Position numbers and translations under genes: made by a program
From: a virus
IMG/VR virus record: IMGVR_UViG_3300032265_002475
Span: 5-64,004 of that record
Length of the DNA stretch: 64,000 nt
Strand: one strand, 5' to 3'
Shown here: piece after piece, positions 1-64,000 of the stretch
How the letters are laid out: every line of letters starts with the position of its first letter
How positions within the stretch are numbered: the stretch's first letter is position 1
The notes under the pieces: model-generated
The model's database searches: none
What the model was told of the DNA's origin: nothing
Seen by the model: only the letters and a program-made list of their open reading frames with translations

Positions 1-110
1 CCTTTATCTATGATAGTTATTAATTTACCAGGATAACCATTATCTACTAATTTTGTTGCAGCATTAATACCTGCTACTCCTGCTCCAACTATAACTATTT
101 TTTTATTCAT
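1..110 (-). CDS. FAD/NAD(P)-binding oxidoreductase, N-terminal fragment (continues past window start)
   Basis: ATG at 108-110 (rc); translation MNKKIVIVGAGVAGINAATKLVDNGYPGK has Rossmann GxGxxG motif; promoter-like element just upstream. Confidence 0.5.
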   Translation of the reverse strand, partial: MNKKIVIVGAGVAGINAATKLVDNGYPGKLITIIDK

Positions 111-127
111 ATTATTTTAATTCTTTT

Positions 128-160
128 ATAAAGATAAAAAGGAATTTTTGAAAAGCCAAG
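128..160 (-). promoter_or_regulatory. copy of the recurrent promoter element (ataaagata...gaaaagccaa; rc TTGGCTTTTC...TATCTTTAT)
   Basis: same motif as the 18 early-region promoters; sits upstream (minus strand) of the ATG at 110. Confidence 0.4.
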
Positions 161-164
161 AAAG

Positions 165-190
165 AAGGCCCAACTTTTTTAGTTGAGCCG
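165..190 (-). terminator. hairpin terminator after the 795-aa gene
   Basis: ggcccaact-tttttt-agttgagcc imperfect 9-bp stem directly 3' of the stop at 213, followed on the minus strand by a T/C-rich tract. Confidence 0.4.
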
Positions 191-212
191 TTATTTCTAA
201 TTTATATTTATA

Positions 213-2600
213 TTATTGTAATGTTTTTTTATATTTTTTATCTAAAATATCTTTATATTGTGTTGACATATTAGCAGCTAAAGCTATAGCACTTTTTAAA
301 ACTTGTACTCCATTTTTTGTTCTAAATTTAGGATTAATATATGGTAAAATACTATAAATTATAAATTGAGTAAATTCTGTTATATTATTTATTTTTCTTA
401 ATTCATTTCTAAGAATTGAACTTCTTCCTATGTGAGTATAAGCAGTTTTAACATCTGGGAATTTTGTGAATATTTGTTGTACGTTTGCTTCTGTTAAATT
501 ATTAGGAATTGTGTTATTTAAAGTAAATAAAGCACTTCTTACTTTACCTGTATTATCTGCAAATGTTTGATCTGGTGGAAATATAGAGTCACCTTTGGTA
601 TCTCTATAAAGAAATAAAGCTAAAATAAAATTAGCTAATTCATCTTTATTATCTATTCTGTTTAAATATGATTTAAAAGTAGTATCTCCATTTATAGCTT
701 GAGTTACTCTAGTTACATCAGGTTGAATTTTAGTTTTAGTTTTATCAAAACTAGATGTTGGTTGTTTTCCTGGTTCTTGTTTTTGGTCTTTAGATTTTTC
801 ATTTGGAATCTTTTTTCCAACTTTTGAAGCAATTACAGGATATTTTCTTTCAAATATATTCCAACCTGTTTTATATTGATCATTTATAGATACATAATCT
901 ATAGCTCCATTGTCAGGAGCACCCCATGTATAACAATATATTGGAACTAATATTCCTATATTTCCTTTAGCTTTAACTTCATTATATCCAGGAAGACTGA
1001 CAAAATTTGATACAGATGCTTCGGTTAATAAAGAATTATGAATATTAATTAAAGATATTTCTCCTAATTTATTAGTTTCTCCGGGTGATTGAGGACCGGG
1101 GAACGGAATAGAAGTAGGTTCAGAGCCAAGAGTATTAGTTGCTTTTTCTGCCTTTCCAGGTAAAAATCCTCCACTAGGTTGTCCTAATGTAGGAATTTTA
1201 GGATCTAAACTATTTATAAATACTCCAATAGATTTACTATCTCTATCAACAGCAACAGCCCACTTTAAAATATTTTTAAAATCACTTTCTTCTTTTGATT
1301 CTTTTATTTTTTTCTCTAAGTAATCTCTAGTAATAAAAGTATCTTTATTAGCATTTTTAGCATCTTTATTTAACGTAGAAGTAAGTTCTGAAAAGAAAGT
1401 ATTATATGTTGTATCATCAGTAATTAAAGGTAATATATGACCTAAAATGGTATAAAGTTTATTTCCATCAGGTTGAACTACTCTTGGATTTCTTAAATAC
1501 CCAACATCTTCAGGACTTGAAGGTGCTTTAACTGGTGTTTTTTCGTCTGTTTGTAAATTTTTTATAGAAAAAGAAGATGCTTGGTTCTTTTTAGCAGCAT
1601 CAGAATCTTTAGCTACTTCATCTCCAGGATTATCAACATTAGTTCCATCATCTACTATCTTAACTTCAGCTCCTGGGGATTGTGTTTTTATAAGACTACT
1701 TACTTTTTGAGCTAAATTTTTACCTGCTTCTAATCTATCATCACCTAATCCTTTTTCACCAGGACCATTTGGATCATCATCTCCAGTTCCCGGTGTGTTA
1801 GAAATTAATCCTTTAACACTTAATGTTAAAGATTTAATATTTTTACCTCCAGCTTGTTTTATAATTTGATCTGCTATTTTTTTAGCTGTTCCATCTTCAT
1901 CTGATACTTTAAATTCACCTGTATCAAATCCTACTTTAATAGTTTTTCCACTATCTTCAATACTTACAGTATTTGTTGGTATAGTACTTTTTAACAAATC
2001 ACCTGTTAATTTAATATTTTTTTCACTTCCACCAAGATCACTTATTACATTAGAAGCATCACTTACTTTTTCTATTTTAGGAATATCATTACCATTAACA
2101 GCTTGTTTAACTTGATTGTATATTCCAGGATTAGTTGAGTTAATTAATATAGCTAATTTAGCGGCAAGAAGAAGAGTTGAAATTGATTTACTTAAAACAT
2201 TAGCCTCTCCAGTTTTTTTATTTCTAAAAATATCTAATATACCTTCATCTATAGATTCTTTATTAAGTTTAGTATTAAGATAATTATTTATAGATTCTAA
2301 ATCTTTAGGACCATCATAGTTTTCTATAGTGTTAAGAAATAATTCATATTCTTTAGGTTTAAGAATATCTTTAATTGAACTAAAAAGAGAAGCTAATAAT
2401 CCTCCTGTAGGAGAAAGATTGAGTTTTTTTACTTTATTTTTTAATTTTTCTATAAATCCTTCAGATAAATTTTCTTTTAGGATACCTTTAGAATAATAAT
2501 TAGTATGTAAATAATATTCAACTATAGTTTCAACTATTAAATCATTAACATTGTTATTAGATAACCCTGCTAATTCTTGCATTCTGGTAAATTGATTCAT
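213..2600 (-). CDS. large hypothetical protein (795 aa), N-terminal FTRMQELAGL motif, Gly/Pro/Asp-rich centre
   Basis: long ORF; N-terminus MNQFTRMQELAGL matches the motif shared with the three upstream genes. Confidence 0.65.
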   Translation of the reverse strand: MNQFTRMQELAGLSNNNVNDLIVETIVEYYLHTNYYSKGILKENLSEGFIEKLKNKVKKLNLSPTGGLLASLFSSIKDILKPKEYELFLNTIENYDGPKDLESINNYLNTKLNKESIDEGILDIFRNKKTGEANVLSKSISTLLLAAKLAILINSTNPGIYNQVKQAVNGNDIPKIEKVSDASNVISDLGGSEKNIKLTGDLLKSTIPTNTVSIEDSGKTIKVGFDTGEFKVSDEDGTAKKIADQIIKQAGGKNIKSLTLSVKGLISNTPGTGDDDPNGPGEKGLGDDRLEAGKNLAQKVSSLIKTQSPGAEVKIVDDGTNVDNPGDEVAKDSDAAKKNQASSFSIKNLQTDEKTPVKAPSSPEDVGYLRNPRVVQPDGNKLYTILGHILPLITDDTTYNTFFSELTSTLNKDAKNANKDTFITRDYLEKKIKESKEESDFKNILKWAVAVDRDSKSIGVFINSLDPKIPTLGQPSGGFLPGKAEKATNTLGSEPTSIPFPGPQSPGETNKLGEISLINIHNSLLTEASVSNFVSLPGYNEVKAKGNIGILVPIYCYTWGAPDNGAIDYVSINDQYKTGWNIFERKYPVIASKVGKKIPNEKSKDQKQEPGKQPTSSFDKTKTKIQPDVTRVTQAINGDTTFKSYLNRIDNKDELANFILALFLYRDTKGDSIFPPDQTFADNTGKVRSALFTLNNTIPNNLTEANVQQIFTKFPDVKTAYTHIGRSSILRNELRKINNITEFTQFIIYSILPYINPKFRTKNGVQVLKSAIALAANMSTQYKDILDKKYKKTLQ

Positions 2601-2617
2601 TAATTTTTAATTAATTT

Positions 2618-3214
2618 TTAGAAAAACTCAACTACTACTTTATTGTTCTTCATAGTCATAGCCGCTTGTTGACCGTTTACAGTAACATTTAGTCTTTCTT
2701 TATTTTTTATATAATCTACTATTTCTGGGTCTATTTTTTTTAATGAATATTCATAAGTTATATGATCTTCTTCTTCTCCTGGATTATGATTGGATTTTAT
2801 AAAATTTTTAGCTTTATTAATTATATTTGGATCTACCATGTCTTTCATTTCTTTTAATGATTTAGACATTTCTTTTCTTTTATCTGAAATAATTTTAGTA
2901 AGAGCTGCTATTATTTCATTATCTGTTAAAGACTTTTTATTAGTAGTTTGGATTAAATTTATTAAATCTTTTATTAATTCTGCAAATTCAGGAGTGGTGT
3001 CATTAGCTGCTAATTGAGATACTAAAGGTTTTATTTTGTTTATAATAGCAGTAATATTAAAATCTTTTCCTGGTGTTGCTCCTGGAGGGGTATTAGGCTT
3101 AGTATTAGAAAATTGTAATGCTGTATCAGTTGCTTTTTGATCATAAGATTCAGTAATTATACCTGCTAATTTTTGCATACGAATAAATGATTCATTTAAT
3201 GGTTGTTTTTTCAT
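2618..3214 (-). CDS. hypothetical protein with N-terminal ESFIRMQKLAGIITE motif and C-terminal SLKEMKDMVDP module
   Basis: ORF; motif at residues 9-23; C-terminal module repeated in the next gene at protein and DNA level. Confidence 0.6.
   Translation of the reverse strand: MKKQPLNESFIRMQKLAGIITESYDQKATDTALQFSNTKPNTPPGATPGKDFNITAIINKIKPLVSQLAANDTTPEFAELIKDLINLIQTTNKKSLTDNEIIAALTKIISDKRKEMSKSLKEMKDMVDPNIINKAKNFIKSNHNPGEEEDHITYEYSLKKIDPEIVDYIKNKERLNVTVNGQQAAMTMKNNKVVVEFF
2829..2872 (-). repeat. 44-bp DNA repeat (copy 1) encoding SLKEMKDMVDP; second copy at 3808-3851
   Basis: ggatctaccatgtctttcatttcttytaatgattyagacatttc about 90% identical. Confidence 0.7.
3151..3201 (-). repeat. ~50-bp DNA repeat encoding FTRMQKLAGIITE; further copies at 3565-3615 and 4333-4368
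   Basis: cagtaattatacctgctaatttttgcatacgagtaaatgattcatttaatg. Confidence 0.7.
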
Positions 3215-3274
3215 GATTTTGTTTGTTTTATTTACTTCTTTTTTGCTTGATATGACATTATATTAATCGGAGTC

Positions 3275-3994
3275 TTAAATGTTAAATTTAACTTTAATAT
3301 TAGGACCATATTCTTCTCTTGCTGCTTTTGTAAGATCTTCACGGTATTTTTTCGTTCCTTCAGAAGTAATATCTCCATCATCTAACCAACCTGGAAATTC
3401 AGTATCCATATAATCCGCAAAAGCATCATCATCCATGTATTCTATGAATGTATTACTTAAAGGTTCAAATTCACCAAATTCTTTAATATCCCAATCCCAT
3501 ACATTACTTGGAAATACTTCATTTATTTTTTGTTTATAAGATTTTTTTTCTTTATATTCACTTTCAGTAATTATACCTGCTAATTTTTGCATACGAGTAA
3601 ATGATTCATTTAATGATTCGTTTGAAGAATCTAATGCTTCATCAGTAATAGTTGCTTCCATATCGCTTGCTTCTTCAGTATTTTCACTGTCAGTTACAAT
3701 TTCTTTTTTCTTACCTTTATTAGCTTTTTTATCTTTGATTTTTTCAAATTTAGCTTTAGCTTTTTGTAAATCTTTGATTTCTTTTTTTAATTCATTAATT
3801 TTACCTGGATCTACCATGTCTTTCATTTCTTCTAATGATTCAGACATTTCTATTTTCTTTTCGCGTAATGCAATTGCTTCTTCGCATTTTGCAATTTTAG
3901 CGTCCATTGCTGCTGTATCTCCCGCTTCATCAATTTCTTTGATATAATCATGAATTGATTCTTTAATAATCGTTTTGAATATTTTTATGTTCAT
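3275..3994 (-). CDS. hypothetical protein with internal ESFTRMQKLAGIITE motif and acidic C-terminal domain
   Basis: ORF; SLEEMKDMVDP module at the N-terminal part; motif at about residue 150. Confidence 0.6.
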   Translation of the reverse strand: MNIKIFKTIIKESIHDYIKEIDEAGDTAAMDAKIAKCEEAIALREKKIEMSESLEEMKDMVDPGKINELKKEIKDLQKAKAKFEKIKDKKANKGKKKEIVTDSENTEEASDMEATITDEALDSSNESLNESFTRMQKLAGIITESEYKEKKSYKQKINEVFPSNVWDWDIKEFGEFEPLSNTFIEYMDDDAFADYMDTEFPGWLDDGDITSEGTKKYREDLTKAAREEYGPNIKVKFNI

Positions 3995-4039
3995 TTTTGT
4001 TTTATTTTATGTATATAAATATGTTGAAATTTTATTTAA

Positions 4040-5371
4040 TTAATATTCTAATTCTAATTTAATTTTTTTACCATATTTTTTAAATAATTTATACTCTAAA
4101 GTAGCGTATGCATCATCTTGAATTTCTGCAAATAAACCATTATCTTTATCATCATTATCATTATATGTATGACCGTAATTAATTTTAAATATTTCTCCCC
4201 ATGCATCACCCATTTCATCAAAATCAACTACATATGTATCTTCTACTAATTCACCTGTTTTTAATAATTTATCTAATATTTTTTGAATAAGATTATATTT
4301 ATTAGATGAGATAGGTTCTTTTTCAGATATAACTCCTGCTAATTTTTGCATACGAGTAAATTGTTCATCTAAACCTGTCAATCCAGTATCATCTTTAGTT
4401 AAATCACTTTGAATAGAATCCATAGCGTCATTAACCCATTTTATTTGACTAGATGTTAATTTGTTTTTAATTAAATTTTCTATAAATGATTTAAATTCAG
4501 GAGTTTCTAATTTATAAATTTCAGTAAATAAGTATTCTTTAATTCTTTGGTCTGTGTATTTACTTTCTACAAATAATTTATTAATAGCATCATATATAAA
4601 TTTACCAAAACGTAAATCATCTGGTTCATTTTCTAATTTATCAACTTTATCTACTATTTGTTGATTTTTTTCTTTATCAGTTCCAAAACCATGTAATGAA
4701 ATTATTTCATATAATCCTTTAATAATTTCATGAACTAAAAAAGCAAAATTTAAACCCCAAGCTTTAATTACTAATTGATCAGTTTCCTCATCATATCCAC
4801 CTTCAGATTCACCACCTTCTAATTTTTGTTGTTGAGCTAACATTGCTAATAACATAGCTATAGCTTGTTCATCATCATAAATTCCAAAAGCAGCATTTAA
4901 TAATTCATTATATTTTTGTAATAAAGAATCATCAATTGCTTCTAAATAATCTCCAAATAAATTAACAGCATATGCTCCACGAATAGAACTACCTTGAGTA
5001 ATACCATTAATAATACGACGTTTTTCGTCTTCAGGCATTTCTACATCAGAAACTGGTTTGAGTTTACAATTTTTACATCCCATTTCTGAAGGTTTTCCTC
5101 CTATCTTAGCAATAATCTTAATATTTTGATCTTGTATGATAGGGTAAGCTTCTTCTACTAATTGTACAGCTAATGACTCTAATTCAGGTATATAATTACT
5201 TTCAATTTCAGAAATTTCTCCAAGTAAATTTCCAGTTTTTAACATTACTTGTATTAATTGTTCACTTCCTAATAATTTTTTTCTACTTTCAGCAGATTTA
5301 GATTTAAGTATATCAACTACTTCAGATGGAAAAAATTTATCATATTGAGCTTCTTGTAATAGTTTACTCAT
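4040..5371 (-). CDS. hypothetical protein (443 aa) with internal EQFTRMQKLAGVISE motif
   Basis: ORF; motif at about residue 330 followed by an acidic ~95-aa tail resembling that of 3275-3994. Confidence 0.6.
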   Translation of the reverse strand: MSKLLQEAQYDKFFPSEVVDILKSKSAESRKKLLGSEQLIQVMLKTGNLLGEISEIESNYIPELESLAVQLVEEAYPIIQDQNIKIIAKIGGKPSEMGCKNCKLKPVSDVEMPEDEKRRIINGITQGSSIRGAYAVNLFGDYLEAIDDSLLQKYNELLNAAFGIYDDEQAIAMLLAMLAQQQKLEGGESEGGYDEETDQLVIKAWGLNFAFLVHEIIKGLYEIISLHGFGTDKEKNQQIVDKVDKLENEPDDLRFGKFIYDAINKLFVESKYTDQRIKEYLFTEIYKLETPEFKSFIENLIKNKLTSSQIKWVNDAMDSIQSDLTKDDTGLTGLDEQFTRMQKLAGVISEKEPISSNKYNLIQKILDKLLKTGELVEDTYVVDFDEMGDAWGEIFKINYGHTYNDNDDKDNGLFAEIQDDAYATLEYKLFKKYGKKIKLELEY

Positions 5372-5625
5372 TATTTTAATTTTTTATATTTTTGTACAAT
5401 TTTTTTAATAACATCCATTTCATTTTCACGAACAGCTTTAGGTTTTCTTTCAGGAACTATATTAGGATTAGGTGGAGTTAATGTGCGTCTTTTTGGTTCT
5501 ACTGGTGGTTTTCCAGGAATTGTAACAGGTTCACGTGATGGTGATGGTTTTGTTGAAGGTGAATTCATTTTTAATGTTTTACGAATTTCCTCTTTAACCA
5601 TATTTTTAAATTCTGATTGTTTCAT
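5371..5625 (-). CDS. small Pro/Lys-rich hypothetical protein
   Basis: ORF coupled (1-nt overlap) to the downstream gene; N-terminus MKQSEFKNMVKEEI resembles the MKK leader family. Confidence 0.45.
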   Translation of the reverse strand: MKQSEFKNMVKEEIRKTLKMNSPSTKPSPSREPVTIPGKPPVEPKRRTLTPPNPNIVPERKPKAVRENEMDVIKKIVQKYKKLK

Positions 5626-5652
5626 TTGTTTGTTTATTATAAATATGTAATT

Positions 5653-7539
5653 TTAATTAATTATACCTGCTAAATATTTAAATTTATGTTGGTTAGATTT
5701 AAATTCTTGTATATGTTCTTTTAAACCTTGTGATATTTGAGCAGGAGTAAGTTCTATTGTATTATCATAATCATCAACTTTATTAAATGTTAAAGTGTCA
5801 AAATCATTTTCTGTAAAAAACATAGAATTTGAATTTGATGGATAATATCCTGATAAAGAATATTCTTTAACATCTTCACCATTTTTAAGTAAGTCAATAG
5901 TAATAGGATCTATATTTTTGTATAATATTCTTCCAGTTTCATCCATTAAACAGTATGAAGAATCATCATCATATTTTTCATAAGTTATAAAATAATATTT
6001 TCCATTTATAAGTAAAGTAATAGGAATCCCCATTGCTGTAGCTAAGTATTTTTCAGCATTTTTTTTATTTTTACTTATTTGTTTTACAATAGATAAAAAT
6101 TGTTGTTTTTGTTTACTGTCAAATTTATTAAAAGTTTCTGCTGAAATTGGAGATATTACAATTTGTTTTGTTGTTGCTTGTTTAGAAGTTTCATCATTTC
6201 CAAATTCAAATTTACTGTCTGTTGTAAATAATGAGTAAGCTTCATATAACTGTCTTTGTTTACTATCCATGTATCTCGTAGCCTCTTCAGGTAAATATCC
6301 CATTATTTTAATATTATCACTAATATATTGTTTTAATGTATTTTCACCTAAATTATCTTTAATTAAATCATATGTTAATTTATTTTTAAAACTATCATAA
6401 TATTTTAATTTTAAATTTTCAGGTAAAAATTTTAAAAATGGAGTAGGAATAGCTACATCAGGATAACGAGTATATCTATAAATCGGATATCGTTTTAATA
6501 ACGATTGACTATTTTTTAATTCTTCATATGAACATTCTCTATCGTTATTAATTGCTAAATTTTTTAATTCTGTATCTAAAAGTAAGAAAATATCAGTAGG
6601 TATAGTTTTAGCATTATTCTGAACATATAATGTTTTAGTATTATATGATAATGCTTGAAATTGTTCTGGGCTTAAACGTTTTCCTTTTAATGCTTGTAAT
6701 TCTATTTCTTCTGCTTTTGGTTTTACATATGCTATTTTACTTTCTAAAGATTTTAAAGTATTAATTATATCATCAGGTTTATATGATGAATATGTTTTAT
6801 TCATATATGAAAGTAAATTTGAAAAACTAACAGAAGTATTAGGTTCATCATTAGGATCATTATTAGCATTTGTCATTTTATATTTATTATTTTCAAATAC
6901 ATGAATAACAATAGCATGTAATGGATCTTTAAAGCCACCATTTACTTTTTCATCTGAACGATTTCTATCAAATACAAAATAAAACATTCGTGATGCTCCT
7001 TCTCTAAAACGATACGACATGTACATATTTTGAGTATCGGATGCTCTAGATATGCACCAGTTATAATATTCTGGTTTTTCTTTAGCACCATATTTTACAC
7101 AACTATGTTGTTCATCTCCTAAATATACTTCTATACCATTTTGATTATATATTAATTTACCATCAGTATTAACTGAGTTTAATATTTTTGATTGAGCTAG
7201 TTTTTGTTGTTTTTTAGATGAAGGAAAAACATCAATTAGACTTTCAAGATCATTAAATCTATCCCAAAGATAGATATCCATGAATTTATTTTTTTCTTGA
7301 ATATTTCTTGGAATTAAATTTTTAATTTTTTCGTAGTTAGCTAATTTTAATTCATCAGTATCTCCTTCATTTTTTTCAAACATATTTTTGATCTTTGATT
7401 TTAGATCTTCAAATCGTTTTATGTAACTTCTAATAGTGTCTGATTCTAAATTAGGTTGTTGAGATTTATAATGAGCTATTCTATCATTATAAACTTTTTC
7501 ACTATATTCTTTAAGTAATAAATCTGTTAATTTTATCAT
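5653..7539 (-). CDS. MIKL-leader family protein (628 aa); C-terminus ...KFKYLAGIIN
   Basis: N-terminus MIKLTDLLLKEYSEK; C-terminal YLAGII resembles the FTRMQKLAGII motif of the downstream genes. Confidence 0.6.
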   Translation of the reverse strand: MIKLTDLLLKEYSEKVYNDRIAHYKSQQPNLESDTIRSYIKRFEDLKSKIKNMFEKNEGDTDELKLANYEKIKNLIPRNIQEKNKFMDIYLWDRFNDLESLIDVFPSSKKQQKLAQSKILNSVNTDGKLIYNQNGIEVYLGDEQHSCVKYGAKEKPEYYNWCISRASDTQNMYMSYRFREGASRMFYFVFDRNRSDEKVNGGFKDPLHAIVIHVFENNKYKMTNANNDPNDEPNTSVSFSNLLSYMNKTYSSYKPDDIINTLKSLESKIAYVKPKAEEIELQALKGKRLSPEQFQALSYNTKTLYVQNNAKTIPTDIFLLLDTELKNLAINNDRECSYEELKNSQSLLKRYPIYRYTRYPDVAIPTPFLKFLPENLKLKYYDSFKNKLTYDLIKDNLGENTLKQYISDNIKIMGYLPEEATRYMDSKQRQLYEAYSLFTTDSKFEFGNDETSKQATTKQIVISPISAETFNKFDSKQKQQFLSIVKQISKNKKNAEKYLATAMGIPITLLINGKYYFITYEKYDDDSSYCLMDETGRILYKNIDPITIDLLKNGEDVKEYSLSGYYPSNSNSMFFTENDFDTLTFNKVDDYDNTIELTPAQISQGLKEHIQEFKSNQHKFKYLAGIIN

Positions 7540-8207
7540 TTAACTAGTGTATATTTATTATTTATTTTTTTAATTAAATTTTCTATATCACCATATTCTA
7601 CACTTCCTATATTTGCTATTGTAGCATTATTCTTTTTAAATTGATCAAACCCAAATTCATTATTATCTAATGAATTACTTTGATTTAAATAGTTAGCAAA
7701 TTGAACTGCTATTTCCTGTTCTGGGGTTAATTTGTTTACCACATTTTCAATTTTATGTTGTCCTTCAGGTGTTTTTGCTTCAGCAGGTTTAAGTGAACCT
7801 ACTGCTAATAAAGTAGCAGCTACTATTGATCTTAATTTATTATTTTCACTAATAACTACATTTTGATTTACTAAAAAATCTTTAACTTCTTCAATATCAT
7901 CTTTTGCAGTTGCAATATGATCAGAAGCCCAATCATGTCCTTTTGATAATATGTTATCTACTGCTTTTTCATCTAATTGTAACATCTCATCAATTGCATC
8001 TTTAATAGTTTTAAGATTTTGAAAAAACATATAATGAGCACTTTCTTCAGTTAATGATTTTTTAAGATCTTTAACATATTTTTCTTTTTCTTTATTTTGT
8101 TTTTTTGTTAAATGAGTATGTTTAGCTCCTTTAGGAGTTTCAGGTTTACCATATTTAGCTAAATTAGTAGCTAAGGCATACATTAGATTAGTTTTATTTT
8201 TTGACAT
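7536..8207 (-). CDS. hypothetical protein
   Basis: ORF with 4-nt overlap to neighbour. Confidence 0.55.
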   Translation of the reverse strand: MSKNKTNLMYALATNLAKYGKPETPKGAKHTHLTKKQNKEKEKYVKDLKKSLTEESAHYMFFQNLKTIKDAIDEMLQLDEKAVDNILSKGHDWASDHIATAKDDIEEVKDFLVNQNVVISENNKLRSIVAATLLAVGSLKPAEAKTPEGQHKIENVVNKLTPEQEIAVQFANYLNQSNSLDNNEFGFDQFKKNNATIANIGSVEYGDIENLIKKINNKYTLVK

Positions 8208-8209
8208 TT

Positions 8210-9820
8210 TTATTTATTTTTTAATAATACTATATTTCTAGCTATTTCGTCACTAGCTTTATTTCTTTCTTCTTTTGAAGTTTTTAAGTTAGATTTACGC
8301 GCTGAGTTATATCCTCCTCCAAGACTTCCTGTTTTTGCTATATTTAATTTTTTCCAATTCATTTTTTTATCATTTAAATATCCATTTAATATTTCACTTT
8401 CTTTATCAGCAGCTTCATAAGCATTCATAAAGTCAGTTTTTATTATATAATTAATTTGTTCAGAAGTTATTTCAGGATGTTCTTTTAAGAATTTACTAAC
8501 TGCTGTTAATTTATTTTTTTCTTTTTTTAGAATTTCAGGATTTTCTCTAGCTTTAATTGTTTCTTCTTGTTTAATTATTTTTTCTTGATTTTCAATATCT
8601 ACTTTAAAATCATTTAAACTTGATTTATAACTACCTATTTTTATATGTTCTCCATATCGCCTATTAGGATCATTTGTTAAACCTACATAAACTCGATTAT
8701 CTCCATCAACTCCATTTATATTTATAAATTCATAAGCATAAATTAGTTTTTCACTTTGAGGAACGTATTGCATTCCAATATCATTCCAAAAATTTCTTCT
8801 TTGAACATTATTAAAATTTTGTTTTCTCATATATCCTGATATACCGTGATATAACTTTAATGAATAGTCTAATAATTCGTAGATATAATTATTTTTTTCA
8901 AATTCAGGATATACTAATTTAAGTTGTTTTATATGTTCTTTAAAATCTTCTTTAGTATATTTACTCCAATATATTTGAGATTTAAGACCTAGTTTATGCC
9001 AGTTTTGATAATCTTCTCCATCCATTAATGGAAAAATATTTGCTTTAATATAATTGTAAAGAGTATTATCTCCACCTTTTTCTATAGGATCTCTGCTTAA
9101 ATTGGTAGGGTTAGGTTCTTTATCAGGATTTTTTAATTTCCATTTTTTTCTCCAAATTTCAACTGCTTCTTTAGCTTTCTTTATGTCAGTTCCAATAGTT
9201 TTAGAGTATATATTTTCCTCTCTTCCGACAGGAAAACCAAATTTACCCCATTTTAAAAAATCTTCTCCATCCATTAATGGAAAAATATTTGCTTTAATAT
9301 ATTTCCAAAGAGTATTATCTCCACCTTTTTCTTTACTATCACTTTCTAAATTACTAGAAAAAGGTTCTTTTTTATCAGGATTAAATTTTTTCCATTTTTT
9401 TCTCCAAATTTCAACTGCTTCTTTAGCTTTTTCTATGTCAGTTCCAATAGTTTTAGAGTATATATTTTTCTCTCTTACGACAGGAAAACCAAAATCACTC
9501 CACGTTGCTTTTCCGTTATTAATAAAATTTGTTTTAATATATGTCCAAAGAACATTGTTTCCACCTTTTTCTGCAAGATCACTTTTTAAATTACTAGAAG
9601 TAGGTTCTTCTTCTTCATCAGGATTTTTTGATTTCCATTCTGCTCTCCAAGTTTCAATTGCTTCTTTAGCTTTTTCTTCATCAGTCCCGATATAATCATA
9701 TTTTCCTTCATCTAACATACTCTCAATTTCATTAATCTTACGTTCAGCAAGTAATTCAAAATTAGCTGTATTTTTAGAAACAGTAAATAATTCGCGTAGT
9801 AAATTTGTTAACTTAATCAT
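8210..9820 (-). CDS. MIKL-leader protein with three ~85-aa tandem repeats and a C-terminal GIY-YIG-like segment
   Basis: N-terminus MIKLTNLLRELF; three copies of TDxxKAKEAVEIWRKKWK...KGGDNTLWKYIKAN; LIYAYEFININ...NRVYVGLTNDPNRRYGEH resembles GIY...YIG...R...E/H. Confidence 0.55.
   Translation of the reverse strand: MIKLTNLLRELFTVSKNTANFELLAERKINEIESMLDEGKYDYIGTDEEKAKEAIETWRAEWKSKNPDEEEEPTSSNLKSDLAEKGGNNVLWTYIKTNFINNGKATWSDFGFPVVREKNIYSKTIGTDIEKAKEAVEIWRKKWKKFNPDKKEPFSSNLESDSKEKGGDNTLWKYIKANIFPLMDGEDFLKWGKFGFPVGREENIYSKTIGTDIKKAKEAVEIWRKKWKLKNPDKEPNPTNLSRDPIEKGGDNTLYNYIKANIFPLMDGEDYQNWHKLGLKSQIYWSKYTKEDFKEHIKQLKLVYPEFEKNNYIYELLDYSLKLYHGISGYMRKQNFNNVQRRNFWNDIGMQYVPQSEKLIYAYEFININGVDGDNRVYVGLTNDPNRRYGEHIKIGSYKSSLNDFKVDIENQEKIIKQEETIKARENPEILKKEKNKLTAVSKFLKEHPEITSEQINYIIKTDFMNAYEAADKESEILNGYLNDKKMNWKKLNIAKTGSLGGGYNSARKSNLKTSKEERNKASDEIARNIVLLKNK
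9000..9720 (-). repeat. ~255-bp tandem DNA repeats (three copies) inside gene 8210-9820
   Basis: near-identical blocks at about 9128-9300, 9380-9505 and 9610-9700; mirrored by the repeated antisense ORF 9102-9695. Confidence 0.7.
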
Positions 9821-10281
9821 TATAATTTATTGATTTTTAAACGTAAAGTACCATTACCTTTAATAAGACGATGCCAATGGTGCTTTTGTATAAATATTGG
9901 AGTATTTAGTGATGTTGGTAATTCTTCATCGAGTTGTATTTTCCAATCTGTTTTTCCTATAATTTCTACAATGCGGGATTCATTATCCAGATGCCAAAGA
10001 AGTTCAATTGGATCTATATTTTCGTTAAATTCACGAATAATATATTTGTTTGTAACTTCTATGTCTTTATATGGTCTTTTGCTAGTTAAATTTTCAGACG
10101 TAGATGACTTTTTTTCTTTTAATCTAGTAACTTTAACATATGACATTCCATCTTTTGATGCAAATGGAGTACCAAATGTAGTATTATATTCACTTTTAGG
10201 ATATGTACTAGAATACCAACGTATTTTATTTTGTAATTGAAGTGAAGTGTCTGCTTTTAATATAAAAGTTATTGAATCCAT
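9820..10281 (-). CDS. hypothetical protein
   Basis: ORF, 1-nt overlap with upstream gene. Confidence 0.5.
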   Translation of the reverse strand: MDSITFILKADTSLQLQNKIRWYSSTYPKSEYNTTFGTPFASKDGMSYVKVTRLKEKKSSTSENLTSKRPYKDIEVTNKYIIREFNENIDPIELLWHLDNESRIVEIIGKTDWKIQLDEELPTSLNTPIFIQKHHWHRLIKGNGTLRLKINKL

Positions 10282-10297
10282 AGTTTAGATTTTATTA

Positions 10298-11131
10298 TTA
10301 TAAGTTAACTCCTAATCTTTTTACAAATCTTTTATACAAAGTTGGTTTAGTTGACCACATTTTCATCTTCATTAACTCACTCTCATATTCTTGTTCTATC
10401 TTTGGATAATTTTCGGAGGTCCATTCTGCATTAGAAAAAAACCAAGGCATTTGTTCATATTTTTTATCTGCTAATATGTTCTTTATATCTTTAGATTTTA
10501 TATCTGAAAGAAGATTATTTAATAGATTTCTGTAATTAGGATGTTTTTTTATGTTGGTAGTTACTTTGTTAACTAGTGGTGCTGTAAATGCATCAAACTC
10601 CCAAGGTGATTTTATATATTTTTCAAAATTTTTATCAAACTCTGATTTGATAGCTCCTAAATTTGATTTATCTATAGAACGTGCAAATTTATTTCCTAAT
10701 GGTTCTACTCCTTTCTTAGCTATACGTTGATAAACATTATTATTTCTTAATTTAGGATCCATAGCATGAACTAATTCATGTTCTATTGTTTCTTTAAAGT
10801 CTTCATATTCTATAGGATAAGCTAAATTAATTAAAAAAATATCTGCTTGTGTATCCATACGAGCAACACCAGCATCTTTTGGATCATTATAAAATCCTAT
10901 AGTTACTAATAGGTCTTGGTTTTTAAGATCTTTTAATTTAAGATAATTTTTAAATTTAGGATCAATATATGGGTGATTATAATCTAATCCATTTGATTCT
11001 GATTTTAATTTTTCTAAATTTTTAGAAATATAATTATATATCTCTTTAGATTTTGATAAAACTTCCTGAGGAACTTTTACTATATCTTCATTGATATGAA
11101 TTTTTTTTAATATGTCTATAAGTTTAATCAT
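10298..11131 (-). CDS. MIKL-leader protein with HExxH (zinc-metallopeptidase-like) motif
   Basis: start moved to internal ATG at 11129-11131 giving MIKLIDILKK, right after the stop of the upstream gene at 11133; IEHELVHAMDP motif. Confidence 0.5.
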   Translation of the reverse strand: MIKLIDILKKIHINEDIVKVPQEVLSKSKEIYNYISKNLEKLKSESNGLDYNHPYIDPKFKNYLKLKDLKNQDLLVTIGFYNDPKDAGVARMDTQADIFLINLAYPIEYEDFKETIEHELVHAMDPKLRNNNVYQRIAKKGVEPLGNKFARSIDKSNLGAIKSEFDKNFEKYIKSPWEFDAFTAPLVNKVTTNIKKHPNYRNLLNNLLSDIKSKDIKNILADKKYEQMPWFFSNAEWTSENYPKIEQEYESELMKMKMWSTKPTLYKRFVKRLGVNL

Positions 11132-11132
11132 A

Positions 11133-11378
11133 TTATTTATCTTTTTTAGGCATAAACCAGTTTGAACACCATTTTGAAGGATCTTTAATTTGATTGCCTT
11201 CATTGTCTACTAATTCAGCAGTACCCATGTATTTTTGATATTGTTTATTAGAACACATGTGTTTTTCATCTTTCATATAATGAAATTTACAAACATGACA
11301 ACCAAAGCCTATTGGTGAGTACATATAAGGAACATATTGTTCCTCTTTTTTTTCATTTAATAAATCTATTAATTTCAT
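11133..11378 (-). CDS. small Cys/His-rich protein (MKLIDLL leader variant)
   Basis: listed ORF 11133-11507 overlaps the upstream gene by 128 nt; internal Met gives MKLIDLLNEKKEE... starting 2 nt after the upstream stop; CHVCKFH...HMC cluster. Confidence 0.45.
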   Translation of the reverse strand: MKLIDLLNEKKEEQYVPYMYSPIGFGCHVCKFHYMKDEKHMCSNKQYQKYMGTAELVDNEGNQIKDPSKWCSNWFMPKKDK

Positions 11379-11379
11379 A

Positions 11380-11760
11380 TTATTTAGTTTTACCCCATTT
11401 TTTACCTTTACCGGGTGTTTTACATTGTGTTGGTGTAGGACGACATGATGGATATTTAGAGCGTATTTCACCTTTTTTTCTACCACATGCTTTACATTTA
11501 CCATCATGGCATGTATTACAATCTACCCAACCACCTTCTTTACCAGGTGCTCCTTTACGTTTAAACCAAGTACGAAGTGTTTCTTTAGTTTTTTCTTTAA
11601 TTAATTCGTCTTCTTTTAATCCTTTCCAAATATTACCTTTACGGCATCTAACAATAGCACCTGATTTATAAGCAGATGGTTTATCATATTTGCGATCTGC
11701 TATACGCTTACAGCGATCTTCTAATAATATTTGTTTTAATATATTTGTAAGTTTAATCAT
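11380..11760 (-). CDS. MIKL-leader basic Cys-rich protein (possible zinc-binding)
   Basis: MIKLTNILKQIL; CxxC/CxxxC clusters; Lys/Arg/Gly-rich tail. Confidence 0.55.
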   Translation of the reverse strand: MIKLTNILKQILLEDRCKRIADRKYDKPSAYKSGAIVRCRKGNIWKGLKEDELIKEKTKETLRTWFKRKGAPGKEGGWVDCNTCHDGKCKACGRKKGEIRSKYPSCRPTPTQCKTPGKGKKWGKTK

Positions 11761-11778
11761 TTAATACTATTTAATTTA

Positions 11779-12276
11779 TTACCAATAATATGTAATACCA
11801 CTACCAGGTTGAAATTTATTCCATCTAATACGATAATGTTTATGTTTTTTTGGATTATATCTTGTACTTGGTCTTACATCACCAGGTTTATTATTGTAAG
11901 CATCTCTAGTTTTAATTTTATCATATGTATAATATTTTTGAATTTCACATGATTGTAAAAATATTGAACTTGCTATTATTAATGTAATAATATTTAATAT
12001 AGAACCATTAATTTTAAATTTAAATTTATCCCAGAATTCAATTAAGAATTTATTGAATTTACTAATTTCTAATTCTTTAATATTGTTATTAATAGTTTCA
12101 ATTTTTTGTTGTTCTGTCATTGAATTAATTTTCTTTTCTATTTCTTTTAAATCTTCATTATTTAAAGTAGATTTTAATTTATTCCAATATTCTGTTAATT
12201 TATTAATAATTAAATTTTCATTTAATTGTTGATTTTCAAAATAAATATCTTCTATAAGTGTTGTTAATTTAATCAT
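11779..12276 (-). CDS. MIKL-leader protein with one predicted transmembrane segment
   Basis: MIKLTTLIEDIYF; hydrophobic ILNIITLIIASSIFL stretch. Confidence 0.55.
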   Translation of the reverse strand: MIKLTTLIEDIYFENQQLNENLIINKLTEYWNKLKSTLNNEDLKEIEKKINSMTEQQKIETINNNIKELEISKFNKFLIEFWDKFKFKINGSILNIITLIIASSIFLQSCEIQKYYTYDKIKTRDAYNNKPGDVRPSTRYNPKKHKHYRIRWNKFQPGSGITYYW

Positions 12277-12668
12277 TTTTGGTATTGTTTATTATGTTCA
12301 ATATATTTATCTATATCTTCTTGTGTATACCCTAATAATTTTCCTATTTGTCTAGAATCTTCTTCAGTAGCATCCCATGCTAAATATCCACCATATTTTT
12401 CAGCTATATCTTTCAATTTATTAGCTTCTGATTCTGCTCCTTTTCTAAAATAAATGTATGCTTCTGATGGATTACCGTTAACTTTTAATGTTTCTAATTT
12501 ATGTTTACGAATAGTATTCCAAAATATATCTTCAGGTATAGTTGAACTTTTTAAAACCATCCATCCCAAATTTCTTTTACCATCTATAACGGTTTGTAAA
12601 GCACTTTCATCTCTATAAGCTTCATAATCTCTGATTTCTTCTTTTAATAAATCTATAAGTTTAATCAT
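12273..12668 (-). CDS. MIKL-leader hypothetical protein
   Basis: MIKLIDLLKEEIRDYEAY; start/stop coupled. Confidence 0.55.
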   Translation of the reverse strand: MIKLIDLLKEEIRDYEAYRDESALQTVIDGKRNLGWMVLKSSTIPEDIFWNTIRKHKLETLKVNGNPSEAYIYFRKGAESEANKLKDIAEKYGGYLAWDATEEDSRQIGKLLGYTQEDIDKYIEHNKQYQK

Positions 12669-13039
12669 TATATTGTAATTTTTTCTGCTTTAGCGGCTGC
12701 TTTAAACATTCTTACACCTTTAATTTTTTTAATATCTGCTATAAGTTCTTCAACTTGAGGTTGACCAAATCCTCCTTTTCCAATAAATGGATGTGGATCT
12801 ATTTTTACAGTTAAATAAATATAATAATTTTTATTTTGATACATTTTTTCATCAGAAACATATTCTGTTGCTTTTACAATTGTTACTCCAGGTAATGAAC
12901 GAATATCTGATAAAATATCTGCTTGATTTCTTTCAGTTAAATCTGTAATTAAAATGCCTTTTAGTTTATAATTTATACTGCTTTCTTTAATTAAAGCAGT
13001 AATTAATTTTTCTGTTAAGTTATTTATTAAATGTTTCAT
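12668..13039 (-). CDS. hypothetical protein (MKHLINNL leader variant)
   Basis: ORF, coupled. Confidence 0.5.
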   Translation of the reverse strand: MKHLINNLTEKLITALIKESSINYKLKGILITDLTERNQADILSDIRSLPGVTIVKATEYVSDEKMYQNKNYYIYLTVKIDPHPFIGKGGFGQPQVEELIADIKKIKGVRMFKAAAKAEKITI

Positions 13040-13353
13040 TTTACGTTATACTCGGTATTTTCTATTTTTAATTTACTAATAGTATTTAAGTTTACAGCTC
13101 TATATTTTTTCTTTTGAACATCAAATAATATTATCAACCCATAATCACTTGGATTATAAGGCAATTCTCCACCTTTTAAATATGATTTAACTCCTAAACG
13201 AGCATTCATTACTCTTGTAGTACCATCTTTTTTAATAAATGTAACTGTAAAAAATTTACCTTTAGTAGCTTTTATCATTTTTTCAGCGTCTGCTTTTGAA
13301 ATGGTAGTAACTTGTTCTAATAGTATATTTTTAAGTATTGATAGTAATTTCAT
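13036..13353 (-). CDS. hypothetical protein (MKLLSILKNIL leader variant)
   Basis: ORF, coupled. Confidence 0.5.
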   Translation of the reverse strand: MKLLSILKNILLEQVTTISKADAEKMIKATKGKFFTVTFIKKDGTTRVMNARLGVKSYLKGGELPYNPSDYGLIILFDVQKKKYRAVNLNTISKLKIENTEYNVK

Positions 13354-13364
13354 GTTAATAAATA

Positions 13365-14117
13365 TTAAGAACCCATAGATTCATATTTACTTTGTGAAAC
13401 TGTATGGTATTTACCGCAGTCAACACATTGTAATTGTATTCTATATGTTCCTATAGCTGAAATACGTTTCTTTGAAAATTTCATATTATTTAAACCACAT
13501 TCTGGGCAGGAACAATCTTCACCTCCATTTATTACACCATGATGAGTTTTTGCTGGGATATGTGTTGATAATTCATTATATACTCTTTCTAAGATATTAA
13601 CATCTTCTTTACAGTATTTAACCATATGTTCTAATGATTTTTTATCTTTATCAAGTACTATTTTTTTCCATAAATCATAACCAGTATGGATTTTTTTACC
13701 TAAACCTAAAAATTGAGCAATATAATCTAATTTATTACTGTTAAATCTAAATTTAGAACGAGCATATTTTAAAGTATCTATTGTTCCATAATTTGGAAAC
13801 ATTGATATTCTATGGAATAAACATCTTGTTCTAATCCAAGCTAAATCAAATTTATCTCCATTATGTCCTACTAATTCATCAGCTTCATTTGCTATTTTTA
13901 CAAATGATTCTAACATTTTTTTATCATTTTGATTAGCATCCCATGCTAAAAAGTGAGTTGTTTTTTCATCAGCCCACTTATATGCTATGCATATAATTGC
14001 TCTTTCTCTAATAATGCTTTCAGGACTGATTGTTTGTTTATAACCAGCAGACCAAAAAAGCCCTATATTTGGACTAGTTTCAATGTCAAAGAATAATCTT
14101 TTTACTTTTTTACCCAT
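13365..14117 (-). CDS. DEDDy-type 3'-5' exonuclease with C-terminal zinc ribbon
   Basis: Exo I FFDIETSP, Exo II VGHNGDKFD, Exo III YCKED; C-terminal CSCPEC...CVDCGKYH. Confidence 0.55.
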   Translation of the reverse strand: MGKKVKRLFFDIETSPNIGLFWSAGYKQTISPESIIRERAIICIAYKWADEKTTHFLAWDANQNDKKMLESFVKIANEADELVGHNGDKFDLAWIRTRCLFHRISMFPNYGTIDTLKYARSKFRFNSNKLDYIAQFLGLGKKIHTGYDLWKKIVLDKDKKSLEHMVKYCKEDVNILERVYNELSTHIPAKTHHGVINGGEDCSCPECGLNNMKFSKKRISAIGTYRIQLQCVDCGKYHTVSQSKYESMGS

Positions 14118-14160
14118 AAATGTTTTTTTTTAATTTAAAATTAGAGATAAGGTTCTCTTA

Positions 14161-15006
14161 TTACCAATATCCTGAAAATGAACCTTTGAGACCTAAAAGT
14201 TTAGAGAAGCGAGGTAATCTACATGCCCAATAACGTGCTGTTGTTTTATCTTTTGCATCTGCGCATCTTTGTCTTTTTGCAAATGCTTGACGCGCTTTAG
14301 GATTATTTATTTTTGCTTTTAAGCCTGTTGTGTCACCAAAACTTACTTTTTTAATTTTTTTAGTTTTTGGATTACGAACATAAACATAAAATTTCTTAGA
14401 ACCTCCACGATGTGGTTTATTTAATGGAGGATGTTTTTTATCTTTTGCTTCATTTAATTCTTTACCTATAATAGAATCATAATCATCCATTGTAAGTGTT
14501 TCACCTTCAGTACTTAATTTTGTTATTTTTTCAGTTACTGTATGTAAATCCATATCTGTTTTAGCATCTTCACGAGCATATTCTAATAAACGAATAAATA
14601 AAGGAATATCCATAGATATTGTATCTATTGGATTTTCTTCTTCCATTGGATAATCTAATGGGACTTGTTGGCCTTCATAAATTCCAAATTCACCTGTATT
14701 TAAATCACGTAATAATTCCTCATCATCACCTTTTACATTTAAAACATTTCTAGAATATAAACTTCTAGCTTCTCTTAATAATGAGAAATACTTTTCTGAA
14801 CCTGCTCTATAAACAGACTCATGTAATGGTAATTTATTATTTAAATGATATTGTAAACCTTCAGATAATATAGGTTTAACTAATAAAGATTCATTTAAAC
14901 TTATTTTAGGTTTTGAATGACATGTATTACATCCACAATCACATGACTTTTTAGGAATGTATCCGTTTAATTTTTCCTTTATAATATTTTGTATATTTTT
15001 ATTCAT
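14161..15006 (-). CDS. hypothetical protein with N-terminal Cys cluster and basic C-terminus
   Basis: CDCGCNTCH; KKHPPLNKPHRGGSKKFYVYVRNPKTKK. Confidence 0.5.
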   Translation of the reverse strand: MNKNIQNIIKEKLNGYIPKKSCDCGCNTCHSKPKISLNESLLVKPILSEGLQYHLNNKLPLHESVYRAGSEKYFSLLREARSLYSRNVLNVKGDDEELLRDLNTGEFGIYEGQQVPLDYPMEEENPIDTISMDIPLFIRLLEYAREDAKTDMDLHTVTEKITKLSTEGETLTMDDYDSIIGKELNEAKDKKHPPLNKPHRGGSKKFYVYVRNPKTKKIKKVSFGDTTGLKAKINNPKARQAFAKRQRCADAKDKTTARYWACRLPRFSKLLGLKGSFSGYW

Positions 15007-15515
15007 TATGCTGTTGGTTCTTCAGGTGTTGTTTCTTCAGGTGGTGTAGTTGTTGGATTTTCGTTTGATGCTATTTCAGCTGGAGATAAAGGTTCTGGTT
15101 CTGTTGATTTTGGAGTAGTAGAATTAGGTAATTCTTGATACCCATATCTTAATATTCTTGCTATTGCTTTTATTGCTCTTTCTTCTTCAGGAATATTTAA
15201 TAAATAAAATTTCTTACCTTCTACTTGAGCAATCCAAGTACGTTCAGTATTAATTAAAAAGAAATATTGATTATTTTTTAATGTAATTCTAAATGTAGTT
15301 GGTTTTGGAGCTACCCATAAAATATTAGATACAAATAAACCATAATCTTCAGTTAACAAATCAACTAAAACATCATGTAATTTTGGAAATGAATTAATTA
15401 TTTCAAAACCTGGTGATTCTGGTTTATTTGTAGATGTAGATTGGTCTTGATCTGTTTTTAAGACAGCATCTCGTACAATATTTTTTATTTTATCTTTTAA
15501 AATATTTGTTGCCAT
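15006..15515 (-). CDS. hypothetical protein with disordered Thr/Pro/Glu-rich C-terminus
   Basis: ORF; 1-nt overlap. Confidence 0.5.
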   Translation of the reverse strand: MATNILKDKIKNIVRDAVLKTDQDQSTSTNKPESPGFEIINSFPKLHDVLVDLLTEDYGLFVSNILWVAPKPTTFRITLKNNQYFFLINTERTWIAQVEGKKFYLLNIPEEERAIKAIARILRYGYQELPNSTTPKSTEPEPLSPAEIASNENPTTTPPEETTPEEPTA

Positions 15516-15525
15516 AATTATCTAA

Positions 15526-15894
15526 TTAATTAGATACTGATTTTGGACCTGATGGTTTAGCTGTTTGTGCTATATATGTTCTACTAAAGAATGTTAATGT
15601 ATTACCAATTTGGTCAATTAATTTTTCATCTCCTAATTGTTTAGCAGCTTCATGTGCATCTAGTAATAATTTTTCAATTTTATTAAGATTATCATCTCCA
15701 AAATTACTATTAGATGTAGTATCTAAATTCATTTTAGGTTCAGGAGTATTAGTATCAGGCATATCCATTTCTATATCTGTATCAGGCGTGTCTAATTCAG
15801 GTGTTTCATCCTTAGATTTTTTCTTTTTAAGTTTTTTCTTTTCAAGTAATGGATTATTATATAAAAATCCTTTTAAATCAAAATTATCTATCAT
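15526..15894 (-). CDS. small acidic hypothetical protein
   Basis: ORF; Asp/Glu-rich. Confidence 0.45.
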   Translation of the reverse strand: MIDNFDLKGFLYNNPLLEKKKLKKKKSKDETPELDTPDTDIEMDMPDTNTPEPKMNLDTTSNSNFGDDNLNKIEKLLLDAHEAAKQLGDEKLIDQIGNTLTFFSRTYIAQTAKPSGPKSVSN

Positions 15895-16520
15895 TTTTTT
15901 ATAATGTTTGTATATAAATATGTGTTAAGTATAGTTCCTATAGCTGACGCTTTATTTTGTAAATATTTAATTTCTATATCTGTTAAAGTTTTTTCACTTT
16001 TGCAAAATTCAATACCTAATGTGCCTAAAAATTGTTCTTGTAAATTATATAATGAAAATACATAACTTGATTTAGTTTTAAATTCACTACAGTAATTTTC
16101 TAAACCAAATGTATTTAAATTAGAATCATTATATGTTGGTATTTTAATAATACGGTTATCATATAATTCAGCTAATGGTTTAACAAATAATGAAGTTGGA
16201 ATATTAGAGAATGTTTCTTTTATAGTTTCTGTATTAGGTGTAACATGTTCATAGAATATTGAAAATTTCTGTATTGACTTACCTGTTGGATAAAAGTTAC
16301 CACCATTATGGAATTGTGATATCCAGACTCTGTCAGCTTCTACTTCATTTAAAATAATATCTAACTGATCATCTACTTGCTTATTAACTTCTAATGATTC
16401 AAAAATAGGATCAGTTTTAACAGGTTTATGAATTTTTTTTCTAAAAAATTCTATTAATGCAGGACCAAATACTGATGTTATTAATGCTACAATTATTGGG
16501 AGGGTATATTGACTGTTCAT
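15891..16520 (-). CDS. membrane-anchored hypothetical protein
   Basis: N-terminal hydrophobic helix LPIIVALITSVFGPALIEFF. Confidence 0.5.
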   Translation of the reverse strand: MNSQYTLPIIVALITSVFGPALIEFFRKKIHKPVKTDPIFESLEVNKQVDDQLDIILNEVEADRVWISQFHNGGNFYPTGKSIQKFSIFYEHVTPNTETIKETFSNIPTSLFVKPLAELYDNRIIKIPTYNDSNLNTFGLENYCSEFKTKSSYVFSLYNLQEQFLGTLGIEFCKSEKTLTDIEIKYLQNKASAIGTILNTYLYTNIIKK

Positions 16521-17089
16521 CTTTTTAAACTTTCTAAATATTTAATTGATTCTTGTAAATTTTTTTTTATTTGTTCTTCATTTAATCCACCATTCCAATT
16601 TTCAATTTCTCCATTTTCTGTAATAAATGATTTATTTTTTGTTTTAATTTCACTAACTGTCCACTCGGTAAATTCTTTTATTAGATTGTCTATTTCTTGA
16701 TTGTGTACTGATTTTTCATATTCTTCCCATTTACCTTCTATTTTAAGTTTTGTTTCAAATTCAGTAACACAATTTAAACACATTTTATGTACATTAAAAA
16801 AAGGTTTATCTATATGTGTTTTCATTAATCTAGAACATTTAGGACATAATAATGGTAAAACATGTAATTTTTTAATTTCATCAAACTTAGTAATATTTTG
16901 TTTTATACCATTTTTAATTGTCCAATTACGACCATTTTCTTCCCAAATATCTCCTTCAGTATGATTTTCATATTTTTTATTATACCCTACACCTACAGTT
17001 GTTTTAGCACCATATTTACCGGTTACTAAATTACGTAGACGTTCAACATCTCTTTTTTCAAATTGTTTATTCAAAACATTATTTCCCAT
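16517..17089 (-). CDS. zinc-ribbon hypothetical protein
   Basis: CPKCSRL...CLNC. Confidence 0.5.
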   Translation of the reverse strand: MGNNVLNKQFEKRDVERLRNLVTGKYGAKTTVGVGYNKKYENHTEGDIWEENGRNWTIKNGIKQNITKFDEIKKLHVLPLLCPKCSRLMKTHIDKPFFNVHKMCLNCVTEFETKLKIEGKWEEYEKSVHNQEIDNLIKEFTEWTVSEIKTKNKSFITENGEIENWNGGLNEEQIKKNLQESIKYLESLKR

Positions 17090-17486
17090 AAACTATATCT
17101 TTGTATATTTTTAATAACTTAGTTTCCTTTATAGATTTTTTAGTTTGAGCTACACGTATACTCATTTTATTACCTGTAAAGTTTTTTATTTTATTGAATA
17201 CGTTTTTTTCTTCATCCCCACCAACTAAAACAATCATTTCATTACTTTCTAATCCTGGGATTAATTTAATGTATGCTAGTGCTTTTTCTTTATTTGATGG
17301 TGAGTATAAGTAAGCAACGTCAATTTCTTTTTCACCTTGAATAGTTTTTAATGATTCTTTTTTCATTGAAACTATTGCTTTTTCTATACCTTTATTATTG
17401 TTTGAATTAGCAAGAAAATTGTTTTTAATATTATCTACAATTTTATTTAATTCTTCTTTTGAATCAGCTGTAATTAGTCCTTTCAT
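17079..17486 (-). CDS. hypothetical protein
   Basis: ORF. Confidence 0.5.
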   Translation of the reverse strand: MKGLITADSKEELNKIVDNIKNNFLANSNNNKGIEKAIVSMKKESLKTIQGEKEIDVAYLYSPSNKEKALAYIKLIPGLESNEMIVLVGGDEEKNVFNKIKNFTGNKMSIRVAQTKKSIKETKLLKIYKDIVYGK

Positions 17487-17872
17487 TATTTTTTATTTTT
17501 TATTGAATCTTCCCAATTTCTAAACATTATGTTACCTTTTAAATATGCTTCTTCTTCTAATTTTTTCAAATTATCATCTTCATTAGTATTTGTAGTATTA
17601 ATATTTGTTAATCTACCTTGATTATCTTGTTCACGGTGAACCATTTCATGGGTAAATGAACGTAAAATATCTTTTGGGTGTCTTCCTAACGTATATAAAG
17701 TTATTGAAGTATCTTCAGGATTATAATATGCTGTTTTACCTAAAATTCTACCAGCATTGTCAATATCATCATCTATTATTTTTACTTTAGGTAAAGGTTT
17801 AATATCCATTCCATGTTCTAATATGTACTTAGTTAATAACGTTATTGCTTCTTTAAAATCCATATTTTTCAT
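17486..17872 (-). CDS. HExxH-motif protein (putative metallopeptidase-like)
   Basis: FTHEMVHREQD. Confidence 0.4.
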   Translation of the reverse strand: MKNMDFKEAITLLTKYILEHGMDIKPLPKVKIIDDDIDNAGRILGKTAYYNPEDTSITLYTLGRHPKDILRSFTHEMVHREQDNQGRLTNINTTNTNEDDNLKKLEEEAYLKGNIMFRNWEDSIKNKK

Positions 17873-17890
17873 ATGTATAAATATTGTAAA

Positions 17891-18679
17891 CTAATCTTTT
17901 AATTGAAGAGTCATTGGAAAACTATTCAACATTGGTTCAGGATTAGGATTTTCAAGTTTAAAGATATCATAAACTTTCTTGAATAATTCAAAATTTTCAT
18001 TAATATTTCTAGGTGATTCATATAATTCCCACCCTTTACCTTGAATTTTTCCACCTTTTTTATCTTCACCACGTTTAGATGATTTTAACCATAAAATCCC
18101 TACTTTATCAATTTTTTCTTCATATAATTCATCCCAAGCTTTAGCGTACGCTGCTAACTGTAAATCATAACTAGTGTGTAGTGAATTTGAAGTTTTCATG
18201 TCAATTATCCATTTTTCACTATTCATTTCTACTATTAAATCACTTGTACCTGCAAATTTATATTTGTCTGAGAATAAATGTATTTCAGATTCTATTAATG
18301 TTGGTTTACATTTTGTCCAAAATTCATCAAATTTTAAAACCATTTTCCAAACTTCAAACGGACATTTAATATGTCCATTTTCATCTATAAATGTTAATTT
18401 TTCGCCTTTTAAATAACGTTCAATTAAATCATGTGTTTGTGTGCCTTCATCAGCTGCTTTTGCTACAATTATATCTGCGTTGTGTCCTACATCTTTTAAC
18501 CATGATTCAAAAAATTTACCTTTAGGCATAGCTTGTAATATACTTGTTACTGATGGGTAATATTCTCCATTTCTTTTATAAAACCTATGATCTAAAAAGT
18601 CAATTCGTTGAAGTTTTTCATCTATTTGTAATAAACGTTTAACATATTTTTTATTAATATTTTGTCCTTTTTCTAACAT
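17891..18679 (-). CDS. PD-(D/E)xK-family nuclease (phage exonuclease / Cas4-RecB-like fold, no Fe-S cysteines)
   Basis: YYPSVTSIL motif I-like; GTSDLIVE and IIDMKTS resemble hhhD and D/E-x-K. Confidence 0.45.
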   Translation of the reverse strand: MLEKGQNINKKYVKRLLQIDEKLQRIDFLDHRFYKRNGEYYPSVTSILQAMPKGKFFESWLKDVGHNADIIVAKAADEGTQTHDLIERYLKGEKLTFIDENGHIKCPFEVWKMVLKFDEFWTKCKPTLIESEIHLFSDKYKFAGTSDLIVEMNSEKWIIDMKTSNSLHTSYDLQLAAYAKAWDELYEEKIDKVGILWLKSSKRGEDKKGGKIQGKGWELYESPRNINENFELFKKVYDIFKLENPNPEPMLNSFPMTLQLKD

Positions 18680-19611
18680 AATTCTAATTTTTTAGCTATT
18701 AGAGTTGAATACTCTAATTTTTTTGTTTTTTGTATAATTTTAGTAAATTCCTCAAATCCAATTTCTGATGGGTCTTTACCATTTAATTCAACCATGTAAA
18801 TTTCTTTACCTTGAGACATTAAATATTCACAATGTTTATATGCTTCAGTTTTTGCATCATCATCTAAAGCAATGTAAATCTTTTTTACAGAAGATAAAAC
18901 TAATTTTTTTAATAAAGCTGGTTGTAATATTTTTCCTAATAATGGAATTGCATTTCTTTTTATTGCCATGGCGTCAAATATTCCTTCACATAATATAATT
19001 GGAGAATTCCAATTAATATTTAATTCAAACGGTATAATATCTCTAGATATTTTAGGATTTTTATATTTTGCAAATGCGTCTTTTTCAAATGATCTTGTTA
19101 TAAAGTAATTTAACTTACCATTTTTATCGTATGATGGTATAACTATTCTATTTTGATACTCACCATAATCACAATATCCTATATTATATCTTTTAATATC
19201 ATTTTGTGTTATATTACGTGATTTTAAATATTTTAAAGCATGTTTTAATGTTAAATTATTACTCACAGTATCTAACGATTTAAATTCTTTAGGTAATTCT
19301 ACAGTTGGCAACGCATTTAACTTAATAGTAGTTACGTTGTCTTTTGTGGATTTTACGATTTCTCTTAATTCATTAAGCCTATTGTGATCTACATCTATCG
19401 TTTTAAATAACGTGGTTAAACGCTTACCTTTAATACCACAAACCCAACATTGATATGATTGAAAAAATGGAGAATTTTCATCACAGTTAATTTCTAATTT
19501 TAATTTATGATGTCTACATTTAGGACAATGGTATGCATAATTACCCTTAGAAGTAGATTTACCTACTCCTAATTGTGTATTAAGAAGATTTATAAGTATT
19601 TGATTTACCAT
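18673..19611 (-). CDS. DNA primase (zinc-ribbon plus TOPRIM)
   Basis: CPKC...CWVC zinc finger; CEGIFDAMA and ALDDDAKTE TOPRIM motifs. Confidence 0.6.
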   Translation of the reverse strand: MVNQILINLLNTQLGVGKSTSKGNYAYHCPKCRHHKLKLEINCDENSPFFQSYQCWVCGIKGKRLTTLFKTIDVDHNRLNELREIVKSTKDNVTTIKLNALPTVELPKEFKSLDTVSNNLTLKHALKYLKSRNITQNDIKRYNIGYCDYGEYQNRIVIPSYDKNGKLNYFITRSFEKDAFAKYKNPKISRDIIPFELNINWNSPIILCEGIFDAMAIKRNAIPLLGKILQPALLKKLVLSSVKKIYIALDDDAKTEAYKHCEYLMSQGKEIYMVELNGKDPSEIGFEEFTKIIQKTKKLEYSTLIAKKLELC

Positions 19612-19613
19612 TT

Positions 19614-19648
19614 TTATAAAGGTAAAAAAGAATTTTTAAGAAGCCAAA
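19614..19648 (-). promoter_or_regulatory. weak copy of the recurrent promoter element upstream of primase
   Basis: ataaaggtaaaaaagaatttttaagaagccaaa. Confidence 0.3.
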
Positions 19649-20076
19649 TCTTTTCTAAAATATCTTGCTTGTATATTTTCGTTAAGTGCTTTAGGGTTAC
19701 GTAACACTTCTAATTTAAATTGATATTCTGCTTCTAAAAAATTTAATTGTTTTGAATTAAAAGCAAATTCTAATATCTCACGTTTAAAAACATCTTCACC
19801 TTGTTCTTTAACCATTTTATGAATAATTTCAGATGAAGACCAATATGTTAACCAATTACTTTCTTCATAACTTACTTCTTTAGTTTTTTTACGACCTCTG
19901 CCTTCTTGTAATGCTTGAACTTTTTTACCAAGTTTTTTAGTTTTTTTAGTCTGTAGGTTTTTACGTCCAATATAAAATTGGCCTGTTTTTAAATGTGTAA
20001 TTTTATAAATAAAACCAAAACAATTTTTAGGGAAATCTTCTAAATTTTTTATAACTGTATTTTTATATAACCACAT
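19636..20076 (-). CDS. GIY-YIG homing-endonuclease-like protein
   Basis: GFIYKITHLKTGQFYIGRK. Confidence 0.65.
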   Translation of the reverse strand: MWLYKNTVIKNLEDFPKNCFGFIYKITHLKTGQFYIGRKNLQTKKTKKLGKKVQALQEGRGRKKTKEVSYEESNWLTYWSSSEIIHKMVKEQGEDVFKREILEFAFNSKQLNFLEAEYQFKLEVLRNPKALNENIQARYFRKDLAS

Positions 20077-20086
20077 ATTATTTTAA

Positions 20087-20446
20087 TTATTTTATTACAT
20101 TACATTCTTTAAAAAATTCTATTAAAGAATTAACTCTATTATTTAAATTGCTTTCTCCAGTCCACCACATATCTTCTAATGAACCATAGTGTGATGTATT
20201 TTTAAAAGCATTTTTAACATCTTTTTTTGTAAATCTTTTTTTTGTACCTCTAGTAATAATATCTAAAAGAACTAAAGCATTTGCTGTATCTTCATCATAA
20301 TCATCTACCCAATAATTAAAAGAAACTTCGGATTTTAGTTCTTTTAATGCCCAAGGTTGACATTCATAGACTGGATTAGCAGAAACTGGTTCTAACTCAT
20401 TTAAAATTTGTTCTCTTATTATTTGCTTTAATTGAGATTTTTTCAT
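20087..20446 (-). CDS. MKK-leader family protein (leader plus ~95-aa cargo)
   Basis: MKKSQLKQIIREQILNELEPV. Confidence 0.55.
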   Translation of the reverse strand: MKKSQLKQIIREQILNELEPVSANPVYECQPWALKELKSEVSFNYWVDDYDEDTANALVLLDIITRGTKKRFTKKDVKNAFKNTSHYGSLEDMWWTGESNLNNRVNSLIEFFKECNVIK

Positions 20447-20447
20447 T

Positions 20448-21323
20448 TTATGTTAAATCAAGATTAATTATAATATTCATATCAGTGACATGAGATGAGG
20501 GTAATGGTTGTGACATTTTTCCTATAGCTAAAAGTTCTTTATTATTATTGTATAATCCTATAGTTGTAATATATGGTGCAAAATCTGATCCAGTAGCATA
20601 ACTATATATGGTACCATCATTAGTACTTATTAAAGTAGGATTTAATGATAAGTTAAATTCATTTTCTCTAATATTACATTTATATTGTGTTTCATAAATT
20701 GTATATGAACTTGAAAATGAACAAGTTACATAAGAACCAGTTATTCCGTCTATAAAACTTCCTGTTGTTAATACTAATAAACCATGTGAATATACAACAT
20801 TTCCTAATATATTACTACCTGAAATTAAATTACCCTCCCCATCATCTATTATATTTACACTTCCGCTATTAATTAATATGCTATTTGGTTGAATTCTATC
20901 ACCATATAATTTTTTAGGTATAGATAATACTCCAATTGTTGAATTAGAACTAGTTGGAAATATTCTTGGGAATGTTAAAGTTGTTTGAAGATAATTATCA
21001 AATGTTGGTTGGTGGGTATTTTCAGAAAGTATTAATCCATTATCTATAATAGTTAAAGGAGCATTGTCTCCATAACTTGAAGTTAAATAGTTACTATAAT
21101 ATAATTCTTTTATTGAGTTATAAATCAAACGTTTATATTCTATATTATTATCACCTGTAGTAGAATCACTTGAAGAATTAAATAATCCTGTTATATTTTG
21201 CCCTACAAATCTATCAATACCAGAACCAGTCATCATAGCTGCTCCAGCATAAGTAAACCCCTTAGTTAATTCTAAAGGGGTTACTATTATATCTTGCGAT
21301 ACAAATTGTTTAAATGTACTCAT
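20448..21323 (-). CDS. tail-fibre/structural paralogue A (Ser/Thr/Gly/Asn-rich)
   Basis: composition; C-terminal TTIGLYNNNKELLAIGKMSQPLP shared with next gene. Confidence 0.45.
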   Translation of the reverse strand: MSTFKQFVSQDIIVTPLELTKGFTYAGAAMMTGSGIDRFVGQNITGLFNSSSDSTTGDNNIEYKRLIYNSIKELYYSNYLTSSYGDNAPLTIIDNGLILSENTHQPTFDNYLQTTLTFPRIFPTSSNSTIGVLSIPKKLYGDRIQPNSILINSGSVNIIDDGEGNLISGSNILGNVVYSHGLLVLTTGSFIDGITGSYVTCSFSSSYTIYETQYKCNIRENEFNLSLNPTLISTNDGTIYSYATGSDFAPYITTIGLYNNNKELLAIGKMSQPLPSSHVTDMNIIINLDLT

Positions 21324-21334
21324 TTATGTTTTAT

Positions 21335-22354
21335 TTAAAAATCTAACTTAACACGTACTAATGCTTCTTTAGTAAAATCCTTTCTTAATGGTCTTGATAA
21401 TTTAGCTACTGCTAATAAATTATTATTATCATTATACAAACCTACAGTTGTAATGTAAACTTGTGGATTATTAATAAAATCATCATATAATACAGTTCCA
21501 GTTGAACCTGAAATAAAACTTGGATTTTCTGAGTAGTTATATTCTGCACTGCGTGGTCTTACGAATATATAATCTGATGTTATAGTTTCTTGTGAATTAA
21601 GAGTAAATGTAGATGAACCACTTATTGCTTTATAAAGTTTTTGAATATTTTGACCATCAGAATTTGAACTTCTACTTACATTTAAACTAATACCTCCTCC
21701 TGCTACACTTGCAGATAATGCTAAAGGATTTAATAATAAAGTTCCAATATCAGGTAAAAACCAACCATATGAACCTGAATTAACACTCCACCCATTTGAA
21801 GTTAATGTTGTATTAACTGTTCCTGCTGAACCACTAATTAAATTAAAAACTCGACCTGAATCTTTAAATGTAATTGTAGACGCATATTTAGAATCATCTG
21901 TTAATGAAATTGTTCCTAATGAGCCAGTTAATGTTAATGTTAATGAACCTGGAAATAATGATTCTTTATATCTATTACGTCCAATTGAAATTGCCCAAAA
22001 ATCCGAAGCTGTTATATTTCCAAATACAAAATCAGCATTTTCATCTCCTAAAACTAAACTTCTATATTGTCCATAAATTGTTTTAGTAGGTGAAACTCCA
22101 GTTACATTTGGATTATACCAAGCACTCCCACTACCATTTTTATTACCATAAGCTATATCAAACTGTACTTCAGCTCCTGTTATAGTAGATGCTGTTTGAA
22201 AAACGCTTAAATAATAATTTCCTGCTGAGCTTGCTTCTTGTACTGAAGAGGTATAAATATCTGCTAAATTTGGGACATATCCTGTCCAAACTGTAGCTGT
22301 AATTGAATCTGCTGAAACTACGAAATCTGATGTATCAAGTCTTGTGAATGACAT
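21335..22354 (-). CDS. tail-fibre/structural paralogue B
   Basis: C-terminal TTVGLYNDNNNLLAVAKLSRPL homologous to 20448-21323. Confidence 0.45.
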   Translation of the reverse strand: MSFTRLDTSDFVVSADSITATVWTGYVPNLADIYTSSVQEASSAGNYYLSVFQTASTITGAEVQFDIAYGNKNGSGSAWYNPNVTGVSPTKTIYGQYRSLVLGDENADFVFGNITASDFWAISIGRNRYKESLFPGSLTLTLTGSLGTISLTDDSKYASTITFKDSGRVFNLISGSAGTVNTTLTSNGWSVNSGSYGWFLPDIGTLLLNPLALSASVAGGGISLNVSRSSNSDGQNIQKLYKAISGSSTFTLNSQETITSDYIFVRPRSAEYNYSENPSFISGSTGTVLYDDFINNPQVYITTVGLYNDNNNLLAVAKLSRPLRKDFTKEALVRVKLDF

Positions 22355-22364
22355 ATTTTAATTA

Positions 22365-23021
22365 TTATATTTTATTTATAGTTACTGGAATTGTTAATCT
22401 TGCTCCTGAATCTAAACCTACAACTGTTAAAGTAGCTTGTAATTGAGTATTTGTTGTACCAAATAAAGTATTAATTGTTGTAGCTGTTAAATTAATTGTT
22501 GTACCAACTACTGTTTTAGAAACATTAGTTCCTATTGTTGTTGTATTATTTGCCGTAGTAGCCGCTGGTGTGTTTATACCTACACCTGTAAATGTATTTA
22601 ATAATCTAACATCTGAAATTGTGGCTGAATATCCTGAAGATTCAAATGTTTGATTTCCACTTAAATAATTTAATGTTTGTGGAGTTAATGCTAATGATGA
22701 ACCTTGTTTTAATACAATAGCAGCATAACCTAAATCTAAAACAGGTAATTTAGCTGTTCCTCTTGGTAATGTTACTAATTTATATTTCATAATTTGAGTT
22801 TCATCAGGAAACGCTTCTAATAAAGGCATATTTTCAATAGCTTCACCATAATATGCTGAACCTGAAGGATGATTTGGATTGTATAATGTATAATCAATTT
22901 CATCATCTGCTAATGAAAATTGTGTAATTTTAAAACTTCCATCACTTTTTGCTAAAAGTTCTCTACCTTTTTTAGTAAGAATCGCGTCTATTGTTACTAC
23001 CGAATTATTTAAATAGCCCAT
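22365..23021 (-). CDS. structural protein, Thr-rich C-terminus
   Basis: composition, position in fibre cluster. Confidence 0.45.
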   Translation of the reverse strand: MGYLNNSVVTIDAILTKKGRELLAKSDGSFKITQFSLADDEIDYTLYNPNHPSGSAYYGEAIENMPLLEAFPDETQIMKYKLVTLPRGTAKLPVLDLGYAAIVLKQGSSLALTPQTLNYLSGNQTFESSGYSATISDVRLLNTFTGVGINTPAATTANNTTTIGTNVSKTVVGTTINLTATTINTLFGTTNTQLQATLTVVGLDSGARLTIPVTINKI

Positions 23022-23065
23022 TTGTAAATTTTATTTTATTATAAATATTTAATTATTTTGTTTTT

Positions 23066-26000
23066 TTATTGAAATCCTGCTTTTTTTAATATAGATAAAT
23101 AATCTAATGTTGGATTATAATCACTTGGTAAAATTATACCTAAACCATTGTATTCACTATTTAAAAAAGTTTTAACATTTATTGTTGGTGATTTATATGG
23201 TCTATAAAAATTAGTAACTTTAGTACCAACAATATCTAAATATCCTGAAGGCATATTCCATTTTAAAGTTATATCTATATTAGGAGCTGTACTTGTACTA
23301 CCTGTATTACTTATATCTGCAATTACTCCATAAACAGATATAGATAAATATGTAGTCTTTACTGTATCTCCAGGTTTAATAGGTAATAAAGTATCTTTAA
23401 AATAATAATAAGTACCTGAATTCTCTCCATATATTACATCAGATATAGGAGTATAATAAAAATTTAAACCTCCTTGAGGATCTAAAAATGATGAATTTAA
23501 AATAGATTGACCATAATCTATTGAATATGTTGGGTTAGTTAAATATTTTCCTAAATGATCCGCAGTACCTCCACCACCTACACTTCCAGTAACAAATCTT
23601 CCAGCATTAAATATACCAGAGGAACCACTTAAAACTGGATGGCCTGCTGATAAGTAATTATAGTATATTGTGTCAGGTATTATTTGATCATTTATAACAA
23701 AATAATTAATAGAACCACTATTTAAACCTAAAATGTATTGATATCTATTACCAGCATCATTAATTGTAGGATTAAAGTTTTTTCCATTTGATGATGAATT
23801 AAATAATATAATTTTAGCTTTATCTTGAGGTTTAAATAATTGACCTAAGTCAATACTGTCTGGTTTTATAGTATTTCCATTAGAATCAAGTAAAACATTT
23901 AATGAAATATTTTGACTATTTGGGTAATAAAAATAATCATTATTAACATCTGGAGTTAAAGATGAATGGACATAATTAAATACTCCAAAAAAATCTGAAT
24001 ATCTTTCAACATTTGCTCCTGGTACTGCTGAACCTGATATTTTTTTACCTGTTAAAAAACTACCTGTAATTCCATTATCATATATTGATTGTGCTTTAGT
24101 GTTAATATTTGTTGCTGTTGTACGAATACCTTGATAACGAGGTGCTGTTTGTCTTCTTAAATTATAATAATAATCTTTTACTGCTGCTTTTATAGCTGTA
24201 TTTTGTATAATTTGATTATAATTTGTGGGGGTAGTTATTCCTGTTTTATAACTTACTTCTTCAAAATATTGGCTTAAAGGATATGAATCTTCGTCACCAT
24301 AGATAGGATTACAATCAGATAGTTCAAATTTAGCATCTTCTATCTGAGGTTCAATAATTGTTAAATCTGAAATTATTGTTTGTGGTGATTGTGATTGATT
24401 TATATTAATATCAATTGTACTCCAACTCCAATCTAAATCCGATGGATCCGATGGATCATTAGATATAAATGGCATTACTTGATATGTATAATTACTAGCG
24501 GCATAATTACTTATACTTCCACTCCATGTAATATTCCCGTAAACTACGCTTCCTGAAGATGTTGATGATGTTGTAAAAGTTAAATTTTTATTTCCTATAA
24601 TTTTATTACTTCCTGATTCTACAATTCCAATTCCTAGATTCATAAAATAATAATTATTTGCTAAAGGTAAAGTTATACTCCAATTTATTGAGGCTGTATA
24701 TGTTATTAAAGCATTTGGAAGTCGAGTTATAGGTCTTTTTAAACCATTAAAATAAGTAATAGTACTTACAGGAACATTTCCTCCACTATTATCAGAAGAA
24801 GAATAAACATAATTTAAAATTTCATTGTCCGTAGATGAGATAGTATTAACATAAGGTATAGTATATAAATAATATGTAGGATATTCTGTTATATTACTTA
24901 CAGGATAACTTACTTTTCCTACATCATTATATTTAACTCTTATATTTGTTGCTTGTTGAAGTCTTACAGTTTGATCAATTCCATTAGCGTCAATTCTTGG
25001 AATTTTTATATATCTAACTCCTTGATTTTTAAATCCTAAATAAAAAATTCCACTATTGTAATAATGATAAGAATATGGCTCACCTGGATTATACCACAAT
25101 GACATTGACCCTTGTTGAGGAGCATTATTAGAACTTAAATATGTTGATTCATTTGTAATAAATTGAACTGATGATGAATCAATAACTCCTGTTAAGCTAT
25201 TAATGTTGTAAGATCCGCTGTATGCTCTATATAGAATAGGTCCCCAATTCATAGATGTTAAATCAGCATGTAAATATTTTTCACAGTCTGGGTCTAGTAA
25301 ACTTTGTTTTGAAACTCGAATATTAGAGCCACTAAATTCACCATTAAAAAATTCATCTAAATTATTATGTACTCTACTATATATTCCATATGGTGCTTGA
25401 AATGATTCTGACCAACTTTGACTTATAATAATAGGAGTTTGAGGTATAATTGATGCTGTTGTGTTATATAAATTAAATGTTGAACCTCCTGTTCCTCCAT
25501 TAAATTCTCCTACTTGTATTGAACCAGTATATTCATATTGTTCAGCATATGTAGGTGGTAATTTATATCTATTTCTTTCTAACATATGTTGTTTAATAAC
25601 AATACCTGACGCTAAACTTGTTCTTGCAGGAACAAAATCTTTAATCATTTTAAATAATGAATTATCAAAGTATTTTATTAAACGAATATAATCAAATAAA
25701 TTGTAATTTGATTTATTTCCTAAAGTATATTTTTTAAAATAGTTATCTCTTAAAATATTTAAATCAGGATAATAATTTAAAGATTGAGATAATTGACTAG
25801 GATCTCCTATATAATCTCCAATGTTAAAATACCCTAATTGAGAAACTATATCATCATTTATTTCATTTTGAGGTGAAAATGCTACTTCTAAATAATTTAA
25901 ATTATGAGTATAACTATTACTTACTGGATAATTTTGTTGTATTGAAATATAAGGTGATAAATTTTTATTATCTTCAGTAATAATTGAATTGCTAAGAGGT

Positions 26001-28678
26001 AAACTAATATTTTCTAATTTTATTTTATTAGAAACTCTATTTTTTATTCCAGATTGAACTGAATCTTGGAATATTATTTCGTAATTTGGTTGAAATGTCC
26101 ATCCTGTTGAACTTGTTGCATATGATATTGAACTATTATTAGGATAAAATGAATTAGTTATAGGATAAGTAGATATTGCAGGATGTGATGATGAAATAAC
26201 TTGACTTGTTGATGTGTATCTTTTTAAATCTGTTCCTAAAGGAACTCTAAGCATTAAAGTATTTAAAGCTGATTGAGAATCATTATTATTTCCTTCTATA
26301 GAATAAGGATTCATTACAAAATCATTAAAAATACTTTCACTTAAAACATTATTATATGCTCTTAATTCTTGATATGAACCTGTAAATCTTGAATATATAT
26401 TTCCTAATATTGGCAAATTACCTACAGAACCACCCATTACAAATGCTATACTATCATTTATAGAATTTTTATTAACCCATGAATTTGAAGCTTGCATTGA
26501 ACTTGAAGCTTGAAATCCTATTTTATGACCATCCTCTCCTTGATATATTTTATTTTTAACATATAATGTTATTAAATTAGATGGATCTTGAGTTACCATT
26601 ACTGACCACCAACCTCCATCAAAAAATGGTAAATATACACTTGCGGATGCACTACCTGAAATGTATTTTAAAGTTCCATATTTGTAATATGGGTTATAGA
26701 TTCCCCCATTATATGAAGAAGTAGTTGTCCAAGATCCAGTATATTCTAAAACTAAATCTGAATTATGGTATGAAGATGTTCCTATAGAAATTAAAGATTG
26801 TTTACTAACAGGTTGTAAATTAGTAGGTGATTTAAATCTAAATTCATAAGTTTGAGGAATTGGATTTGATGGAAATCCACTAGCGGTCCAATTAAAACTT
26901 ATATACCCATTTCCTGAACCTGAACCTGAAGGTGACCAAGCATAATTAAAAATATCATACCAATAATCATATGATTCATTTAATTTACTTTTACCTCCAA
27001 ATTCACTAATACGTAAAATAGTATCAGGAATACCATAAACATTAATTAATGCTCTTAATCCTTCAGTTGTACCTTTTTTCTTTAATAAGTAAGGTAAATT
27101 GTGGTAAATTCTTTTATAAATTTCTTTATTAACATCATCTAAAGGAATTAAAGATCCTGTAGCTGACGCTGTTATAAATGTATTAATTATTTCACTTCCT
27201 GTGTAAGGTAATAAACTTCCTTGAGGTGTTATTCCTAAAAATGCAGAATATAAATCATTTGTTGAAAAATTATTTTGATATAATTTAACTCCAAAATCTC
27301 TAATAGCATCAGCAACAATATCTTTCGAAATTCCATAATCTAAACGATTATCTGCATTATATTTATTTGTTACATCTTTATAATAAACCCAAACATTATC
27401 AAACTGTTGAGCTACCATATCAATGAATAATTCATATGGTTTATTTTGAGTATCATCTCTTAAATAAGATGGAATTGTATTTAATAAATTATTATCATTT
27501 TGTAAGTCAAAATTAGAAGCACTTACAGATTGAGCAACAAACCAAGTTGTACCTAATGTTGATGTTGTGTTAGTATTTATATATGGTGGTGTAGTATTTA
27601 ACTTAGGCCATGCTTTACTTCCTGATTCAAAATATAAATAATACTCATATCCATCAAAATTAGTTATAATATCATTTATTTTATTTTGCCAAATGTTAAT
27701 ACTTGAACTTGAATAATAATTTGATGTAGAAATAGATGAAGTTATACTTTGAGATGTATATGTTTCTATTAAAGATAATTTATAATAAAAATTTTCTAAT
27801 CTAGTATTAACAGATGAAAAATGAATAAAATTTGAATAATCTGAATAATCAATATTTATTTCTAAACCCTTTTCAGCCATTAAACTATTTAACTGATAAT
27901 ATAAACTATTTGAACCTGTTAAATTAGATGTATTTTGTAATTGATTTAATGTATAATAATCTGTAGAATTATTGATAGTATCTTTAATAGGAATATTAAA
28001 ATTTGGTCCTTGTAATATAACACTATTTGAACTATTATTAAATATAGTAATTAATTCTATAGAATATGCTAATGGTTCAGCTGTTTTTTCTACAACCCAC
28101 AATTCAGTTTTTAAAACAATTTCATTAGGTAAAGGTTCATATAATTTTATTAATACAGTTGAACCATCTAATAAAATATTATTTGCTATGATAAGATTAT
28201 TATTACCAAAATTTAGATAAAAATCAGGATAATATTGTAAAATTGCTTTTTGAGCTAAATATTCATTTACTCCATTTTGGATAGCTAAATCATCTAAAAT
28301 ATTAGAACTTAATCTAAGTTCAGTTCTATCTGCTGAAATTTCACTTATATAATATTTATTATCTTGTGAAGAATTTAATATTTTAGTAAAAAAATTATAT
28401 AATGTATTATATTGACCTTCTTCAAAACCTGCTTGTTGAATATCATTTTGAGGATCTATTACAATGTTATTATCATTAATACTATAATTTATATAATTTT
28501 GATTAGGATATAATATATTTTTATTTAAATCAAAAATAAAATATTCAATATAATCTTTATTTTTATCAAAAGTATCATTTACAGTAAAATTAGATATCAA
28601 AGCTATGTCTTGAGTATTATATTCTTGAGACATAAAAGTTTGAGGATCTATATTAACTATATTAATTGTATTAGCCAT
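23066..28678 (-). CDS. giant fibre/adhesin-like structural protein (1870 aa)
   Basis: single ORF; Ser/Thr/Asn/Tyr-rich, low-complexity beta-rich; next to baseplate genes. Confidence 0.6.
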   Translation of the reverse strand: MANTINIVNIDPQTFMSQEYNTQDIALISNFTVNDTFDKNKDYIEYFIFDLNKNILYPNQNYINYSINDNNIVIDPQNDIQQAGFEEGQYNTLYNFFTKILNSSQDNKYYISEISADRTELRLSSNILDDLAIQNGVNEYLAQKAILQYYPDFYLNFGNNNLIIANNILLDGSTVLIKLYEPLPNEIVLKTELWVVEKTAEPLAYSIELITIFNNSSNSVILQGPNFNIPIKDTINNSTDYYTLNQLQNTSNLTGSNSLYYQLNSLMAEKGLEINIDYSDYSNFIHFSSVNTRLENFYYKLSLIETYTSQSITSSISTSNYYSSSSINIWQNKINDIITNFDGYEYYLYFESGSKAWPKLNTTPPYINTNTTSTLGTTWFVAQSVSASNFDLQNDNNLLNTIPSYLRDDTQNKPYELFIDMVAQQFDNVWVYYKDVTNKYNADNRLDYGISKDIVADAIRDFGVKLYQNNFSTNDLYSAFLGITPQGSLLPYTGSEIINTFITASATGSLIPLDDVNKEIYKRIYHNLPYLLKKKGTTEGLRALINVYGIPDTILRISEFGGKSKLNESYDYWYDIFNYAWSPSGSGSGNGYISFNWTASGFPSNPIPQTYEFRFKSPTNLQPVSKQSLISIGTSSYHNSDLVLEYTGSWTTTSSYNGGIYNPYYKYGTLKYISGSASASVYLPFFDGGWWSVMVTQDPSNLITLYVKNKIYQGEDGHKIGFQASSSMQASNSWVNKNSINDSIAFVMGGSVGNLPILGNIYSRFTGSYQELRAYNNVLSESIFNDFVMNPYSIEGNNNDSQSALNTLMLRVPLGTDLKRYTSTSQVISSSHPAISTYPITNSFYPNNSSISYATSSTGWTFQPNYEIIFQDSVQSGIKNRVSNKIKLENISLPLSNSIITEDNKNLSPYISIQQNYPVSNSYTHNLNYLEVAFSPQNEINDDIVSQLGYFNIGDYIGDPSQLSQSLNYYPDLNILRDNYFKKYTLGNKSNYNLFDYIRLIKYFDNSLFKMIKDFVPARTSLASGIVIKQHMLERNRYKLPPTYAEQYEYTGSIQVGEFNGGTGGSTFNLYNTTASIIPQTPIIISQSWSESFQAPYGIYSRVHNNLDEFFNGEFSGSNIRVSKQSLLDPDCEKYLHADLTSMNWGPILYRAYSGSYNINSLTGVIDSSSVQFITNESTYLSSNNAPQQGSMSLWYNPGEPYSYHYYNSGIFYLGFKNQGVRYIKIPRIDANGIDQTVRLQQATNIRVKYNDVGKVSYPVSNITEYPTYYLYTIPYVNTISSTDNEILNYVYSSSDNSGGNVPVSTITYFNGLKRPITRLPNALITYTASINWSITLPLANNYYFMNLGIGIVESGSNKIIGNKNLTFTTSSTSSGSVVYGNITWSGSISNYAASNYTYQVMPFISNDPSDPSDLDWSWSTIDININQSQSPQTIISDLTIIEPQIEDAKFELSDCNPIYGDEDSYPLSQYFEEVSYKTGITTPTNYNQIIQNTAIKAAVKDYYYNLRRQTAPRYQGIRTTATNINTKAQSIYDNGITGSFLTGKKISGSAVPGANVERYSDFFGVFNYVHSSLTPDVNNDYFYYPNSQNISLNVLLDSNGNTIKPDSIDLGQLFKPQDKAKIILFNSSSNGKNFNPTINDAGNRYQYILGLNSGSINYFVINDQIIPDTIYYNYLSAGHPVLSGSSGIFNAGRFVTGSVGGGGTADHLGKYLTNPTYSIDYGQSILNSSFLDPQGGLNFYYTPISDVIYGENSGTYYYFKDTLLPIKPGDTVKTTYLSISVYGVIADISNTGSTSTAPNIDITLKWNMPSGYLDIVGTKVTNFYRPYKSPTINVKTFLNSEYNGLGIILPSDYNPTLDYLSILKKAGFQ

Positions 28679-29012
28679 TTTTAGTATTATTGATTAGCTG
28701 TTGATTTAATGATAAATTTTCAGCTTGTAAATTATTTATTTCGTTTAATAATGCTTGTATTGTATCATCTGTTGGTTGATAACCAATATATTCACTACTT
28801 TTTTTAATTAAATATTCATGAGAATTAGTCATTCCAGTTTTAGGAATAATATAAAATAATTGTTCATATAAATTAAAAAAATCTGTTACTGTAGGTAATG
28901 AAGATGTTTGTTGTTGAGTAGTTTGAGAAATCAATTGTTTAAAAGAAGTATCTATTGTTCTTTCATATTGGTTTTTTTCAAATACTGTTTTATTTAAAGA
29001 TACTATATTCAT
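28671..29012 (-). CDS. small protein with C-terminal coiled-coil (possible fibre chaperone/assembly)
   Basis: IQALLNEINNLQAENLSLNQQL heptads. Confidence 0.4.
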   Translation of the reverse strand: MNIVSLNKTVFEKNQYERTIDTSFKQLISQTTQQQTSSLPTVTDFFNLYEQLFYIIPKTGMTNSHEYLIKKSSEYIGYQPTDDTIQALLNEINNLQAENLSLNQQLINNTKNG

Positions 29013-30154
29013 TATCCATTAATTATTTTAAAATAATAGTCATTATCAAGTACTAAAGTAGAACCATTTAAAATAGTTTTAATTAAAATTTTATAATATC
29101 TTTCAGGTTCTAAACCATTCATATAAAGTGTGAAATAATTACATTGACCATCAGCATTTAATTTTGTGTATGTTGTGTCAAAATCTATTACATATTCATT
29201 AGTATCTAAATCTTTTACTGCATAACATGATGCTGTTGGTAAATAATAATTAGTCAAATATTCTGATGCTGTTTGATAAACACGAGGTGGGTATTTAGGT
29301 CTTACATTTAAATTAAACCTATTAATACTATCTGGATAATAAACTCCTGGATTTTCTTCTAAAGAAATATATAATTGATTATTATTAATTATAGTTTGTG
29401 TTGATGAACCTGTATTCCAATAAAAATCATTCCATTTTATTTCTAATTGAGGTGGATATATTGTATGTGTATCTACTGAAAAGTATTTTAGATTAGGTTC
29501 CGCTGAAGCACTAGAGTTAAATTCTAAATTTGGGTCTAATCTAACAATAAATCCATAATTCGAAATTGAACTACTATTCCATAATTTAACAATATCTGTT
29601 ACATTTATATTTAAATCCTTAATACTAGTTGTATTAAGTGATTGAGTTACTTGTATATTAGATGAAGTAACTGATGTATTTGAAGAACCTGTATACCATG
29701 TTCCTCCTCCTGGGTTTGATGATTGAAATGATGCTGTTATATAAGGTCCATAATTTGATGAGGTCCAAGCTGAACCACTTAAATATGTTCTCCATTTCCA
29801 ACTAACTCCATTTGTTGTAGGAGGCGAATCAGAATAAGTTCCTGTTCCATTATTCCAATCTTGAGCTAATGGATTTACAAATATATCAGTATTAGATGTA
29901 ATTCCACTTCCATTTGCTAAGTAACATTTTAAATTAGCTTGCCATTGAGAGTTACTAACATTATTATTAATAACATTATTAATTTGATTTTGATCAAATG
30001 CTGTTAAAAATCTAACAACAGAAGCATTAGTTAAAGCTCCTCCAATAGTATTAGTATTAGAAAGTTCAGTTATTTGATCTAGACCAGTATTAATATCAGG
30101 AGTTCCTGAATATAATGTTGCATCTTTTACAGGAAATAATTTATAAACAGCCAT
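29012..30154 (-). CDS. fibre-like structural protein (380 aa)
   Basis: Ser/Thr/Asn-rich; position. Confidence 0.45.
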   Translation of the reverse strand: MAVYKLFPVKDATLYSGTPDINTGLDQITELSNTNTIGGALTNASVVRFLTAFDQNQINNVINNNVSNSQWQANLKCYLANGSGITSNTDIFVNPLAQDWNNGTGTYSDSPPTTNGVSWKWRTYLSGSAWTSSNYGPYITASFQSSNPGGGTWYTGSSNTSVTSSNIQVTQSLNTTSIKDLNINVTDIVKLWNSSSISNYGFIVRLDPNLEFNSSASAEPNLKYFSVDTHTIYPPQLEIKWNDFYWNTGSSTQTIINNNQLYISLEENPGVYYPDSINRFNLNVRPKYPPRVYQTASEYLTNYYLPTASCYAVKDLDTNEYVIDFDTTYTKLNADGQCNYFTLYMNGLEPERYYKILIKTILNGSTLVLDNDYYFKIING

Positions 30155-30184
30155 TTTTTATATATAAATATTGAAATCTAAAAT

Positions 30185-32038
30185 TTATAAAGGAGAAATT
30201 TTACCACGAATATCATTATTTAGATATTTTACTTCAAATATGCTTGGATCTAAAGAAGGATAAATGATATTATTATTAGTTGCTCCTACTATGTTATAAG
30301 AATATTGTGAATATCCATTATTAACTCCACTTTTATTTGAGATTGTTATACTTTTAACAGTTTGAACACCGTTAATTTGATCTAATAAAATATATAAATC
30401 TCTTAACATTATTGGTTGGTTAATTTGCCAATTATCTATATTAAAATAATTTTGTAAAGTATTTATACAATTAGTTAATACATCATTATTATTATAATTA
30501 GGATAAACTATAATTTCAAAATCAACACCAATATTAATAATAAAAGCATCTTTTATATTTACACTATCATTTATTATTCGATATTGTGATAAATATGTTG
30601 ATAAATTTTGTTTTAAACTATTAGAAGCTACTGCTAAGTTTTTATTTAAATCAAAAGTTAAAACATATAAATCTAAAATAGATTTACTTTCCCCAGAAGA
30701 TAAAGTATTAATTTTAACAGGTTCAATATATGCTTTTGAAATAGTTCCATATTTAGGATCCATACTTAATGCTCTAACTAAATAATCATCTGATGTTACA
30801 TTTCTTAATTGAGTATTATAATTAGCTATAGAATTTTGTCTTATATTTTCTACTGTATCTCCATTACTACCTCCAGAAGCAGCATTTGGATTTGTAACAG
30901 CTAATGAACTTATTACTGAATTTGCTATTCCTGTTGTTAAATTATTATTTAAAAATGTAATATTACCATTTATTTGAGTTAAAGTATTAGAAGAAACATT
31001 TGTATTTACTCCACCGCCTGTTAAATATCTAATAGTTAAAGTAGTATTAGATGGAGCTATACCATAAGTTCCAGTAAACATAAAATTAGCTGGACTGTAC
31101 GCTACTCCCATTTTACTTATTCTTGAAGGTAAACCTATACCTACATTATCTGAATTAGGTACTATTTCTTCGTCGCTATCAGTTGCTGAACCTGCTCCAA
31201 ATTGTAATTGTAAATTAGTACTATTTAAAAATCTAGTTACAAAACGTCTTTGTACTTTTTTTAATTTTAAAAGATATGGAGTATCACCACCATTTAAAGT
31301 ATTATTAGGATCATTAATGTTAGTATTTTTAACATCACCATAAACCATTTCTTGAGCTAAATACGGTACTTCATACCATAAATTTCCATCACTATCAGTT
31401 ATATCTAATATACCAATTATATTATTATCATTGATATTTACTGTATTAAAGCGTTGAGGGCTTCCAAAAGTAAATGTTGTAGTATTAATAGCAGAAGAAA
31501 TAGCTTGTCTTGTCTTTTTTAATAAATAATAAGATGGATTATTACCTGATAATTGATAAACAGTTACTGTTGTAGGATCACTTGAACTTGAAATTGAAAA
31601 ATCAACAGTATCTTGTATTAAAAATGAAACTGGTGATGTAGTATTAGTATTAATAGCAGCATTTGGTGCTATGTATAAAGCATAATTAAAATCAGGAATA
31701 TAATTTACCCCTACTGAAGGGACAATTTGATAAATATCAATATCAGTTATAGCTACTCCTGTTACTTTAGGTTTATACCCAAACATATACGCTAATTCAA
31801 ACAAATTATTTGTTTGTCTCGCATATTGTAAAAAATTTTCTTGAAATTGATTATCTAAATAAAAAGATAAAACATCACCTACATAAGCAGCCATTTCCAT
31901 AAACATCATACCTGGACTTTCTTCACTAAAATCTGTGTATGTTGTTGGAAAATATGTTTGAGCATAATTTATAAGATTTGCTCTGAACTCACTAAAATCT
32001 TTATTTATATATTTTATTTGTCTGTTTGTAGTTGCCAT
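30185..32038 (-). CDS. baseplate wedge protein, gp6 / baseplate-J-like
   Basis: N-terminal FRANLINYAQTYFPTTYTDFSEESPGMMFMEMAAYVGDVLSFYLD pattern typical of baseplate J family; directly after gp25-like gene. Confidence 0.55.
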   Translation of the reverse strand: MATTNRQIKYINKDFSEFRANLINYAQTYFPTTYTDFSEESPGMMFMEMAAYVGDVLSFYLDNQFQENFLQYARQTNNLFELAYMFGYKPKVTGVAITDIDIYQIVPSVGVNYIPDFNYALYIAPNAAINTNTTSPVSFLIQDTVDFSISSSSDPTTVTVYQLSGNNPSYYLLKKTRQAISSAINTTTFTFGSPQRFNTVNINDNNIIGILDITDSDGNLWYEVPYLAQEMVYGDVKNTNINDPNNTLNGGDTPYLLKLKKVQRRFVTRFLNSTNLQLQFGAGSATDSDEEIVPNSDNVGIGLPSRISKMGVAYSPANFMFTGTYGIAPSNTTLTIRYLTGGGVNTNVSSNTLTQINGNITFLNNNLTTGIANSVISSLAVTNPNAASGGSNGDTVENIRQNSIANYNTQLRNVTSDDYLVRALSMDPKYGTISKAYIEPVKINTLSSGESKSILDLYVLTFDLNKNLAVASNSLKQNLSTYLSQYRIINDSVNIKDAFIINIGVDFEIIVYPNYNNNDVLTNCINTLQNYFNIDNWQINQPIMLRDLYILLDQINGVQTVKSITISNKSGVNNGYSQYSYNIVGATNNNIIYPSLDPSIFEVKYLNNDIRGKISPL

Positions 32039-32442
32039 TAAAATGTTATTATTAAGTTATTTTGTAAACCTGTATTAGCTATAGAATAACTTAGTTCTAT
32101 AAAAATTTGGTTATTATCTGGATCTTGTAAAATATTTAGCTCATTTATTTTTACATTTGGAAATCGTCCTGTTATTTGAGATTGAATATTTTCTTTTAAA
32201 AAATCTAAATTATTATTTGTTATTTGTTCAAATATAAAAGCTCTAAGATTACCACCAAAATTTGGGTTTAAAAATCTTTCAGATTCATTTGTTAGTAAAA
32301 AATTTATAAGATTATTTTTTACAGCATCTACCGTATTATATGTAGAAATAAATACATTATTAGTATTAAAAGGAATACTAACACCTAATGCTACATTAGG
32401 TCTAGTATCTGAAGGAAATATTTTAATAGGATTATATGCCAT
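32038..32442 (-). CDS. baseplate wedge protein, gp25 / GPW-like
   Basis: 134 aa; TNESERFLNPNFGGNLRAFIFE vs T4 gp25 TRKGSRPFDPEFGCDLSDQLFE; RFPNV vs EPRI. Confidence 0.7.
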   Translation of the reverse strand: MAYNPIKIFPSDTRPNVALGVSIPFNTNNVFISTYNTVDAVKNNLINFLLTNESERFLNPNFGGNLRAFIFEQITNNNLDFLKENIQSQITGRFPNVKINELNILQDPDNNQIFIELSYSIANTGLQNNLIITF

Positions 32443-32789
32443 TATTTATTTAATAAACTTGCTATTTGACTTAAATCTAATTCTCCTGGAGGTAAAGCTG
32501 AACCTTCAGCTGCTGTATTTACAGCAGTAGGTCTAAATGTTCCACTATTAAATGACATTGTATCTCCTTTTAAAGAAGCATCCATACCACCTAAAATATC
32601 CATATATGCTTTTCTTTTATCCATATATGTTATTTCAGATTCAGGTTCTGGTTTAGGGGCATTTATATAATTTTCAGAAATTTGTTTTTTAGAACCTTTA
32701 ATACTTTCTAATAAAATTTCTTTTAATTCTTCTTGAATTGCCTCTTTTACAGCTGCTTTAATAAATTTTTTAAATTCTATTGCTTTCAT
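32442..32789 (-). CDS. hypothetical protein (MK leader variant)
   Basis: MKAIEFKKFIKAAVKEAIQEELKEIL. Confidence 0.5.
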   Translation of the reverse strand: MKAIEFKKFIKAAVKEAIQEELKEILLESIKGSKKQISENYINAPKPEPESEITYMDKRKAYMDILGGMDASLKGDTMSFNSGTFRPTAVNTAAEGSALPPGELDLSQIASLLNK

Positions 32790-32805
32790 ATATATAAATA
32801 TTTAA

Positions 32806-33738
32806 TTAATAAGCTTTTAAATTATTTTTATCAATATACAATTGAAGTTCATCTATAAGAACTTGTGGATTTGTAGTAAATGATAGTGAAGTTTCAATTA
32901 ATGGTATTCCTTGTATATTATAACCAACTGCTTTTCTTCTTAAAATTTTGTCATTATAAGGTACCTCTACTATTTTTATTGTAAATCCTTTATATTGATA
33001 TGTTTGAGTTATTGAATTTGATTGATTAGTTTGATTGTTATTTTGTGTTAATATAATTAAATTATTATTTATTGGTAATAATTTTGTATTAGGTAAACAT
33101 TTAATTATTAATAAATCTAAAATATTTAATAAGTTTAAAATTGTAGTGATAGCAGCTGTAAAAACATCTATAGCTCCTGAAATATTTTCTATTTGATTTT
33201 TTAATTCTGGTAATTTAGCAGTCCCATCTGATTTAAAAAGTAAAAACATTCTTACATCTTCTAAATCACTTAATGCTGATGTTATCACTCCTGGTACTCC
33301 CGGAGGTGATGGTATAAGTTTACTTCCTAAAGATATTGCTGATTTAACTGTTGAAATTATTTCTGGTATAGTTAATGCTAATTCTAAAATTGTAGATGCT
33401 TTTGTTACTGTTCCTGTTACTATATTTAATGTATCGTTAATTTTATTAATAGAATCAGTTATTCCATTTCTAATTATAATAATTTCGTTTAAAATTTCTA
33501 AAGGTGGACATATATCTGGAATATCTGCTACTGTAGGTGGAATACTAGTAATGTTTATTCCTGCTTTTTGCATGTTTGTTAATAATACAGTTAAAATTTT
33601 ATCTTTTAAATCTTGTACTTTGCTTAATAATAAAGTTTTTAAAGACATTAAACCTGATGTATTAGTATTTTTTAATATACTAGATGTATCTATTTTTTGA
33701 TAAGTTAATTTAGCTTTATTTATATTATCTAATGACAT
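32806..33738 (-). CDS. probable baseplate component
   Basis: position between spike-like and gp25-like genes. Confidence 0.4.
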   Translation of the reverse strand: MSLDNINKAKLTYQKIDTSSILKNTNTSGLMSLKTLLLSKVQDLKDKILTVLLTNMQKAGINITSIPPTVADIPDICPPLEILNEIIIIRNGITDSINKINDTLNIVTGTVTKASTILELALTIPEIISTVKSAISLGSKLIPSPPGVPGVITSALSDLEDVRMFLLFKSDGTAKLPELKNQIENISGAIDVFTAAITTILNLLNILDLLIIKCLPNTKLLPINNNLIILTQNNNQTNQSNSITQTYQYKGFTIKIVEVPYNDKILRRKAVGYNIQGIPLIETSLSFTTNPQVLIDELQLYIDKNNLKAY

Positions 33739-34967
33739 TATATTGTATATGACACATTTGATTTAATTGTTTCTAATTGACTGCTAATTGTAGTTAAAAC
33801 TAAATTTAATTGAAAAGCAGCTGTATTTATAGGAGCTAAATTTTCTCCTATTTTAGGAAAAGTAAATGCTAGTACTTCTGAAAATTTTTGTAAATTTTCA
33901 ACTAAATCTTTTAATAATTGATACGTTGATTCTCCTAATAATAAAGGCTCAGTTGCATCTTTAGATCCTAAATAAATTTTATTAGAATTTACAATAGTTT
34001 TTGGAGAATCTATATTTACACTTTCTACAGAATTTAAATTAACTGATTTAGCTGAGCTTAATAAAATATGATCTTTTTTACTATTAAGTACTACTCTATC
34101 AGAATTAATTATTATTTGTTTATCATTAAATAAATCAAGTTGTATAGGTGCATTATTATAGCTTTTATAATTTTTACTAGTTGCTGATAAAGGAATTTTT
34201 TGAGTACTTGTTAAATAAATAGAAGAATCATCATTATTAATATTTTCAGTAATAGGTAACCAACCTTCTTCATTTTGTTGTCCTTGACCATTTTTAATAA
34301 TTAAAATAGGATCACCATTATTACCAGATGTTGACCAGTTATTATTTCTATCTTTAACTGTAGAACCAAATCTTATACTATTACCCCATCTACCTTCATA
34401 AATTATATCTCCTTCAAATGCTTGTAAAGGATGAATATTAGTTTTTTCTTTAAATGTTTGTCCTAATAAGATTTCTGTAGATTTATCTAGAACTCTTCTA
34501 ACACTTCCTGCTGAAGTTTGTTCATAATCTTTTTGTTGAGATTCTGGTAAATTTGTAGGATTAATTGGATAAGCATTATGGTGTGGGTGGTTCCATAATC
34601 CTACTATATTAATATAATATATATTAGTAGAAGTTGGGTTTGAACCTATTTCTGTATTAGGTAATGTTAATAAATAAACAATTTCATTTATTAAAGGATA
34701 ATTTTTAATATTAGGAAATAAAGGTTTAGCTAAACCAAAATTACTTAAAGATGTTCCTGGGTTATTTACTGATGTAAATTGTATAGTTCCTATACTATTC
34801 CATTCTCCATATCCTTTAAATAAAGGATGTGTATCATCTAAAATAATAGATTGTACTCTTCCTTCAGTAATTAAATTATTTAATTTTTCATCAGATGAAA
34901 ATCTATTATCTTTTTGATTTAATCTATTATTTAATCCACCAAAACCATAAACATTATTAACACTCAT
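33738..34967 (-). CDS. baseplate central spike-like protein (gpV/gp5-like)
   Basis: C-terminal periodic IIINSDRVVLNSKKDHILLSSAKSVNLNSVESVNIDSPKTIV beta-helix-like repeats; position. Confidence 0.4.
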   Translation of the reverse strand: MSVNNVYGFGGLNNRLNQKDNRFSSDEKLNNLITEGRVQSIILDDTHPLFKGYGEWNSIGTIQFTSVNNPGTSLSNFGLAKPLFPNIKNYPLINEIVYLLTLPNTEIGSNPTSTNIYYINIVGLWNHPHHNAYPINPTNLPESQQKDYEQTSAGSVRRVLDKSTEILLGQTFKEKTNIHPLQAFEGDIIYEGRWGNSIRFGSTVKDRNNNWSTSGNNGDPILIIKNGQGQQNEEGWLPITENINNDDSSIYLTSTQKIPLSATSKNYKSYNNAPIQLDLFNDKQIIINSDRVVLNSKKDHILLSSAKSVNLNSVESVNIDSPKTIVNSNKIYLGSKDATEPLLLGESTYQLLKDLVENLQKFSEVLAFTFPKIGENLAPINTAAFQLNLVLTTISSQLETIKSNVSYTI

Positions 34968-35302
34968 TATTTAGCATTCAATTTATTAATTTCAGCCATA
35001 ATTTGTTCTTTTTCAGAATCACTAATCCCAAATCCTTCGTCTGTTTTCACATTATTAGCAGTAATACGTTGAATAATAGTAGCTAATTTAATTAATTGAT
35101 CATCATTTTTAACATCGATTTCAAGATATTCTTTAATTAAAGGTACTATTAATGTAGCATCACCAATATCTTCAATTAATGGTTTTAATTCAGCAATTAA
35201 AGCTCCTATTTGTTGAGATTTTTTCTTTTGATTATTATAAATTTCCTCTAATAATGTTGAAAATTTTTTATTTTTAAAAATTTCAAAATCTAAATTACCC
35301 AT
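34967..35302 (-). CDS. hypothetical protein
   Basis: ORF. Confidence 0.45.
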   Translation of the reverse strand: MGNLDFEIFKNKKFSTLLEEIYNNQKKKSQQIGALIAELKPLIEDIGDATLIVPLIKEYLEIDVKNDDQLIKLATIIQRITANNVKTDEGFGISDSEKEQIMAEINKLNAK

Positions 35303-35331
35303 AATACTTTTTAATATAAATATTTATATTA

Positions 35332-36075
35332 CTAAAATTTAATAACACCTTTATCTAAATAATAAGAATAACTGTTTTTAAATATATCTTTTAAAGAATT
35401 AGAAATTTTAGTTATTTTAATAGTTTTAACATCTATTATTTCTCTTATATAAATATATAATGCTTTTTTATTAAAAACATCTATATTTTCACGTTTACGA
35501 AATAATTCTAAAATAGCATCAGCAATTTTAGCGTCACTTTTATTTGGAAATAATTCATAAATATTTTCTGAGCAGTGTTTTACATATAATTCTATAAAAT
35601 TAGATAATTTATCAGGATTATTATCTTTATCTAATTCATATGAATAATTAATATCTTCATATAAAGGTTCTATTTCTGTTCTATTTTGCTGAATTTTATA
35701 ATTTTTATCATTATTAAGAATTAACCAACGTTTAACTATAGTTCCAAAATATGAATATGCTTTTGCTCCTTTTGATGCATCAAATAAATGAATTTTACTT
35801 AAAAGAAAAATAATAATTTCATGTTGTAAATCTTTTATATTATCTGTTTCTGTATAATAAAACTTATATGTATGGATAATATTTTCAGTTAATTTGAAAA
35901 AAGCATAATGTATTTTATCTTGATAAATTTTACTTTTTATTTTTTCATCTTGAGTACTATTATATAATACTATTGCATCATCTGTTTCTTGTGTAAAATA
36001 CACATTAGATTTTTTCTTTCTCGGCATTTGTTTCAATTTTGAATTGATTAATAATAGTTTGAATTTCTTTAACAT
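35332..36075 (-). CDS. sigma-70-family (ECF-like) sigma factor, phage-encoded
   Basis: FDASKGAKAYSYFGTIVKRWLI resembles region 2.3/2.4; alternative start at 36027 (MPRKKK) reduces overlap with upstream gene. Confidence 0.45.
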   Translation of the reverse strand: MLKKFKLLLINSKLKQMPRKKKSNVYFTQETDDAIVLYNSTQDEKIKSKIYQDKIHYAFFKLTENIIHTYKFYYTETDNIKDLQHEIIIFLLSKIHLFDASKGAKAYSYFGTIVKRWLILNNDKNYKIQQNRTEIEPLYEDINYSYELDKDNNPDKLSNFIELYVKHCSENIYELFPNKSDAKIADAILELFRKRENIDVFNKKALYIYIREIIDVKTIKITKISNSLKDIFKNSYSYYLDKGVIKF

Positions 36076-36301
36076 TATTAAAGAAAAATCCTATTTCATC
36101 ATCGCTTTTAAATATTTCTTTACTATCTAATTCTTTTAATTTTAAATCAGTTTGTTCTATAATAGCTGAAATGTTAGAAACATACATATTTTGTTTAATA
36201 GCAATATCTTCTAATTTTTCAGTTTTAGTTAAAAGATTATAAGTGATATAAGATAAAACTATTATCACTATTATAAGCAATATTATTAATACTATTTCCA
36301 T
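36005..36301 (-). CDS. small membrane protein
   Basis: N-terminal TM helix MEIVLIILLIIVIIVLSYI. Confidence 0.4.
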   Translation of the reverse strand: MEIVLIILLIIVIIVLSYITYNLLTKTEKLEDIAIKQNMYVSNISAIIEQTDLKLKELDSKEIFKSDDEIGFFFNNVKEIQTIINQFKIETNAEKEKI

Positions 36302-36302
36302 A

Positions 36303-37076
36303 TTATAAATTATCTAACATATTTTTTAAATTGGTACTTTTAATGCTTCCTAAAGCTTTAGTTTTAATTGGTGTTTTTCTTTCAATAGAAGCTGAAACTA
36401 TATTAGTTCCCATTAATTTATTAACGTTAGTTTTAAATTTAGGTAACCATATTTTTTCCCATTCAATTCTAGAAGCCATTAAATCTGCTTGATGGATAAT
36501 AAAAGGTAAAGCAGTTCTTGGTTTTTGTTCAGCCATAAATGTACTTAAATATTTTTTATTTGCTTCATCATATAAACCATCATGTATTTTTATAGCAATC
36601 ATTTCATTTAATGAATACTGAATGTTATTTTCTTGAAGTAAAAATAAACTACGATCAGGTACAGATACAAAATCTAACTTATCATTGAACATATAATCTT
36701 CACCTAATTTTTCTTTACGCCATTGATCAGTCTGAGGTATATAAGATTCATTTTGTTCATCACCTATTTTACCTAAATCATGATTAATTGCTGAAAATAT
36801 TAATTCTTCTAATGTGTAAGTTGAAGTGTCAGTTCCCATTTCTTCCCATACTTTATGTAATTTAAGAGCACAATCTACTACTCTTAATACGTGATCTACA
36901 TAACCGCCTGGAAATGCATTATGATATTCTTTTTTATGTGATGCTGGCATCATCATAATACGTTCTTGATGTCTGGTATAGAATTTTTCTATATTTGTTC
37001 TACGTGGTTCGGGGAATTGTTCAAAATGTTTAAACAATTTTTCCCAATTTTCTGCTATTGTTTCTGCTGTAATCAT
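36303..37076 (-). CDS. HD-domain phosphohydrolase
   Basis: VDHVLRV...INHDLGKIG...IHDGLYD (H...HD...D). Confidence 0.6.
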   Translation of the reverse strand: MITAETIAENWEKLFKHFEQFPEPRRTNIEKFYTRHQERIMMMPASHKKEYHNAFPGGYVDHVLRVVDCALKLHKVWEEMGTDTSTYTLEELIFSAINHDLGKIGDEQNESYIPQTDQWRKEKLGEDYMFNDKLDFVSVPDRSLFLLQENNIQYSLNEMIAIKIHDGLYDEANKKYLSTFMAEQKPRTALPFIIHQADLMASRIEWEKIWLPKFKTNVNKLMGTNIVSASIERKTPIKTKALGSIKSTNLKNMLDNL

Positions 37077-37273
37077 TAGAATCTATTTATTTCGTCAGGA
37101 CTTAAATCTTCTCTATCAATCACGGCTTGTAATTCTTGAATCAATTCTTCTGATTCTGAGATTACTTGATTATAAGTTGCTAACGGTTCATTACGTGATG
37201 TAATGAATTTTAAAGTTTTCATTTTGTTTTCTAACAGCTCTAATTTAGCTGTAATTAAATTACGATTTCTCAT
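37076..37273 (-). CDS. small hypothetical protein
   Basis: ORF, coupled. Confidence 0.4.
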   Translation of the reverse strand: MRNRNLITAKLELLENKMKTLKFITSRNEPLATYNQVISESEELIQELQAVIDREDLSPDEINRF

Positions 37274-37279
37274 TTATAT

Positions 37280-37400
37280 TGTTTTTATTTAGTTACTGTT
37301 TTACCGTGTGCTACGTGTCACGTTTCTTTATTCTACGTGTTTTTATTACTCTACCCGTAATATGAATATAATAATAAATTTTTAAAAAGCCAAGCCTTTT
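37280..37400 (-). promoter_or_regulatory. intergenic control region with ACGTG-T-CACGT palindrome and CTACGTGT direct repeats plus weak promoter element
   Basis: gtgctacgtgtcacgtttctttattctacgtgt; aaaaagccaagcc. Confidence 0.35.
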
Positions 37401-37402
37401 AA

Positions 37403-37816
37403 TTAAGAGGTTTTTAAAACGTCAGATATATTTTTTAATGTAATACATTTTTCATATTCTTCATAACTTTCAAAAAATAAAAGTAGTGAAGTGACAAATT
37501 CTATAAAATCAGTTTTTTCTAAACTGTATGTTTTTAATATGTCAGTTTGTTCATAATTTGTTAAGTCTAATTTAGATAAATATTCCCAACATCTAACATA
37601 AATTACATAATTACCAGCTTTCTTAACGTCATCCATGTCTAATTTAGGTTGCACGTTAGAAAATATATTTATTACTTTTTCACTAAAAATATTATGTTTA
37701 TAATATAATTTGTGTGCAAGAGCAATCCAATATAAAGGATGCTCTTTAAATTTAATAACTTCATTACCATCTTCAGATTGATCTGAAAATAGTTCAAAAA
37801 TTTTATTTATATCCAT
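37403..37816 (-). CDS. hypothetical protein
   Basis: ORF. Confidence 0.5.
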   Translation of the reverse strand: MDINKIFELFSDQSEDGNEVIKFKEHPLYWIALAHKLYYKHNIFSEKVINIFSNVQPKLDMDDVKKAGNYVIYVRCWEYLSKLDLTNYEQTDILKTYSLEKTDFIEFVTSLLLFFESYEEYEKCITLKNISDVLKTS

Positions 37817-37869
37817 TTTTATATTTTAAAATAAAAATAAAAAAGAAAATTCAAAAAACCAAATTTTTA

Positions 37870-38526
37870 TTAAAATTTAAGATATTCATAATATTTTAGG
37901 GTCTTTGCTTTTCTATCATCTAAACCTATTGGTGTGGATGGTGAATTTGGATTTCCTAAATTTATAGCTTTAGATAATTTTAATATTGAAGTGTCATCCA
38001 CAATATTGCACAAATCCCACAAATGATTTCTATCAAAGAAAAATAGAGCAGATTCAAAAACAAAATCTGTTGCAACTAAATCTGGGTTAGTCATGATTTC
38101 AGGTTTGTGTAAATACTCTGAGAACGCTTTATAATTATCTTTACCAGTTAATTGTAAAGCTCCTCTACCTCTAAAATTCCAACCATCTCTCGAAGCTTCA
38201 TTGCCATTACCCATTCTATTACCATATACTCTTGAAGCAATTTTTTCAGGTTGCATTTTATATAAATCAGCCATATTTCCAGGAAAATAACTTGGGAATA
38301 TTTTTTTTAATCCATAAAATCCATCAGCTGTATAGTTTAAATTTTCAGTTAAAAGAACAAACCCACCTGTTTCGTGTGCTGTTTGACCAAAGAAATGTGC
38401 AGCTTTTTCAGGTGTCATTTTATAGAATTTAGCAGCTGCTTTTAATGTTGTTGGACCAAAAGCTCCATCTTGTTGATCAGGTGTTAAACCAATTTTTGCT
38501 TGAAAATTTTTTAAAGTAGTATTCAT
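37870..38526 (-). CDS. endolysin: peptidoglycan-binding domain plus GH19-family (chitinase-like) lysozyme
   Basis: LKNFQAKIGLTPDQQDGAFGPTTLKAA PG-binding repeat; AHFFGQTAHETGGF catalytic motif of GH19. Confidence 0.7.
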   Translation of the reverse strand: MNTTLKNFQAKIGLTPDQQDGAFGPTTLKAAAKFYKMTPEKAAHFFGQTAHETGGFVLLTENLNYTADGFYGLKKIFPSYFPGNMADLYKMQPEKIASRVYGNRMGNGNEASRDGWNFRGRGALQLTGKDNYKAFSEYLHKPEIMTNPDLVATDFVFESALFFFDRNHLWDLCNIVDDTSILKLSKAINLGNPNSPSTPIGLDDRKAKTLKYYEYLKF

Positions 38527-38738
38527 GATTTTTTATATTTGTGAAATAAGAAAGATAATCCAAAAAAGAATCCCGCTAAACAATATAATACGCAATTTGC
38601 ACCCCATAAACTTCCTGTAAGATGAATCAGGCCATATTGAACTATATCGAATCCAAAAGGGTTGAAAAACATAGCTAATCCTAAACAAATAGTTGATAAA
38701 TTTTTTTTCAATATTGTTTGCCAAGTAGTCACTGTCAT
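38523..38738 (-). CDS. holin-like small membrane protein
   Basis: 71 aa, two hydrophobic segments, 4-nt overlap with endolysin start. Confidence 0.4.
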   Translation of the reverse strand: MTVTTWQTILKKNLSTICLGLAMFFNPFGFDIVQYGLIHLTGSLWGANCVLYCLAGFFFGLSFLFHKYKKS

Positions 38739-38792
38739 TCATATAAATTTAATTTTATTAATAATTATATCATGTATAAATATGTATAAATA

Positions 38793-39212
38793 CTATTCAT
38801 CATCTGGAAATAACTTATGAGGTATTTTCTTATTAAACTTCATTATTTTTTTAACTTCCTTAGGCTCGTCTATAACATAATATAAAGCTTCTTTACTTTC
38901 TTCCATTGCTTTTGTAGTACGATGATTACCATCTATTAAAAGTAACTCAGATAAATCTGTTTCTGGATTTTTAAAGGCAACAACTATACCAATAGGCTTA
39001 GAATAATCCATTTTAAGATTTTTAATCTTTTCAGGATCTACACTAGTAAATAATGAACTTGTTAAACGTATTTTACTTGGATTTAATTTATAGATTTTAT
39101 ATTTTATACCATCTGATTTAATTAAATCGTATGCTTTATCTACGTCAAAAATATAACGACCATGGTAAGCTTTAAAAATTTCTTCTTTAAGTATATTTAT
39201 TAATTTTATCAT
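38793..39212 (-). CDS. MIKL-leader protein with ParB/Srx-like nuclease domain
   Basis: MIKLINILKEEI; LLIDGNHRTTKA resembles the ParB DGHHR motif. Confidence 0.5.
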   Translation of the reverse strand: MIKLINILKEEIFKAYHGRYIFDVDKAYDLIKSDGIKYKIYKLNPSKIRLTSSLFTSVDPEKIKNLKMDYSKPIGIVVAFKNPETDLSELLLIDGNHRTTKAMEESKEALYYVIDEPKEVKKIMKFNKKIPHKLFPDDE

Positions 39213-40210
39213 TTGATTAATTCAGTTTTATCTTTATCATAATATAATTTTTTTAGCTTAAGACATTTAGAAATGTCTAAACTAATTAATTGATTACGTT
39301 CACAATTTAAACGTTCTAAATTAGGACATTTTGAAATGTCTAAAGTAGTTAATTGGTTATTAGCACAATATAATGTTTCTAAATTAGGACAATTAGAAAC
39401 ATCTAAAGTAGTTAATTGATTAGAATAACAGTATAATTCTTCTAAATTAGGTAAACGACCCAATCTAAGAGTAGTTAATTTATTACCACAACACCATATT
39501 TTTTCTACTCTAGGGTCATTAACTACTAAAGTTTTTAAATTTTTATCACTACAATATAATTTATTATTTTCATCTAACTTAAATTTAATTCTTTCACCAT
39601 CTACCGTAATACCGTAAATTGATTGATTAGTGGAAATAGGTTCCAATTCAGTTAATATAGTTTCTTTAATTAATTGGATTTTATCTTTATCGTAATTTAA
39701 ATATTCTAAATTAGAACAGTTTGAAACGTCTAAACTAGTTAATTGGTTATTAGCACACTTTAATATTTGTAAATTAGGACATTTAGAAATGTCTAAACTA
39801 GTTAATTTATTAGAATAACAGTCTAAATAATATAAATTGGGTAATATACCTAATTTTAGAGTAGTTAACTGATTTCTCCAACAAGATAATTTTACTAAAT
39901 TAGGCAAATTACCTAATTTTAGAGTAGTTAATTGATTATTTTCACAATTTAAAGCTTCTAAATTAGGCAAATTACCTAATTTTAGAGTAGTTAATTGATT
40001 TCCAAAGCAATTTATTTTTGTTACTCGTAAGTCATTAACTACTAGAGTTTTTAAATTTTTAAACTCACATTCTAAATTATTATATTTATTTAATTTAAAT
40101 TTAATCTTTTCACCATCTACCGTAATACCGTAAATTTGACTAGACAAGGCATATTCATACTCAGCTAAAATTTGTTCTCTAATAAGTTGTTTTAGTTCGT
40201 GTTTTTTCAT
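39209..40210 (-). CDS. MKK-leader leucine-rich-repeat protein (two fused leader-LRR cassettes)
   Basis: MKKHELKQLIREQIL; repeats NQLTTLKLGNLPNL.L.C..N; internal second leader IKETILTELEPISTNQSIYGITVDG. Confidence 0.7.
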   Translation of the reverse strand: MKKHELKQLIREQILAEYEYALSSQIYGITVDGEKIKFKLNKYNNLECEFKNLKTLVVNDLRVTKINCFGNQLTTLKLGNLPNLEALNCENNQLTTLKLGNLPNLVKLSCWRNQLTTLKLGILPNLYYLDCYSNKLTSLDISKCPNLQILKCANNQLTSLDVSNCSNLEYLNYDKDKIQLIKETILTELEPISTNQSIYGITVDGERIKFKLDENNKLYCSDKNLKTLVVNDPRVEKIWCCGNKLTTLRLGRLPNLEELYCYSNQLTTLDVSNCPNLETLYCANNQLTTLDISKCPNLERLNCERNQLISLDISKCLKLKKLYYDKDKTELIK

Positions 40211-40605
40211 TTTAAAGTAATTCGTCTATAAATATGAGGAGTGAATTTATCTGCCAATGCCCTGGCTTCCACTTCATAAAGATTGTCTTTATATCCATAT
40301 ATATTAGTTAGTTGATCATAATGCTTGTCTTTAGACAAATGTGTAAACTGCATAAAATGAACATACTCATGTATAGTAAATTTTACTAATTCTTTTTTAG
40401 TGTTAATACGCTTAGGATAAAGCGTTATTTTAGACGCTCTATACGCTAATCTTCGCCAGTCTGCGTAATGGGTATCAATACTGTAATTAATATAAAGCTT
40501 GGGTAAATTTGCGCGATAAAGTGGAAATCCTAAATAATGAGGGCACCAGTTTAAAATTTGCTTGGCTAGCTGTTTAAATTGGTGTTTATTTAAACCACGT
40601 ATCAT
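40207..40605 (-). CDS. SprT-like HExxH zinc-metallopeptidase-like protein
   Basis: TIHEYVHFMQFTH. Confidence 0.45.
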   Translation of the reverse strand: MIRGLNKHQFKQLAKQILNWCPHYLGFPLYRANLPKLYINYSIDTHYADWRRLAYRASKITLYPKRINTKKELVKFTIHEYVHFMQFTHLSKDKHYDQLTNIYGYKDNLYEVEARALADKFTPHIYRRITLK

Positions 40606-41042
40606 TTTATAAAACCTTTCTTTTGTAGTTCTTCTCTGTCTAATTTAAATGCAATATAGCCATTATTTATTCTAAAGTTATGCATTGTAAATTTGCTTTT
40701 ATATATGTTTATTAATATTTGAGCTGCAAAATCAAAATCTGCTTTTTTAACTAAACCACGTAAATCTTGTTTTATAAATTGAGGAATGTCTTTTGGTTTT
40801 AATTTTGCTAAAGTATTATTATATTCATCAGAATGTATTGATGTAAAATCTAATGGAATATCAAAATAAAAATATTTACTATCATAATCTATAGGAAATG
40901 CATCTGCATCTTTACTATTACCATACCACCAACCTTTTCCACTTATGTAATTTATACTCCATGGTCTTTTAGCACCAGAAACTGGTTCTAATTCTGTCAG
41001 AATTTGTTCTTTTATAAGCTGTTTTAATTCGGATTGTTTCAT
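40602..41042 (-). CDS. MKK-leader protein, unknown cargo
   Basis: MKQSELKQLIKEQILTELEPVSG. Confidence 0.55.
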   Translation of the reverse strand: MKQSELKQLIKEQILTELEPVSGAKRPWSINYISGKGWWYGNSKDADAFPIDYDSKYFYFDIPLDFTSIHSDEYNNTLAKLKPKDIPQFIKQDLRGLVKKADFDFAAQILINIYKSKFTMHNFRINNGYIAFKLDREELQKKGFIK

Positions 41043-41626
41043 TAGTAAAATGCTTGATATATTGTTTGACCTCTATAATTTAATTTATTAATTTCAAATC
41101 TATATACTGTACTATCAATTGGATTAACACTTAAATACAATCTGTCATCTTCATTATCATCTAACATTATTTCATCACCTATATTATAATTTGTACCTAT
41201 ATATAATTCTGATTTAGTCCAACCCTTTCTTACATAATTCCAGTTTGGGTCATTTGTATGTGGTCCTATAGCTTGTAAAGATAAATTAATTAAATCTTGT
41301 TTAACTTTAGGATCTCTTTCCATAAGTTTTGCAAGAGCAGCATTATTAGGAATACGCATAGCAGCAACAGGTTCTAATTCAATTAGAGGCTCACCTAGTG
41401 GTAAACGATTAGTTTTATTTATTATGTGAGCAGTTAATTTTTTATAAAACGCAGGATCTGTTTGTTTTTTATCTTTTACAGCAGTGTATAAGTGTTTATT
41501 ATGTTTTAATTTAGTTAAATTTGGATATAAAGTAACAAGATTTAACATTTCATCATTAGTAAATGTTCTTTGAACTTCAGCTAGAATTTGTTCTTTTATA
41601 ATTTGTTTTAATTCGTGTTTTTTCAT
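41042..41626 (-). CDS. MKK-leader protein, unknown cargo
   Basis: MKKHELKQIIKEQILAEVQ. Confidence 0.55.
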   Translation of the reverse strand: MKKHELKQIIKEQILAEVQRTFTNDEMLNLVTLYPNLTKLKHNKHLYTAVKDKKQTDPAFYKKLTAHIINKTNRLPLGEPLIELEPVAAMRIPNNAALAKLMERDPKVKQDLINLSLQAIGPHTNDPNWNYVRKGWTKSELYIGTNYNIGDEIMLDDNEDDRLYLSVNPIDSTVYRFEINKLNYRGQTIYQAFY

Positions 41627-42165
41627 CTGATTAGTTGAGTTTTGTCTTTATCGTAAGTTAAAAGATTTAAATTAGGACATTTAGAAATATCTAAAGTAGT
41701 TAATTGATTATTAGCACAATTTAAAGATAATAATTTAGGACATTTAGAAATGTCTAAAGTAGTTAATTGGTTATTAGCACACTTTAATATTTGTAAATTA
41801 GGACATTTTAAACTAGTTAAACTAGTTAATTGATTACTATCACAATTTAAATATTCTAATTTAGGTAATATACCTAATTTTAGAGTAGTTAACTGATTTC
41901 CAAAGCAATCTATTTTTGTTACTCGTGGATCATTAACTACTAGAGTTTTTAAATTTCCAGCCCGTTCAGGTAATTCATCTTCAGGATCATCTTCATCTTC
42001 ATACCACCACTCATCAAATGAGCAAAGTAATACACCATCTTTATCTAACTCTAATTTAATCTTTTCACCATCTACAGTAATACCGTAAATTTGTTTAGGT
42101 GTAGTAGCTTCTAACTCAGCCAAAATGGTTTCTTTTATAAGTTGTTTTAATTCGTGTTTTTTCAT
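41623..42165 (-). CDS. MKK-leader leucine-rich-repeat protein
   Basis: leader + IYGITVDGEKIKLEL + NQLTTLDISKCPxL repeats + YDKDKTQLIR end. Confidence 0.7.
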   Translation of the reverse strand: MKKHELKQLIKETILAELEATTPKQIYGITVDGEKIKLELDKDGVLLCSFDEWWYEDEDDPEDELPERAGNLKTLVVNDPRVTKIDCFGNQLTTLKLGILPKLEYLNCDSNQLTSLTSLKCPNLQILKCANNQLTTLDISKCPKLLSLNCANNQLTTLDISKCPNLNLLTYDKDKTQLIR

Positions 42166-42776
42166 CTGATTAATTGGGTTTTATCTTTATCATAATCTAA
42201 TTTTTGTAAATTAGGACATTTAGAAACATCTAGAGTAGTTAATTGATTATCATTGCACCATAATTGTTCTAAATTAGGACAATTAGAAACATCTAAATTA
42301 GTTAGATTATTACCATTACAATATAACCAAATTAAATTAGGACATTTAGAGACGTCTAAACTAGTTAAATTATTATCAATACAAGTTAAATAGTTTAAAC
42401 TAGAACATTTAGAGACGTTTAAACTAGTTAAATTATTATAACTACAATATAAATGTTCTAACTTAGGGCACCCAGAAACGTTTAAATTAGTTAAATTGTT
42501 ATTCATACAATTTAAATATCTTAAATTAGGTAAACGACCCAATTTAAGAGTAGTTAATTGCTTATTATCCAACTCAATTGTTTTTACCCTTGGATCATTT
42601 ATTATTAAAGTAATTAAATTGTTATGAGAATACTCTAATATACCACTTTTACTTAATTTTAATTTAACTTTTTTATCATCAACCGTAATACCGTAAATTT
42701 GTTGATTAACAGCAACAGGTTCTAACTCAGCTAGAATTTGCTCTTTGATAAGCTGTTTTAATTCGGATTTTTTCAT
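42162..42776 (-). CDS. MKK-leader leucine-rich-repeat protein
   Basis: leader + NNLTSLNVSKCSSL-type repeats. Confidence 0.7.
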   Translation of the reverse strand: MKKSELKQLIKEQILAELEPVAVNQQIYGITVDDKKVKLKLSKSGILEYSHNNLITLIINDPRVKTIELDNKQLTTLKLGRLPNLRYLNCMNNNLTNLNVSGCPKLEHLYCSYNNLTSLNVSKCSSLNYLTCIDNNLTSLDVSKCPNLIWLYCNGNNLTNLDVSNCPNLEQLWCNDNQLTTLDVSKCPNLQKLDYDKDKTQLIR

Positions 42777-43159
42777 TATTTTATATTATGGAACATTAAA
42801 AATAGAATATCATCATCATGCGTGTAATAATATAATGAATATGCTTTAGGAAAATTACCCCAATCAGTACCTACACCTTCATGAATACTCATAGTATAAA
42901 TTTGATTAGTATTTTCTAATTTAAAAAATAATTTAGCAGCTTCTAATTGTCTTTTATCCCAATTCATTTCATCACCATATTCTTTTTGAGCTTTATACCA
43001 CTCTTCAAAATTACCCCAACCTACTAAACCTGATAATGAGATTTTATCATTAAATATCATGCCAAGCATTTCCTTAGGACTTACTGGAGAATTAGAAGTG
43101 TATTCGTATTCTAATAAAACTTCTTCTTTTATAATTTGTTTTAATTCTGATTTTTTCAT
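42776..43159 (-). CDS. MKK-leader protein, unknown cargo
   Basis: MKKSELKQIIKEEVLLEYEY. Confidence 0.55.
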   Translation of the reverse strand: MKKSELKQIIKEEVLLEYEYTSNSPVSPKEMLGMIFNDKISLSGLVGWGNFEEWYKAQKEYGDEMNWDKRQLEAAKLFFKLENTNQIYTMSIHEGVGTDWGNFPKAYSLYYYTHDDDILFLMFHNIK

Positions 43160-43160
43160 T

Positions 43161-44510
43161 TTATATTATTTCTATTCCTAAATTTTCAAGAGCTTTTTCT
43201 AAATCATTAACATAGGAATTACCTAGTCTTTCTATCTGTTTTACATATGGTCCTTCACCATCCATAGCTTTTAGTATATCGTATCCATTTGCTATATTTA
43301 ATCCATATACTTTAAGAGCTAATTGTAGTAAAAATAACCATTCTTCTGTACCTGTTTCTATTTCACCATCTTCTATAATTTCTGGATATTCTTCTCTAAT
43401 CGCTTGTTCTATTTGGTGAGATTTATCTCTATTAGAAATTGGTTGTAATTCTGTCAAAGGTTTACTAAATTTTTGTTTTTTATAATCTGAAATTATACTT
43501 ATAATTTTATTAATAAGAAGTTCTACATTAATCCCTACAGAATGTTCATCTCCAGGATTTTTAGGATTTTCTCTCCTATCTATATCTAAAAATTCATTAA
43601 AATCATCTCCTGGTACTCCTGGCTTACCTTTTAATTCATTATCAAAAATAGGATCATAAAGGCAATCTACTAAATCATCATCCCAATGATGATCAAATTC
43701 GGTCCAATTATAATTAGGTCTATCTTCCTCAGGATCACCTAATAAATCTGCATTTTCGTCAATTATGTAAAAATACTTTTCATTAGGTATTCTTTTTAAA
43801 AGCATTTTAAAACTATTACGAGGAACTGCTTGTAACTCAGCTAAAATTTGTTCTTTGATGAGTTGGGTTTTATCTTTGTTATAAATAATACTTTTTGGTT
43901 CTAAATTAGGACATTTAGAAACGTCTAAACTAGTTAACTGATTATTAACACAATTTAACCAAACTAATTTAGGACATTTTGAAAGATCTAAACTAGTTAA
44001 TTGATTATTTTTACAATTTAATGTTTTTAAATTAGGGCATTTTGAAATGTCTAAACTAGTTAATTTATTAACTTGACAATCTAAAAGTGTTAAATTAGGA
44101 CATTTTGAAATATTTAAACTCTTTAATTGATTATTAGCACAATTTAACTCTTTTAAATTAGGACATTTAGAAACGTCTAAACTAGTTAACTGATTATCAT
44201 GACACCATAAATATTCTAAATTAGGTAGACTACCTAGTTTAAGAGTAGTTAATTGGTTGTGATAACAATATATTCCTTTTACTTGTGGATTATTTACTAT
44301 TAAAGTTTTTAACTCTCCAACCCATTCAGATAATTTATCTTCATCCTGATATAAATCATATGTGTAATTTAATATACCATCTTCATCTAACTCTAATTTA
44401 ATCTTTTCACCATTTACAGTAATACCGTAAATTTGTTTATTAACAGCAACAGGTTCTAACTCAGCTAAAATTTGTTCTTTTATAAGTTGTTTTAACTCAG
44501 ATTGTTTCAT
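43161..44510 (-). CDS. MKK-leader LRR protein fused in frame to a second leader plus C-terminal domain homologous to 44516-44866 and 48165-48404
   Basis: ...IIYNKDKTQLIKEQILAELQAVPRNSFKMLLKRIPNEKYFYIIDENADL... then YPEIIEDGEIETGTEEW. Confidence 0.65.
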   Translation of the reverse strand: MKQSELKQLIKEQILAELEPVAVNKQIYGITVNGEKIKLELDEDGILNYTYDLYQDEDKLSEWVGELKTLIVNNPQVKGIYCYHNQLTTLKLGSLPNLEYLWCHDNQLTSLDVSKCPNLKELNCANNQLKSLNISKCPNLTLLDCQVNKLTSLDISKCPNLKTLNCKNNQLTSLDLSKCPKLVWLNCVNNQLTSLDVSKCPNLEPKSIIYNKDKTQLIKEQILAELQAVPRNSFKMLLKRIPNEKYFYIIDENADLLGDPEEDRPNYNWTEFDHHWDDDLVDCLYDPIFDNELKGKPGVPGDDFNEFLDIDRRENPKNPGDEHSVGINVELLINKIISIISDYKKQKFSKPLTELQPISNRDKSHQIEQAIREEYPEIIEDGEIETGTEEWLFLLQLALKVYGLNIANGYDILKAMDGEGPYVKQIERLGNSYVNDLEKALENLGIEII

Positions 44511-44515
44511 TTAAT

Positions 44516-44866
44516 TTATTTTTTATAATCTGAAATTATTTGTTTAATTTTATTAACAAGAAGCATTTCATTTTTTCCAGTACCTTTTTTTGTAGGATTT
44601 TCTATTCTATCCATTTCTTGGAACTCTTGATAATCATCTCCTAGTACCCCAGGCTTGCCTTTTAATTCATTGTTAAAAATAGGATCATAAAAGTAATCTA
44701 CTAAATCACTATCATCTAAATCTAAATCTGCATTTTCGTCAATTATGTAAAAATACTTTTCATTAGGTATTCTTTTTAAAAGTGCTTCAAAACTATCATT
44801 AGAAATTGGCTGTAATTCGGCCAAAATAGTTTCTTTTATAAGTTGTTTTAATTCGTGTTTTTTCAT
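44516..44866 (-). CDS. MKK-leader protein (start corrected to internal ATG 44864-44866)
   Basis: listed ORF has a spurious 46-codon 5' extension; MKKHELKQLIKETILAELQPISNDSFEALLKRIPNEKYFYIIDENADL. Confidence 0.55.
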   Translation of the reverse strand: MKKHELKQLIKETILAELQPISNDSFEALLKRIPNEKYFYIIDENADLDLDDSDLVDYFYDPIFNNELKGKPGVLGDDYQEFQEMDRIENPTKKGTGKNEMLLVNKIKQIISDYKK

Positions 44867-44869
44867 TTT

Positions 44870-45245
44870 TATTTTTGTTTTATTATAAATATGTATATAG
44901 TTTGTTCGATATGAAAAGAGTTGTAAAAAGAAGATTTTTGATTTTATGAAAGAGAGCGCAAAATGGGTAAAGCGGAATTGCGCATTTGTGTTATGGACGT
45001 GCAACGTTAGGTGTTATATAAGTATATAGGCCATCGATGTGAGGAGATGTGGGAGGGCTGAAAATACATCACATTCACACCCATGTACAGCCCAGATATG
45101 TATGGAAAACGACGCATATGGGATTCTACATATACGTACCGCGTATTATTATTCCTTCGTATATCGTACATAGTACATACGGAATAAAAAGCAGAAAAAA
45201 AGAGAACATTTCTGTTCCCTTTAATTCTGTTTTTTCATCTTAAAT
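44870..45245. other. GC-richer noncoding island between early and cassette regions (candidate regulatory region / origin / ncRNA)
   Basis: no credible ORF; gcgcaa...ttgcgc inverted repeat, GTAC-rich repeats, ggagatgtgggaggg G-tract. Confidence 0.4.
45186..45220 (-). terminator. rho-independent terminator after the AT-hook gene
   Basis: minus strand GGGAACAGAAATGTTCTC hairpin followed by TTTTTTTCTGCTTTTT. Confidence 0.5.
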
Positions 45246-45246
45246 T

Positions 45247-45669
45247 TTAAGCTACATTTTCAGATGTAACAGTTTGTGTTGTAACAACTTCAGGTGCTGG
45301 TTTTGTCATTTTTGGTCTACCTCTTTTAGGTACATACCCATTTGCAATTTTAGCTGCATATTCAGCTTCTCTAAGTTGTTTTTTACTTCCGGGTACAATT
45401 GGTCTACCTAATCTAAATGTACCGCTTGCTTTTCTTTCTGTACGTGCAGCTTCTCTAATTTGTCTTGCACTTCCTGGTACAATTGGTCTACCTAATTGTT
45501 TTTGAGGTGTTGCAACTGTATTACCTACTGTTACTTCACTTACATTTACTACTGTTGTTTCAGGTACAGTTACTTCAGGTGTAATTGTTTCAGGTGTAGT
45601 TACTTCAGGGTTAACTACTTCATTTGTGTTAACTAATGCTTTGTTTGTTTTTTGTTTTTTGTTTGACAT
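45247..45669 (-). CDS. AT-hook DNA-binding protein with internal LGRPIVPGS repeats
   Basis: KRGRPKM AT-hook; two LGRPIVPGSxxQxREA repeats. Confidence 0.45.
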   Translation of the reverse strand: MSNKKQKTNKALVNTNEVVNPEVTTPETITPEVTVPETTVVNVSEVTVGNTVATPQKQLGRPIVPGSARQIREAARTERKASGTFRLGRPIVPGSKKQLREAEYAAKIANGYVPKRGRPKMTKPAPEVVTTQTVTSENVA

Positions 45670-45715
45670 GATGTTTTGTTTTTGTTTGTTAATTTATTTT
45701 GTTATTTATTTATTT

Positions 45716-45756
45716 TAATGACATAAAGATAAGTTAAAATTTATGAATGGCCAAAC
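45716..45756 (-). promoter_or_regulatory. early promoter element (family A/B)
   Basis: ttaatgacataaagata...gccaaa. Confidence 0.55.
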
Positions 45757-45794
45757 TATACTTTTATTTATTATTTTATTGTTATTATTACTTA

Positions 45795-45835
45795 TTAATG
45801 ACATAAAGATAATTATGAATAAATGAATAGCCAAA
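45795..45835 (-). promoter_or_regulatory. early promoter element (tandem second copy)
   Basis: ttaatgacataaagataattatgaataaatgaatagccaaa. Confidence 0.5.
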
Positions 45836-45840
45836 CCATT

Positions 45841-46125
45841 TTAATCTTCTTTAGCTGTTTCTAAAGCGGCTGTATATGCACCTTTATTTATATTATCCAT
45901 TCCCATCCCTTCATATTTTAACAATGCATTACAAATATATTTATGGATTCCATTAATGTTTTTTATTTCTGCAATTGCTTTAACAATACTATTTTTGTCA
46001 GTATCATTAATGTTTTTATCATTAACAAAATCCGTAATGTATTTTTTTGCTACATTTACATCCTTCATTTTAAATACCCCATTACTGATCTGTTCAAAGA
46101 TTGATTTTAAATACTTTTGTTTCAT
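45841..46125 (-). CDS. small hypothetical protein
   Basis: ORF behind promoter element. Confidence 0.5.
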   Translation of the reverse strand: MKQKYLKSIFEQISNGVFKMKDVNVAKKYITDFVNDKNINDTDKNSIVKAIAEIKNINGIHKYICNALLKYEGMGMDNINKGAYTAALETAKED

Positions 46126-46150
46126 TTTTTATGTTGTTATTTTTAATAAT

Positions 46151-46191
46151 TTAATGACATAAAGATAATTATGAAATTATGAATTGCCAAA
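46151..46191 (-). promoter_or_regulatory. early promoter element
   Basis: motif. Confidence 0.55.
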
Positions 46192-46197
46192 CTTACT

Positions 46198-46350
46198 TTA
46201 CCACCTTAAAACAGCATTTGGATTGTTAGTGTTATGTTTATGAAATCTTGCACATTTACCTTTATGTGTGGTAGTACATGAGGCAAATATAATAATGCAA
46301 AAACAAATACCAATAATAATAATTAAAGCGTTTAAATAATTTTGTTTCAT
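46198..46350 (-). CDS. small putative lipoprotein (50 aa), not in ORF track
   Basis: ATG 46348-46350; MKQNYLNALIIIIGICFCIIIFASC signal with lipobox-like FASC; own promoter element upstream. Confidence 0.35.
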   Translation of the reverse strand: MKQNYLNALIIIIGICFCIIIFASCTTTHKGKCARFHKHNTNNPNAVLRW

Positions 46351-46361
46351 TTTTTAATAAT

Positions 46362-46407
46362 TTAATGACATAAAGATAAAAATGAATAGCTGAATAGCCA
46401 AGCCAAA
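46362..46407 (-). promoter_or_regulatory. early promoter element
   Basis: motif. Confidence 0.5.
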
Positions 46408-46434
46408 CAAAAATGGGGAGCTTTTAACTCCCCA
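46404..46434 (-). terminator. rho-independent terminator after gene 46450-46860
   Basis: minus strand GGGGAG-TTAAAAG-CTCCCC then ATTTTTGTTTGG. Confidence 0.6.
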
Positions 46435-46449
46435 CACCATGTAACATAA

Positions 46450-46860
46450 CTAACCAATCATTTCATTTACAATCTTATCTAACATTTCACTAACATTACC
46501 GTCCGTTTCTATAGTGGCCATAATTATTTTGGTCTGAGCGTCCTGATATGATACATTATTTACATGTACTTGTATGTCAGGTGCAGTATCACTTGCTTGA
46601 GTATTCCACCAAATATTACAATTGTAACCATTTTGTTTTAATTTAAAACTCAATGTTTCTCTTAATATGTTTAATTCTGAATTGATTTTATTACTACGTT
46701 GATTTATTTTTTTCAATTCATCAATTAACTTTTTAGCTTTGTTTGTTTCATTTTGTTTAGCAATAAATACTTTAGATGCAGTTGATGCTTTCACATTAGC
46801 ACGTCTCATCACTTCTTGACTTAATACATTTAACTGTAGATTACTTAATTTTTTAGCCAT
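46450..46860 (-). CDS. hypothetical protein
   Basis: ORF. Confidence 0.5.
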   Translation of the reverse strand: MAKKLSNLQLNVLSQEVMRRANVKASTASKVFIAKQNETNKAKKLIDELKKINQRSNKINSELNILRETLSFKLKQNGYNCNIWWNTQASDTAPDIQVHVNNVSYQDAQTKIIMATIETDGNVSEMLDKIVNEMIG

Positions 46861-46881
46861 GTTTATTATTGTTTTTGTTTT

Positions 46882-46922
46882 TTAATGCCATAAAGATAAG
46901 GCTGAATTTATGAAATGCCAAA
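46882..46922 (-). promoter_or_regulatory. early promoter element
   Basis: ttaatgccataaagataaggctgaatttatgaaatgccaaa. Confidence 0.5.
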
Positions 46923-47073
46923 TCTGCTTTTTAATCTGTTTTTTAAATCCCGTTATTTAATCTGTTTTTTAGGTGTGGTTTACTGTGGTTTTGCTTGCGC
47001 TGAATTTTGGCTGCCTTAACCTAAACACATTGATTAATGCCTGAGTGGATTAGATGATTTTTGGCGCGTTTAC

Positions 47074-47265
47074 TTACCAATTTTCATCCTGTGCTTCATC
47101 GTCTGGTGATTCGAGGGCAAACTCATCAGGCACATCCTCAAATGAATCAATTAATGTTTCAATGTAATCAGCAGGATCAGGTGCTTCATAAGCTTCAATA
47201 ATAATTTCAGCTAATTGCTCTTGAGTATAGTTAAGTAAGTTTTGTTTAATAATGTTTATATTCAT
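47074..47265 (-). CDS. small highly acidic protein
   Basis: 63 aa; Asp/Glu-rich C-terminal half. Confidence 0.45.
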   Translation of the reverse strand: MNINIIKQNLLNYTQEQLAEIIIEAYEAPDPADYIETLIDSFEDVPDEFALESPDDEAQDENW

Positions 47266-47483
47266 TATAATGTTTGTTTTAATAATGGTTTAAATTGGTT
47301 TACTATTTGTTCTGATGTGTTTTTTGCTTTACGAACCATATCTTCAAAACAATATGAACCCGTTTCGGCAAATGTGGTTTTTATAGTATCGTTCCACAAC
47401 GAGTTAGAAAATTTTAATTTATTGTCTATTGAAGTTAGATCCCTTACTAATTGTTCTTTTGCTAATGTTGATTTACGTTTCAT
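47265..47483 (-). CDS. small hypothetical protein
   Basis: ORF. Confidence 0.45.
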   Translation of the reverse strand: MKRKSTLAKEQLVRDLTSIDNKLKFSNSLWNDTIKTTFAETGSYCFEDMVRKAKNTSEQIVNQFKPLLKQTL

Positions 47484-47502
47484 CTGTTTTTTAATTTTGT
47501 TA

Positions 47503-47543
47503 TTAATGCCATAAAGATAAAATATTTTTTGTGAAAAACCAAA
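47503..47543 (-). promoter_or_regulatory. early promoter element
   Basis: motif. Confidence 0.5.
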
Positions 47544-47544
47544 T

Positions 47545-47750
47545 TTTCCTAAGAAGGTATATATTTATTATATGAGGACTGGACGTGTCCGTGCTGAATG
47601 TATATGCGATCCCGCCCCTCCTACTCCACCCACTCATTTACTGTTTTCCACATACACTTTATCTTACTTTTAATTTATTACCTCCCACTCCCAATGTGTA
47701 TATAGCTCGCTACATATTTCCAACTATTACATTTATTTTATTTTGTATTT
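47545..47750. other. C-rich (plus) / G-tract-rich (minus) noncoding island
   Basis: cccgcccctcctactccacccactc ... cctcccactccc in a ~30% GC genome; no ORF. Confidence 0.4.
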
Positions 47751-48154
47751 TATGAATTACGTGCCTTTAAAGATAGTTCATATAATTTATCTAACGTTTC
47801 ATGTGTGAATGTTTGGCACCCTACCGTAATATTATCTTTGGTGATTGTTGCTTTGTAATTGCTATTTAACGTGAGTTCTTTTTTAAATTGTTCTTTACCT
47901 TTACCTTTCATATATTGGGTAAATTCTTCTAATGTTATCCATCTATATTTAGATTCTTCTTTAGATATAGAACTCATTTGTGTTATTATATCACCATCCC
48001 AACAGTAATATGGAAATTGAGGATCTATAAGTTTATTTATCATTCCTCCATAAATAGATACTTCACAGTCAATAGCGAGTTTTAGTAATTCTTTTACTTC
48101 TGTGATTGATAATTCATGGTTAATTGCTACTTTGTCTTGAAAGTTATGTGTCAT
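47750..48154 (-). CDS. hypothetical protein
   Basis: ORF. Confidence 0.5.
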   Translation of the reverse strand: MTHNFQDKVAINHELSITEVKELLKLAIDCEVSIYGGMINKLIDPQFPYYCWDGDIITQMSSISKEESKYRWITLEEFTQYMKGKGKEQFKKELTLNSNYKATITKDNITVGCQTFTHETLDKLYELSLKARNS

Positions 48155-48164
48155 TATTTTTTGT

Positions 48165-48404
48165 TTATAATGTTTCTATTGCTAATTCTCCAAGTACAGA
48201 CATTAATTCAATGTGTGCATCATCACTTAATAGTTTAGTTCCATTAAATAGGTCTTGATATGTCACAGTTACTCCATGTATTTTATTTGCTTCTATAACT
48301 AAATCAAACCATTGTTCTGTACCCATTTCAACTTCACCGTCATGAACTAATTCAGGATAATGTTTTACAATTACGTTTTTGATTTTTTGTTGTGTGTTTG
48401 CCAT
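48165..48404 (-). CDS. small protein homologous to the C-terminal domain of 43161-44510
   Basis: KHYPELVHDGEVEMGTEQWFDL vs EEYPEIIEDGEIETGTEEWLFL. Confidence 0.5.
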   Translation of the reverse strand: MANTQQKIKNVIVKHYPELVHDGEVEMGTEQWFDLVIEANKIHGVTVTYQDLFNGTKLLSDDAHIELMSVLGELAIETL

Positions 48405-48419
48405 TGTTATTTTATTTAT

Positions 48420-48460
48420 TTAATGACATAAAGATAAGGTGGAAAAAATGAATAGCCAAA
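48420..48460 (-). promoter_or_regulatory. early promoter element (identical subfamily ggtggaaaaaatgaatagccaaa)
   Basis: motif. Confidence 0.55.
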
Positions 48461-48793
48461 TTAATTTTCATTATTTAATTCAAATTGTACACGTTCATTA
48501 AATAATGATTGCACATCTTCAAACGGTTGTGTCATCATTAATTGACGTAACATTTGTTCCTCCATATTCATTTCTTTAAGTAAATGTTGTGTTTTTTCAC
48601 CTGTTATTTCAGGATTAGATGATCTACACCATTCAGCATATAATAATTCAGCTTTATCATGTGGGGTTATGCCTTTTAATTCTAAATAATCATCATATTT
48701 TAGATTATGATTAATTACATTTCCTAATTCTACCAATATTAATTTTTTAACATTAGGTTCATTTAATAATTTTTTTAATGTTATATTTTTCAT
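48461..48793 (-). CDS. hypothetical protein
   Basis: ORF. Confidence 0.5.
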   Translation of the reverse strand: MKNITLKKLLNEPNVKKLILVELGNVINHNLKYDDYLELKGITPHDKAELLYAEWCRSSNPEITGEKTQHLLKEMNMEEQMLRQLMMTQPFEDVQSLFNERVQFELNNEN

Positions 48794-48796
48794 TTT

Positions 48797-49126
48797 TTAG
48801 TTATTATTTGATGTTGTTTCTTCAGTTACGTTTTCGTCAAGTACTTCTTCAATAATTGATTCAATTTTACTCAAATCTATCGAAACATCACTAAGTACTA
48901 TTGTATTATCACGTTCTAAATCAAAACTAGCTGAATCCATATCAACTACATCATCACTATCTAATTGGTTTAGTCTATTACTAATAACATAACGTATCTC
49001 ATCCGCTAATTCTTGTGTAATGCAGCTTTCACGTTTTACTTCATTAAGTAATTTTATGATATCATCTTTAGTGAAAATTGAACTTGGTGAGTCTTGTACT
49101 GTTTGTTTTAATTCTTGTAATTTCAT
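48797..49126 (-). CDS. acidic hypothetical protein
   Basis: ORF; Asp/Glu-rich. Confidence 0.5.
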   Translation of the reverse strand: MKLQELKQTVQDSPSSIFTKDDIIKLLNEVKRESCITQELADEIRYVISNRLNQLDSDDVVDMDSASFDLERDNTIVLSDVSIDLSKIESIIEEVLDENVTEETTSNNN

Positions 49127-49147
49127 AACTTTTATTATTTTTATTAT

Positions 49148-49188
49148 TTAATGACATAAAGATAAGGTGGAAAAAATGAATAGCCAAA
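49148..49188 (-). promoter_or_regulatory. early promoter element
   Basis: motif. Confidence 0.55.
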
Positions 49189-49226
49189 TTTATTTTAAAT
49201 TCCAAATTTTTCATTTTGTTACTTAT

Positions 49227-50048
49227 TTAGTTGTTTTTAACAATGTTGTTTATGATATCCATTGTTTCCCACGAAGTAGCAGTGTTAAAGTTAATTTCTA
49301 ATCTACCTAAAGAACCATCAGGATACACTTTCCACTTCGATGATATTCCATTTGCCATTTTGATTTTAACTGCATCGATTTCGTAACCTTGTTTTTCATA
49401 TGGTTCTTTTCTCCACTCTTTTATAGCTACTACCTCTGCTCCTGGATAAAGTGCTTGCATCTTAGCTACGGTAGCTTCAACTACACTAACTTGCTTTTTA
49501 GTTGCGTTTGTTTGAGCTTCGCGTTCATCACGCACCTCTTTTATTTTCTTGTTAATAGTGTCAGCTTTTGTTATAGCTTTATTTTCATATTTATAATCCA
49601 ATCCAAGTCCTGTTAAATACATTTTCCAGCCATTGTTAGTTCCTCTTGTATCCCATTTAGAATTATATACTACCTGAACCTTCACTCTTACGGTAAAACC
49701 ACCATTTACAATGGAAGCTTCTTTTTTGGTATGTGTTTCGCGATGAGCTACTTTATAAGCTCCATTTTCATCTTTGTTACCATAATCAAACACCACTTTT
49801 TCAAATTGATTTTCTCCGATATTCAACTGCCATCCTTTACCTAACTGTTTATGATATTCTGTAGCTGCTGCTATTTGCTCATCTTGAGTTTTGATAATTT
49901 TAGCAATTTCAGCCTTACAATCTACAATACCTCTTTCGATTTGTGCTTTGTTTTTGGCTTGCTTTTCAGCTTGTGCTAAAGCTTCTTTTTCACGGTTAAT
50001 TTTAATGATTTCTAATTCTGCTGGTGTTAATTCTAAAACTTGTGTCAT
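49227..50048 (-). CDS. hypothetical protein (273 aa)
   Basis: ORF. Confidence 0.55.
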   Translation of the reverse strand: MTQVLELTPAELEIIKINREKEALAQAEKQAKNKAQIERGIVDCKAEIAKIIKTQDEQIAAATEYHKQLGKGWQLNIGENQFEKVVFDYGNKDENGAYKVAHRETHTKKEASIVNGGFTVRVKVQVVYNSKWDTRGTNNGWKMYLTGLGLDYKYENKAITKADTINKKIKEVRDEREAQTNATKKQVSVVEATVAKMQALYPGAEVVAIKEWRKEPYEKQGYEIDAVKIKMANGISSKWKVYPDGSLGRLEINFNTATSWETMDIINNIVKNN

Positions 50049-50064
50049 AACTTTTATTATTTTA

Positions 50065-50102
50065 TTAACATAAAGATAAGGTGGAAAAAATGAATAGCCA
50101 AA
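50065..50102 (-). promoter_or_regulatory. early promoter element
   Basis: motif. Confidence 0.55.
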
Positions 50103-50231
50103 TTTTATCTAAATTCCAAATTCGATTACTAAATATAAAACACACGCTACAAAAGCTAGTGCTACTATTACTAATCCTGTGTCAATTGGTGCCCAATATT
50201 GTTTCATTGTATTTTATGTTAATTAAAATAG

Positions 50232-50294
50232 TAGGCAAAGTGAGAATTGAACTCACATTATCGCAATATCACACAAGTAAGGTGCTATTTACCC
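50232..50294 (-). ncRNA. short tRNA-like element (acceptor + T-arm, lacks a canonical D-arm)
   Basis: rc GGGTAAA..GTGAG-TTCAATT-CTCAC-TTTGCCT-A: T-arm plus 7-bp acceptor with two G-U pairs; only 63 nt. Confidence 0.2.
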
Positions 50295-50492
50295 GACCGT
50301 ATAAAAAACTACATCTGCCTTCTAAATGGGATACCTTGTCTCAAAAGTGTTATCCAGTACATTAACCCAAACCACTCAAATTTTAGAACTTTGAGAACAA
50401 TAGCCCCACCTCATCACAAAGGGTACTGAATAATGTTATTACTATTATTTGTTCAGTGTTAATCAGATGTAGTTTTAAAGAACGTTTTTGTG

Positions 50493-50582
50493 AAGTTGGT
50501 GGGAGATTTGAACTCCCATCTCTCATCATACAATGAGGCGTTACTCAATTGTGGTATTCATTCCCACTTACGCCAACCAACT
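50493..50582 (-). tRNA. tRNA-like gene, ~89 nt, non-canonical core; anticodon not resolvable by eye
   Basis: rc AGTTGGT-TG-...-GGGAG-TTCAAAT-CTCCC-ACCAACT-T: perfect 7-bp acceptor and canonical T-arm; D region has A14 A15 G18 G19; candidate anticodon stem CTCAT/ATGAG encloses only 6 nt. Confidence 0.4.
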
Positions 50583-50605
50583 TACCATTTTTCATAGGTG
50601 AATGA

Positions 50606-51310
50606 TTATTTCAACTTATTTAATATTTTAATTATAGTTGCTTCATCCACTGTCCATTTATGGGCACTGTCTTCTGCTTTAGCTCCACATCCAACCCAAA
50701 CTGCAGCTTTGTCATTTTGAGCTATTACTAACGCAGCTTCCCAAAATTCTTTAGTAAACTTATATCCGGAAATGGTAGTTTTATTTTTTTCAAATTCAAC
50801 TTCATAACCTCCTATTCTAATAGTTTCTTCTTTTTCATAGGCAGGTTCAAACCAAATGTCTAAAACACCCATACTTTTAGCTTCATCAATTGCACCGTCT
50901 TGATCCATAGTGAAAAATAAATTATCATGACCTCCAACATTAAATAAAGTATCAGCCCAACTAATATGACCACGTTTTAATGCAATTTTACCTTTTTCTG
51001 TTAATTTATAACCAACTAATTTTTTATTCATGTTATTATTGTTTGTTTTTGGAGTTGGATTACTCATTTTTAAAAACTCATTCCAAGTAATTCTACACTC
51101 TTTTGAAAAACAATCAAAACTAGCTACAGTTCCGTTATAATTCCAACTTCCTGTTGATTCATCAAAACTGATGTATAATCGGGTTGGGTTGTTAATTTCG
51201 AAATAAGAAAGATGATTTTCATCTACTGTTTCACCTGATATAGTGCTAATATAATTTAACACTCGTTTAAAGTTTTTTGCGTTAGTTACGCATACATTCC
51301 ATTTATTCAT
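50606..51310 (-). CDS. hypothetical protein (234 aa)
   Basis: ORF. Confidence 0.5.
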   Translation of the reverse strand: MNKWNVCVTNAKNFKRVLNYISTISGETVDENHLSYFEINNPTRLYISFDESTGSWNYNGTVASFDCFSKECRITWNEFLKMSNPTPKTNNNNMNKKLVGYKLTEKGKIALKRGHISWADTLFNVGGHDNLFFTMDQDGAIDEAKSMGVLDIWFEPAYEKEETIRIGGYEVEFEKNKTTISGYKFTKEFWEAALVIAQNDKAAVWVGCGAKAEDSAHKWTVDEATIIKILNKLK

Positions 51311-51833
51311 GATTTTTAAATTTTACTATTGTTACTTTACAATCTTTTAATTCCTGTTGAATAATTGTTCTTACATCCCTATACAATCCTTCTTGAGGTG
51401 TATGATATTTATCCCATACACCCCCTGCTATACCACATCCAATTTGCGGAAGTCCAATATGTTTACCTCTAAATTGTACATTCATTTTACGTAAACATAA
51501 AGTTAGTGCTTCATAATCTAAATTAGCTCCTGGTTGGTATTGTGTATAAGCATTTACTACAACTATTTCAGGTTCATTAGCATTGTTTTTATATTCACTT
51601 AATAACCAATTAGTATTTTCACCTACTACAACGGTTTCAAAATCAATATTACCTAACTTTGAAAAACTAATTAAATGCTCCATTTCAAATTTATCGGTAT
51701 GAAATGTTTTAGACATTACTGCTGCTATTCCTGCCTTTTGTAAACAAAAACAATTACACCCATGAACAATCACATCAAAAGAACCTTGTAATGCTAATTG
51801 TATTAAATCTCCTTCTATTTCTTGATAATTCAT
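51303..51833 (-). CDS. macro-domain (ADP-ribose binding/processing) protein
   Basis: start at internal ATG 51831-51833 (MNYQEIEGD) just downstream of promoter element; GDLIQ...DVIVHGCN...GIAAVM and IGLPQIGCGIAGGVW resemble macro-domain motifs. Confidence 0.5.
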   Translation of the reverse strand: MNYQEIEGDLIQLALQGSFDVIVHGCNCFCLQKAGIAAVMSKTFHTDKFEMEHLISFSKLGNIDFETVVVGENTNWLLSEYKNNANEPEIVVVNAYTQYQPGANLDYEALTLCLRKMNVQFRGKHIGLPQIGCGIAGGVWDKYHTPQEGLYRDVRTIIQQELKDCKVTIVKFKNHE

Positions 51834-51841
51834 TTTATTAT

Positions 51842-51882
51842 TTAATGACATAAAGATAAAAAAGAAAACCTGAAAAGCCAAA
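51842..51882 (-). promoter_or_regulatory. early promoter element
   Basis: motif. Confidence 0.55.
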
Positions 51883-52077
51883 TTAATCTTCTACTTCGTC
51901 ATTAGTTATACCTAACTCATCCTCAACAAATTCAATAGCATTTAACGCTTCATCACTTGACATATAATTTTCTATTATAAGTTCAAGTATTTTTGCTTCA
52001 GTATATCCTAATTCTATAAGAATATTTAATTTATGATTAACTAATTGTCTATTGTTTAACATTATGTATAATTTTAT

Positions 52078-52305
52078 TTAATTATTTTCAAATCCAATAT
52101 GTTTTTGCACAATTGTATTTAATTCTTTATAAAAATTTGGGTGAATAAAACCATATTCCCATCCTTTTGGGTTTTGTTCTATATCTTTAAGTGTGGTTTC
52201 TAATGCCCAAACAATTCGTTCACGTAATAATGCTGAATTAATAGTGCCTTCTATTTCTTTAAGTAAGCTTTTTAGCATTTGTTCGTTTGTTTTTAATTTT
52301 ACCAT
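52078..52305 (-). CDS. small hypothetical protein
   Basis: ORF. Confidence 0.45.
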   Translation of the reverse strand: MVKLKTNEQMLKSLLKEIEGTINSALLRERIVWALETTLKDIEQNPKGWEYGFIHPNFYKELNTIVQKHIGFENN

Positions 52306-52322
52306 GTTGTTATTTTATTTTA

Positions 52323-52360
52323 TTACTATAAAGATAAAAATGAATTTTGGAAAAGCCAAA
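52323..52360 (-). promoter_or_regulatory. early promoter element
   Basis: motif. Confidence 0.5.
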
Positions 52361-52399
52361 TTTATTTTAAGGCCAAATTACAATTTCATAAACCATTAG

Positions 52400-52600
52400 T
52401 TATATTTCTTCAGATTCTCCAATTAGTTTTAATATTTGTTTTGTAGATTCAGTTACTTCAAAACCACCATTATTGTGTCCTGTGTGTTTTATAATAGTGA
52501 ATGTATCACTATCATCTCTATAAATAGCTTGAATGCCATTTACATTTAAAACCATTTTATGGTTTTTTAACCTACGATTAGTTACAATAATAAATCTCAT
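52400..52600 (-). CDS. small hypothetical protein
   Basis: ORF. Confidence 0.45.
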   Translation of the reverse strand: MRFIIVTNRRLKNHKMVLNVNGIQAIYRDDSDTFTIIKHTGHNNGGFEVTESTKQILKLIGESEEI

Positions 52601-52609
52601 ATTTATAAT

Positions 52610-52650
52610 TTAATGACATAAAGATAATGCGGAAAATCTGAAAAGCCAAA
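52610..52650 (-). promoter_or_regulatory. early promoter element
   Basis: motif. Confidence 0.55.
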
Positions 52651-52682
52651 GAAAAAGGTGATGTAATTTTCATACATCACCC
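52648..52682 (-). terminator. rho-independent terminator after the RecA-fold ATPase gene
   Basis: perfect 9-bp stem ggtgatgta-attttca-tacatcacc, followed on the minus strand by TTTTTCTTTGG. Confidence 0.6.
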
Positions 52683-52690
52683 GTTCTTCA

Positions 52691-53557
52691 TTAACAACAA
52701 TCAACAACATCGTTACCTATTTTTTCAGGATTTGTTACTTCCATTTCAGGTTCTATTTTTTCTTTTGTAATTTTTCCATAATAAATGCTATTATTTGTTA
52801 ATTGATAACTAAATCTAGCATTAGTATGCCCGTTTCTATTTTTAGAAAACATCATATATGTTTCATTTAATTCTTTATCAAGTTTCACTTCACATACAGC
52901 ATCAACTAAATGTTTTAGTTTATTACTACCTACAGCATCACCAGCTTTTGTTTGTTGTTGTATAAGTAAAAATGATGTAAATTTACCACCTATATTTTCA
53001 CCTGAATTATGTTTTACACATAAATCAACTAACCAAGATTCCGCTGTTTTTCGGTCCCAACGATTATCATCGCGTACACTATCTAATACTTCCGCTATTG
53101 AATCAATTAGTATTAGATCATATCCTTTATTTAATATTTGTTCTACAACATCTTTTGCGTTGTATTGAATATAATCTGTCATAAATAACGTTTCAACAAT
53201 ACCAAATTGTGGAAATCGTTGTGTATATTTAAACATTTGCTTTTTACCCATTTCACCACTTATAAATAAACATTTATATTCTTTTTTATTTTGAATACCT
53301 GCTATTAAATCTAACATTAATGTTGTTTTACCTATTCCTGGATCTCCAGGAACCATAATGTTAGTAGCACATGGTGTTCCACCTTCGTAACTAATAAGTT
53401 CATCTAATGGTAATCCACTTTTCATAGTATTTAACATTCGTGGATCAATTTCTAATTGATTTAGTTTCATTACTTCACTAAATTCAATAATTGATGGTAT
53501 TTGTGGTACCATTGGTTGGCTAAGGTGTGGTCTTCCTGGTTTACGTTGTTCTTCCAT
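52691..53557 (-). CDS. RecA-fold P-loop ATPase (Sak4 / DnaB-C-terminal-like)
   Basis: Walker A GDPGIGKTT, Walker B DLILIDSI. Confidence 0.5.
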   Translation of the reverse strand: MEEQRKPGRPHLSQPMVPQIPSIIEFSEVMKLNQLEIDPRMLNTMKSGLPLDELISYEGGTPCATNIMVPGDPGIGKTTLMLDLIAGIQNKKEYKCLFISGEMGKKQMFKYTQRFPQFGIVETLFMTDYIQYNAKDVVEQILNKGYDLILIDSIAEVLDSVRDDNRWDRKTAESWLVDLCVKHNSGENIGGKFTSFLLIQQQTKAGDAVGSNKLKHLVDAVCEVKLDKELNETYMMFSKNRNGHTNARFSYQLTNNSIYYGKITKEKIEPEMEVTNPEKIGNDVVDCC

Positions 53558-53578
53558 GTTGTTGTTTATTTTAATAAT

Positions 53579-53619
53579 TTAATAACATAAAGATAAAAAG
53601 GAAAGTCTGAAAAGCCAAA
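53579..53619 (-). promoter_or_regulatory. early promoter element
   Basis: motif. Confidence 0.55.
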
Positions 53620-53785
53620 TTATTCAAAGTAAATCATAGATACACATTCTGAATGATCAAACATACCCATATCCTCATATGTTGAGTATACTCCATCAGC
53701 GTCAGATACTTCTACTAACATGATGACTTCGTTGACAATGTCACGACCATACAAAGTGATTGCTTCTTGTATTTTTTCTTTCATA

Positions 53786-54181
53786 TTATCCATAAACTAT
53801 TTCACCATCAAATAAAACTGACTGTATTATTACATCTGCTGTTTCAGCATCGTCTTGTTCAAGAATCATGTTAAATAAATGTTGTTTTTCAGTTTTATTA
53901 ACACGTTCATATATTAACTCTAATGTTACAATATGTTCTTCATTATCTGATTCAGTATCTACAAACCATATTTTATTACCATCTCTTAATATTTGCATTA
54001 AGCAATCTTCATAACAAATAACTTTATTAGGTTTTGATTCTCGTAATTTCTTATTAGCTAATGCATAATGCATAATGTCATATTCTAAATCTAAACCATA
54101 ATTACTAATATAACCTAACCCATTACATAAAGCGTTATAAAAATATAATTCTGATTCTTCAGTTGTTAAGATAATTTGCAT
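53786..54181 (-). CDS. hypothetical protein (start at internal ATG 54179-54181)
   Basis: weak promoter variant at 54193-54222 lies inside the listed 5' extension. Confidence 0.45.
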   Translation of the reverse strand: MQIILTTEESELYFYNALCNGLGYISNYGLDLEYDIMHYALANKKLRESKPNKVICYEDCLMQILRDGNKIWFVDTESDNEEHIVTLELIYERVNKTEKQHLFNMILEQDDAETADVIIQSVLFDGEIVYG

Positions 54182-54436
54182 TTTTAATAATATTAATGGA
54201 AAATGAAAAGTCAAACTTTTTAAGAAAATCACCCGACTTTACCCCGGTGAATTTGTTATAGCAGTCATAATATATGATCTATAACGGATACCCTAAATTA
54301 GCCTAGAACATGTTAGGGGCACTCAACCTGTGTTAATTTATTGACAACCATTGATACTATCTTTGGAATACATAATAAAACCCTTACTCATGTGTAATAA
54401 GTTTTATTAAGGTAATAAATCATTGACTACGTTGGT

Positions 54437-54742
54437 TCAATTAATTAATTCTTCTGAATATGTAATATCTTTCACATCTTCTTCATTGAATTGTTGAACA
54501 TATCCACTTAACATATTTATAAAATCATATCCTAATGTCTCTAAATCATTTATAAGTAATTCCCATTCCTCGAATTTATTAGCATATGTCTTCATTGCTA
54601 AATCATTTTCAATAACAAAATGAAAAAATGCATATAAACTAACATTCATAAATTCACCATTTGATAATTTACATGTTAACCAACTATCTTCGTTTTTAGT
54701 TAAATGTTTTTCATATGATGTAACTGTTAAACTATTTTTCAT
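54437..54742 (-). CDS. hypothetical protein
   Basis: ORF. Confidence 0.45.
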   Translation of the reverse strand: MKNSLTVTSYEKHLTKNEDSWLTCKLSNGEFMNVSLYAFFHFVIENDLAMKTYANKFEEWELLINDLETLGYDFINMLSGYVQQFNEEDVKDITYSEELIN

Positions 54743-54757
54743 AAATTTAATTTCTTG

Positions 54758-54792
54758 TTATAAAGATAAAAAAGAAAATCTGAAAAGCCAAA
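54758..54792 (-). promoter_or_regulatory. early promoter element
   Basis: motif. Confidence 0.55.
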
Positions 54793-54830
54793 CTTTTAAA
54801 ATTTTTTATTTACACATTTCTTGATAAATA

Positions 54831-54868
54831 TTACAAATAAATTAAGGGGGACTGATTTAGTCCCCCTC
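54831..54868 (-). terminator. rho-independent terminator after the SPFH gene
   Basis: agggggact-gattt-agtccccct 8-bp GC stem followed on the minus strand by TAATTTATTTGT. Confidence 0.55.
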
Positions 54869-54878
54869 TATTTATAAC

Positions 54879-55715
54879 TTACTTAATTGGTAAATTAAAA
54901 TTAATACCATTACCCATCTGATATTGTGGTAATACACCATTCCACTTCTCAATTGCTATTTGTTGTAACAACATAGGTGTGATAGCTGTCTGTTTCAGTC
55001 TATATGATTCAGCTTGAGCTTTAGCTGTTGCTAACATTGCATCTGCATCACCTTGCGCTGTTGCTACTTTAATTTTAGCTTGAGCTTCTGCTGTTTTTAC
55101 TTGATTTTCAGCCATTAAAGCTGCTTGAACTGCATTATTCTTAGCTATGATTGCATTCTTAAATGATTCCGGATAGCCTAAATTAGACGTTAATTGGCTG
55201 ATTGTAAAACCTTCCTTAGTTAAATTTGAATCTAATTTAGCACGCACCTTTATCTCAAATTCTTGACGATTAGACACTAAATCTTCGGCAGTATAAGCAT
55301 TGGCAGTCATACGAAATGCATCATAAATAGTTGTTTTCATAAAACCATCCTCAATGTCTTCTAAATCTCTACGATATTTAGCAAAGATATAAGGTACTTG
55401 TTCCCTTTTAACTGAATAATTCACAATAGGTGATACATGAAATTCACTACCATCCTTTGAGTTTACTACAAATGAGTTGCCATCTTTATATTCTTTGTGT
55501 TGCATAAAAGTTGGAAATTCATAAATCTTTGTTGAGATTGGATTGTAAAATACCCACCCTGTACACTCCGTGATACCATCAATACCTTTGTTGGTTCCAT
55601 ACAAATTTACTTTAATACCTACATGACCAGCGTCAATACGCTCACACGAATTAAATACCATAATTGTAAACATAAATGCTACAATTGCTCCTAAGACTAA
55701 TTTTACTTTGTTCAT
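54879..55715 (-). CDS. SPFH / band-7 (prohibitin-stomatin-like) membrane protein
   Basis: N-terminal TM; Ala/Gln/Lys-rich C-terminal helix AEAQAKIKVATAQGDADAMLATAKAQAESYRLKQTA typical of SPFH. Confidence 0.55.
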   Translation of the reverse strand: MNKVKLVLGAIVAFMFTIMVFNSCERIDAGHVGIKVNLYGTNKGIDGITECTGWVFYNPISTKIYEFPTFMQHKEYKDGNSFVVNSKDGSEFHVSPIVNYSVKREQVPYIFAKYRRDLEDIEDGFMKTTIYDAFRMTANAYTAEDLVSNRQEFEIKVRAKLDSNLTKEGFTISQLTSNLGYPESFKNAIIAKNNAVQAALMAENQVKTAEAQAKIKVATAQGDADAMLATAKAQAESYRLKQTAITPMLLQQIAIEKWNGVLPQYQMGNGINFNLPIK

Positions 55716-55763
55716 AACTTGTTTTGTTTTTATTTTGTGTTTTAAATTGTTTTTGTTAATCTT

Positions 55764-56021
55764 TTAACCATGATAATATGTATAAGGCGTGTAACAATAT
55801 TCTACTCCTACTCTTTTACACTCTCCGTGCCCCATATACTTTTTTATCATGTATGCTTCTGCATCTTTGTATGTACTGTGTGATATCCTTTTACTTGTTA
55901 GCTCTGTGTTGTATATTTCCTCCCATCCCCATAACCAATTTTTCTTTTCAACTACAAACTCTATACGTTTCGTTGTACTGTTAGTAACATCATGCGTATA
56001 TTCTATTATTCTGAATTTCAT
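55764..56021 (-). CDS. small Cys/His-containing hypothetical protein
   Basis: ORF. Confidence 0.4.
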   Translation of the reverse strand: MKFRIIEYTHDVTNSTTKRIEFVVEKKNWLWGWEEIYNTELTSKRISHSTYKDAEAYMIKKYMGHGECKRVGVEYCYTPYTYYHG

Positions 56022-56029
56022 AATATTGT

Positions 56030-56260
56030 TTATTTGAAAAAGAATGAAAATGTTTCTTTAATAATTGTTAAATTCACTTCGTGAAATACTAACCACTTCA
56101 TCCACACTAAAGGTGATAAAAAGAAATCAAATATAGCCCAACCAACTGAATTGTGAATGTGATATCCAACCATTGCTGTTATGAGTGCAAATAACCCATA
56201 CAAGTTGAATGGTTGAAAGTGAAATGTAGTTTTTCCGTCTTTTTTTCTGTAGTTGATCAT
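56030..56260 (-). CDS. small two-TM membrane protein
   Basis: hydrophobic segments. Confidence 0.4.
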   Translation of the reverse strand: MINYRKKDGKTTFHFQPFNLYGLFALITAMVGYHIHNSVGWAIFDFFLSPLVWMKWLVFHEVNLTIIKETFSFFFK

Positions 56261-56264
56261 GTTT

Positions 56265-56483
56265 TTATTTTGTGTTTAAAACTTTAATAATTAATTTTAT
56301 CAATTCAAATTCTCCAATTCCAACAACTAACCACCACAACAGTAAACATACAACTCCTGCTAAATTTACTACTGTATCTCTTTCGTTAAGCATTTTTAAA
56401 ATGTCATCTTGACCTGCAAATCCGGAAAATATTACTGATATCATTCCAATAACCAGTAATGAAATGTAAATTATTTTTTTCAT
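56265..56483 (-). CDS. small two-TM membrane protein (start at internal MKKIIYISLL to avoid the tRNA-like gene)
   Basis: listed ORF 56265-56552 overlaps the tRNA-like gene. Confidence 0.4.
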   Translation of the reverse strand: MKKIIYISLLVIGMISVIFSGFAGQDDILKMLNERDTVVNLAGVVCLLLWWLVVGIGEFELIKLIIKVLNTK

Positions 56484-56500
56484 TTTATTTTTTATTTTTG

Positions 56501-56602
56501 TAGTCAGGACAGGATTCGAACCTGTAATGATGCGTGTCTGTCCGTACATCAACGTTAGGGTTGCGACCCCTTCTCGCGTCTTGCCAATTCCGCCACCTGA
56601 CT
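56501..56602 (-). tRNA. tRNA-like gene, 101 nt, class-II-like (Leu-type D arm); anticodon uncertain (candidate loop GUCGCAA)
   Basis: rc AGTCAGG-TG-GCGGAATTGGCAAGACGCG...ACAGG-TTCGAAT-CCTGT-CCTGACT-A: perfect acceptor, canonical T-arm, D-arm nearly identical to E. coli tRNA-Leu; too long for a standard tRNA. Confidence 0.5.
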
Positions 56603-56780
56603 ATTTTACTCTTATTCTCCTTTCTAATGAAAAATAAAAATCCCGTTATTATGGTTATGACTGCCATACTAAAGGTAGCTGTTTTTGCAGCTGAAAAAGT
56701 CATCAATTACTATTTCAGGTAAGAACTGAAATACTCTTTTTTCTTTTGTTTTTATTTTGTGTATCATCTATATTATTTAT

Positions 56781-56816
56781 AATATAAAGATAAAAAGGAA
56801 AATCTGAAAAGCCAAA
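56781..56816 (-). promoter_or_regulatory. early promoter element upstream of tRNA-like gene 56501-56602
   Basis: motif. Confidence 0.55.
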
Positions 56817-56820
56817 CTTT

Positions 56821-56952
56821 TTATTTATCTTCATCAAACATATCAGACCCATCATAATCAGGGTGTTCTTCCATCATTTTTGAAATTCCTTTTGCGTATA
56901 CAGTTGATACTATTATTGACACAACTAACACTAATAAAATTATAATTTTCAT
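56821..56952 (-). CDS. small signal/TM peptide (43 aa), not in ORF track
   Basis: MKIIILLVLVVSIIVSTVYAKG... Confidence 0.3.
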   Translation of the reverse strand: MKIIILLVLVVSIIVSTVYAKGISKMMEEHPDYDGSDMFDEDK

Positions 56953-57093
56953 TGTTTATTTATTTTTTATTAAAAATTGTTCCTAACCACATTAATAAAT
57001 AAATGTAAATCACCAGCAAACCTATAAAAGGCATTGCTAGTATATTTTTGATATAGCACCATAATGGGTACTTACATGTTTTACAAAGTGTCA

Positions 57094-57387
57094 TTACTCT
57101 TTTATTAATGTTAATCTATTATAATCATTACATTGAGTGTCATATATTTCTGTTCCATCTTTACAAACAGTTTTTAAATTAAATGTTAATTTTCCATATT
57201 TACTAACTACATCAAGGATTCTAACTTTTACATATGTTTCACCATCTTCTATTTTTTCACTTCTATTTTTAGCATAACATTGTTGATAAGCATAATCACC
57301 AGCTTGACCGCTCGGATGTCCTATTTTAGTATGAAAATGTAACCAACATAGTTCACCACCTTTAATATATTCTTTTTTTAAACTCAT
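57094..57387 (-). CDS. Cys-containing hypothetical protein
   Basis: ORF. Confidence 0.45.
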   Translation of the reverse strand: MSLKKEYIKGGELCWLHFHTKIGHPSGQAGDYAYQQCYAKNRSEKIEDGETYVKVRILDVVSKYGKLTFNLKTVCKDGTEIYDTQCNDYNRLTLIKE

Positions 57388-57609
57388 TTATTCACAATTT
57401 TATACCATATCTTGTTAATCAACCATTTAGCTGATTCCCAAAGTATGATTGTTAGTAATATTTTAATCATTTTTTACCGCATTTAGGACAATATTCTTCA
57501 TTTCTCCTATCAAACCACGAATTACAACATAATTTCCATAATTCACAATAACCACTATTCATAGATGTATCTTCTATCATTTCTTTAACCTTTTCTTCAA
57601 ACTGTGCTG

Positions 57610-57888
57610 TCATATTCTTGATTTTAATTCAGTTAATACTTCTTTTAAATGATTTAATCTTGGATTAATAATATTCACGTATAACAATTTTGGAGCATTA
57701 GGTACTTGTCTTATATCAAATATCATTGGCTCTAAAAGTTTATATTCTTCAAGTCTTGCTTCTATTTCTAAAATAGCACATTGTGTTGCAGAATAATTAC
57801 CTTCTTCTCTTGTTTTCCAATTAAAACAAGCTAAATACTTCTCAACTATTTTATCACATTTTTCTTTTATTGTCATTTTAAAATTCAA
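57610..57888 (-). CDS. hypothetical protein
   Basis: ORF in overlapping chain. Confidence 0.45.
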   Translation of the reverse strand: MNFKMTIKEKCDKIVEKYLACFNWKTREEGNYSATQCAILEIEARLEEYKLLEPMIFDIRQVPNAPKLLYVNIINPRLNHLKEVLTELKSRI

Positions 57889-58138
57889 TTTGATTAATTA
57901 CTGATGTTATAGATTCTTTGTTTATTGTCATTCTTGGTTCTAACCATAAACCAGCTGTATTTTTTAATTCAGCATTTTCAGCAGCTAATTCTAATAATTT
58001 TTCTGCAAATTCTTTCATTGCTTGTTTAAGTCTATCATATTCAGTTCCTTCAAAACCATCTCTATTATGAACTTGTTTTAATGCTTCTAATGACTTAAAA
58101 TGATTACTTTTTAATATTTCATCTACAATTATTTTCAT
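57878..58138 (-). CDS. hypothetical protein
   Basis: ORF in overlapping chain. Confidence 0.45.
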   Translation of the reverse strand: MKIIVDEILKSNHFKSLEALKQVHNRDGFEGTEYDRLKQAMKEFAEKLLELAAENAELKNTAGLWLEPRMTINKESITSVINQIEF

Positions 58139-58413
58139 AAGTTTATTTCTTTGTTTAAATATTCTTGTAATTTTTGATTATATATAGAAAAATCTCCAGT
58201 TTTCTTCCACATATTACATTGATTAAAACTATCTATTACAATAGGTTCTAATGGTTTAAGTTTAAATTGAACACTTTCTAAATAAGCTATTTTCCAAGTT
58301 AATTCATCATTATCTTTATTTAAAGATTGTTGATGTTTTAAGAACTTAATCTGAGAGGAAATCCAATCAGTTTCTATTACTGATAAATCTTTTATTTTAG
58401 TCATTGTTTTCAA
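58135..58413 (-). CDS. hypothetical protein
   Basis: ORF in overlapping chain. Confidence 0.45.
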   Translation of the reverse strand: MKTMTKIKDLSVIETDWISSQIKFLKHQQSLNKDNDELTWKIAYLESVQFKLKPLEPIVIDSFNQCNMWKKTGDFSIYNQKLQEYLNKEINL

Positions 58414-58633
58414 TAAAATTTAATAACCATTTTAAATTATTTACTTTTCTTTCTAAATCTTTTTTTGGTATTTTTGTTAAAGACGATTCTCTACTTATTA
58501 TTGTACCAAGTCTATATGTAACATAAACCCATTGTATATTTTCATATTTATTTTTATAACTATGAAATTTATAGATTTCATCTCCTTCTCCACCTACATA
58601 TACTAAATCATTTTGTTTAAATTTTTGTTTCAT
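58397..58633 (-). CDS. hypothetical protein
   Basis: ORF in overlapping chain. Confidence 0.45.
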   Translation of the reverse strand: MKQKFKQNDLVYVGGEGDEIYKFHSYKNKYENIQWVYVTYRLGTIISRESSLTKIPKKDLERKVNNLKWLLNFIENND

Positions 58634-58809
58634 TTCTTTATTGGTTTAGGTGGTTCTGCCATTTTGCTTCTTTCTTCTTTTATAGAGCAAGTTTTACCAT
58701 CATATTCACAACAGCATCTTGCACCCATTCCAAATAATGAACGCTTAATATTTTTATTAGCGCACCAAGCACCATTATCATTAAATTTACAATTTATTTT
58801 TAATATCAT
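58630..58809 (-). CDS. small Cys-rich protein (59 aa), not in ORF track
   Basis: ATG 58807-58809 overlaps upstream stop, TGA overlaps downstream ATG (ATGA coupling at both ends); seven Cys. Confidence 0.4.
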   Translation of the reverse strand: MILKINCKFNDNGAWCANKNIKRSLFGMGARCCCEYDGKTCSIKEERSKMAEPPKPIKK

Positions 58810-59240
58810 TTAATTAAATTTTTAAGACAATATTCAAAAGCAGAATTTAAAGCTTCTTGTGGATTATTAAAATAACTTTTATCACTATTTTGGATTTCTA
58901 TACTTTCTTGTTCTATATTTTTTAAAGTAGATACGTTGGCAGTAAAGTAATTTTTAAAAGAAATATTACTATAATATCCATCAATAGTAACCCAAATACC
59001 ATGTTTCTCTAACAACCAATTTTGAACACTTTGATATAATGGAATACCAATAAAATCTTCATGTAATTTTTGACTAATAATATCTTTAATAGTTAAAGTA
59101 TCATTTTCATCATCTGTACAACCAAATCTCCACATTGTATGACCATGTGGATTACCTTCTTTAAGGCAAGGTTCATCAAAACCTAATCTTTTAAGTTCTA
59201 AAGCGATTTTATAAGGAACAAAGTTATCTTTTACATTCAT
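58806..59240 (-). CDS. hypothetical protein
   Basis: ORF. Confidence 0.5.
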   Translation of the reverse strand: MNVKDNFVPYKIALELKRLGFDEPCLKEGNPHGHTMWRFGCTDDENDTLTIKDIISQKLHEDFIGIPLYQSVQNWLLEKHGIWVTIDGYYSNISFKNYFTANVSTLKNIEQESIEIQNSDKSYFNNPQEALNSAFEYCLKNLIK

Positions 59241-59292
59241 AAGTTAATATTTTTAGTTGGTTTACCATCTATCCAGATAGTTGTGTATTGTT

Positions 59293-59589
59293 TCATAGTT
59301 TATTAAATACTAAGTCTTTCATTGGATTAGCAAATTCTGTAAATATTTTATTAATATCTTTTCCTATTGATACATTATTCACAAAACATTCAATATCAGA
59401 TTCTTTAAAATATTTAACAAATGCTTGAATAATATAAGGACAAGCAGATACTAATATAGTAGTATCTTCTAATTTTAGGTTTTTAACAAATTCTACTCTT
59501 TGTTTTGGTGTCTTATTATCTTCAGGATAATAAATACTGTTTTCAATAAATTCTCTATTATCTTGGTAATGTATTTTTATTTGTTTCAT
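59293..59589 (-). CDS. hypothetical protein
   Basis: ORF. Confidence 0.45.
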   Translation of the reverse strand: MKQIKIHYQDNREFIENSIYYPEDNKTPKQRVEFVKNLKLEDTTILVSACPYIIQAFVKYFKESDIECFVNNVSIGKDINKIFTEFANPMKDLVFNKL

Positions 59590-59590
59590 T

Positions 59591-60130
59591 TTATTTGAAA
59601 AAATTAATTATTTTATCTTTAACACCGTTTTGTTTAATACCTTCCTGCGATGAAGGAGTCCAAACAAAATTAGTCAAACCCCAATCCCTATAAAATTCAC
59701 CATATGAACTATGTTTAACGTGAAGACCCATGTGTAAATCATCAACAGCAACCCAATGTGTTACTTCTGGGTGTTGCTTTAACCATTCAAGTATTTCAAG
59801 TGAACGTTGTTGCTCTAAATCAAATGTTTTATCGTATGGGTATCCTTCTTGAATTGGAACAGATGAAGGTGTATAGTCAATTGGTGACTTTTTAACATTT
59901 CTCATCTTATACAATTCCTGCATTTGATCTAGTGTAGTGTGATATTTCCAATCCGAGCTAACTACTATTTCACAATCTGTTTCTTCAATGATTTCATTTA
60001 ACACCTTGATTGCTTTATCATTGAATCTATCAAATTCACTGTCAAGTCCTTCCTTGTTTTTAAATCTACTACCCCATTCGGATGCTAAACATATAACACC
60101 ATCATGGTCTAAAAATATTATTTTTTTCAT
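59591..60130 (-). CDS. HAD-like hydrolase (putative phosphatase)
   Basis: IIFLDHDGVI resembles HAD motif I DxDx(T/V); IVVSSD motif II-like. Confidence 0.35.
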   Translation of the reverse strand: MKKIIFLDHDGVICLASEWGSRFKNKEGLDSEFDRFNDKAIKVLNEIIEETDCEIVVSSDWKYHTTLDQMQELYKMRNVKKSPIDYTPSSVPIQEGYPYDKTFDLEQQRSLEILEWLKQHPEVTHWVAVDDLHMGLHVKHSSYGEFYRDWGLTNFVWTPSSQEGIKQNGVKDKIINFFK

Positions 60131-60131
60131 G

Positions 60132-60166
60132 TTATAAAAATAAAAAAGAAAGCCTGAAAAGCCAAA
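60132..60166 (-). promoter_or_regulatory. early promoter element
   Basis: motif. Confidence 0.5.
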
Positions 60167-60174
60167 CTTTTAAA

Positions 60175-60846
60175 TTAATTTAATCCAAATGAAATCGGTT
60201 TATGAGCATAATTGTATTGTTCATTTAATGAAGAAGCGTTGATGAAGATAGTGTTGATGTTGTGCATAATATTAGGACTATCTACAAACCCATATCCAGT
60301 ATGGATGTGACCACAGCAATGTATTTTTGGTCGTACTCTCATAATTGCGTTATACAAATCAACACAACCTAAATGATCTCCTCTACGACTATCTACATCA
60401 TCTAATATTCCAAATACTGGACCGTGAGTTAAGAGTATATCTAATCCGGTAGGAATTTTATTCCAATGTTGTTGTATGTCTTCACCTGGATCAGCATTGA
60501 ATGCCCAATCGTTAAATCTAGGTTGCCAAGGTGAACCATAAATCTTCAATCCATCAAGTTCAATAAATGAATCTTGTATATAGGTTATGTTTGGAAATGC
60601 ACTTAAAATTTCTTTTATTTCATTGGGTCTTTCTTGAAATCCAAAGTCGTGATTACCAGCTATGAATACTTTGTGAGCGAAGTTGTCAAGACTATTAAAC
60701 CACTTACAAAATTCTTTTATTTCGTGATTGTATCCCATAGATGAAATGTCTCCAGCATGAAATAAAAAATCACCACCATGATCTAAATCTCTAGTTAGTT
60801 GTCTATGTTTGTTGTGTGTGTCTGATATAAATGTTAGTTGTTTCAT
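60175..60846 (-). CDS. calcineurin-like metallophosphoesterase
   Basis: ISDTH, HAGDIS, AGNHDFG, LLTHGP, CCGHIHTGYG. Confidence 0.7.
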   Translation of the reverse strand: MKQLTFISDTHNKHRQLTRDLDHGGDFLFHAGDISSMGYNHEIKEFCKWFNSLDNFAHKVFIAGNHDFGFQERPNEIKEILSAFPNITYIQDSFIELDGLKIYGSPWQPRFNDWAFNADPGEDIQQHWNKIPTGLDILLTHGPVFGILDDVDSRRGDHLGCVDLYNAIMRVRPKIHCCGHIHTGYGFVDSPNIMHNINTIFINASSLNEQYNYAHKPISFGLN

Positions 60847-60851
60847 AATTG

Positions 60852-61085
60852 TTAAATTTCGTTATCTAAATAAATAGTCGGTGGATCAAATGATACTATA
60901 GCTGAATAATAAACATCATTCATTAGTAAATCTACTTTTTTAAGTAGAGGCTCTAATTCAGAAATATCATTTATCTCTATAGAATAAGCACCTGGTTCAC
61001 CTTTCCACATATCTTCCCATTTAGCACCTATTTCTTTTAAAACTTTATCGTTTACCCTTTGATTAAAATCTATTTGAAATTTCAT
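60852..61085 (-). CDS. small hypothetical protein
   Basis: ORF. Confidence 0.45.
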   Translation of the reverse strand: MKFQIDFNQRVNDKVLKEIGAKWEDMWKGEPGAYSIEINDISELEPLLKKVDLLMNDVYYSAIVSFDPPTIYLDNEI

Positions 61086-61087
61086 AA

Positions 61088-61318
61088 TTATTTAAATTTT
61101 AATGTATCACCAATTTTATAATTACCTATTGGCATCCTAAATTCTACATCACTTTTATTAAAACCTGCTTTATCAATATAATCTAAAGAAAATAAAGCAG
61201 TTTTAGTATTCACATCATAATCACTAATATTAATAATTACAAAAGGATATTTAGGATTAACTTGATTACAAGCTGCAAATACAATAGCTATTAAAGCTAA
61301 TAATGTTAATTTTTTCAT
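61088..61318 (-). CDS. small lipoprotein
   Basis: MKKLTLLALIAIVFAAC lipobox. Confidence 0.5.
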   Translation of the reverse strand: MKKLTLLALIAIVFAACNQVNPKYPFVIINISDYDVNTKTALFSLDYIDKAGFNKSDVEFRMPIGNYKIGDTLKFK

Positions 61319-61587
61319 ATTTCTATTAATGTATCTTTTAATAATGTTATTGTTTTTACTTGATTAGCTATTGTTCCTGAACAAAATACTTGACCATCTT
61401 CTTCTAATTTAGGTGTACACCAATTTTGTCCTGTTATAGTATCTGTAGTATTATCATAATATTTCACTTTAATAGTCCACTTATGAGTGTAATTCTTTTC
61501 ATGTATATCTGGACCACAACTACCAAATATAAATAATAGTAAAATAGGTGTATATTTAAACCAATTTAATAATTTAGTATTTTTCAT
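61315..61587 (-). CDS. small lipoprotein
   Basis: signal peptide + FGSC lipobox. Confidence 0.5.
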   Translation of the reverse strand: MKNTKLLNWFKYTPILLLFIFGSCGPDIHEKNYTHKWTIKVKYYDNTTDTITGQNWCTPKLEEDGQVFCSGTIANQVKTITLLKDTLIEI

Positions 61588-61880
61588 TGTTTTTTGTTTA
61601 AAAAGTTTTCTGCTTTGGTGATTGTTTCTTCATTGTCTTGTGCATCGTCGGGGGCTAAAACATAATCATCGGTAATGCTTTTTACCCTTTCAGTTAATTC
61701 TCTAATCAACTCCACCGCTTCTTGCTGATGAATCTTTTTTACAATGTCGGAGTTTGCACCAAAGTTTATTGCTGAAATAATATCGTGTCTGCAATACTCA
61801 TTATCATTTGTTGCAGGACATCTATAAGGTTCAGCGTAATTTTTGATAGCTTCTTCCAATTCTTGTTCAAGGTTGTTCAT
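61584..61880 (-). CDS. hypothetical protein
   Basis: ORF. Confidence 0.45.
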   Translation of the reverse strand: MNNLEQELEEAIKNYAEPYRCPATNDNEYCRHDIISAINFGANSDIVKKIHQQEAVELIRELTERVKSITDDYVLAPDDAQDNEETITKAENFLNKKQ

Positions 61881-61881
61881 G

Positions 61882-62475
61882 TTATTGTAATTTTAAAAAT
61901 TTATGCAATTCTGATAATAAAAACATTGCCCTGTCTTTATCTAATATTATTTTAGTTTCTTGATAAGTCCCAGCACCATAAATTGTTATCCTATCTTCTT
62001 CTATCTTTGAAGGAATTATATTAACCTTTTTTTCTTCCTTCGGCAGCCATTTGATTTGCAAAATGTTGTTGACCATCCAATAGTCTATACCATTTGTATT
62101 GGTACTTATATCAAACTTCGGCAACTCCTTCCATTTATTCCAATAATCCACAAACTCTTTCACTCTTTCTTCTGAAAAATAGCAGTTAGGTGTGATTGTT
62201 GGGGAGTTAGTGGTGATTACTTTTTTAAGATATTTTCCACTTGTTGTAAAGTCTTCTAACAAAAAACATATAGAATTATTTCTAACATCAAACATGGGTT
62301 CTCCTTTATTTACTATTAAAAATTCTTCATCGCTGCAAAGAACGAGTAGTTTGTTTTGATAAAATCCTGTGTTAATTTTAGCAGTTTCTTCGCAATAAAG
62401 TAGATTTTCTATACCCTTGTCTAATCTAATATTACTTGGCTCGTTGGTGTCTATAAGTTTTAAAAATGCGTTCAT
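61882..62475 (-). CDS. hypothetical protein
   Basis: ORF. Confidence 0.5.
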   Translation of the reverse strand: MNAFLKLIDTNEPSNIRLDKGIENLLYCEETAKINTGFYQNKLLVLCSDEEFLIVNKGEPMFDVRNNSICFLLEDFTTSGKYLKKVITTNSPTITPNCYFSEERVKEFVDYWNKWKELPKFDISTNTNGIDYWMVNNILQIKWLPKEEKKVNIIPSKIEEDRITIYGAGTYQETKIILDKDRAMFLLSELHKFLKLQ

Positions 62476-63110
62476 TGTTGTTTGTTTTTTTTATTTAATT
62501 CGTGATGATCAATTGGTAAAGTTAATTTAGCTATTGGTTGATTGTTCATAATGCTCAATATCTCTTGCAAATCAATTGGTTTTAAGTTATTACCTTCACA
62601 ACCAACATCCATTGATTTACCTCCATGTAATCTTTGGTCAGGCATTAAGTGTACGTGTCCATGTAAGTGGATTACACCATTATTCATTCCATTCCAACTT
62701 GCAATTGGATAGTGCATACAAACAAATCTTTGTTTTTCAACACTTGTTTTATTGTGTTCTATACGGACATCTAAATACAAATATTCGTTAATTGATTTAA
62801 ACAAGGATTGAATATTTTCTTTGTTGTTTTGTATGTGGTGATCGTGATTACCTAATACTAAATGTATGTTTTTACAAACTAACCGTTCTCTGAATTCTCT
62901 TATTTTATTAAAACCACCAAACGACCAATCACCTAAATGAATTAATATATCATCTTCTTTAACACAATCGTTTAAATTTTCTACCAATGTGTTATTCATA
63001 GTTTCTAACGAGTCAAACTGCCTTGTTAGTCTTTCGGCATTAGTCCATTTAGTAGTTGTTGAACAAATGTTGCTATGAGAATAATGTGTTAAGTATCCGA
63101 GGTAAACCAT
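62472..63110 (-). CDS. calcineurin-like metallophosphoesterase (second copy)
   Basis: LIHLGDWSFGG, VLGNHDHH, HGHVH. Confidence 0.6.
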   Translation of the reverse strand: MVYLGYLTHYSHSNICSTTTKWTNAERLTRQFDSLETMNNTLVENLNDCVKEDDILIHLGDWSFGGFNKIREFRERLVCKNIHLVLGNHDHHIQNNKENIQSLFKSINEYLYLDVRIEHNKTSVEKQRFVCMHYPIASWNGMNNGVIHLHGHVHLMPDQRLHGGKSMDVGCEGNNLKPIDLQEILSIMNNQPIAKLTLPIDHHELNKKNKQQ

Positions 63111-63160
63111 AATCTGGTATCCTCGGATAAATTTATTTTAAGTGTTGACATTTTATTATT

Positions 63161-63201
63161 TTAATAATATAAAGATAAAAAGAAAAATCTGAAAAGCCAA
63201 A
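63161..63201 (-). promoter_or_regulatory. early promoter element
   Basis: motif. Confidence 0.55.
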
Positions 63202-63216
63202 TTATCTTTTAAAATA

Positions 63217-64000
63217 TCAATGTGAATCACCTACATCGTGTTTTTCACCATAGATTAAGTATTCGGGGTTAATACACTTTGCAATTTTATTTCTTTCACC
63301 TGAAAAATGTTTAATAACGATTCCTTCATGAGGTACTTTTGTACCTTCAATAAAATTGTTGAATGTGTACTTATCTTGAATTTCTTGAGACCAATTACCT
63401 TCAAACAGTATTGGTACGTAAGGTAACTCTAACATATAAATAATTAAAGTTTGAGCCATAGGAGAACCTTTATACACACCATTAATTGAAATATCAAATG
63501 CTGCAAATTCTATATCCTTTAAACCATAATCATAATTCTTTTGAATACCTGCTCCATAAATTTCTCCATATAACACTACACCTGAACCAACTTCTTCTGG
63601 GGTATATCCTTCACGCAACATATTCCATAAACGCTCTTTGATATTATATTTAGCATCAATTTCATACCAAACATTTGTATCATAATAACCTTGAGAATCA
63701 GAACCTTTTTCAACATTGTGAGATCCAACTACAAACTCATACTCAACAAATTCATCGGCAAAGTTGAAGAACATTTTAATTCTATCCCAAACAGATAATT
63801 TATTTTTCTTTACAATTCCAAATCGAGCATTGGTACCATGTAACTTTCTAGTTATTTCAACTACATCATCTTCTGTAAAGATTCCAGGAACATTTTTAAT
63901 GTTTGGAAACTTATAGTAAATGTGAAAGTTAGGATTGTCTTGCCATCTAATCTTACGACCTGACGCTAATTGAACTTGTTTAACTGGTGGTTCATATTTA
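63217..64000 (-). CDS. RNA ligase, Rnl2-like nucleotidyltransferase (5' end beyond window)
   Basis: reading frame stays open to the window edge; motif I RKLHGTN upstream of the listed Met, LYGEIYG (III), PHEGIVIK (IV), NKIAKCINPE (V). Confidence 0.55.
   Translation of the reverse strand, partial: KYEPPVKQVQLASGRKIRWQDNPNFHIYYKFPNIKNVPGIFTEDDVVEITRKLHGTNARFGIVKKNKLSVWDRIKMFFNFADEFVEYEFVVGSHNVEKGSDSQGYYDTNVWYEIDAKYNIKERLWNMLREGYTPEEVGSGVVLYGEIYGAGIQKNYDYGLKDIEFAAFDISINGVYKGSPMAQTLIIYMLELPYVPILFEGNWSQEIQDKYTFNNFIEGTKVPHEGIVIKHFSGERNKIAKCINPEYLIYGEKHDVGDSH

What the first reader, a model, noticed from the sequence alone, without database searches (positions are those of the whole stretch)
39209..44510. 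In-frame fusions of whole cassettes, consistent with recombination at the leader-coding repeat
Each LRR cassette ends YDKDKTQLI(R/K). In 43161-44510 this runs straight into EQILAELQAVPRNSFKMLLKRIPNEKYFYIIDENADL, the leader and cargo of the 44516-44866 type, with no stop or ATG. In 39209-40210 a second leader-LRR cassette (IKETILTELEPISTNQSIYGITVDG) follows the first in frame. The C-terminal domain of 43161-44510 also exists as a stand-alone early gene (48165-48404). The leader repeat therefore appears to act as a module junction, producing shuffling and fusion.
Basis: seen in the sequence. Interest (0 to 1): 0.65.

Follow-up and report, generated by a model that had tools for sequence, protein, structure and literature searches.

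The report
Leader-tagged phage cargo cassettes that fuse
A novel aquatic phage carries a row of small genes that all begin with the same 20-residue tag, and comparison with related phages shows whole genes being joined or separated at that tag; the tag is probably a T4-style address label and cutting site for loading proteins into the virus head.

Summary
Between 44866 and 38793 (minus strand) ten tightly packed genes form an array. Eight start with MK(K/Q)(H/S)ELKQ(L/I)IKE.IL.E(L/V/Y)(E/Q), followed by unrelated cargo (LRR solenoids and novel domains).

Three ORFs are in-frame multi-cassette fusions:
- 43161-44510: LRR~X~Y
- 39209-40210: LRR~LRR
- 41042-41626: V~V2

Both LRR fusions lack exactly the 32 nt that hold the stop/ATG overlap and the first leader codons, so they are not missed stops.

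Related metagenomic genomes (L246/L248, L251, L249) carry the same modules in other states: X~Y unfused, LRR~V~T and LRR~V~V2 fused, and a five-module polyprotein. One deletion has its crossover inside an 11-nt exact repeat of the leader tail.

The leader is kept by selection on the peptide (pN/pS 0.24), not by recent gene conversion. Every internal junction keeps [L/I]-x-E. Homologous cargo carries interchangeable leader types in different relatives.

The lineage (closest cultured relative: Flavobacterium phage immuto) has a T4-type head module with a gp21-like protease. The array sits behind a late-promoter-like motif.

Best reading, inferred and not shown: T4-like capsid-targeting/processing propeptides on injected proteins, with fusions cut apart at retained sites. 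This would be a new variant of a known kind.

The parts
44516..44866 (-). W1: leader + cargo X (116 aa), first gene of the array
   Evidence: ORF. X is homologous to the middle of W2 and to P0001-P0023.
44884..44892 (-). ATATTTATA late-promoter-like motif, 26 nt upstream of W1
   Evidence: 11 of 14 coding-strand copies lie 12-41 nt upstream of starts of baseplate/tail, lysis and leader-bearing genes. The motif is conserved before array genes in L246 and L249.
43161..44510 (-). W2: 449-aa fusion, leader + LRR ~ X' ~ Y
   Evidence: Unfused X~Y orthologues are P0001/P0002.
43824..43865 (-). W2 junction 1 (QLIKEQILAELQAV): the LRR tail joined to leader codon 8 of the X-Y gene
   Evidence: 32-nt gap relative to the unfused junctions; BLASTP alignment starts at QLIKE.
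43428..43475 (-). W2 junction 2 (QKFSKPLTELQPISNR) between X' and Y
   Evidence: It is the only segment with pLDDT below 50 in an otherwise confident AF2 model.
42776..43159 (-). W3: leader + cargo U (127 aa)
   Evidence: orthologue R3 in L246.
42162..42776 (-). W4: leader + LRR (204 aa)
41623..42165 (-). W5: leader + LRR (180 aa)
41042..41626 (-). W6: leader + V ~ V2 (194 aa), with an internal junction PLIELEPVAA at 41360-41395
   Evidence: (family D20). V matches R4 residues 158-244. V2 matches the C-terminus of P0035.
40602..41042 (-). W7: leader + T (146 aa). T is fused into LRR~V~T in L246/L248.
   Evidence: 76% identity, E 4e-74.
40207..40605 (-). W8: conserved 132-aa HExxH...E protein embedded in the array. 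It has no leader, only a weak resemblance (QFKQLAKQIL).
   Evidence: The L249 homologue gives a sub-threshold SprT-like hit (E 0.0023).
39209..40210 (-). W9: 333-aa fusion, leader + LRR ~ LRR, with its junction at 39623-39676
   Evidence: Analogous LRR~LRR ORFs are R7 and R8 in L246 and one in L251.
38793..39212 (-). W10: short leader variant (MIKLINILKEEIF) + cargo with an LLIDGNHR (ParB-like) motif; last cassette before the lysis genes
   Evidence: The L249 orthologue carries a full type-A-like leader, MKLSQIKQLIKEELF.
48165..48404 (-). Leaderless paralogue of domain Y, behind an early-type promoter
20087..20446 (-). Isolated type-A leader gene outside the array (MKKSQLKQIIREQILNELEPVSAN)

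Best explanation
The region is a hyperplastic locus of a novel AT-rich myovirus of the immuto-like lineage, which has a T4-type head. It holds an array of late-expressed cassettes.

Each cassette has three parts:
- a roughly 20-residue amphipathic leader;
- a short tail containing [L/I]-x-E;
- a variable cargo domain (LRR binders and novel folds).

Shown here:
- Cassettes are gained, lost and fused in frame at the leader. One route is deletion of the 32 nt that hold the stop/start and the leader head. The other is cassette-sized deletion or insertion with crossovers inside leader-tail repeats.
- Related genomes carry the same modules in alternative fused and unfused states.

Inferred:
- The leader works like the T4 capsid targeting sequence. 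Its N-terminal half docks the protein to the scaffolding core of the prohead, and its [L/I]-x-E tail is cut by the gp21-type prohead protease.
- The cargo is therefore packaged in the head and injected with the DNA, probably to bind or disable host defence or other host proteins.
- A fused ORF needs only one targeting head. Because every internal junction keeps the cleavage tail in a flexible linker, a fusion is cut back into its modules at maturation. This makes fusion nearly neutral and explains why polyproteins of 2-5 modules are common.
For: Anatomy and fusions:
- Basic anatomy and the fusions.
- Alternative arrangements in relatives: L246/L248 have X~Y | N | U | LRR~V~T | HExxH | LRR | LRR~LRR | LRR~LRR | ParB-like. 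L251 has N | U | LRR~LRR | LRR~V~V2 | T. L249 has a 662-aa five-module ORF, reproduced at 99% identity in L250.
- Recombination footprint in an 11-nt leader-tail repeat; cassette-sized indel between the window and L246.

Selection on the peptide and the junction motif:
- Leader codons 2-17 give pS 0.54, pN 0.13.
- A logo of 64 distinct leaders loses all conservation right after L-x-E.
- All 12 or more internal junctions in three genomes keep [LI]-x-E plus that genome's own tail (LELEPV, EVEAVS or EIKVEPP), while the leader head is lost or scrambled. Background frequency of [LI].E is 0.016 per residue.
- The junction LTELQPIS is the only disordered segment between two confidently folded domains.

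Interchangeable leaders:
- Homologous cargo X carries three different leader types in different relatives, all ending in [LI]-x-E.

Link to the head:
- Most IMG/VR contigs with this leader are immuto-like phages. Leader genes lie between portal and protease, between protease and scaffold, directly after the major capsid protein, or just before the terminase.
- The immuto protease is 36% identical to T4 gp21 (E 4e-32).

Timing and packaging logic:
- The array, the lysis genes, baseplate/tail genes and other leader genes share an ATATTTATA motif 12-41 nt upstream of their starts.
- A leaderless Y paralogue is early-expressed. This parallels packaged Alt versus early ModA/ModB in T4 (PMC5512222).

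T4 precedent (PMC9026906, PMC3012670):
- gp21 cuts after L/I-X-E.
- The 10-residue CTS has a targeting part and a processing part.
- Proteins fused to IPIII or to its CTS are packaged.
Against: - No protease, scaffold or capsid gene lies in the 64-kb window, so a gp21 homologue in this genome is inferred from synteny with relatives only.
- There is no proteomic or cleavage evidence for any member of this leader family.
- There is no alignable homology to the T4 CTS MKTYQEFIAE.
- The residue after the presumed cleavage Glu is L/V/Y/I here, not the small residue seen in the T4 IP, gp22 and gp23 sites.
- A leader-like N-terminus also occurs on a conserved small protein next to the baseplate gp25-like gene (32442-32789). 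This could point to a tail-related rather than a head-related role.
- About 20% of the window's ORFs (21 of 106) carry one of the leader types. That would be a large packaged proteome for a genome of about 150 kb.
Confidence: 0.55

Rival explanations
1. The leader and junctions are cut by the HExxH protein encoded inside the array (40207-40605), not by the prohead protease. On this reading the array is a split version of a polyvalent protein with its own zincin peptidase, processed before packaging or after injection.
For: - An HExxH...E protein is conserved inside the arrays of all three lineages (89% and 65% identity).
- In L249 it lies directly next to the ParB-like cassette. This is reminiscent of P1 DdrB, which combines a ParB-like domain with a zincin peptidase (PMC5512222).
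- The L249 homologue gives a sub-threshold SprT-like hit.
Against: - Only 4 homologues exist among 5.8 billion proteins, while the leader occurs in many dozens of contigs and in immuto, which lack this protein. It cannot be the general processing enzyme.
- No Pfam hit reaches threshold, there is no PDB sequence match, and the AF2 model is unusable (pLDDT 44).
Confidence: 0.1
2. The leader is an uncleaved structural or interaction helix, for example for oligomerisation, docking to a tail/baseplate component or binding a common partner in the infected cell. The fusions are then simply tolerated multi-domain proteins.
For: - The peptide is an amphipathic helix.
- A similar N-terminus sits on a conserved protein beside the baseplate genes in the window, in immuto and in all relatives.
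- There is no direct evidence of cleavage or packaging.
Against: - Internal junctions lose the helical head but keep the [LI]-x-E tail in a disordered linker.
- Unrelated-looking leader types are interchangeable on the same cargo.
- Leader genes are embedded in the T4-type head-core module at the positions of T4 gp67/gp68.
Confidence: 0.2
3. The repeat matters only at the DNA level, as a recombination or translation-initiation element. The peptide itself has no function.
For: - Crossovers do fall in leader repeats.
- AT-rich MKK... starts are favourable for translation.
Against: - Synonymous sites are about half saturated while amino acids are conserved (pN/pS 0.24).
- The peptide is conserved across distant contigs that use different codons.
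- Internal copies without a start codon retain the tail motif.
Confidence: 0.05
4. The fused ORFs are sequencing or assembly artefacts.
For: The window is a single assembly, and the LRR~X~Y fusion is so far unique to it.
Against: - The junctions lack exactly 32 nt and stay in frame.
- The shared sequence at the junction is far shorter than an assembler's k-mer.
- The fused modules are only about 80% identical to their paralogues.
- Equivalent fusions are reproduced in independent JGI and ENA assemblies.
Confidence: 0.02

Closest known systems
T4 internal proteins (IPI, IPII, IPIII and more than 30 variants) with the capsid targeting sequence, in the hypervariable IP loci of T-even phages
   Same: - A short conserved N-terminal peptide sits on otherwise unrelated small proteins.
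- The peptide ends in L/I-x-E, the gp21 cleavage motif.
- The genes lie in hypervariable loci that differ between related phages, here even next to the endolysin gene, as ipII/ipIII do in T4.
- The lineage has a gp21 homologue and a T4-type head module.
- Artificial fusions to IPIII or its CTS are packaged and processed (PMC9026906, PMC3012670, PMC2839356).
   Different: - There is no sequence homology to MKTYQEFIAE.
- The leader is twice as long.
- At least four interchangeable leader types exist.
- Natural multi-cassette polyproteins with retained internal sites are not a described feature of the T4 IP loci.
- The cargo includes LRR solenoids.
- Packaging and cleavage are untested.
Polyvalent proteins of phages and conjugative elements (Iyer et al. 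2017, PMC5512222), including the phage P1 Dar/DdrB system
   Same: - Several unrelated effector-type domains are strung in one phage polypeptide, in a late-gene context.
- Delivery with the DNA and release of domains by proteolysis are predicted.
- A ParB-like cassette and a zincin-like HExxH protein lie in the same locus.
   Different: - Modules here are separated by a recurrent leader-derived linker and also exist as single leader-tagged genes.
- The typical polyvalent-protein domains are not detected inside the fused ORFs (Pfam finds only LRR).
- The ORFs are much smaller (2-5 modules, at most 662 aa).
Propeptide-bearing inner-body and ejection protein paralogues of giant phages (phiKZ, 201phi2-1, SPN3US)
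   Same: Families of head proteins carry conserved N-terminal propeptides that are removed after x-x-E by a gp21-related protease. N-termini stay identical while the mature parts diverge (PMC5694885).
   Different: In the giant phages the motif is A/S/G-x-E, the propeptides are often more than 100 residues long, and the proteins are not organised as a cassette array with in-frame fusions.
Polymorphic toxin loci (CdiA-CT, Rhs) with orphan cassettes
   Same: A conserved junction motif demarcates swappable C-terminal modules, and recombination at that motif exchanges cargo.
   Different: Here there is no toxin/immunity pairing and no secretion-system context. The conserved element is N-terminal to each cargo and is probably a packaging/processing tag.

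Membership tests
T4-type capsid targeting sequence / internal proteins | A short N-terminal peptide is shared by otherwise unrelated proteins of one phage | tested here: met
   - 8 array genes plus 20087-20446 share MK..ELKQ.IKE.IL.E.
- The coding pattern occurs 8 times, against 0 by chance.
T4-type capsid targeting sequence / internal proteins | The peptide ends with the gp21 cleavage motif L/I-x-E | tested here: met
   - Conservation in the logo of 64 leaders ends at L-x-E.
- All leaders and all internal junctions in the window, L246 and L249 contain [LI]-x-E.
- The motif definition comes from PMC9026906.
T4-type capsid targeting sequence / internal proteins | The phage encodes a gp21-type prohead protease and a scaffolding core | tested here: inconclusive
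   - None is present in the window.
- Both are present in the closest cultured relative, immuto (protease 36% identical to T4 gp21, E 4e-32).
- Both are present in IMG/VR relatives that carry the leader.
T4-type capsid targeting sequence / internal proteins | Sequence homology to the T4 CTS (MKTYQEFIAE) | tested here: not met
   T4 N-termini were read from NC_000866. Only the hydrophobic-hydrophobic-A-E ending resembles KEQILAE; there is no alignable homology.
T4-type capsid targeting sequence / internal proteins | The proteins are found in the virion, are cleaved at the leader and are injected | not testable with these tools
   This needs virion proteomics or packaging assays.
T4-type capsid targeting sequence / internal proteins | The genes lie in hypervariable loci that differ between related phages | tested here: met
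   - immuto and the baseplate relatives lack the array at the syntenic site.
- L246, L251 and L249 differ in cassette content and in fusion state.
Polyvalent proteins (Iyer et al. 2017) | Two or more unrelated effector domains in one phage polypeptide | tested here: met
   - W2 is LRR + X + Y.
- The L249 662-aa ORF has five modules.
Polyvalent proteins (Iyer et al. 2017) | Presence of the characteristic domains (zincin MPTase, DdrB-like ParB, ART, etc.) within the polypeptide | tested here: not met
   - Pfam and PHROGs find only LRR in the fused ORFs.
- The HExxH protein and the ParB-like cassette are separate genes, supported only by motifs and one sub-threshold SprT-like hit.
Leucine-rich repeat proteins (Pfam LRR_4) | Tandem LxxLxLxxN repeats that match the LRR profiles | tested here: met
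   PF12799 gives E 1.7e-31, 1.1e-13, 6.5e-17 and 5.9e-25 for the four LRR ORFs.

The most novel reading that the evidence does not exclude
Aquatic immuto-like phages of Bacteroidota use a previously undescribed set of interchangeable N-terminal tags. There are at least four types:
- MKKSELKQIIKEEI..L.E
- MIKLTNLLKE
- M.NFDLKKFL.E.KLLKE
- F.RMQ.LAG..E

On this reading the tags both address proteins to the prohead core and provide the protease site. Because the site survives at internal junctions, cassettes can be strung into polyproteins that are cut apart in the head. The result would be a natural, evolvable 'beads on a string' system for loading LRR binders and novel effectors for injection.
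Probability: 0.4. Interest if true: 0.75.

Novelty: new variant of a known kind. Interest (0 to 1): 0.62.

Why it matters
- Scope of the CTS principle. If the leader is a targeting/processing tag, the capsid-targeting-sequence principle extends from T-even coliphages to a large, mostly uncultured group of environmental phages. At least 591 IMG/VR contigs share the baseplate gene.
- Prediction of packaged proteins. About one fifth of these phages' ORFans would be flagged as candidate packaged, injected proteins, giving a simple sequence rule for predicting them.
- Gene fusion and fission. It would explain why fusion and fission are so free at these loci: processing makes fusion neutral.
- A practical tag. 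It would offer a natural tag for loading foreign proteins into phages of Bacteroidota.
- LRR cargo. The LRR cargo suggests injected binder proteins whose targets, possibly host defence components, are unknown.

Independently of the mechanism, the locus gives a clean natural example of module shuffling with mapped breakpoints.

Tried and rejected
- GenBank phages. A megablast of the array found nothing. A tblastn with a 21-aa consensus leader also found nothing, probably because the query is short and of low complexity.
- Endolysin as an anchor for relatives. This gave 80 loci, but they are non-syntenic T4-like phages without leader arrays, so the endolysin is itself mobile.
- Exact look-up of window-edge proteins. 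Nothing was found, so the window could not be extended to the head module.
- Pattern for the window-specific tail KEQIL[AT]EL[EQ]P. There were no IMG/VR hits and only GC-rich chance hits in JGI metagenomes.
- Relatives of the 116-aa X protein in IMG/VR. None were found.
- Structure of the HExxH protein. The model is unusable (pLDDT 44), and there is no PDB sequence match.
- Fold search with the confident X~Y model. There was no significant match in PDB or BFVD, so the cargo function remains unknown.
- Pfam on the large ORFans with leader types B and D (213-13353). Nothing was found.
- Rfam on the noncoding stretch before the array and on the whole window. Nothing reached threshold.
- Literature search for the leader peptides as strings. 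No paper was found.
- P0038 from the profile search is a false positive, a repetitive eukaryote-like protein.

Full report
**What the window is**

The window is 26% GC, with essentially all genes on the minus strand. It has no near match among GenBank phages.

The baseplate wedge protein (30185-32038) has at least 591 relatives at 65-70% identity in IMG/VR, on contigs of up to about 149 kb. The closest cultured relative is Flavobacterium phage vB_FspM_immuto (160 kb, 46.6% identity), followed by Microcystis phage Mel-JY01.

immuto is syntenic with the window from the phosphohydrolase (36303-37076) through the baseplate and tail genes to the primase and exonuclease. It has a T4-type head module: gp20-like portal, gp21-like protease, gp22-like scaffold and gp23-like capsid protein. 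The protease is 36% identical to T4 gp21 (E 4e-32).

By synteny, the head module of the window's phage should lie just beyond coordinate 1. It is not in the window.

**The observation**

From 44866 down to 38793, ten abutting or overlapping genes form an array. Eight begin with MK(K/Q)(H/S)ELKQ(L/I)I(K/R)E.(I/V)L.E(L/V/Y)(E/Q). The cargo after the leader is:
- LRR solenoids in four ORFs (Pfam LRR_4, E down to 1.7e-31);
- domains with no family match in the others.

The leader-coding pattern occurs 8 times, against 0 in shuffles.

The three fused ORFs:
- The 449-aa ORF 43161-44510 is leader + LRR, then QLIKEQILAELQAV + X' (59% identical to the 44516-44866 protein from its residue 8, E 4e-37), then KPLTELQPISN + Y. 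Y is 38% identical to the stand-alone 48165-48404 protein (E 1e-10).
- The 333-aa ORF 39209-40210 is two LRR cassettes joined at QLIKETILTELEP.
- 41042-41626 has an internal PLIELEPVAA whose DNA matches the leader tails at 83-86% (family D20).

**Not missed stop codons**

The two fused LRR junctions were aligned with the three unfused LRR-to-next-gene junctions. In both fusions exactly 32 nt are missing: GATGAAAAAACACGAATTAAAACAACTTATAA. This stretch is the AGA-TGA/ATG overlap plus the first leader codons.

The LRR tail ...DKDKTQLI is thereby joined to leader residue 11 (K) onward. The frame difference of 2 nt between neighbouring genes is compensated.

The fused modules are only about 80% identical in DNA to their paralogues, so the events are not recent assembly collapses.

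**Related genomes with other arrangements**

A homology search with X'~Y found free 238-239-aa genes that start with their own complete leader: MKRSELKQLIKEHILAELQPVLRNNF... (P0001 and P0002, 79% identity over the full length).

The contig of P0002 (L246, JGI) and an independent ENA contig (L248, 134.5 kb) are close syntenic relatives. Their HExxH protein is 89% identical and their ParB-like cassette 87% identical to the window's.

Cassette order in the four genomes (| separates genes, ~ marks an in-frame junction):

| Genome | Cassette order |
|---|---|
| Window | X \| LRR~X~Y \| U \| LRR \| LRR \| V~V2 \| T \| HExxH \| LRR~LRR \| ParB-like |
| L246/L248 | X~Y \| N \| U \| LRR~V~T \| HExxH \| LRR \| LRR~LRR \| LRR~LRR \| ParB-like |
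| L251 (ENA; also found in a second JGI sample) | N \| U \| LRR~LRR \| LRR~V~V2 \| T |
| L249 (more distant, 159 kb) | several leader genes plus a 662-aa ORF of five modules |

Supporting details:
- T is 76% identical between the free gene of the window and the fused module of L246 (E 4e-74). V is 42% identical (E 9e-19).
- The L249 modules are separated by IIDEIKAQAP, PLNEIKVEPP, NLYEIKVEPP and PLKEIKVETK. The ORF is reproduced at 99% identity in a second sample.

**A mapped crossover**

In L251 the V~V2 junction reads ...AATATAGCC GAATTAGTATC TGTTGCTACT.... The leader of the next gene, T, reads ...CTGACA GAATTAGTATC AGTTTCTGGT....

L246 reads ...AATATAGCC GAATTAGTATC AGTTTCTGGT.... The flanks are 94% identical on the left and 92% on the right. 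About 386 nt are missing: V2, the stop and the leader head. The same cassette-sized indel separates the window from L246.

The leader tail is therefore a real recombination junction. Both variants exist in the same sampling campaign (KRAE22).

**How the leader is maintained**

Among the nine type-A leaders of the window, codons 2-17 give pS 0.54 and pN 0.13 (pN/pS 0.24). The peptide is under purifying selection, and the DNA copies are not being homogenised.

A DNA pattern scan of IMG/VR recovered the same peptide at the N-terminus of about 70 different proteins. The parts of the peptide that were not imposed by the pattern are also conserved (MKKS......EEI.KVL.E). Conservation stops immediately after L-x-E.

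A profile of the window's leaders finds 51 cluster representatives among 1.84 billion proteins at E <= 0.001. Of these, 46 have their best match starting at residue 1, and 13 have two or more matched stretches. Several are two-cassette ORFs with a complete internal leader.

**The junction motif**

All internal junctions in the window (4), L246 (4) and the L249 polyprotein (4) keep [L/I]-x-E followed by the tail typical of that genome's own N-terminal leaders: LELEPV/LQPIS, EVEAVS or EIKVEPP. The leader head, in contrast, is deleted or scrambled. In the window's proteins [LI].E occurs at 0.016 per residue.

An AlphaFold model of X'~Y built from 24 homologues is confident (mean pLDDT 86). It shows two helical domains. 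Its only segment with pLDDT below 50 is the junction LTELQPIS.

**Interchangeable leaders**

Homologues of cargo X carry different leaders in different relatives:
- type A;
- MNNNFDLKKFLAEGKLLKE (type C);
- MNKEFKRMMELAGLAE(M/I)K(I/V)N.P (type D).

Y also occurs behind type D, and behind internal leaders in longer proteins. The ParB-like cassette has the short form MIKLINILKEEIF (type B) in the window and MKLSQIKQLIKEELF in L249. Type B is therefore a shortened type A.

In the window, 21 of 106 ORFs carry one of these four N-termini. All four types contain [L/I]-x-E.

**Link to the head and to late expression**

Most leader-carrying IMG/VR loci are immuto-like. In them, small type-A leader genes lie in the following places:
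- between portal and protease (L060);
- between protease and scaffold (L016, L059);
- directly after the capsid gene (L009, three in tandem);
- just before the terminase (L023, L060).

immuto has one between portal and protease. These are the positions of the T4 prohead-core genes 67 and 68.

Scaffold N-termini in the lineage (M...LLKEAIAEAK) resemble that of T4 gp22, MLKEQLIAEAQK.

On the coding strand the motif ATATTTATA occurs 14 times, and 11 of these copies lie 12-41 nt upstream of a start. The genes behind it are the first array gene, the LRR~LRR gene, the holin, four baseplate/tail-module genes and several other leader genes. The motif recurs before array genes in L246 and L249.

Early genes, including the leaderless Y paralogue, instead carry TTTGGC-N~20-TATCTTTATG.

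**Interpretation**

In T4, gp21 cuts after L/I-X-E. The 10-residue CTS of the internal proteins has an N-terminal targeting part and a C-terminal processing part. Foreign proteins fused to IPIII or its CTS are packaged and delivered (PMC9026906). The IP loci are hypervariable, with more than 30 variants that share only the CTS (PMC3012670, PMC2839356).

The array matches this logic point by point, although the peptide is not homologous to the T4 CTS. The most economical reading has three parts:
- The leader head targets the protein to the prohead core.
- The [L/I]-x-E tail is the protease site.
- A fused ORF rides in on one head and is cut at the retained tails.

What is shown: the anatomy, the alternative arrangements, the breakpoints, the selection on the peptide, the linker disorder and the genomic association with T4-type head genes.

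What is inferred: packaging, cleavage, injection and the late timing.

**Rivals**

1. A dedicated peptidase. The conserved HExxH...E protein inside the array could be such an enzyme (sub-threshold SprT-like hit), as in polyvalent proteins and P1 DdrB (PMC5512222). However, it has only four homologues in 5.8 billion proteins, whereas the leader is widespread. At most it is a cargo or a local accessory.
2. An uncleaved interaction helix. This cannot be excluded, because a conserved baseplate-adjacent protein has a similar N-terminus. It does not explain why junctions keep only the tail.
3. A purely DNA-level role. The pN/pS result contradicts this.
4. An artefact. The 32-nt in-frame gaps and the independent assemblies exclude this.

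**Novelty**

Cassette exchange at a conserved targeting leader is known from the T-even IP loci. Multi-domain injected proteins are known as polyvalent proteins.

New here:
- the leader families themselves, which no paper in the searchable library contains as strings;
- their interchangeability;
- the natural polyproteins whose junctions retain the putative cleavage tail;
- LRR cargo;
- mapped fusion breakpoints in environmental variants.

I rate this a new variant of a known kind.

Noticed in passing
window 45680-63110 (for example 48420-48459, 49148-49187, 52600-52690): At least 15 copies of an early-promoter-like repeat, TTTGGC(T/A)(T/A)TTCA-N~12-TATCTTTATG(T)CATTAA, lie in front of small ORFan genes. 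The -33 TTTG and -7 TAnnTTTG-like boxes fit Bacteroidota sigma-A promoters and hence a Flavobacteriia-type host. The arrangement is analogous to the PeSL cassettes of T4-type hyperplastic regions.
   Followed up: partly
window, minus strand: 44892, 40235, 38783, 35323, 32801, 30171, 23048, 17884, 15921, 5646, 4022: ATATTTATA lies 12-41 nt upstream of the starts of baseplate/tail, lysis and leader-bearing genes (11 of 14 coding-strand copies). It is probably the late promoter of this phage group (compare the T4 late promoter TATAAATA).
   Followed up: partly
window 44870-45200: A noncoding stretch of about 300 nt, richer in GC, lies between a terminator-like hairpin (after gene 45247-45669) and the first array gene. 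It is full of GTAC/GTATG/CATA-type short repeats and has no Rfam match. The equivalent place in L249 holds simple repeats and Ns.
   Followed up: partly
window 40207-40605: A conserved 132-aa protein with HEYVH...YEVEA (a zincin-like motif) is embedded in the array. It has only four homologues in public data, all in related arrays. Its fold could not be predicted.
   Followed up: partly
window 213-13353, 15526-15894, 38793-39212: Three further recurrent N-terminal motifs occur on ORFans between the replication genes and the expected terminase:
- MIKLTNLLKE (8 genes)
- M.DNFDLKGFL (1 gene)
- F.RMQ(E/K)LAG (2 genes)

The same motifs occur in immuto and in many metagenomic relatives.
   Followed up: partly
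window 32442-32789: A small protein is conserved directly upstream of the gp25-like baseplate gene in all relatives. Its N-terminus is leader-like (MKAIEFKKFIKAAVKEAIQEELKEILLE). Its role is unknown, and it bears on whether the leader is head-specific.
   Followed up: no
window 45247-45669: A 140-aa protein has a repeated GRPIVPGS..Q(I/L)REA unit and a KRGRPK (AT-hook-like) motif. It is conserved just upstream of the array in L246.
   Followed up: no
window 37870-38738: The endolysin (PHROG 181, glycoside hydrolase 19-like) and holin next to the array are mobile. The endolysin's closest relatives sit in non-syntenic T4-like phages, and syntenic relatives use a different lysin (Peptidase_M15 in L249 and L118).
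   Followed up: partly
window 1-110: At the left edge a gene starts with MNKKIVIVGAGVAGINAATKL... (a Rossmann/FAD-type N-terminus) behind a TATCTTTATAAAAG promoter-like box. It runs off the window.
   Followed up: no

Follow-up and report, generated by a model that had tools for sequence, protein, structure and literature searches.

A repeated family of probable promoters of about 45 bases with a Bacteroidota layout in a large Flavobacterium-virus relative

Early promoters of phage T4 are built on an extended sigma-70 consensus, occur in dozens of copies, are conserved well past the two sigma boxes and out-compete host promoters directly upon infection, and the middle promoters of the same phage are served by sigma appropriation through MotA/AsiA. 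In T4-like phages, recombination has also been documented for promoter-early stem-loop (PeSL) cassettes (Arbiol et al. 2010, PMC2839356; Comeau et al. 2014, PMC4122927). The sigma-A consensus of Bacteroidota is -33 TTTG / -7 TAnnTTTG; in both F. psychrophilum and F. johnsoniae the -7 box spans -12 to -5 (PMC9723704; PMC6847099). In F. psychrophilum the median 5'UTR is 24 nt, and promoters of the class with the strongest expression, SM2, carry both a TTTG at -33 and, on the 3' side of the -7 box, a C+A-rich extension (PMC9723704). Near-identical promoters in many copies are to be expected in big lytic phages. The closest cultured relative of the phage considered here is Flavobacterium phage immuto (vB_FspM_immuto, NC_055915), with which 27 of 107 window proteins match in synteny, the window being the whole 64,000-nt stretch of DNA analysed. 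The early-promoter family of immuto is, as far as literature searches show, apparently not described.

The window contains 20 copies of TTTGG(C/T)-N18-TA(T/C)(C/T)TTTAT, equally spaced throughout and confined to the coding (minus) strand. Searched as TTGG[CT]-N18-TA[TC][CT]TTTAT, the pattern is found 20 times on the minus strand, each span being exactly 32 nt, and never on the plus strand. Chance does not produce such numbers: ATGACATAAAGATA with at most two mismatches has 16 matches where 3.55 are expected, a count that none of 100 shuffles reaches, and of the generic TTG-N20-TAnnTTTA there are 20 instances on the coding strand and four on the opposite strand, against a shuffle mean of 1.75. 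With a 56-nt weight matrix made from the copies, these score 32-63 bits (39-63 for 17 early copies, 32-37 for three weaker ones) and the next-best window site 18 bits; an independent repeat finder recovered the same family. The family of repeated elements, about 45 bases each, is a real feature of this large Flavobacterium-virus relative. Seventeen copies lie at 45.7-63.2 kb, close to the approximately 18 reported there by the first-pass annotation, and the weaker ones lie outside, at 37.8, 19.6 and 0.15 kb; counting beyond the window brings the genome-wide number to 30. All elements are intergenic and co-directional with the genes. The notion of one promoter per early gene does not hold, since 17 promoters serve about 46 ORFs, or some 2.9 genes each, in units of 1 to 12 genes.

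On the coding strand the layout is TTTG-N20-TAnnTTTA. An A-rich stretch precedes the element, the -33 element is TTTGGC, lengthened to GCwwTTCA, and the T-rich spacer, of fixed length, leaves 20 nt between TTTG and the -7 box. The latter, TA(T/C)(C/T)TTTA, occupies -12 to -5 and is followed by a start region, (T)GTC-A, the A of which is the predicted +1; in the register of experimentally mapped Flavobacterium promoters, this position is A in 20/20 window copies and 30/30 genome-wide. Beyond it comes a leader of about 20 nt, of the AUUAAAUUAUUAAAA type and devoid of a Shine-Dalgarno sequence, the predicted 5'UTRs being mostly 11-30 nt (median about 20 nt). The variable gaps first proposed (N10-14 on the plus strand, N19-20 on the coding strand) give way to a constant one, 13 nt when written for the plus strand as before and TTTGGC-N18-TATCTTTAT when read on the coding strand. 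That conservation extends past the two boxes was correctly seen: over some 44-46 nt (-38 to +8), to which the information content is limited, identity is 77%, against 32-36% in the 60-nt flanks, which is the random level (30% in random windows). The spacer itself has 64% identity against a 30% background. Both of the subfamilies noted at the outset are likewise present, GGTGGAAAAAATGAATAGCC exactly three times, within a total of at least three spacer classes. The regulated or phage-specific recognition suggested by the first-pass annotation is conjectural, the classes being grouped by position along the window, a clustering that local copying would yield as well; similarity between copies drops with distance (rho 0.29, p 0.02). 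The genes downstream of the copies, compared as proteins, show no paralogy. The elements have no hairpin potential (z-scores -1.1 to +1.7), an Rfam search with them returned no matches, and sigma-70-type sites are not enriched in the window (128 vs 135 expected).

Each copy, all being on the minus strand, is given below from its predicted +1 A to the first T of TTTG, with the first T of TTGG in brackets; class A1 denotes TTTGGC..TATCTTTA. The class A1 copy at 63165..63201 (63200) heads a seven-gene unit, of which the first gene is a phosphoesterase (62472-63110), and the copy at 60130..60166 (60165), with the -7 variant TATTTTTA, heads a unit of about 12 genes; here the predicted +1 coincides with the A of the start codon (ATG) of gene 59591-60130, a leaderless arrangement. 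Further class A1 copies are at 56780..56816 (56815), heading about five genes that end at the terminator 54844-54868; at 54756..54792 (54791), with a 5'UTR of 14 nt to gene 54437-54742; at 53583..53619 (53618), with one of 26 nt to a RecA/AAA-like ATPase gene (52691-53557); at 52614..52650 (52649), before gene 52400-52600; and at 51846..51882 (51881), before a phosphatase-like gene. The ORF call for this last gene (51303-51851) uses an ATG within the -7 box of the copy, and its real start is likely to be the ATG 17 nt past the +1. A spacer variant, CCAAAATTC, at 52324..52360 (52359) precedes gene 52078-52305. Class B, with the spacer TATTCATTTTTTCCACCT, comprises 50066..50102 (50101), before gene 49227-50048, and two copies with an identical spacer, 49152..49188 (49187), before gene 48797-49126, and 48424..48460 (48459), before gene 48165-48404. 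The most divergent early copy, TTTGGT with the spacer TTTTCACAAAAAATATTT, is at 47507..47543 (47542), before gene 47265-47483. Class B' copies are found at 46886..46922 (46921), before gene 46450-46860; at 46366..46402 (46401), before gene 46198-46350; at 46155..46191 (46190), before gene 45841-46125; and as a tandem pair 80 nt apart, 45799..45835 (45834) upstream and 45719..45755 (45754) downstream, both before gene 45247-45669, the 5'UTR from the downstream member being 50 nt. Outside the early block, a TTTGGT..TATTTTTA copy of 32 bits at 37827..37863 (37862) precedes gene 37403-37816, and two copies are of class A2 (TACCTTTA): 19612..19648 (19647), with the ATG of a DnaG-type primase gene (18673-19611) 1 nt on, and 124..160 (159), at the window edge, whose gene extends beyond the window. 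The copy at 37827..37863 sits immediately past the endolysin gene. A degenerate relic at 54182..54215 (minus strand), before gene 53786-54181, has TTTGACTTTTCATTTTCC fused straight to an ATTAATATTATTAAAA leader and lacks a -7 box.

Terminator-like hairpins number 13 in the window, where 4.8 are expected, and three, all on the minus strand, adjoin promoters. An intrinsic-terminator-like one at 54844..54868 (10 pairs, 6 G-C) closes the unit upstream of promoter 54792; those at 52656..52682 and 46413..46435 lie directly upstream of promoters 52650 and 46402, their T-tails extending into the -33 TTTGG of the former and the -33 region of the latter. The late genes carry a different motif, ATATTTATA.

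Like the sigma-A (Bfr type) promoters of Bacteroidota, the elements carry a TTTG near -33, a TA..TTT spanning -12 to -6 and 20 nt between the two (PMC6847099; PMC9723704), a purine +1 5 nt past the box, a short 5'UTR without a Shine-Dalgarno sequence, and both features of F. psychrophilum class SM2, the -33 TTTG and, on the 3' side of the -7 box, a C/A-containing extension. TATCTTTA and TATATTTA are both listed among the mapped sigma-A -7 boxes of F. psychrophilum (Table S2), one of them in a leaderless TATCTTTAAATTATG arrangement resembling window copy 60165. The difference lies in the last base of the -7 box, at -5, a nearly invariant G in the host consensus and A in every phage copy (20/20 in the window, 30/30 genome-wide); the canonical TTG-N20-TAnnTTTG does not occur on the window coding strand, and among 23 mapped sigma-A promoters of F. 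psychrophilum, a small sample, A takes this position in four and G in 17. Moreover, conservation of the spacer and the start region exceeds the host level by far, and that of the spacer goes well past what host promoters need. The Bacteroidetes -33/-7 architecture originally proposed is supported by the layout, the strand, the predicted +1 A and the 5'UTRs, while the box has to be amended from TAnnTTTG to TAnnTTTA. A Bacteroidota host, also proposed from the promoters, is supported, since the closest cultured relative is a Flavobacterium phage, immuto, with an analogous family, the Shine-Dalgarno core is present in just 1/96 genes of the window phage, and A peaks lie upstream of window genes at -3, -6, -12 and -13, as in F. 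johnsoniae (PMC6847099). The proposal that the extended motif be sought in host promoters yielded no occurrence among 185,579 representative bacterial genomes (best weight-matrix score 28 bits; 18/48 of the chance-level matches from Bacteroidota), and the motif is therefore private to the phage and no copy of a host promoter.

Most probably, then, the elements serve as strong promoters of the early (and early/middle) kind, with a short A/U-rich leader, used by host RNA polymerase with the Bacteroidota primary sigma-A (Bfr type). The sequence, spacing, strand, position and conservation edges of the elements, their match to mapped Flavobacterium promoters and the analogous family in a cultured phage are what we observe; from these we infer where transcription starts, how strong it is and when it occurs, which sigma factor serves it, and any part played in recombination. 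At infection, the host holoenzyme would fire the promoters at 45-63 kb, which would transcribe the small ORFan genes there as units of 1-12 genes, some of them ended by hairpin terminators. Replication and metabolic genes in other parts of the genome would have weaker variants, and late genes would be read from ATATTTATA. What best accounts for the close likeness of the copies is selection for the greatest promoter and leader strength, combined with copying or gene conversion among neighbours. Like PeSL cassettes in T4-like phages, the copies could double as homology patches for ORFan shuffling.

The A-for-G bias at -5 could reflect recognition by something besides the unmodified host holoenzyme. 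The reader of such a phage-private promoter class would be a phage sigma-like factor, or host RNA polymerase remodelled by a phage protein that enters along with the DNA or is synthesized very early, comparable to T4 Alt or MotA/AsiA. This is unlikely, even though immuto has A at -5 in 33-35 copies and the canonical G once, the preponderance of G in mapped host promoters, the excess conservation of the spacer and the privacy of the extended motif all point the same way, the separate spacer classes might correspond to different times of expression, and a box, TTTGGCTTTTCA, stands 12 nt upstream of the -7 element, which we take to be the position of the T4 MotA box. No domain of a sigma factor, RNA polymerase, MotA or AsiA was detected among the roughly 100 window ORFs, so that the phage sigma factor invoked by the first-pass annotation finds no candidate there, and none is annotated in immuto. 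Identical 8-mers serve as genuine sigma-A boxes in F. psychrophilum; another relative, Mel-JY01, combines the N20 spacing with G, the canonical base, which means that the clade is not bound to A. Uniformity can, besides, arise from one founder copy and gene conversion, and similarity does fall with distance.

It is very doubtful that the elements are first of all PeSL-type recombination cassettes, that is, homology patches of about 45 nt for the excision, insertion and swapping of ORFans, with promoter activity secondary. PeSLs in T4-like phages are documented to act so (PMC2839356; PMC4122927), and the copies crowd a block of small ORFans almost without immuto homologs between syntenic flanking modules. 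Three copies are fused to terminator hairpins, as are many in immuto, where the hairpin overlaps the -33 region, and the relic with its internal deletion and the tandem pair fit as well. However, the stem-loop that defines a PeSL is missing in 14/17 copies, conservation falls precisely on the positions that determine a promoter, at exact distances to the +1 and the start codon, and the other assemblies of the phage, 99.8-99.9% identical, are too alike to show cassette exchange; the reading is, in any case, compatible with promoter function. Promoters of a phage single-subunit or virion RNA polymerase (T7-like, N4-like, crAss-like), which are typically long and nearly identical (23-40 nt), would explain the long conserved sequence, and no family could be assigned to several large window proteins (795, 628, 536 and 443 aa), but this already disfavoured reading is barely tenable, given two boxes at sigma-type spacing, elements without a hairpin, large window proteins lacking DFDxD / NADFDGD-type motifs, family-less proteins in terminase, portal and similar positions by immuto synteny, and no such polymerase annotated in immuto.

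Taken as early promoters for host sigma-A, the elements can be placed among the known systems. Among the closest is that of immuto, with 33-35 TTG-N20-TAYnTTTA elements on the coding strand, mostly in the syntenic block of small ORFan genes. Both families have the TTG-N20-TA(T/C)nTTTA geometry with A at -5, a location in the ORFan block upstream of the baseplate module, and a conserved start region with a leader of the AAUUAAAA type, and the late motif ATATTTATA is common to orthologous genes. The immuto elements differ in sequence (AGTTGC..TTC.TATATTTAGGTATCAATAATTAAAAC), in a variable spacer that often holds a terminator hairpin, and in escaping the weight matrix built from the window copies. 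From sequence alone, the likeness to PeSL cassettes comprises a repeated near-consensus host-type early promoter, AT-rich upstream (PMC2839356; PMC4122927), crowded in a hyperplastic region of small ORFans of a myovirus whose baseplate and head genes are T4-like, and terminator hairpins joined to some copies; unlike PeSLs, the window copies follow the Bacteroidota -33/-7 layout rather than the sigma-70 -35/-10 one, and only 3/17 have an adjacent stem-loop. From T4 early promoters they are separated by host phylum and sigma specificity, and counterparts of Alt, MotA or AsiA were not identified in the window phage. As in T4, nevertheless, the late genes have a separate short promoter motif of their own, TATAAATA in T4 and ATATTTATA in the window phage.

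The plus-strand core ATGACATAAAGATA is matched 16 times in the window when up to two mismatches are allowed, against an expectation of 3.55, and none of 100 shuffled sequences reaches this number. Read on the coding strand, the fuller pattern TTGG[CT]-N18-TA[TC][CT]TTTAT has 20 minus-strand copies and no plus-strand ones, with a span of 32 nt in all 20 cases, and even the generic form TTG-N20-TAnnTTTA gives 20 sites on the coding strand against four on the opposite strand and a shuffle mean of 1.75. A 56-nt weight matrix made from the copies, with a content of ~41 bits, scores them at 32–63 bits, the best non-copy site in the window reaching 18 bits; moreover, an independent repeat finder found the same family again. 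The promoter-element family, as first noticed, is real and highly significant. Every copy lies between genes and is oriented with them, the minus strand coding for 95% of the window (26% G+C). Seventeen of them lie at 45,719–63,201, within an 18-kb block of ORFans, versus three weaker ones across the remaining 46 kb, at 37.8 kb, 19.6 kb (directly preceding the primase gene) and 0.15 kb. The densest stretch of promoters is 45.7–54.8 kb. The 'one per gene' of the first-pass annotation is too strong, however, since 17 promoters serve ~46 ORFs, grouped into units of 1 to ~12 genes.

By layout and probable function these elements are Bacteroidota -33/-7 promoters. The bases T-12, A-11, T-8, T-7 and T-6 of the Bacteroidota sigma-A -7 box are present throughout (TA(T/C)(C/T)TTT in 20/20), and the -33 box appears as TTTG-N20-TA in 18 copies and with CTTG in the other two, at invariant spacing. 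In Bacteroidota sigma-A promoters more generally, the -33 TTTG is often dispensable and the usual spacing is close to 19–21 nt. Information content is limited to about -38 to +8, preceded by an A-rich stretch from -50 to -38. The -7 box has been placed at -12 to -5 by 5′-end mapping in Flavobacterium (PMC9723704; PMC6847099), and when the +1 positions of the elements are set by the register of these mapped starts, the predicted +1 is A in every one of the 20 copies. Transcription by the host sigma-A holoenzyme is predicted to begin ~5 nt past the box. The resulting 5′UTRs would mostly be 11–30 nt long (median ~20; the F. psychrophilum median is 24 nt, PMC9723704), and in two copies the predicted +1 falls on or beside the first base of the ATG, which would make the transcript leaderless. 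A degenerate relic is also seen at 54182–54215 (minus strand), ahead of the gene at 53786–54181, in which the -33 box and spacer (TTTGACTTTTCATTTTCC) abut the conserved leader (ATTAATATTATTAAAA) directly, the -7 box having gone. Separately, an ATG within TATCTTTATGTC gives rise to false ORF starts or to small ORFs that translate the promoter (51851, 52603–52710, 56715–56855 and 47503–47637), two of these 'proteins' matching one another and locus L003 by BLAST; gene callers will mis-start genes at this promoter-internal ATG.

With respect to the host, 44 kb of the window were compared by megablast with a collection of 50,697 phage records, which gave no match and hence no close relative. Among cultured phages the nearest is the Flavobacterium phage vB_FspM_immuto (NC_055915; hereafter immuto), with which the window shares 47% identity in the baseplate wedge protein and which has matches for 27 of 107 window proteins, in conserved order. 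Immuto carries its own family of 33–35 elements, AGTTGC-..-TTC-TAT(A/C)TTTAGGTATCAATAATTAAAAC, which have the TTG-N20-TAnnTTTA geometry in common with those of the window and cluster in the syntenic small-ORFan block, a block otherwise poorly conserved between the two. Flavobacterium phage 11b was dropped as a second comparison, having too few promoters to inform. Translation signals in the window were also considered: GGAG or GAGG lies upstream of only 1 of 96 genes, and adenine peaks ahead of the start codons at -12 (0.74), -6 (0.68), -3 (0.67) and -13 (0.61), the same four positions at which adenines promote translation in F. johnsoniae (PMC6847099). The absent Shine–Dalgarno sequence and the adenine pattern would point to a Bacteroidota host. 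When 185,579 bacterial genomes were scanned for the pattern, 18 of the 48 single chance-level hits came from Bacteroidota. The original promoter and host-phylum interpretation is largely right, given the -33/-7 layout, the synteny with immuto, the lack of Shine–Dalgarno sequences and the adenine peaks. Indeed, promoter layout together with these translation signals offers a sequence-only route to host phylum, by which an uncultured phage of 26% G+C becomes assignable to a Bacteroidota host, probably among the Flavobacteriia. A third relative, labelled 'Microcystis phage Mel-JY01' (PP395634.1, 120–166 kb), has a baseplate wedge 46% identical to that of the window and canonical TTG-N20-TAnnTTTG sites ahead of the small genes (coding strand 12, opposite strand 3). 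Such Bacteroidota-type promoters are unexpected for a cyanobacterial host, and the host label may be worth checking.

The first-pass annotation took the -7 box to be the consensus TAnnTTTG, and in this respect it needs amending, as all 20 window copies, and all 30 genome-wide, have A in place of G at -5. In immuto, A is found at -5 in about 34 of 35 elements, the canonical G form with N20 appearing once. The G of the host consensus has been termed nearly invariant in F. johnsoniae (PMC6847099). Of the 1,095 mapped sigma-A promoters of F. psychrophilum Table S2, however, 23 were sampled, and four of these have A at -5, among them 8-mers identical to those of the elements, TATCTTTA (ogt1, leaderless) and TATATTTA. 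On the evidence of that sample, G at -5 is a consensus base and not an obligatory one, and the box of the elements would be a less common but genuine form of the sigma-A box. That two phages use A exclusively is nevertheless a bias, with one founder plus homogenisation, or functional discrimination, as possible origins.

Copy similarity declines with distance (rho 0.29, permutation p 0.02), and the spacers fall into classes that are clustered by position: class A1 (CAGATTTTC) in the upstream half of the early block and the tRNA region, class A2 (CAAAAATTC), which has weaker variants of the -7 box, scattered ahead of genes for replication and metabolism, and class B (TATTCAT..) only at 45.7–50.1 kb. 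Both the clustering and the distance-dependent similarity fit local copying; the classes may also be temporal. Class B spacers, for example at 45799–45835, also have a quasi 8-nt periodicity, TATTCATT|TATTCATA|ATTATCTT|TATGTCAT, which differs from the helical repeat.

The uniform -5A and the conserved spacer are the peculiarity that is left, and they allow a further reading in which -5A exclusivity, joined to conservation of the extended -33 box and of the spacer in two related Flavobacteriia phages, constitutes a promoter code private to the phage. Here an injected or very early phage protein could retune the Bacteroidota RNA polymerase such that it favours these promoters over TAnnTTTG promoters of the host. 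Were this so, the phylum would gain its first system of promoter discrimination of the Alt or MotA/AsiA type, and A1, A2 and B would be temporal classes. In its favour, the scan of bacterial genomes found no match to the extended motif, the best hit reaching 28 bits; on the other side stand the mapped host promoters with the same box, and we consider a private code improbable.

A second explanation of the similarity between copies, that whole cassettes of promoter and gene were duplicated, is ruled out. Identity between copies is 77% in the 44-nt core and 64% in the 18-nt spacer, and falls to 32–36% in the 60-nt flanks on each side, random windows giving 30%; furthermore, the downstream proteins show no paralogy. 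Given these sharp limits of conservation and the unrelated downstream proteins, the copies are not by-products of gene duplication, and it is the element itself that has been retained.

The first-pass annotation suggested that a phage sigma factor might drive the structural region, but this is unconfirmed within the window, where searches of about 100 ORFs turned up no sigma factor, RNA polymerase, MotA or AsiA. T4 middle promoters, which combine a MotA box with sigma appropriation, find no support in the window, where ~90 ORFs scanned gave no match to the MotA/AsiA Pfam families. Promoters of a phage RNA polymerase, whether T7-like, of the N4 hairpin type or of a crAss-like virion enzyme, are disfavoured, as searches of window proteins found no polymerase domain or catalytic motif and the promoters form no hairpin; a 1,870-aa protein is structural, being homologous to a baseplate-region protein of immuto and free of polymerase motifs, and PDB sequence searches with four large window proteins found nothing. 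A structured RNA or hairpin promoter is ruled out by the absence of hairpin potential in the elements on folding and of any match in an Rfam search. Sigma-70 promoters show no enrichment (128 sites versus 135 expected in the window), and a sigma-54 reading of TTGGC fails on inspection, there being no GC 12 nt 3′ of the GG and the start lying upstream of the -7 box.

Beyond the window, a scan of IMG/VR found strong copies on only two other contigs, the metagenome scan yielding no further contigs with the element. These two contigs match regions of immuto outside the coverage of the window, and carry elements identical to those on an ENA scaffold whose overlap with the window end agrees at 1790 of 1791 positions. 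On both grounds they belong to this genome or to one nearly identical to it, and were rejected as independent relatives. Here the element lies ahead of genes in the GroES/GroEL, glycosyltransferase, ribonucleotide reductase and queuosine regions. As a separate observation, a Bacteroidaceae MAG (JAFTVE010000024.1; locus L037, 4940–5150) contains tandem 80-nt units bearing a Bacteroides-type promoter, CTTGGCTTTTCAC..TATCTTTATGG or ..TATCTTTGCAG, upstream of a LysR-type regulator gene, the -7 box having its A form and its G form in neighbouring units; similar LysR-upstream 80-nt promoter repeats occur in loci L025, L044 and L053.

A different motif, ATATTTATA, is present 14 times on the coding strand, always within 4–45 kb and outside the early block, mostly 10–25 nt ahead of the start codons of structural or late genes. 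Examples on the minus strand lie at 44884–44892, 38775–38783, 35315–35323, 32793–32801 and 30163–30171, with further ones at 23040–23048, 17876–17884, 15913–15921, 5638–5646 and 4014–4022. In immuto it occurs 16 times on the coding strand versus once on the opposite strand, ahead of the terminase, sheath, tube, hub and orthologous genes. Its placement makes ATATTTATA a candidate late promoter, comparable to the T4 late motif TATAAATA.

The surroundings of the early block contain other features. Between it and the baseplate module sits a family of ~8 paralogous leucine-rich repeat genes (LRR_4, LRR_8; minus strand, 39209–45004 plus 20087–20446) with short N-terminal segments in common, which may encode variable receptor-binding or host-interaction proteins. 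At the right end of the window (63217–63774) is an RNA ligase gene cut by the window edge, its product being 382 aa long in locus L137, which continues the same genome; two metallophosphoesterases are encoded at 60175–63110. These genes are adjacent to a cluster of 21 tRNA genes upstream of the window, just past its right end (L137, 3352–5783), and together resemble the tRNA-repair-type gene sets of T4-like phages. The same 9 kb of L137 holds three further copies of the element.

Taken as Bacteroidota -33/-7 promoters, the elements would constitute a family of early promoters in a large lytic phage. Our literature searches found no account of promoter families of this sort in phages of Flavobacteriia, and the elements represent compact, probably very strong, promoter and leader modules for Flavobacteriia genetic tools, of which few exist. 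Their genomic behaviour is like that of T4 early promoters, and most closely like that of the promoter-early stem-loop (PeSL) cassettes of T4-like phages, in which strong early promoters of host type recur within hyperplastic ORFan regions (PMC2839356; PMC4122927). The repeated host-type early promoter, the AT-rich upstream region and the enrichment in an ORFan block are all present in the window. The stem-loop, however, is integral to each PeSL, whereas terminator-like hairpins, although enriched in the window (13 versus 4.8 expected), adjoin only 3 of the 17 copies, such that the elements are not PeSL members. A further hallmark of PeSLs is recombination between copies, seen as mini-circles and as cassette swaps between related genomes; strain variants were sought and none found, other assemblies of the early block being 99.8–99.9% identical save for two ~100-nt stretches without alignment, which are taken to be scaffold gaps. 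The T4 picture of dense early promoters in ORFan regions, with a separate short late motif, is extended by the elements to distant T4-like phages of another phylum.

Follow-up and report, generated by a model that had tools for sequence, protein, structure and literature searches.

The stretch of DNA analysed here (the window, 64,000 nt) contains between two genes, and on the same strand as all the flanking ORFs, a short sequence with the acceptor stem and T arm of a tRNA. The hairpin at its anticodon position has a loop of 6 nt. Does it encode a tRNA that could read codons, and if not what might such an RNA do? Its parts, in the fold supported below, are these:

50493..50582, minus strand: whole gene for the tRNA-like RNA, 90 nt when the discriminator U at 50493 is counted, as matched by the family covariance model R1.
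50576..50582, minus strand: 5′ strand of the acceptor stem, AGUUGGU, paired with 50494-50500.
50574..50575, minus strand: connector U8 G9, invariant or near-invariant columns in alignment A1.
50570..50573, minus strand: 5′ strand of the D stem, GCGU, paired with ACGC at 50538-50541.
50568..50569, minus strand: tertiary nucleotides A14 A15, AA in all 131 distinct family members and invariant in A1.
50551..50567, minus strand: hairpin inserted in the D loop, GUGG-GAAUGAAUA-CCAC, the family signature and presumed functional module.
50542..50550, minus strand: linker AAUU followed by G-A-G-U-A, the latter read as the equivalents of G18, G19, U20 and A21.
50538..50541, minus strand: 3′ strand of the D stem, ACGC, supported by covariation and RNAalifold.
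50522..50537, minus strand: stem-loop at the position of the anticodon arm, CUCAU-UGUAUG-AUGAG, with the helix conserved and the cap not.
50518..50521, minus strand: variable loop AGAU, 4 nt, with the final AU invariant in A1.
50501..50517, minus strand: T arm GGGAG-UUCAAAU-CUCCC, with compensatory changes in four of five pairs.
50494..50500, minus strand: 3′ strand of the acceptor stem, ACCAACU, followed by the discriminator U (50493) and then CAC.

The acceptor stem of 7 bp, the T arm and the hairpin with the 6-nt loop are as given in the original prediction, and an eighth acceptor pair, A-U, is possible using flanking bases. The prediction had also stated that the D stem cannot be paired canonically. 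This was mistaken; GCGU pairs with ACGC, and the helix covaries in relatives. The second hairpin, GUGG-GAAUGAAUA-CCAC, which lies inside the D loop, had been overlooked. A14 and A15 are present as claimed, but the bases that had been called G18 and G19 are paired inside the D-loop hairpin, and the functional equivalents of these are likely to lie within GAG at 50546-50544.

A standard cloverleaf resolved by software had been named in the original prediction as a refutation, and none was resolved. ARAGORN at its default settings found no tRNA or tmRNA in the window, and its intron, tmRNA and mitochondrial modes returned nothing on the element. None of the 4227 families of Rfam matched the window at gathering scores. 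At E-value thresholds Rfam gave just weak or partial matches to tRNA and to the T arm of tmRNA (the latter limited to a 17-nt T-arm fragment), with none to other families, and a tRNA match on the element was absent even at E ≤ 10. With lowered thresholds ARAGORN called tRNA-Ile(AAU) with a long variable arm. We rejected this fold; its D and anticodon stems lack compensatory changes, and across the family they are paired in 74% and 67% of cases respectively. The MFE z-score of the element is −2.6.

The exact 23-mer GCGTAAGTGGGAATGAATACCAC is present in 32 IMG/VR contigs. Using this, degenerate patterns and one metagenome scan we reached at least 190 viral and metagenomic loci, among which there are 131 distinct sequences and 69 versions of the acceptor strand, at a locus GC content of 26-65%. 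The motif is found in at least 130 IMG/VR contigs, and the family is common in aquatic and other viromes. Members score 59-102 bits with the covariance model R1 and are separated from ordinary tRNAs, which score 24-41 bits; each locus has a single copy. The window element scores 94 bits (E=5e-21), far above chance, a match that is partly by construction because the window copy is one of the 46 sequences from which R1 was built.

The 3′ half of the element (GGGAGTTCAAATCTCCCACCAACT) and a 21-mer of the motif were sought as exact patterns in 185,579 genomes of bacteria and archaea, without a match. By these scans the family is encoded by viruses, not cells, and we rejected an origin as an attachment-site copy of a host tRNA, against which the same scans argue. 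When 50,697 deposited phage records were searched with the window sequence, nothing past T-arm matches was found. Relatives sought through flanking proteins gave none in IMG/VR; the protein search returned near-identical contigs and one divergent locus (L004), which supplied the key comparison. A conserved RNA lies downstream of the element, and a search of IMG/VR for its core motif gave no further instance.

Within the flanks examined (up to ~14 kb per locus) a tRNA is present at 29 of 121 loci, at 15 of them on the same strand within 500 nt, and some members lie inside phage tRNA arrays. Clustering of neighbours at 32 and then 118 loci, together with tblastn of all the window ORFs, revealed no partner protein conserved within about 7 kb, but just generic genes of replication and recombination, i.e. 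SNF2 and DnaB helicases, primase, C5 methyltransferase, VRR-NUC and PD-(D/E)XK nucleases and a 3′-5′ exonuclease.

The five helices are well supported by comparison of the relatives, with 98.7% of cells paired and compensatory changes in 21 of 25 pairs. The covariation score is 0.785, compared with 0.233 for shuffled alignments (none of 500 reaching 0.785) and 0.07-0.16 when the partners are slid. RNAalifold independently predicts the identical five helices, and the window element has all the structural features supported by these two analyses. All seven acceptor pairs have compensatory changes, and the stem is 100% paired in 46 sequences. In the D stem both sides have changed in three of four pairs, with 95.7% paired; the clearest is 11:47, which is CG in 34 and UA in 12 sequences. 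The outer pairs of the D-loop hairpin covary (GC 31, UA 10 and CG 5 for one; UA 28 and CG 17 for the other) and are formed in 130 of 131 members, while the stem at the anticodon position has compensatory changes in all five pairs. G-U pairs are frequent, e.g. 16 and 15 at two pairs of the D stem, and this fits an RNA read from the strand of the element.

The nucleotides that build the L shape of tRNA are all kept: U8-A14, A15-U48, the GG for the T loop, T54-A58 and G53-C61. U8, the partner of A14, is invariant, and the connector dinucleotide is UG in 71 and UA in nine of 80 sequences. A Levitt pair is possible between A15 and U48 (50518). G53, T54, C56, A58 and C61 of the T arm are invariant, and the variable loop is AGAU in 82 and GGAU in 35 of the 131 members.

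The strands of the D stem enclose 28 nt in the window copy, compared with 7-11 in a canonical D arm, and the Rfam tRNA model places the D stem of relatives identically, with a D-loop insertion of 26 nt. The hairpin is 17 nt long and lies between A15 and the equivalents of G18 and G19, with the family form NNGG-GAAU(G/A)AAUA-CCNN. It is followed by a linker of variable length (3-7 nt), and then by the conserved G(A)G-N-U-A, in which a G and an A never vary. Among 131 members the hairpin loop is GAAUGAAUA in 106, GAAUAAAUA in 24 and AAAUGAAUA in one; sequence conservation in the D stem and hairpin is partly by construction because parts of the motif were fixed by the search patterns, but a loop-agnostic pattern returned identical hairpin loops. 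The D-loop hairpin is the sole near-invariant part beyond the tRNA core. The UGA or UAA within its loop reflects a single G/A polymorphism at the apex; mimicry of a stop codon or other codon by these triplets is speculation.

The stem at the anticodon position is capped by a loop of 3-6 nt or a branch of 19-22 nt, and one member (L017) has a GCAA (GNRA) tetraloop. No canonical 7-nt anticodon loop was seen among the parsed arms of the relatives, and the pattern of U33 and a purine at 37 is absent, the window loop being UGUAUG. Because the stem is kept by compensatory changes while the cap is freely variable in 131 distinct relatives, and members without an anticodon loop cannot decode, the comparison strongly supports the assignment of the element as a non-decoding tRNA-like RNA. 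The original prediction had offered either a frameshift suppressor or a non-decoding RNA, and it is the latter that is borne out.

Charging of the RNA by a synthetase that does not read the anticodon would require other identity elements. AlaRS needs G3:U70, SerRS needs a long variable arm, and LeuRS needs A73 and the tRNA-Leu core. We found no conserved identity set for any of these in the family. The 3:70 pair is U:A in the window and CG in 29, UA in 12, UG in three and AU in two family sequences, but never G:U; the variable loop is 4 nt, and there is no long variable arm in the family. A73 is not fixed, the discriminator being A in 64 (49%), U in 26 (as in the window), G in 21 and C in 20 of the 131 members, and the acceptor sequence is free. 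CCA is not encoded in the window copy; in the first 80 members the trailer after the discriminator is usually C-N-A.

Some explanations can be weighed directly against the fold. That the element is a working decoder with a 6- or 8-nt anticodon loop, serving frameshift suppression, quadruplet reading or codon recoding, is very improbable. It would account for the perfect acceptor stem and T arm and for the call by ARAGORN at lowered thresholds, and in the window copy an 8-nt loop can also be drawn, UUGUAUGA, containing U-GUA. However, the 131 relatives conserve no loop of 6 or 8 nt and no particular loop sequence, so that frameshift suppression is not supported, and the fold drawn by ARAGORN is without covariation support. 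The elbow of tRNA is contacted by the ribosome, and the large D-loop insertion would be placed just there. A decaying tRNA pseudogene with a chance insertion might explain why the standard detectors fail on the element, but we give this virtually no credence in the face of compensatory changes in most of the pairs and of tertiary nucleotides and a hairpin loop conserved in 131 distinct sequences from phages of such different GC content. It is likewise highly unlikely that selection acts on the DNA, whether as a replication origin, as an attachment site or as the target of a homing endonuclease. Very different phages share 23 nt of identical DNA, many members lie in replication modules, and there is a GIY-YIG endonuclease gene in the window. 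Yet the G-U pairs are specific to one strand and compensatory changes occur in all five helices, which denotes selection on the RNA fold, and the motif was not found in bacterial genomes.

Other explanations accept a folded RNA but assign it a different task. It could be a cis-acting signal (tRNA punctuation) that brings in RNase P and RNase Z, either for cleavage of a polycistronic transcript or to define stable ends of neighbouring mRNAs. The anticodon is unnecessary for this role, and the element is intergenic and on the strand of its neighbours; some members lie in tRNA arrays, and by-eye inspection suggests a start of the next ORF roughly 17-28 nt downstream in several loci. We nevertheless consider it unlikely, since the acceptor stem, T arm and elbow suffice for processing. 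The near-invariant 9-nt hairpin loop and the maintained anticodon-position stem and D-stem core would be left unexplained, and the downstream genes belong to no single family. There is less still to recommend a carrier of an amino acid outside translation, loaded by a synthetase blind to the anticodon and supplying a transferase. Fem-type cell-wall transferases provide a precedent for the use of charged tRNA outside translation. So does a phage enzyme, Mom of phage Mu, which modifies DNA using Gly-tRNAGly (PMC13219725). The intact tRNA core, acceptor stem and T arm are compatible with such a role, and many members lie in neighbourhoods of DNA replication and modification that include DNA methyltransferases. 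The identity elements discussed above are however missing, and a GNAT or Fem-like gene is not a consistent neighbour, so that the carrier is improbable. We see an equally small chance of a trans-acting antisense regulator, matured by RNase P, whose hairpin loop pairs with mRNA; the C4 antisense RNAs of phages P1 and P7 are a precedent. The loop is exposed and invariant over its 9 nt, and UAUUCAUUU, which is complementary to it with one G-U pair, has five copies on the gene strand from 45.8 to 50.1 kb of the window, at least three of them inside a repeated intergenic element. But matches to the loop complement in the window are at chance (11 against 9.2 expected) and, as read, apparently lie in promoter spacers rather than near start codons. 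Nor is the complement enriched on the sense strand of 79 non-redundant loci (26 matches, where composition-matched 8-mers have a median of 31), and this target was rejected. An invariant loop in phages spanning 26-65% GC would moreover require one universal target, and the Rfam C4 family gives no match.

On balance we favour the view that in this element a phage encodes a non-decoding mimic of tRNA, probably acting as a decoy or adaptor for a factor that interacts with tRNA. Our best inference is of a tRNA chassis that displays a putative binding module for a tRNA-handling factor. The tRNA body would let host enzymes mature and stabilize the RNA as they do tRNA, while the D-loop hairpin, predicted to project from the region of the elbow, would be the working part. 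This hairpin is most likely a candidate binding site for a conserved tRNA-handling protein or RNA. The RNA would then probably serve as a decoy or adaptor during infection, for example against a host defence that targets tRNA or against a tRNA-processing enzyme; it is expected neither to deliver an amino acid to the ribosome nor to read a codon. A bolder version, which we put forward only tentatively as possible, is that this is a new kind of RNA effector. Here the elbow hairpin of a stable tRNA-shaped decoy or adaptor would capture a conserved factor such as a defence nuclease, a toxin or a maturation enzyme, and phages of many hosts (GC 26-65%) would use one module to protect or reprogram the tRNA pool.

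One of the nearest known RNAs is the canonical elongator tRNA (RF00005), with which the family shares the acceptor and T stems of 7 and 5 bp, U8, A14, A15-U48, the GG...UA core of the D loop, the 4-nt variable loop and the T loop GUUCGAAUC. Some relatives exceed the gathering score for RF00005 (e.g. L009, 41 bits). The family differs in the 17-nt hairpin and linker in the D loop, and lacks both a 7-nt anticodon loop and a conserved identity set. The D arm of the true tRNA-Gln of phage immuto, UGGUGUAA-N-GGUAACAC, matches the chassis of the family, whose D arm is possibly tRNA-Gln-like.

Known mimics of tRNA include tmRNA, Y RNAs and viral tRNA-like structures. The tRNA-like domain of tmRNA resembles the family in its acceptor stem and T arm, its non-standard D region and the absence of an anticodon, but the family lacks G3:U70, an mRNA-like reading frame and pseudoknots, and is 90 nt compared with ~360 nt. 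The C4 antisense RNA of P1 and P7, and the stable RNAs C and D of the T4 tRNA cluster, are non-decoding small RNAs of phages that are processed by RNase P, and the loops of C4 pair with a known phage mRNA. These too are phage-encoded and use tRNA-like features or tRNA clusters for maturation; they have no sequence or Rfam similarity to the family, for whose loop no mRNA target was found. Frameshift-suppressor tRNAs have anticodon loops of 8 nt. They and the allo-tRNAs, with their 8/4 or 9/3 branches (Mukai et al., PMC5389517), are also non-canonical cloverleaves, some from phages or metagenomes, but they keep an anticodon loop and decode, whereas the family has a standard 7/5 branch, has lost the anticodon loop and has gained the D-loop hairpin. 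The bacterial Y RNA YrlA, with its tRNA-like domain (Chen et al. 2014, PMC4201824), is acted on by tRNA enzymes, and phages encode some of its copies. Both YrlA and the family are non-coding and imitate the D arm, T arm and core of tRNA, with covariation at 15:48 that includes A15:U48, and neither has an anticodon. YrlA, however, ends in a Ro-binding stem at the position of the anticodon stem and its 'acceptor' is closed by a loop (PMC4201824), whereas the family ends in a normal 7-bp acceptor stem. There was no Rfam match of a Y RNA to the family, and no TROVE-like (Ro) protein was apparent in the most widely shared neighbour clusters.

The literature, searched with the motif string and for tRNA-like RNAs of phages, gave no account of the family. 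Fremin et al. 2023 (PMC10690425) give 10,006 unnamed candidate viral RNAs, tRNA-like ones included, with which the family may overlap. The family is apparently undescribed, as judged from Rfam 15 and the searchable literature.

The real tRNAs carried by phages help in the evasion of defences that cleave tRNA. The present family looks different, as a conserved and phage-restricted look-alike of tRNA that would have abandoned decoding and acquired an invariant elbow hairpin. Standard annotation misses members or mis-types them as tRNA-Lys, tRNA-Glu, tRNA-Cys or 'undetermined', and ARAGORN miscalls 56 of 121; censuses of phage tRNAs, and arguments from codon usage, are contaminated as a result. 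The family also offers a testable handle on RNA-based manipulation of the host: a small RNA whose 9-nt loop is a candidate active site, with a divergent relative in a Flavobacterium phage that is in culture.

This relative is the annotated 'tRNA-Cys' of Flavobacterium phage vB_FspM_immuto (NC_055915.1, 20246-20331), which has the architecture of the family and heads a small tRNA cluster. Its chassis is nearly identical to that of one member (L069), i.e. acceptor AAUCGGU, D stem GUGU, CAGAGGGUAACA and T arm, and its R1 score of 53.8 bits is above all ordinary tRNAs and below the core family. The D-loop hairpin is UCAGCA-UAA-UGCUGG, fully Watson-Crick, compared with NNGG-GAAURAAUA-CCNN in the family. 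The exact sequence of the loop is therefore dispensable in the immuto lineage, and this weakens the idea of one universal sequence-specific partner. Note that the window itself is phage-like; it encodes a baseplate wedge protein that shares 46.6% identity with that of immuto.

Lastly, what had been taken for a neighbouring armless element of 63 nt is better read as a tRNA-like element of ~89 nt (50320..50232), with the acceptor AGGCAGA/UUUGCCU. The earlier remark that the tRNA-like genes of the window all deviate from the norm is correct.

The tRNA-like element is encoded on the minus strand at exactly the position given in the original prediction (50582..50493), and the MFE fold of its RNA has an energy of -28.3 kcal/mol (z = -2.6). 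The features identified in the original prediction are present, i.e. the perfect 7 bp acceptor stem (AGUUGGU/ACCAACU), the T arm (GGGAG-UUCAAAU-CUCCC), both A14 and A15, and the CUCAU-UGUAUG-AUGAG hairpin with its 6 nt loop. The D stem had been thought unable to pair canonically, but in the MFE fold GCGU is paired with ACGC, enclosing 28 nt that contain a second, previously overlooked hairpin, GUGG-GAAUGAAUA-CCAC. As anticipated, no standard cloverleaf is returned by software: ARAGORN with default settings calls no tRNA or tmRNA in the 64 kb window, and Rfam gives no match to the element at gathering scores. At E≤10 the sole Rfam match is the 17 nt T arm, as a tmRNA fragment; tmRNA identity is rejected for the family. 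With a lowered threshold ARAGORN calls a 91 nt 'tRNA-Ile(AAU)' with weak D and anticodon stems, taking the CUCAU-AUGAG hairpin as the variable arm. This type of fold was also rejected, as it has no compensatory changes in the D or anticodon stem, these helices being 74% and 67% paired.

Apart from the near-identical contigs L001-L003, a search with the flanking proteins returned a single divergent locus, L004, and this provides the decisive comparison. In the homologue there, the acceptor stem shows three compensatory changes, and a 23 nt stretch, GCGUAAGUGGGAAUGAAUACCAC, is identical to that of the window element. The stem at the anticodon position differs, and is capped by a 21 nt loop rather than one of 6 nt. 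The 23-mer is present in 32 IMG/VR contigs. A wider search used three degenerate patterns (one allowing any hairpin loop) plus a metagenome scan, and all searches together give at least 190 loci, with at least 131 distinct sequences and at least 69 different acceptor strands. Contigs with listed members have 26-65% GC, and the contig names of the metagenome matches listed mostly read as freshwater and marine samples. The window genome is AT-rich (~26% GC) and phage-like with every gene on one strand, and it encodes a baseplate wedge protein with 46.6% identity to that of Flavobacterium phage vB_FspM_immuto. Comparison of the window sequence with 50,697 deposited phage records gave nothing except T-arm matches. 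Exact-pattern scans of 185,579 bacterial and archaeal species genomes gave no match to the motif, and a host-derived attachment site is rejected on these scans. No family in Rfam 15 besides tRNA matches these sequences, and searches of the literature, also with the motif itself as text, yielded no account of the family. Some of the 10,006 candidate viral RNAs left unnamed by Fremin et al. (2023) may belong to it, and we rate it as belonging with the tRNA mimics, a class already known. We note that the contig L003 (ENA scaffold_30902, 97% identical) breaks off at window 50493, precisely the 3′ terminus of the tRNA-like gene, which may be a strain-variation break point or an assembly break at the RNA cluster.

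From 5′ to 3′ the family members comprise:
Acceptor stem 5′ strand; stem of 7 bp, sequence free
U8 G9
D-stem 5′ strand
A14 A15, invariant (131/131 listed members)
Inserted hairpin, NNGG-[GAAU(G/A)AAUA]-CCNN
Linker, 3-7 nt
G(A)G-N-U-A, read as the equivalents of G18, G19, U20 and A21
D-stem 3′ strand
Anticodon-position stem, 5-6 bp
Variable loop, 4 nt, AGAU or GGAU, its U able to pair with A15
T arm, loop of GUUCGAAUC type
Acceptor 3′ strand and discriminator

The loop of the inserted hairpin is GAAUGAAUA in 106 of the distinct sequences listed, GAAUAAAUA in 24 and AAAUGAAUA in one, and all true members found with the loop-unspecified pattern have one of these three. The genes do not encode CCA, and the trailer following the discriminator is mostly C-N-A (first 80 members). 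The cap at the anticodon position is unconstrained (3-6 nt, one form being a GCAA tetraloop), and in about a quarter of members it is replaced by a branch of 19-22 nt with a conserved module of its own, [NNNAU-AGY-AUNNN]-UUAA, i.e. a 5 bp hairpin with an AGY triloop and a covarying stem, then UUAA and 2-4 nt. Loci with this long branch at the anticodon-arm position are:
L004, L007, L011, L014, L020, L030, L034, L074
L082, L088, L094, L095, L108, L117, L123
The UUAA and its flanks sometimes resemble the tRNA-Leu(UAA) loop CUUAAAA, with no closing stem. A few members (the L005 and L033 groups) have insertions of 50-75 nt 3′ of the hairpin.

The structure was tested with a five-helix model on an alignment of 46 short members. 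Standard pairs are formed in 98.7% of cells, with changes on both sides in 21 of the 25 pairs. The covariation score is 0.785, compared with 0.233 for shuffles (none of 500 reaching the observed value) and 0.07-0.16 for slid partners, and RNAalifold independently yields the same structure. The inserted hairpin is itself supported, because its outer two pairs covary in this alignment (GC/UA/CG and UA/CG) and are formed in 130 of the 131 distinct members listed. The covariance model R1, built from this alignment, scores the window element at 94 bits (E=5e-21), partly by construction because that sequence is in the seed; the separation of members (59-102 bits) from ordinary tRNAs of the same loci (24-41 bits), with one member in each locus, is more informative. 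Some relatives pass the gathering score of the Rfam tRNA model, which aligns them in this same register, with 26 nt inserted in the D loop and the anticodon loop shortened.

These data show an RNA that is structurally constrained, tRNA-shaped and unable to decode, in which the D-loop hairpin is the sole invariant feature besides the tRNA core. We have very little doubt that the family and its structure are real. The ribosome contacts the tRNA elbow; since the anticodon loop is not conserved among the relatives and the D-loop insertion lies at the elbow, the RNAs are very probably non-decoding, as the original prediction had allowed. Its other reading, a frameshift-suppressor tRNA, is highly improbable given the lack of a conserved anticodon loop in the family, and decay to a tRNA pseudogene can be virtually dismissed because of the covariation and conservation. 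On balance we favor a non-decoding, tRNA-shaped RNA with the D-loop hairpin as recognition module, acting during infection. The tRNA body would permit maturation by RNase P and RNase Z/CCA addition, confer stability and display the hairpin at the elbow region, where it could be recognized by a tRNA-handling factor. Action of the RNA as a decoy or adaptor is a tentative proposal, taken alone.

Among the rival readings we put first a cis-acting signal for processing or 'punctuation', which we consider unlikely. An aminoacyl carrier serving a non-ribosomal transferase has a precedent in Mom (PMC13219725), but there is no conserved identity set for an anticodon-ignoring synthetase: G:U does not occur at 3:70, the variable loop has 4 nt, and the discriminator in the 131 listed members is A in 64, U in 26, G in 21 and C in 20. 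This is improbable, and we judge a C4-like antisense RNA acting on phage mRNAs equally so, as the complement of the hairpin loop occurs at chance level in the window (11 matches, 9.2 expected) and shows no enrichment across 79 non-redundant loci, where the sense strand has 26 matches and composition-matched 8-mers have a median of 31. An element acting at the DNA level is very improbable. A YrlA-type Y RNA was rejected on its differing topology, and an allo-tRNA because the family keeps a 7/5 branch.

The cultured Flavobacterium phage vB_FspM_immuto_2-6A contains a deposited 86 nt 'tRNA-Cys' (NC_055915.1 20246-20331) that is a divergent D-loop-hairpin tRNA mimic, not tRNA-Cys. It scores 53.8 bits with R1, receives no call from ARAGORN with default settings, and has almost the same chassis as the family member at L069. 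Its D-loop hairpin, UCAGCA-UAA-UGCUGG, differs from that of the family and is fully Watson-Crick. The hairpin is thus retained in this lineage, with a hint that the U-R-A apex is too, whereas its exact loop sequence can change, which calls for caution over mechanism. The element stands at the head of a cluster containing tRNA-Ser, tRNA-Glu and tRNA-Gln, and genes for 7-deazaguanine DNA modification (QueC/D/E/F, FolE and DpdA) are also present in the phage.

Family members share the strand of their neighbor genes. Some lie inside or beside phage tRNA arrays, with a tRNA in the flanks (≤~14 kb per locus) at 29 of 121 loci, 15 of these within 500 nt. Others are found in replication/recombination modules with SNF2 and DnaB helicases, primase, C5 methyltransferase, VRR-NUC, SSB-like protein, PD-(D/E)XK nuclease and exonucleases. 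Neighbor clustering revealed no RNA-specific partner protein consistently near the loci. A gene for a SegE-like GIY-YIG homing endonuclease (window 19636-20076, minus strand) lies inside the replication module, adjoining genes for a primase and a PD-(D/E)XK nuclease, and three further loci (L095, L117 and L163) have a homologue close to the tRNA mimic. ARAGORN with default settings miscalls 56 of the 121 IMG/VR members as tRNA-Lys(CUU), tRNA-Glu(CUC), tRNA-Gln, tRNA-Leu, tRNA-Pyl or 'tRNA-???' (undetermined), because the linker 3′ of the hairpin is taken for the anticodon, an annotation error that affects phage tRNA counts systematically.

The window contains other unusual RNAs. The 101 nt gene (56501-56602, minus strand; Rfam tRNA 36.2 bits) has a tRNA-Leu-like D arm (GCGGAAUUGGCAAGACGC), an odd putative anticodon loop GUCGCAA and an extra arm of ~28 nt. 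Several odd tRNA-like genes of other phages (three at L055, one at L075 and two at L018) have the same acceptor and T arm, AGUCAGG...ACAGGUUCGAAUCCUGU-CCUGACU-A, with different middles, and some D-loop-hairpin members share this chassis too, which suggests modular tRNA-like RNAs on one common scaffold. The proposed 63 nt armless element at 50232-50294 is better read as a tRNA-like RNA of ~89 nt (50232-50320, minus strand), with acceptor AGGCAGA/UUUGCCU and T arm GUGAG-UUCAAUU-CUCAC; it scores 23.3 bits with R1, and its 63 nt core 28.4 bits with Rfam tRNA. A 13 bp long-range stem (50476-50464 with 50317-50305, minus strand), followed by a U run, is mutually exclusive with this fold, because the 3′ arm of the stem shares nucleotides with the 5′ acceptor strand. 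Between the two tRNA-like genes a 38 nt core, CUCAAAGUUCUAAAAUUUGAGUGGUUUGGGUUAAUGUA (50358-50395, minus strand), containing the hairpin CUCAAA-GUUCUAAAA-UUUGAG, is nearly identical in L004 (1838-1875) within a diverged spacer, and is possibly another small RNA; a search of IMG/VR with an exact 20-mer of the core gave no match elsewhere. There is also a repeated intergenic element of 50-70 nt, with copies 78-94% identical:
50052-50122, minus strand, repeated intergenic element
49139-49208, minus strand, repeated intergenic element
48404-48468, minus strand, repeated intergenic element
About a dozen further copies lie at 44-57 kb (minus strand), and the element is found upstream of many small ORFs. 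With TTTG...TAtcTTTa-like boxes and no Shine-Dalgarno sequence, the element looks like a phage promoter and leader of Bacteroidota type.
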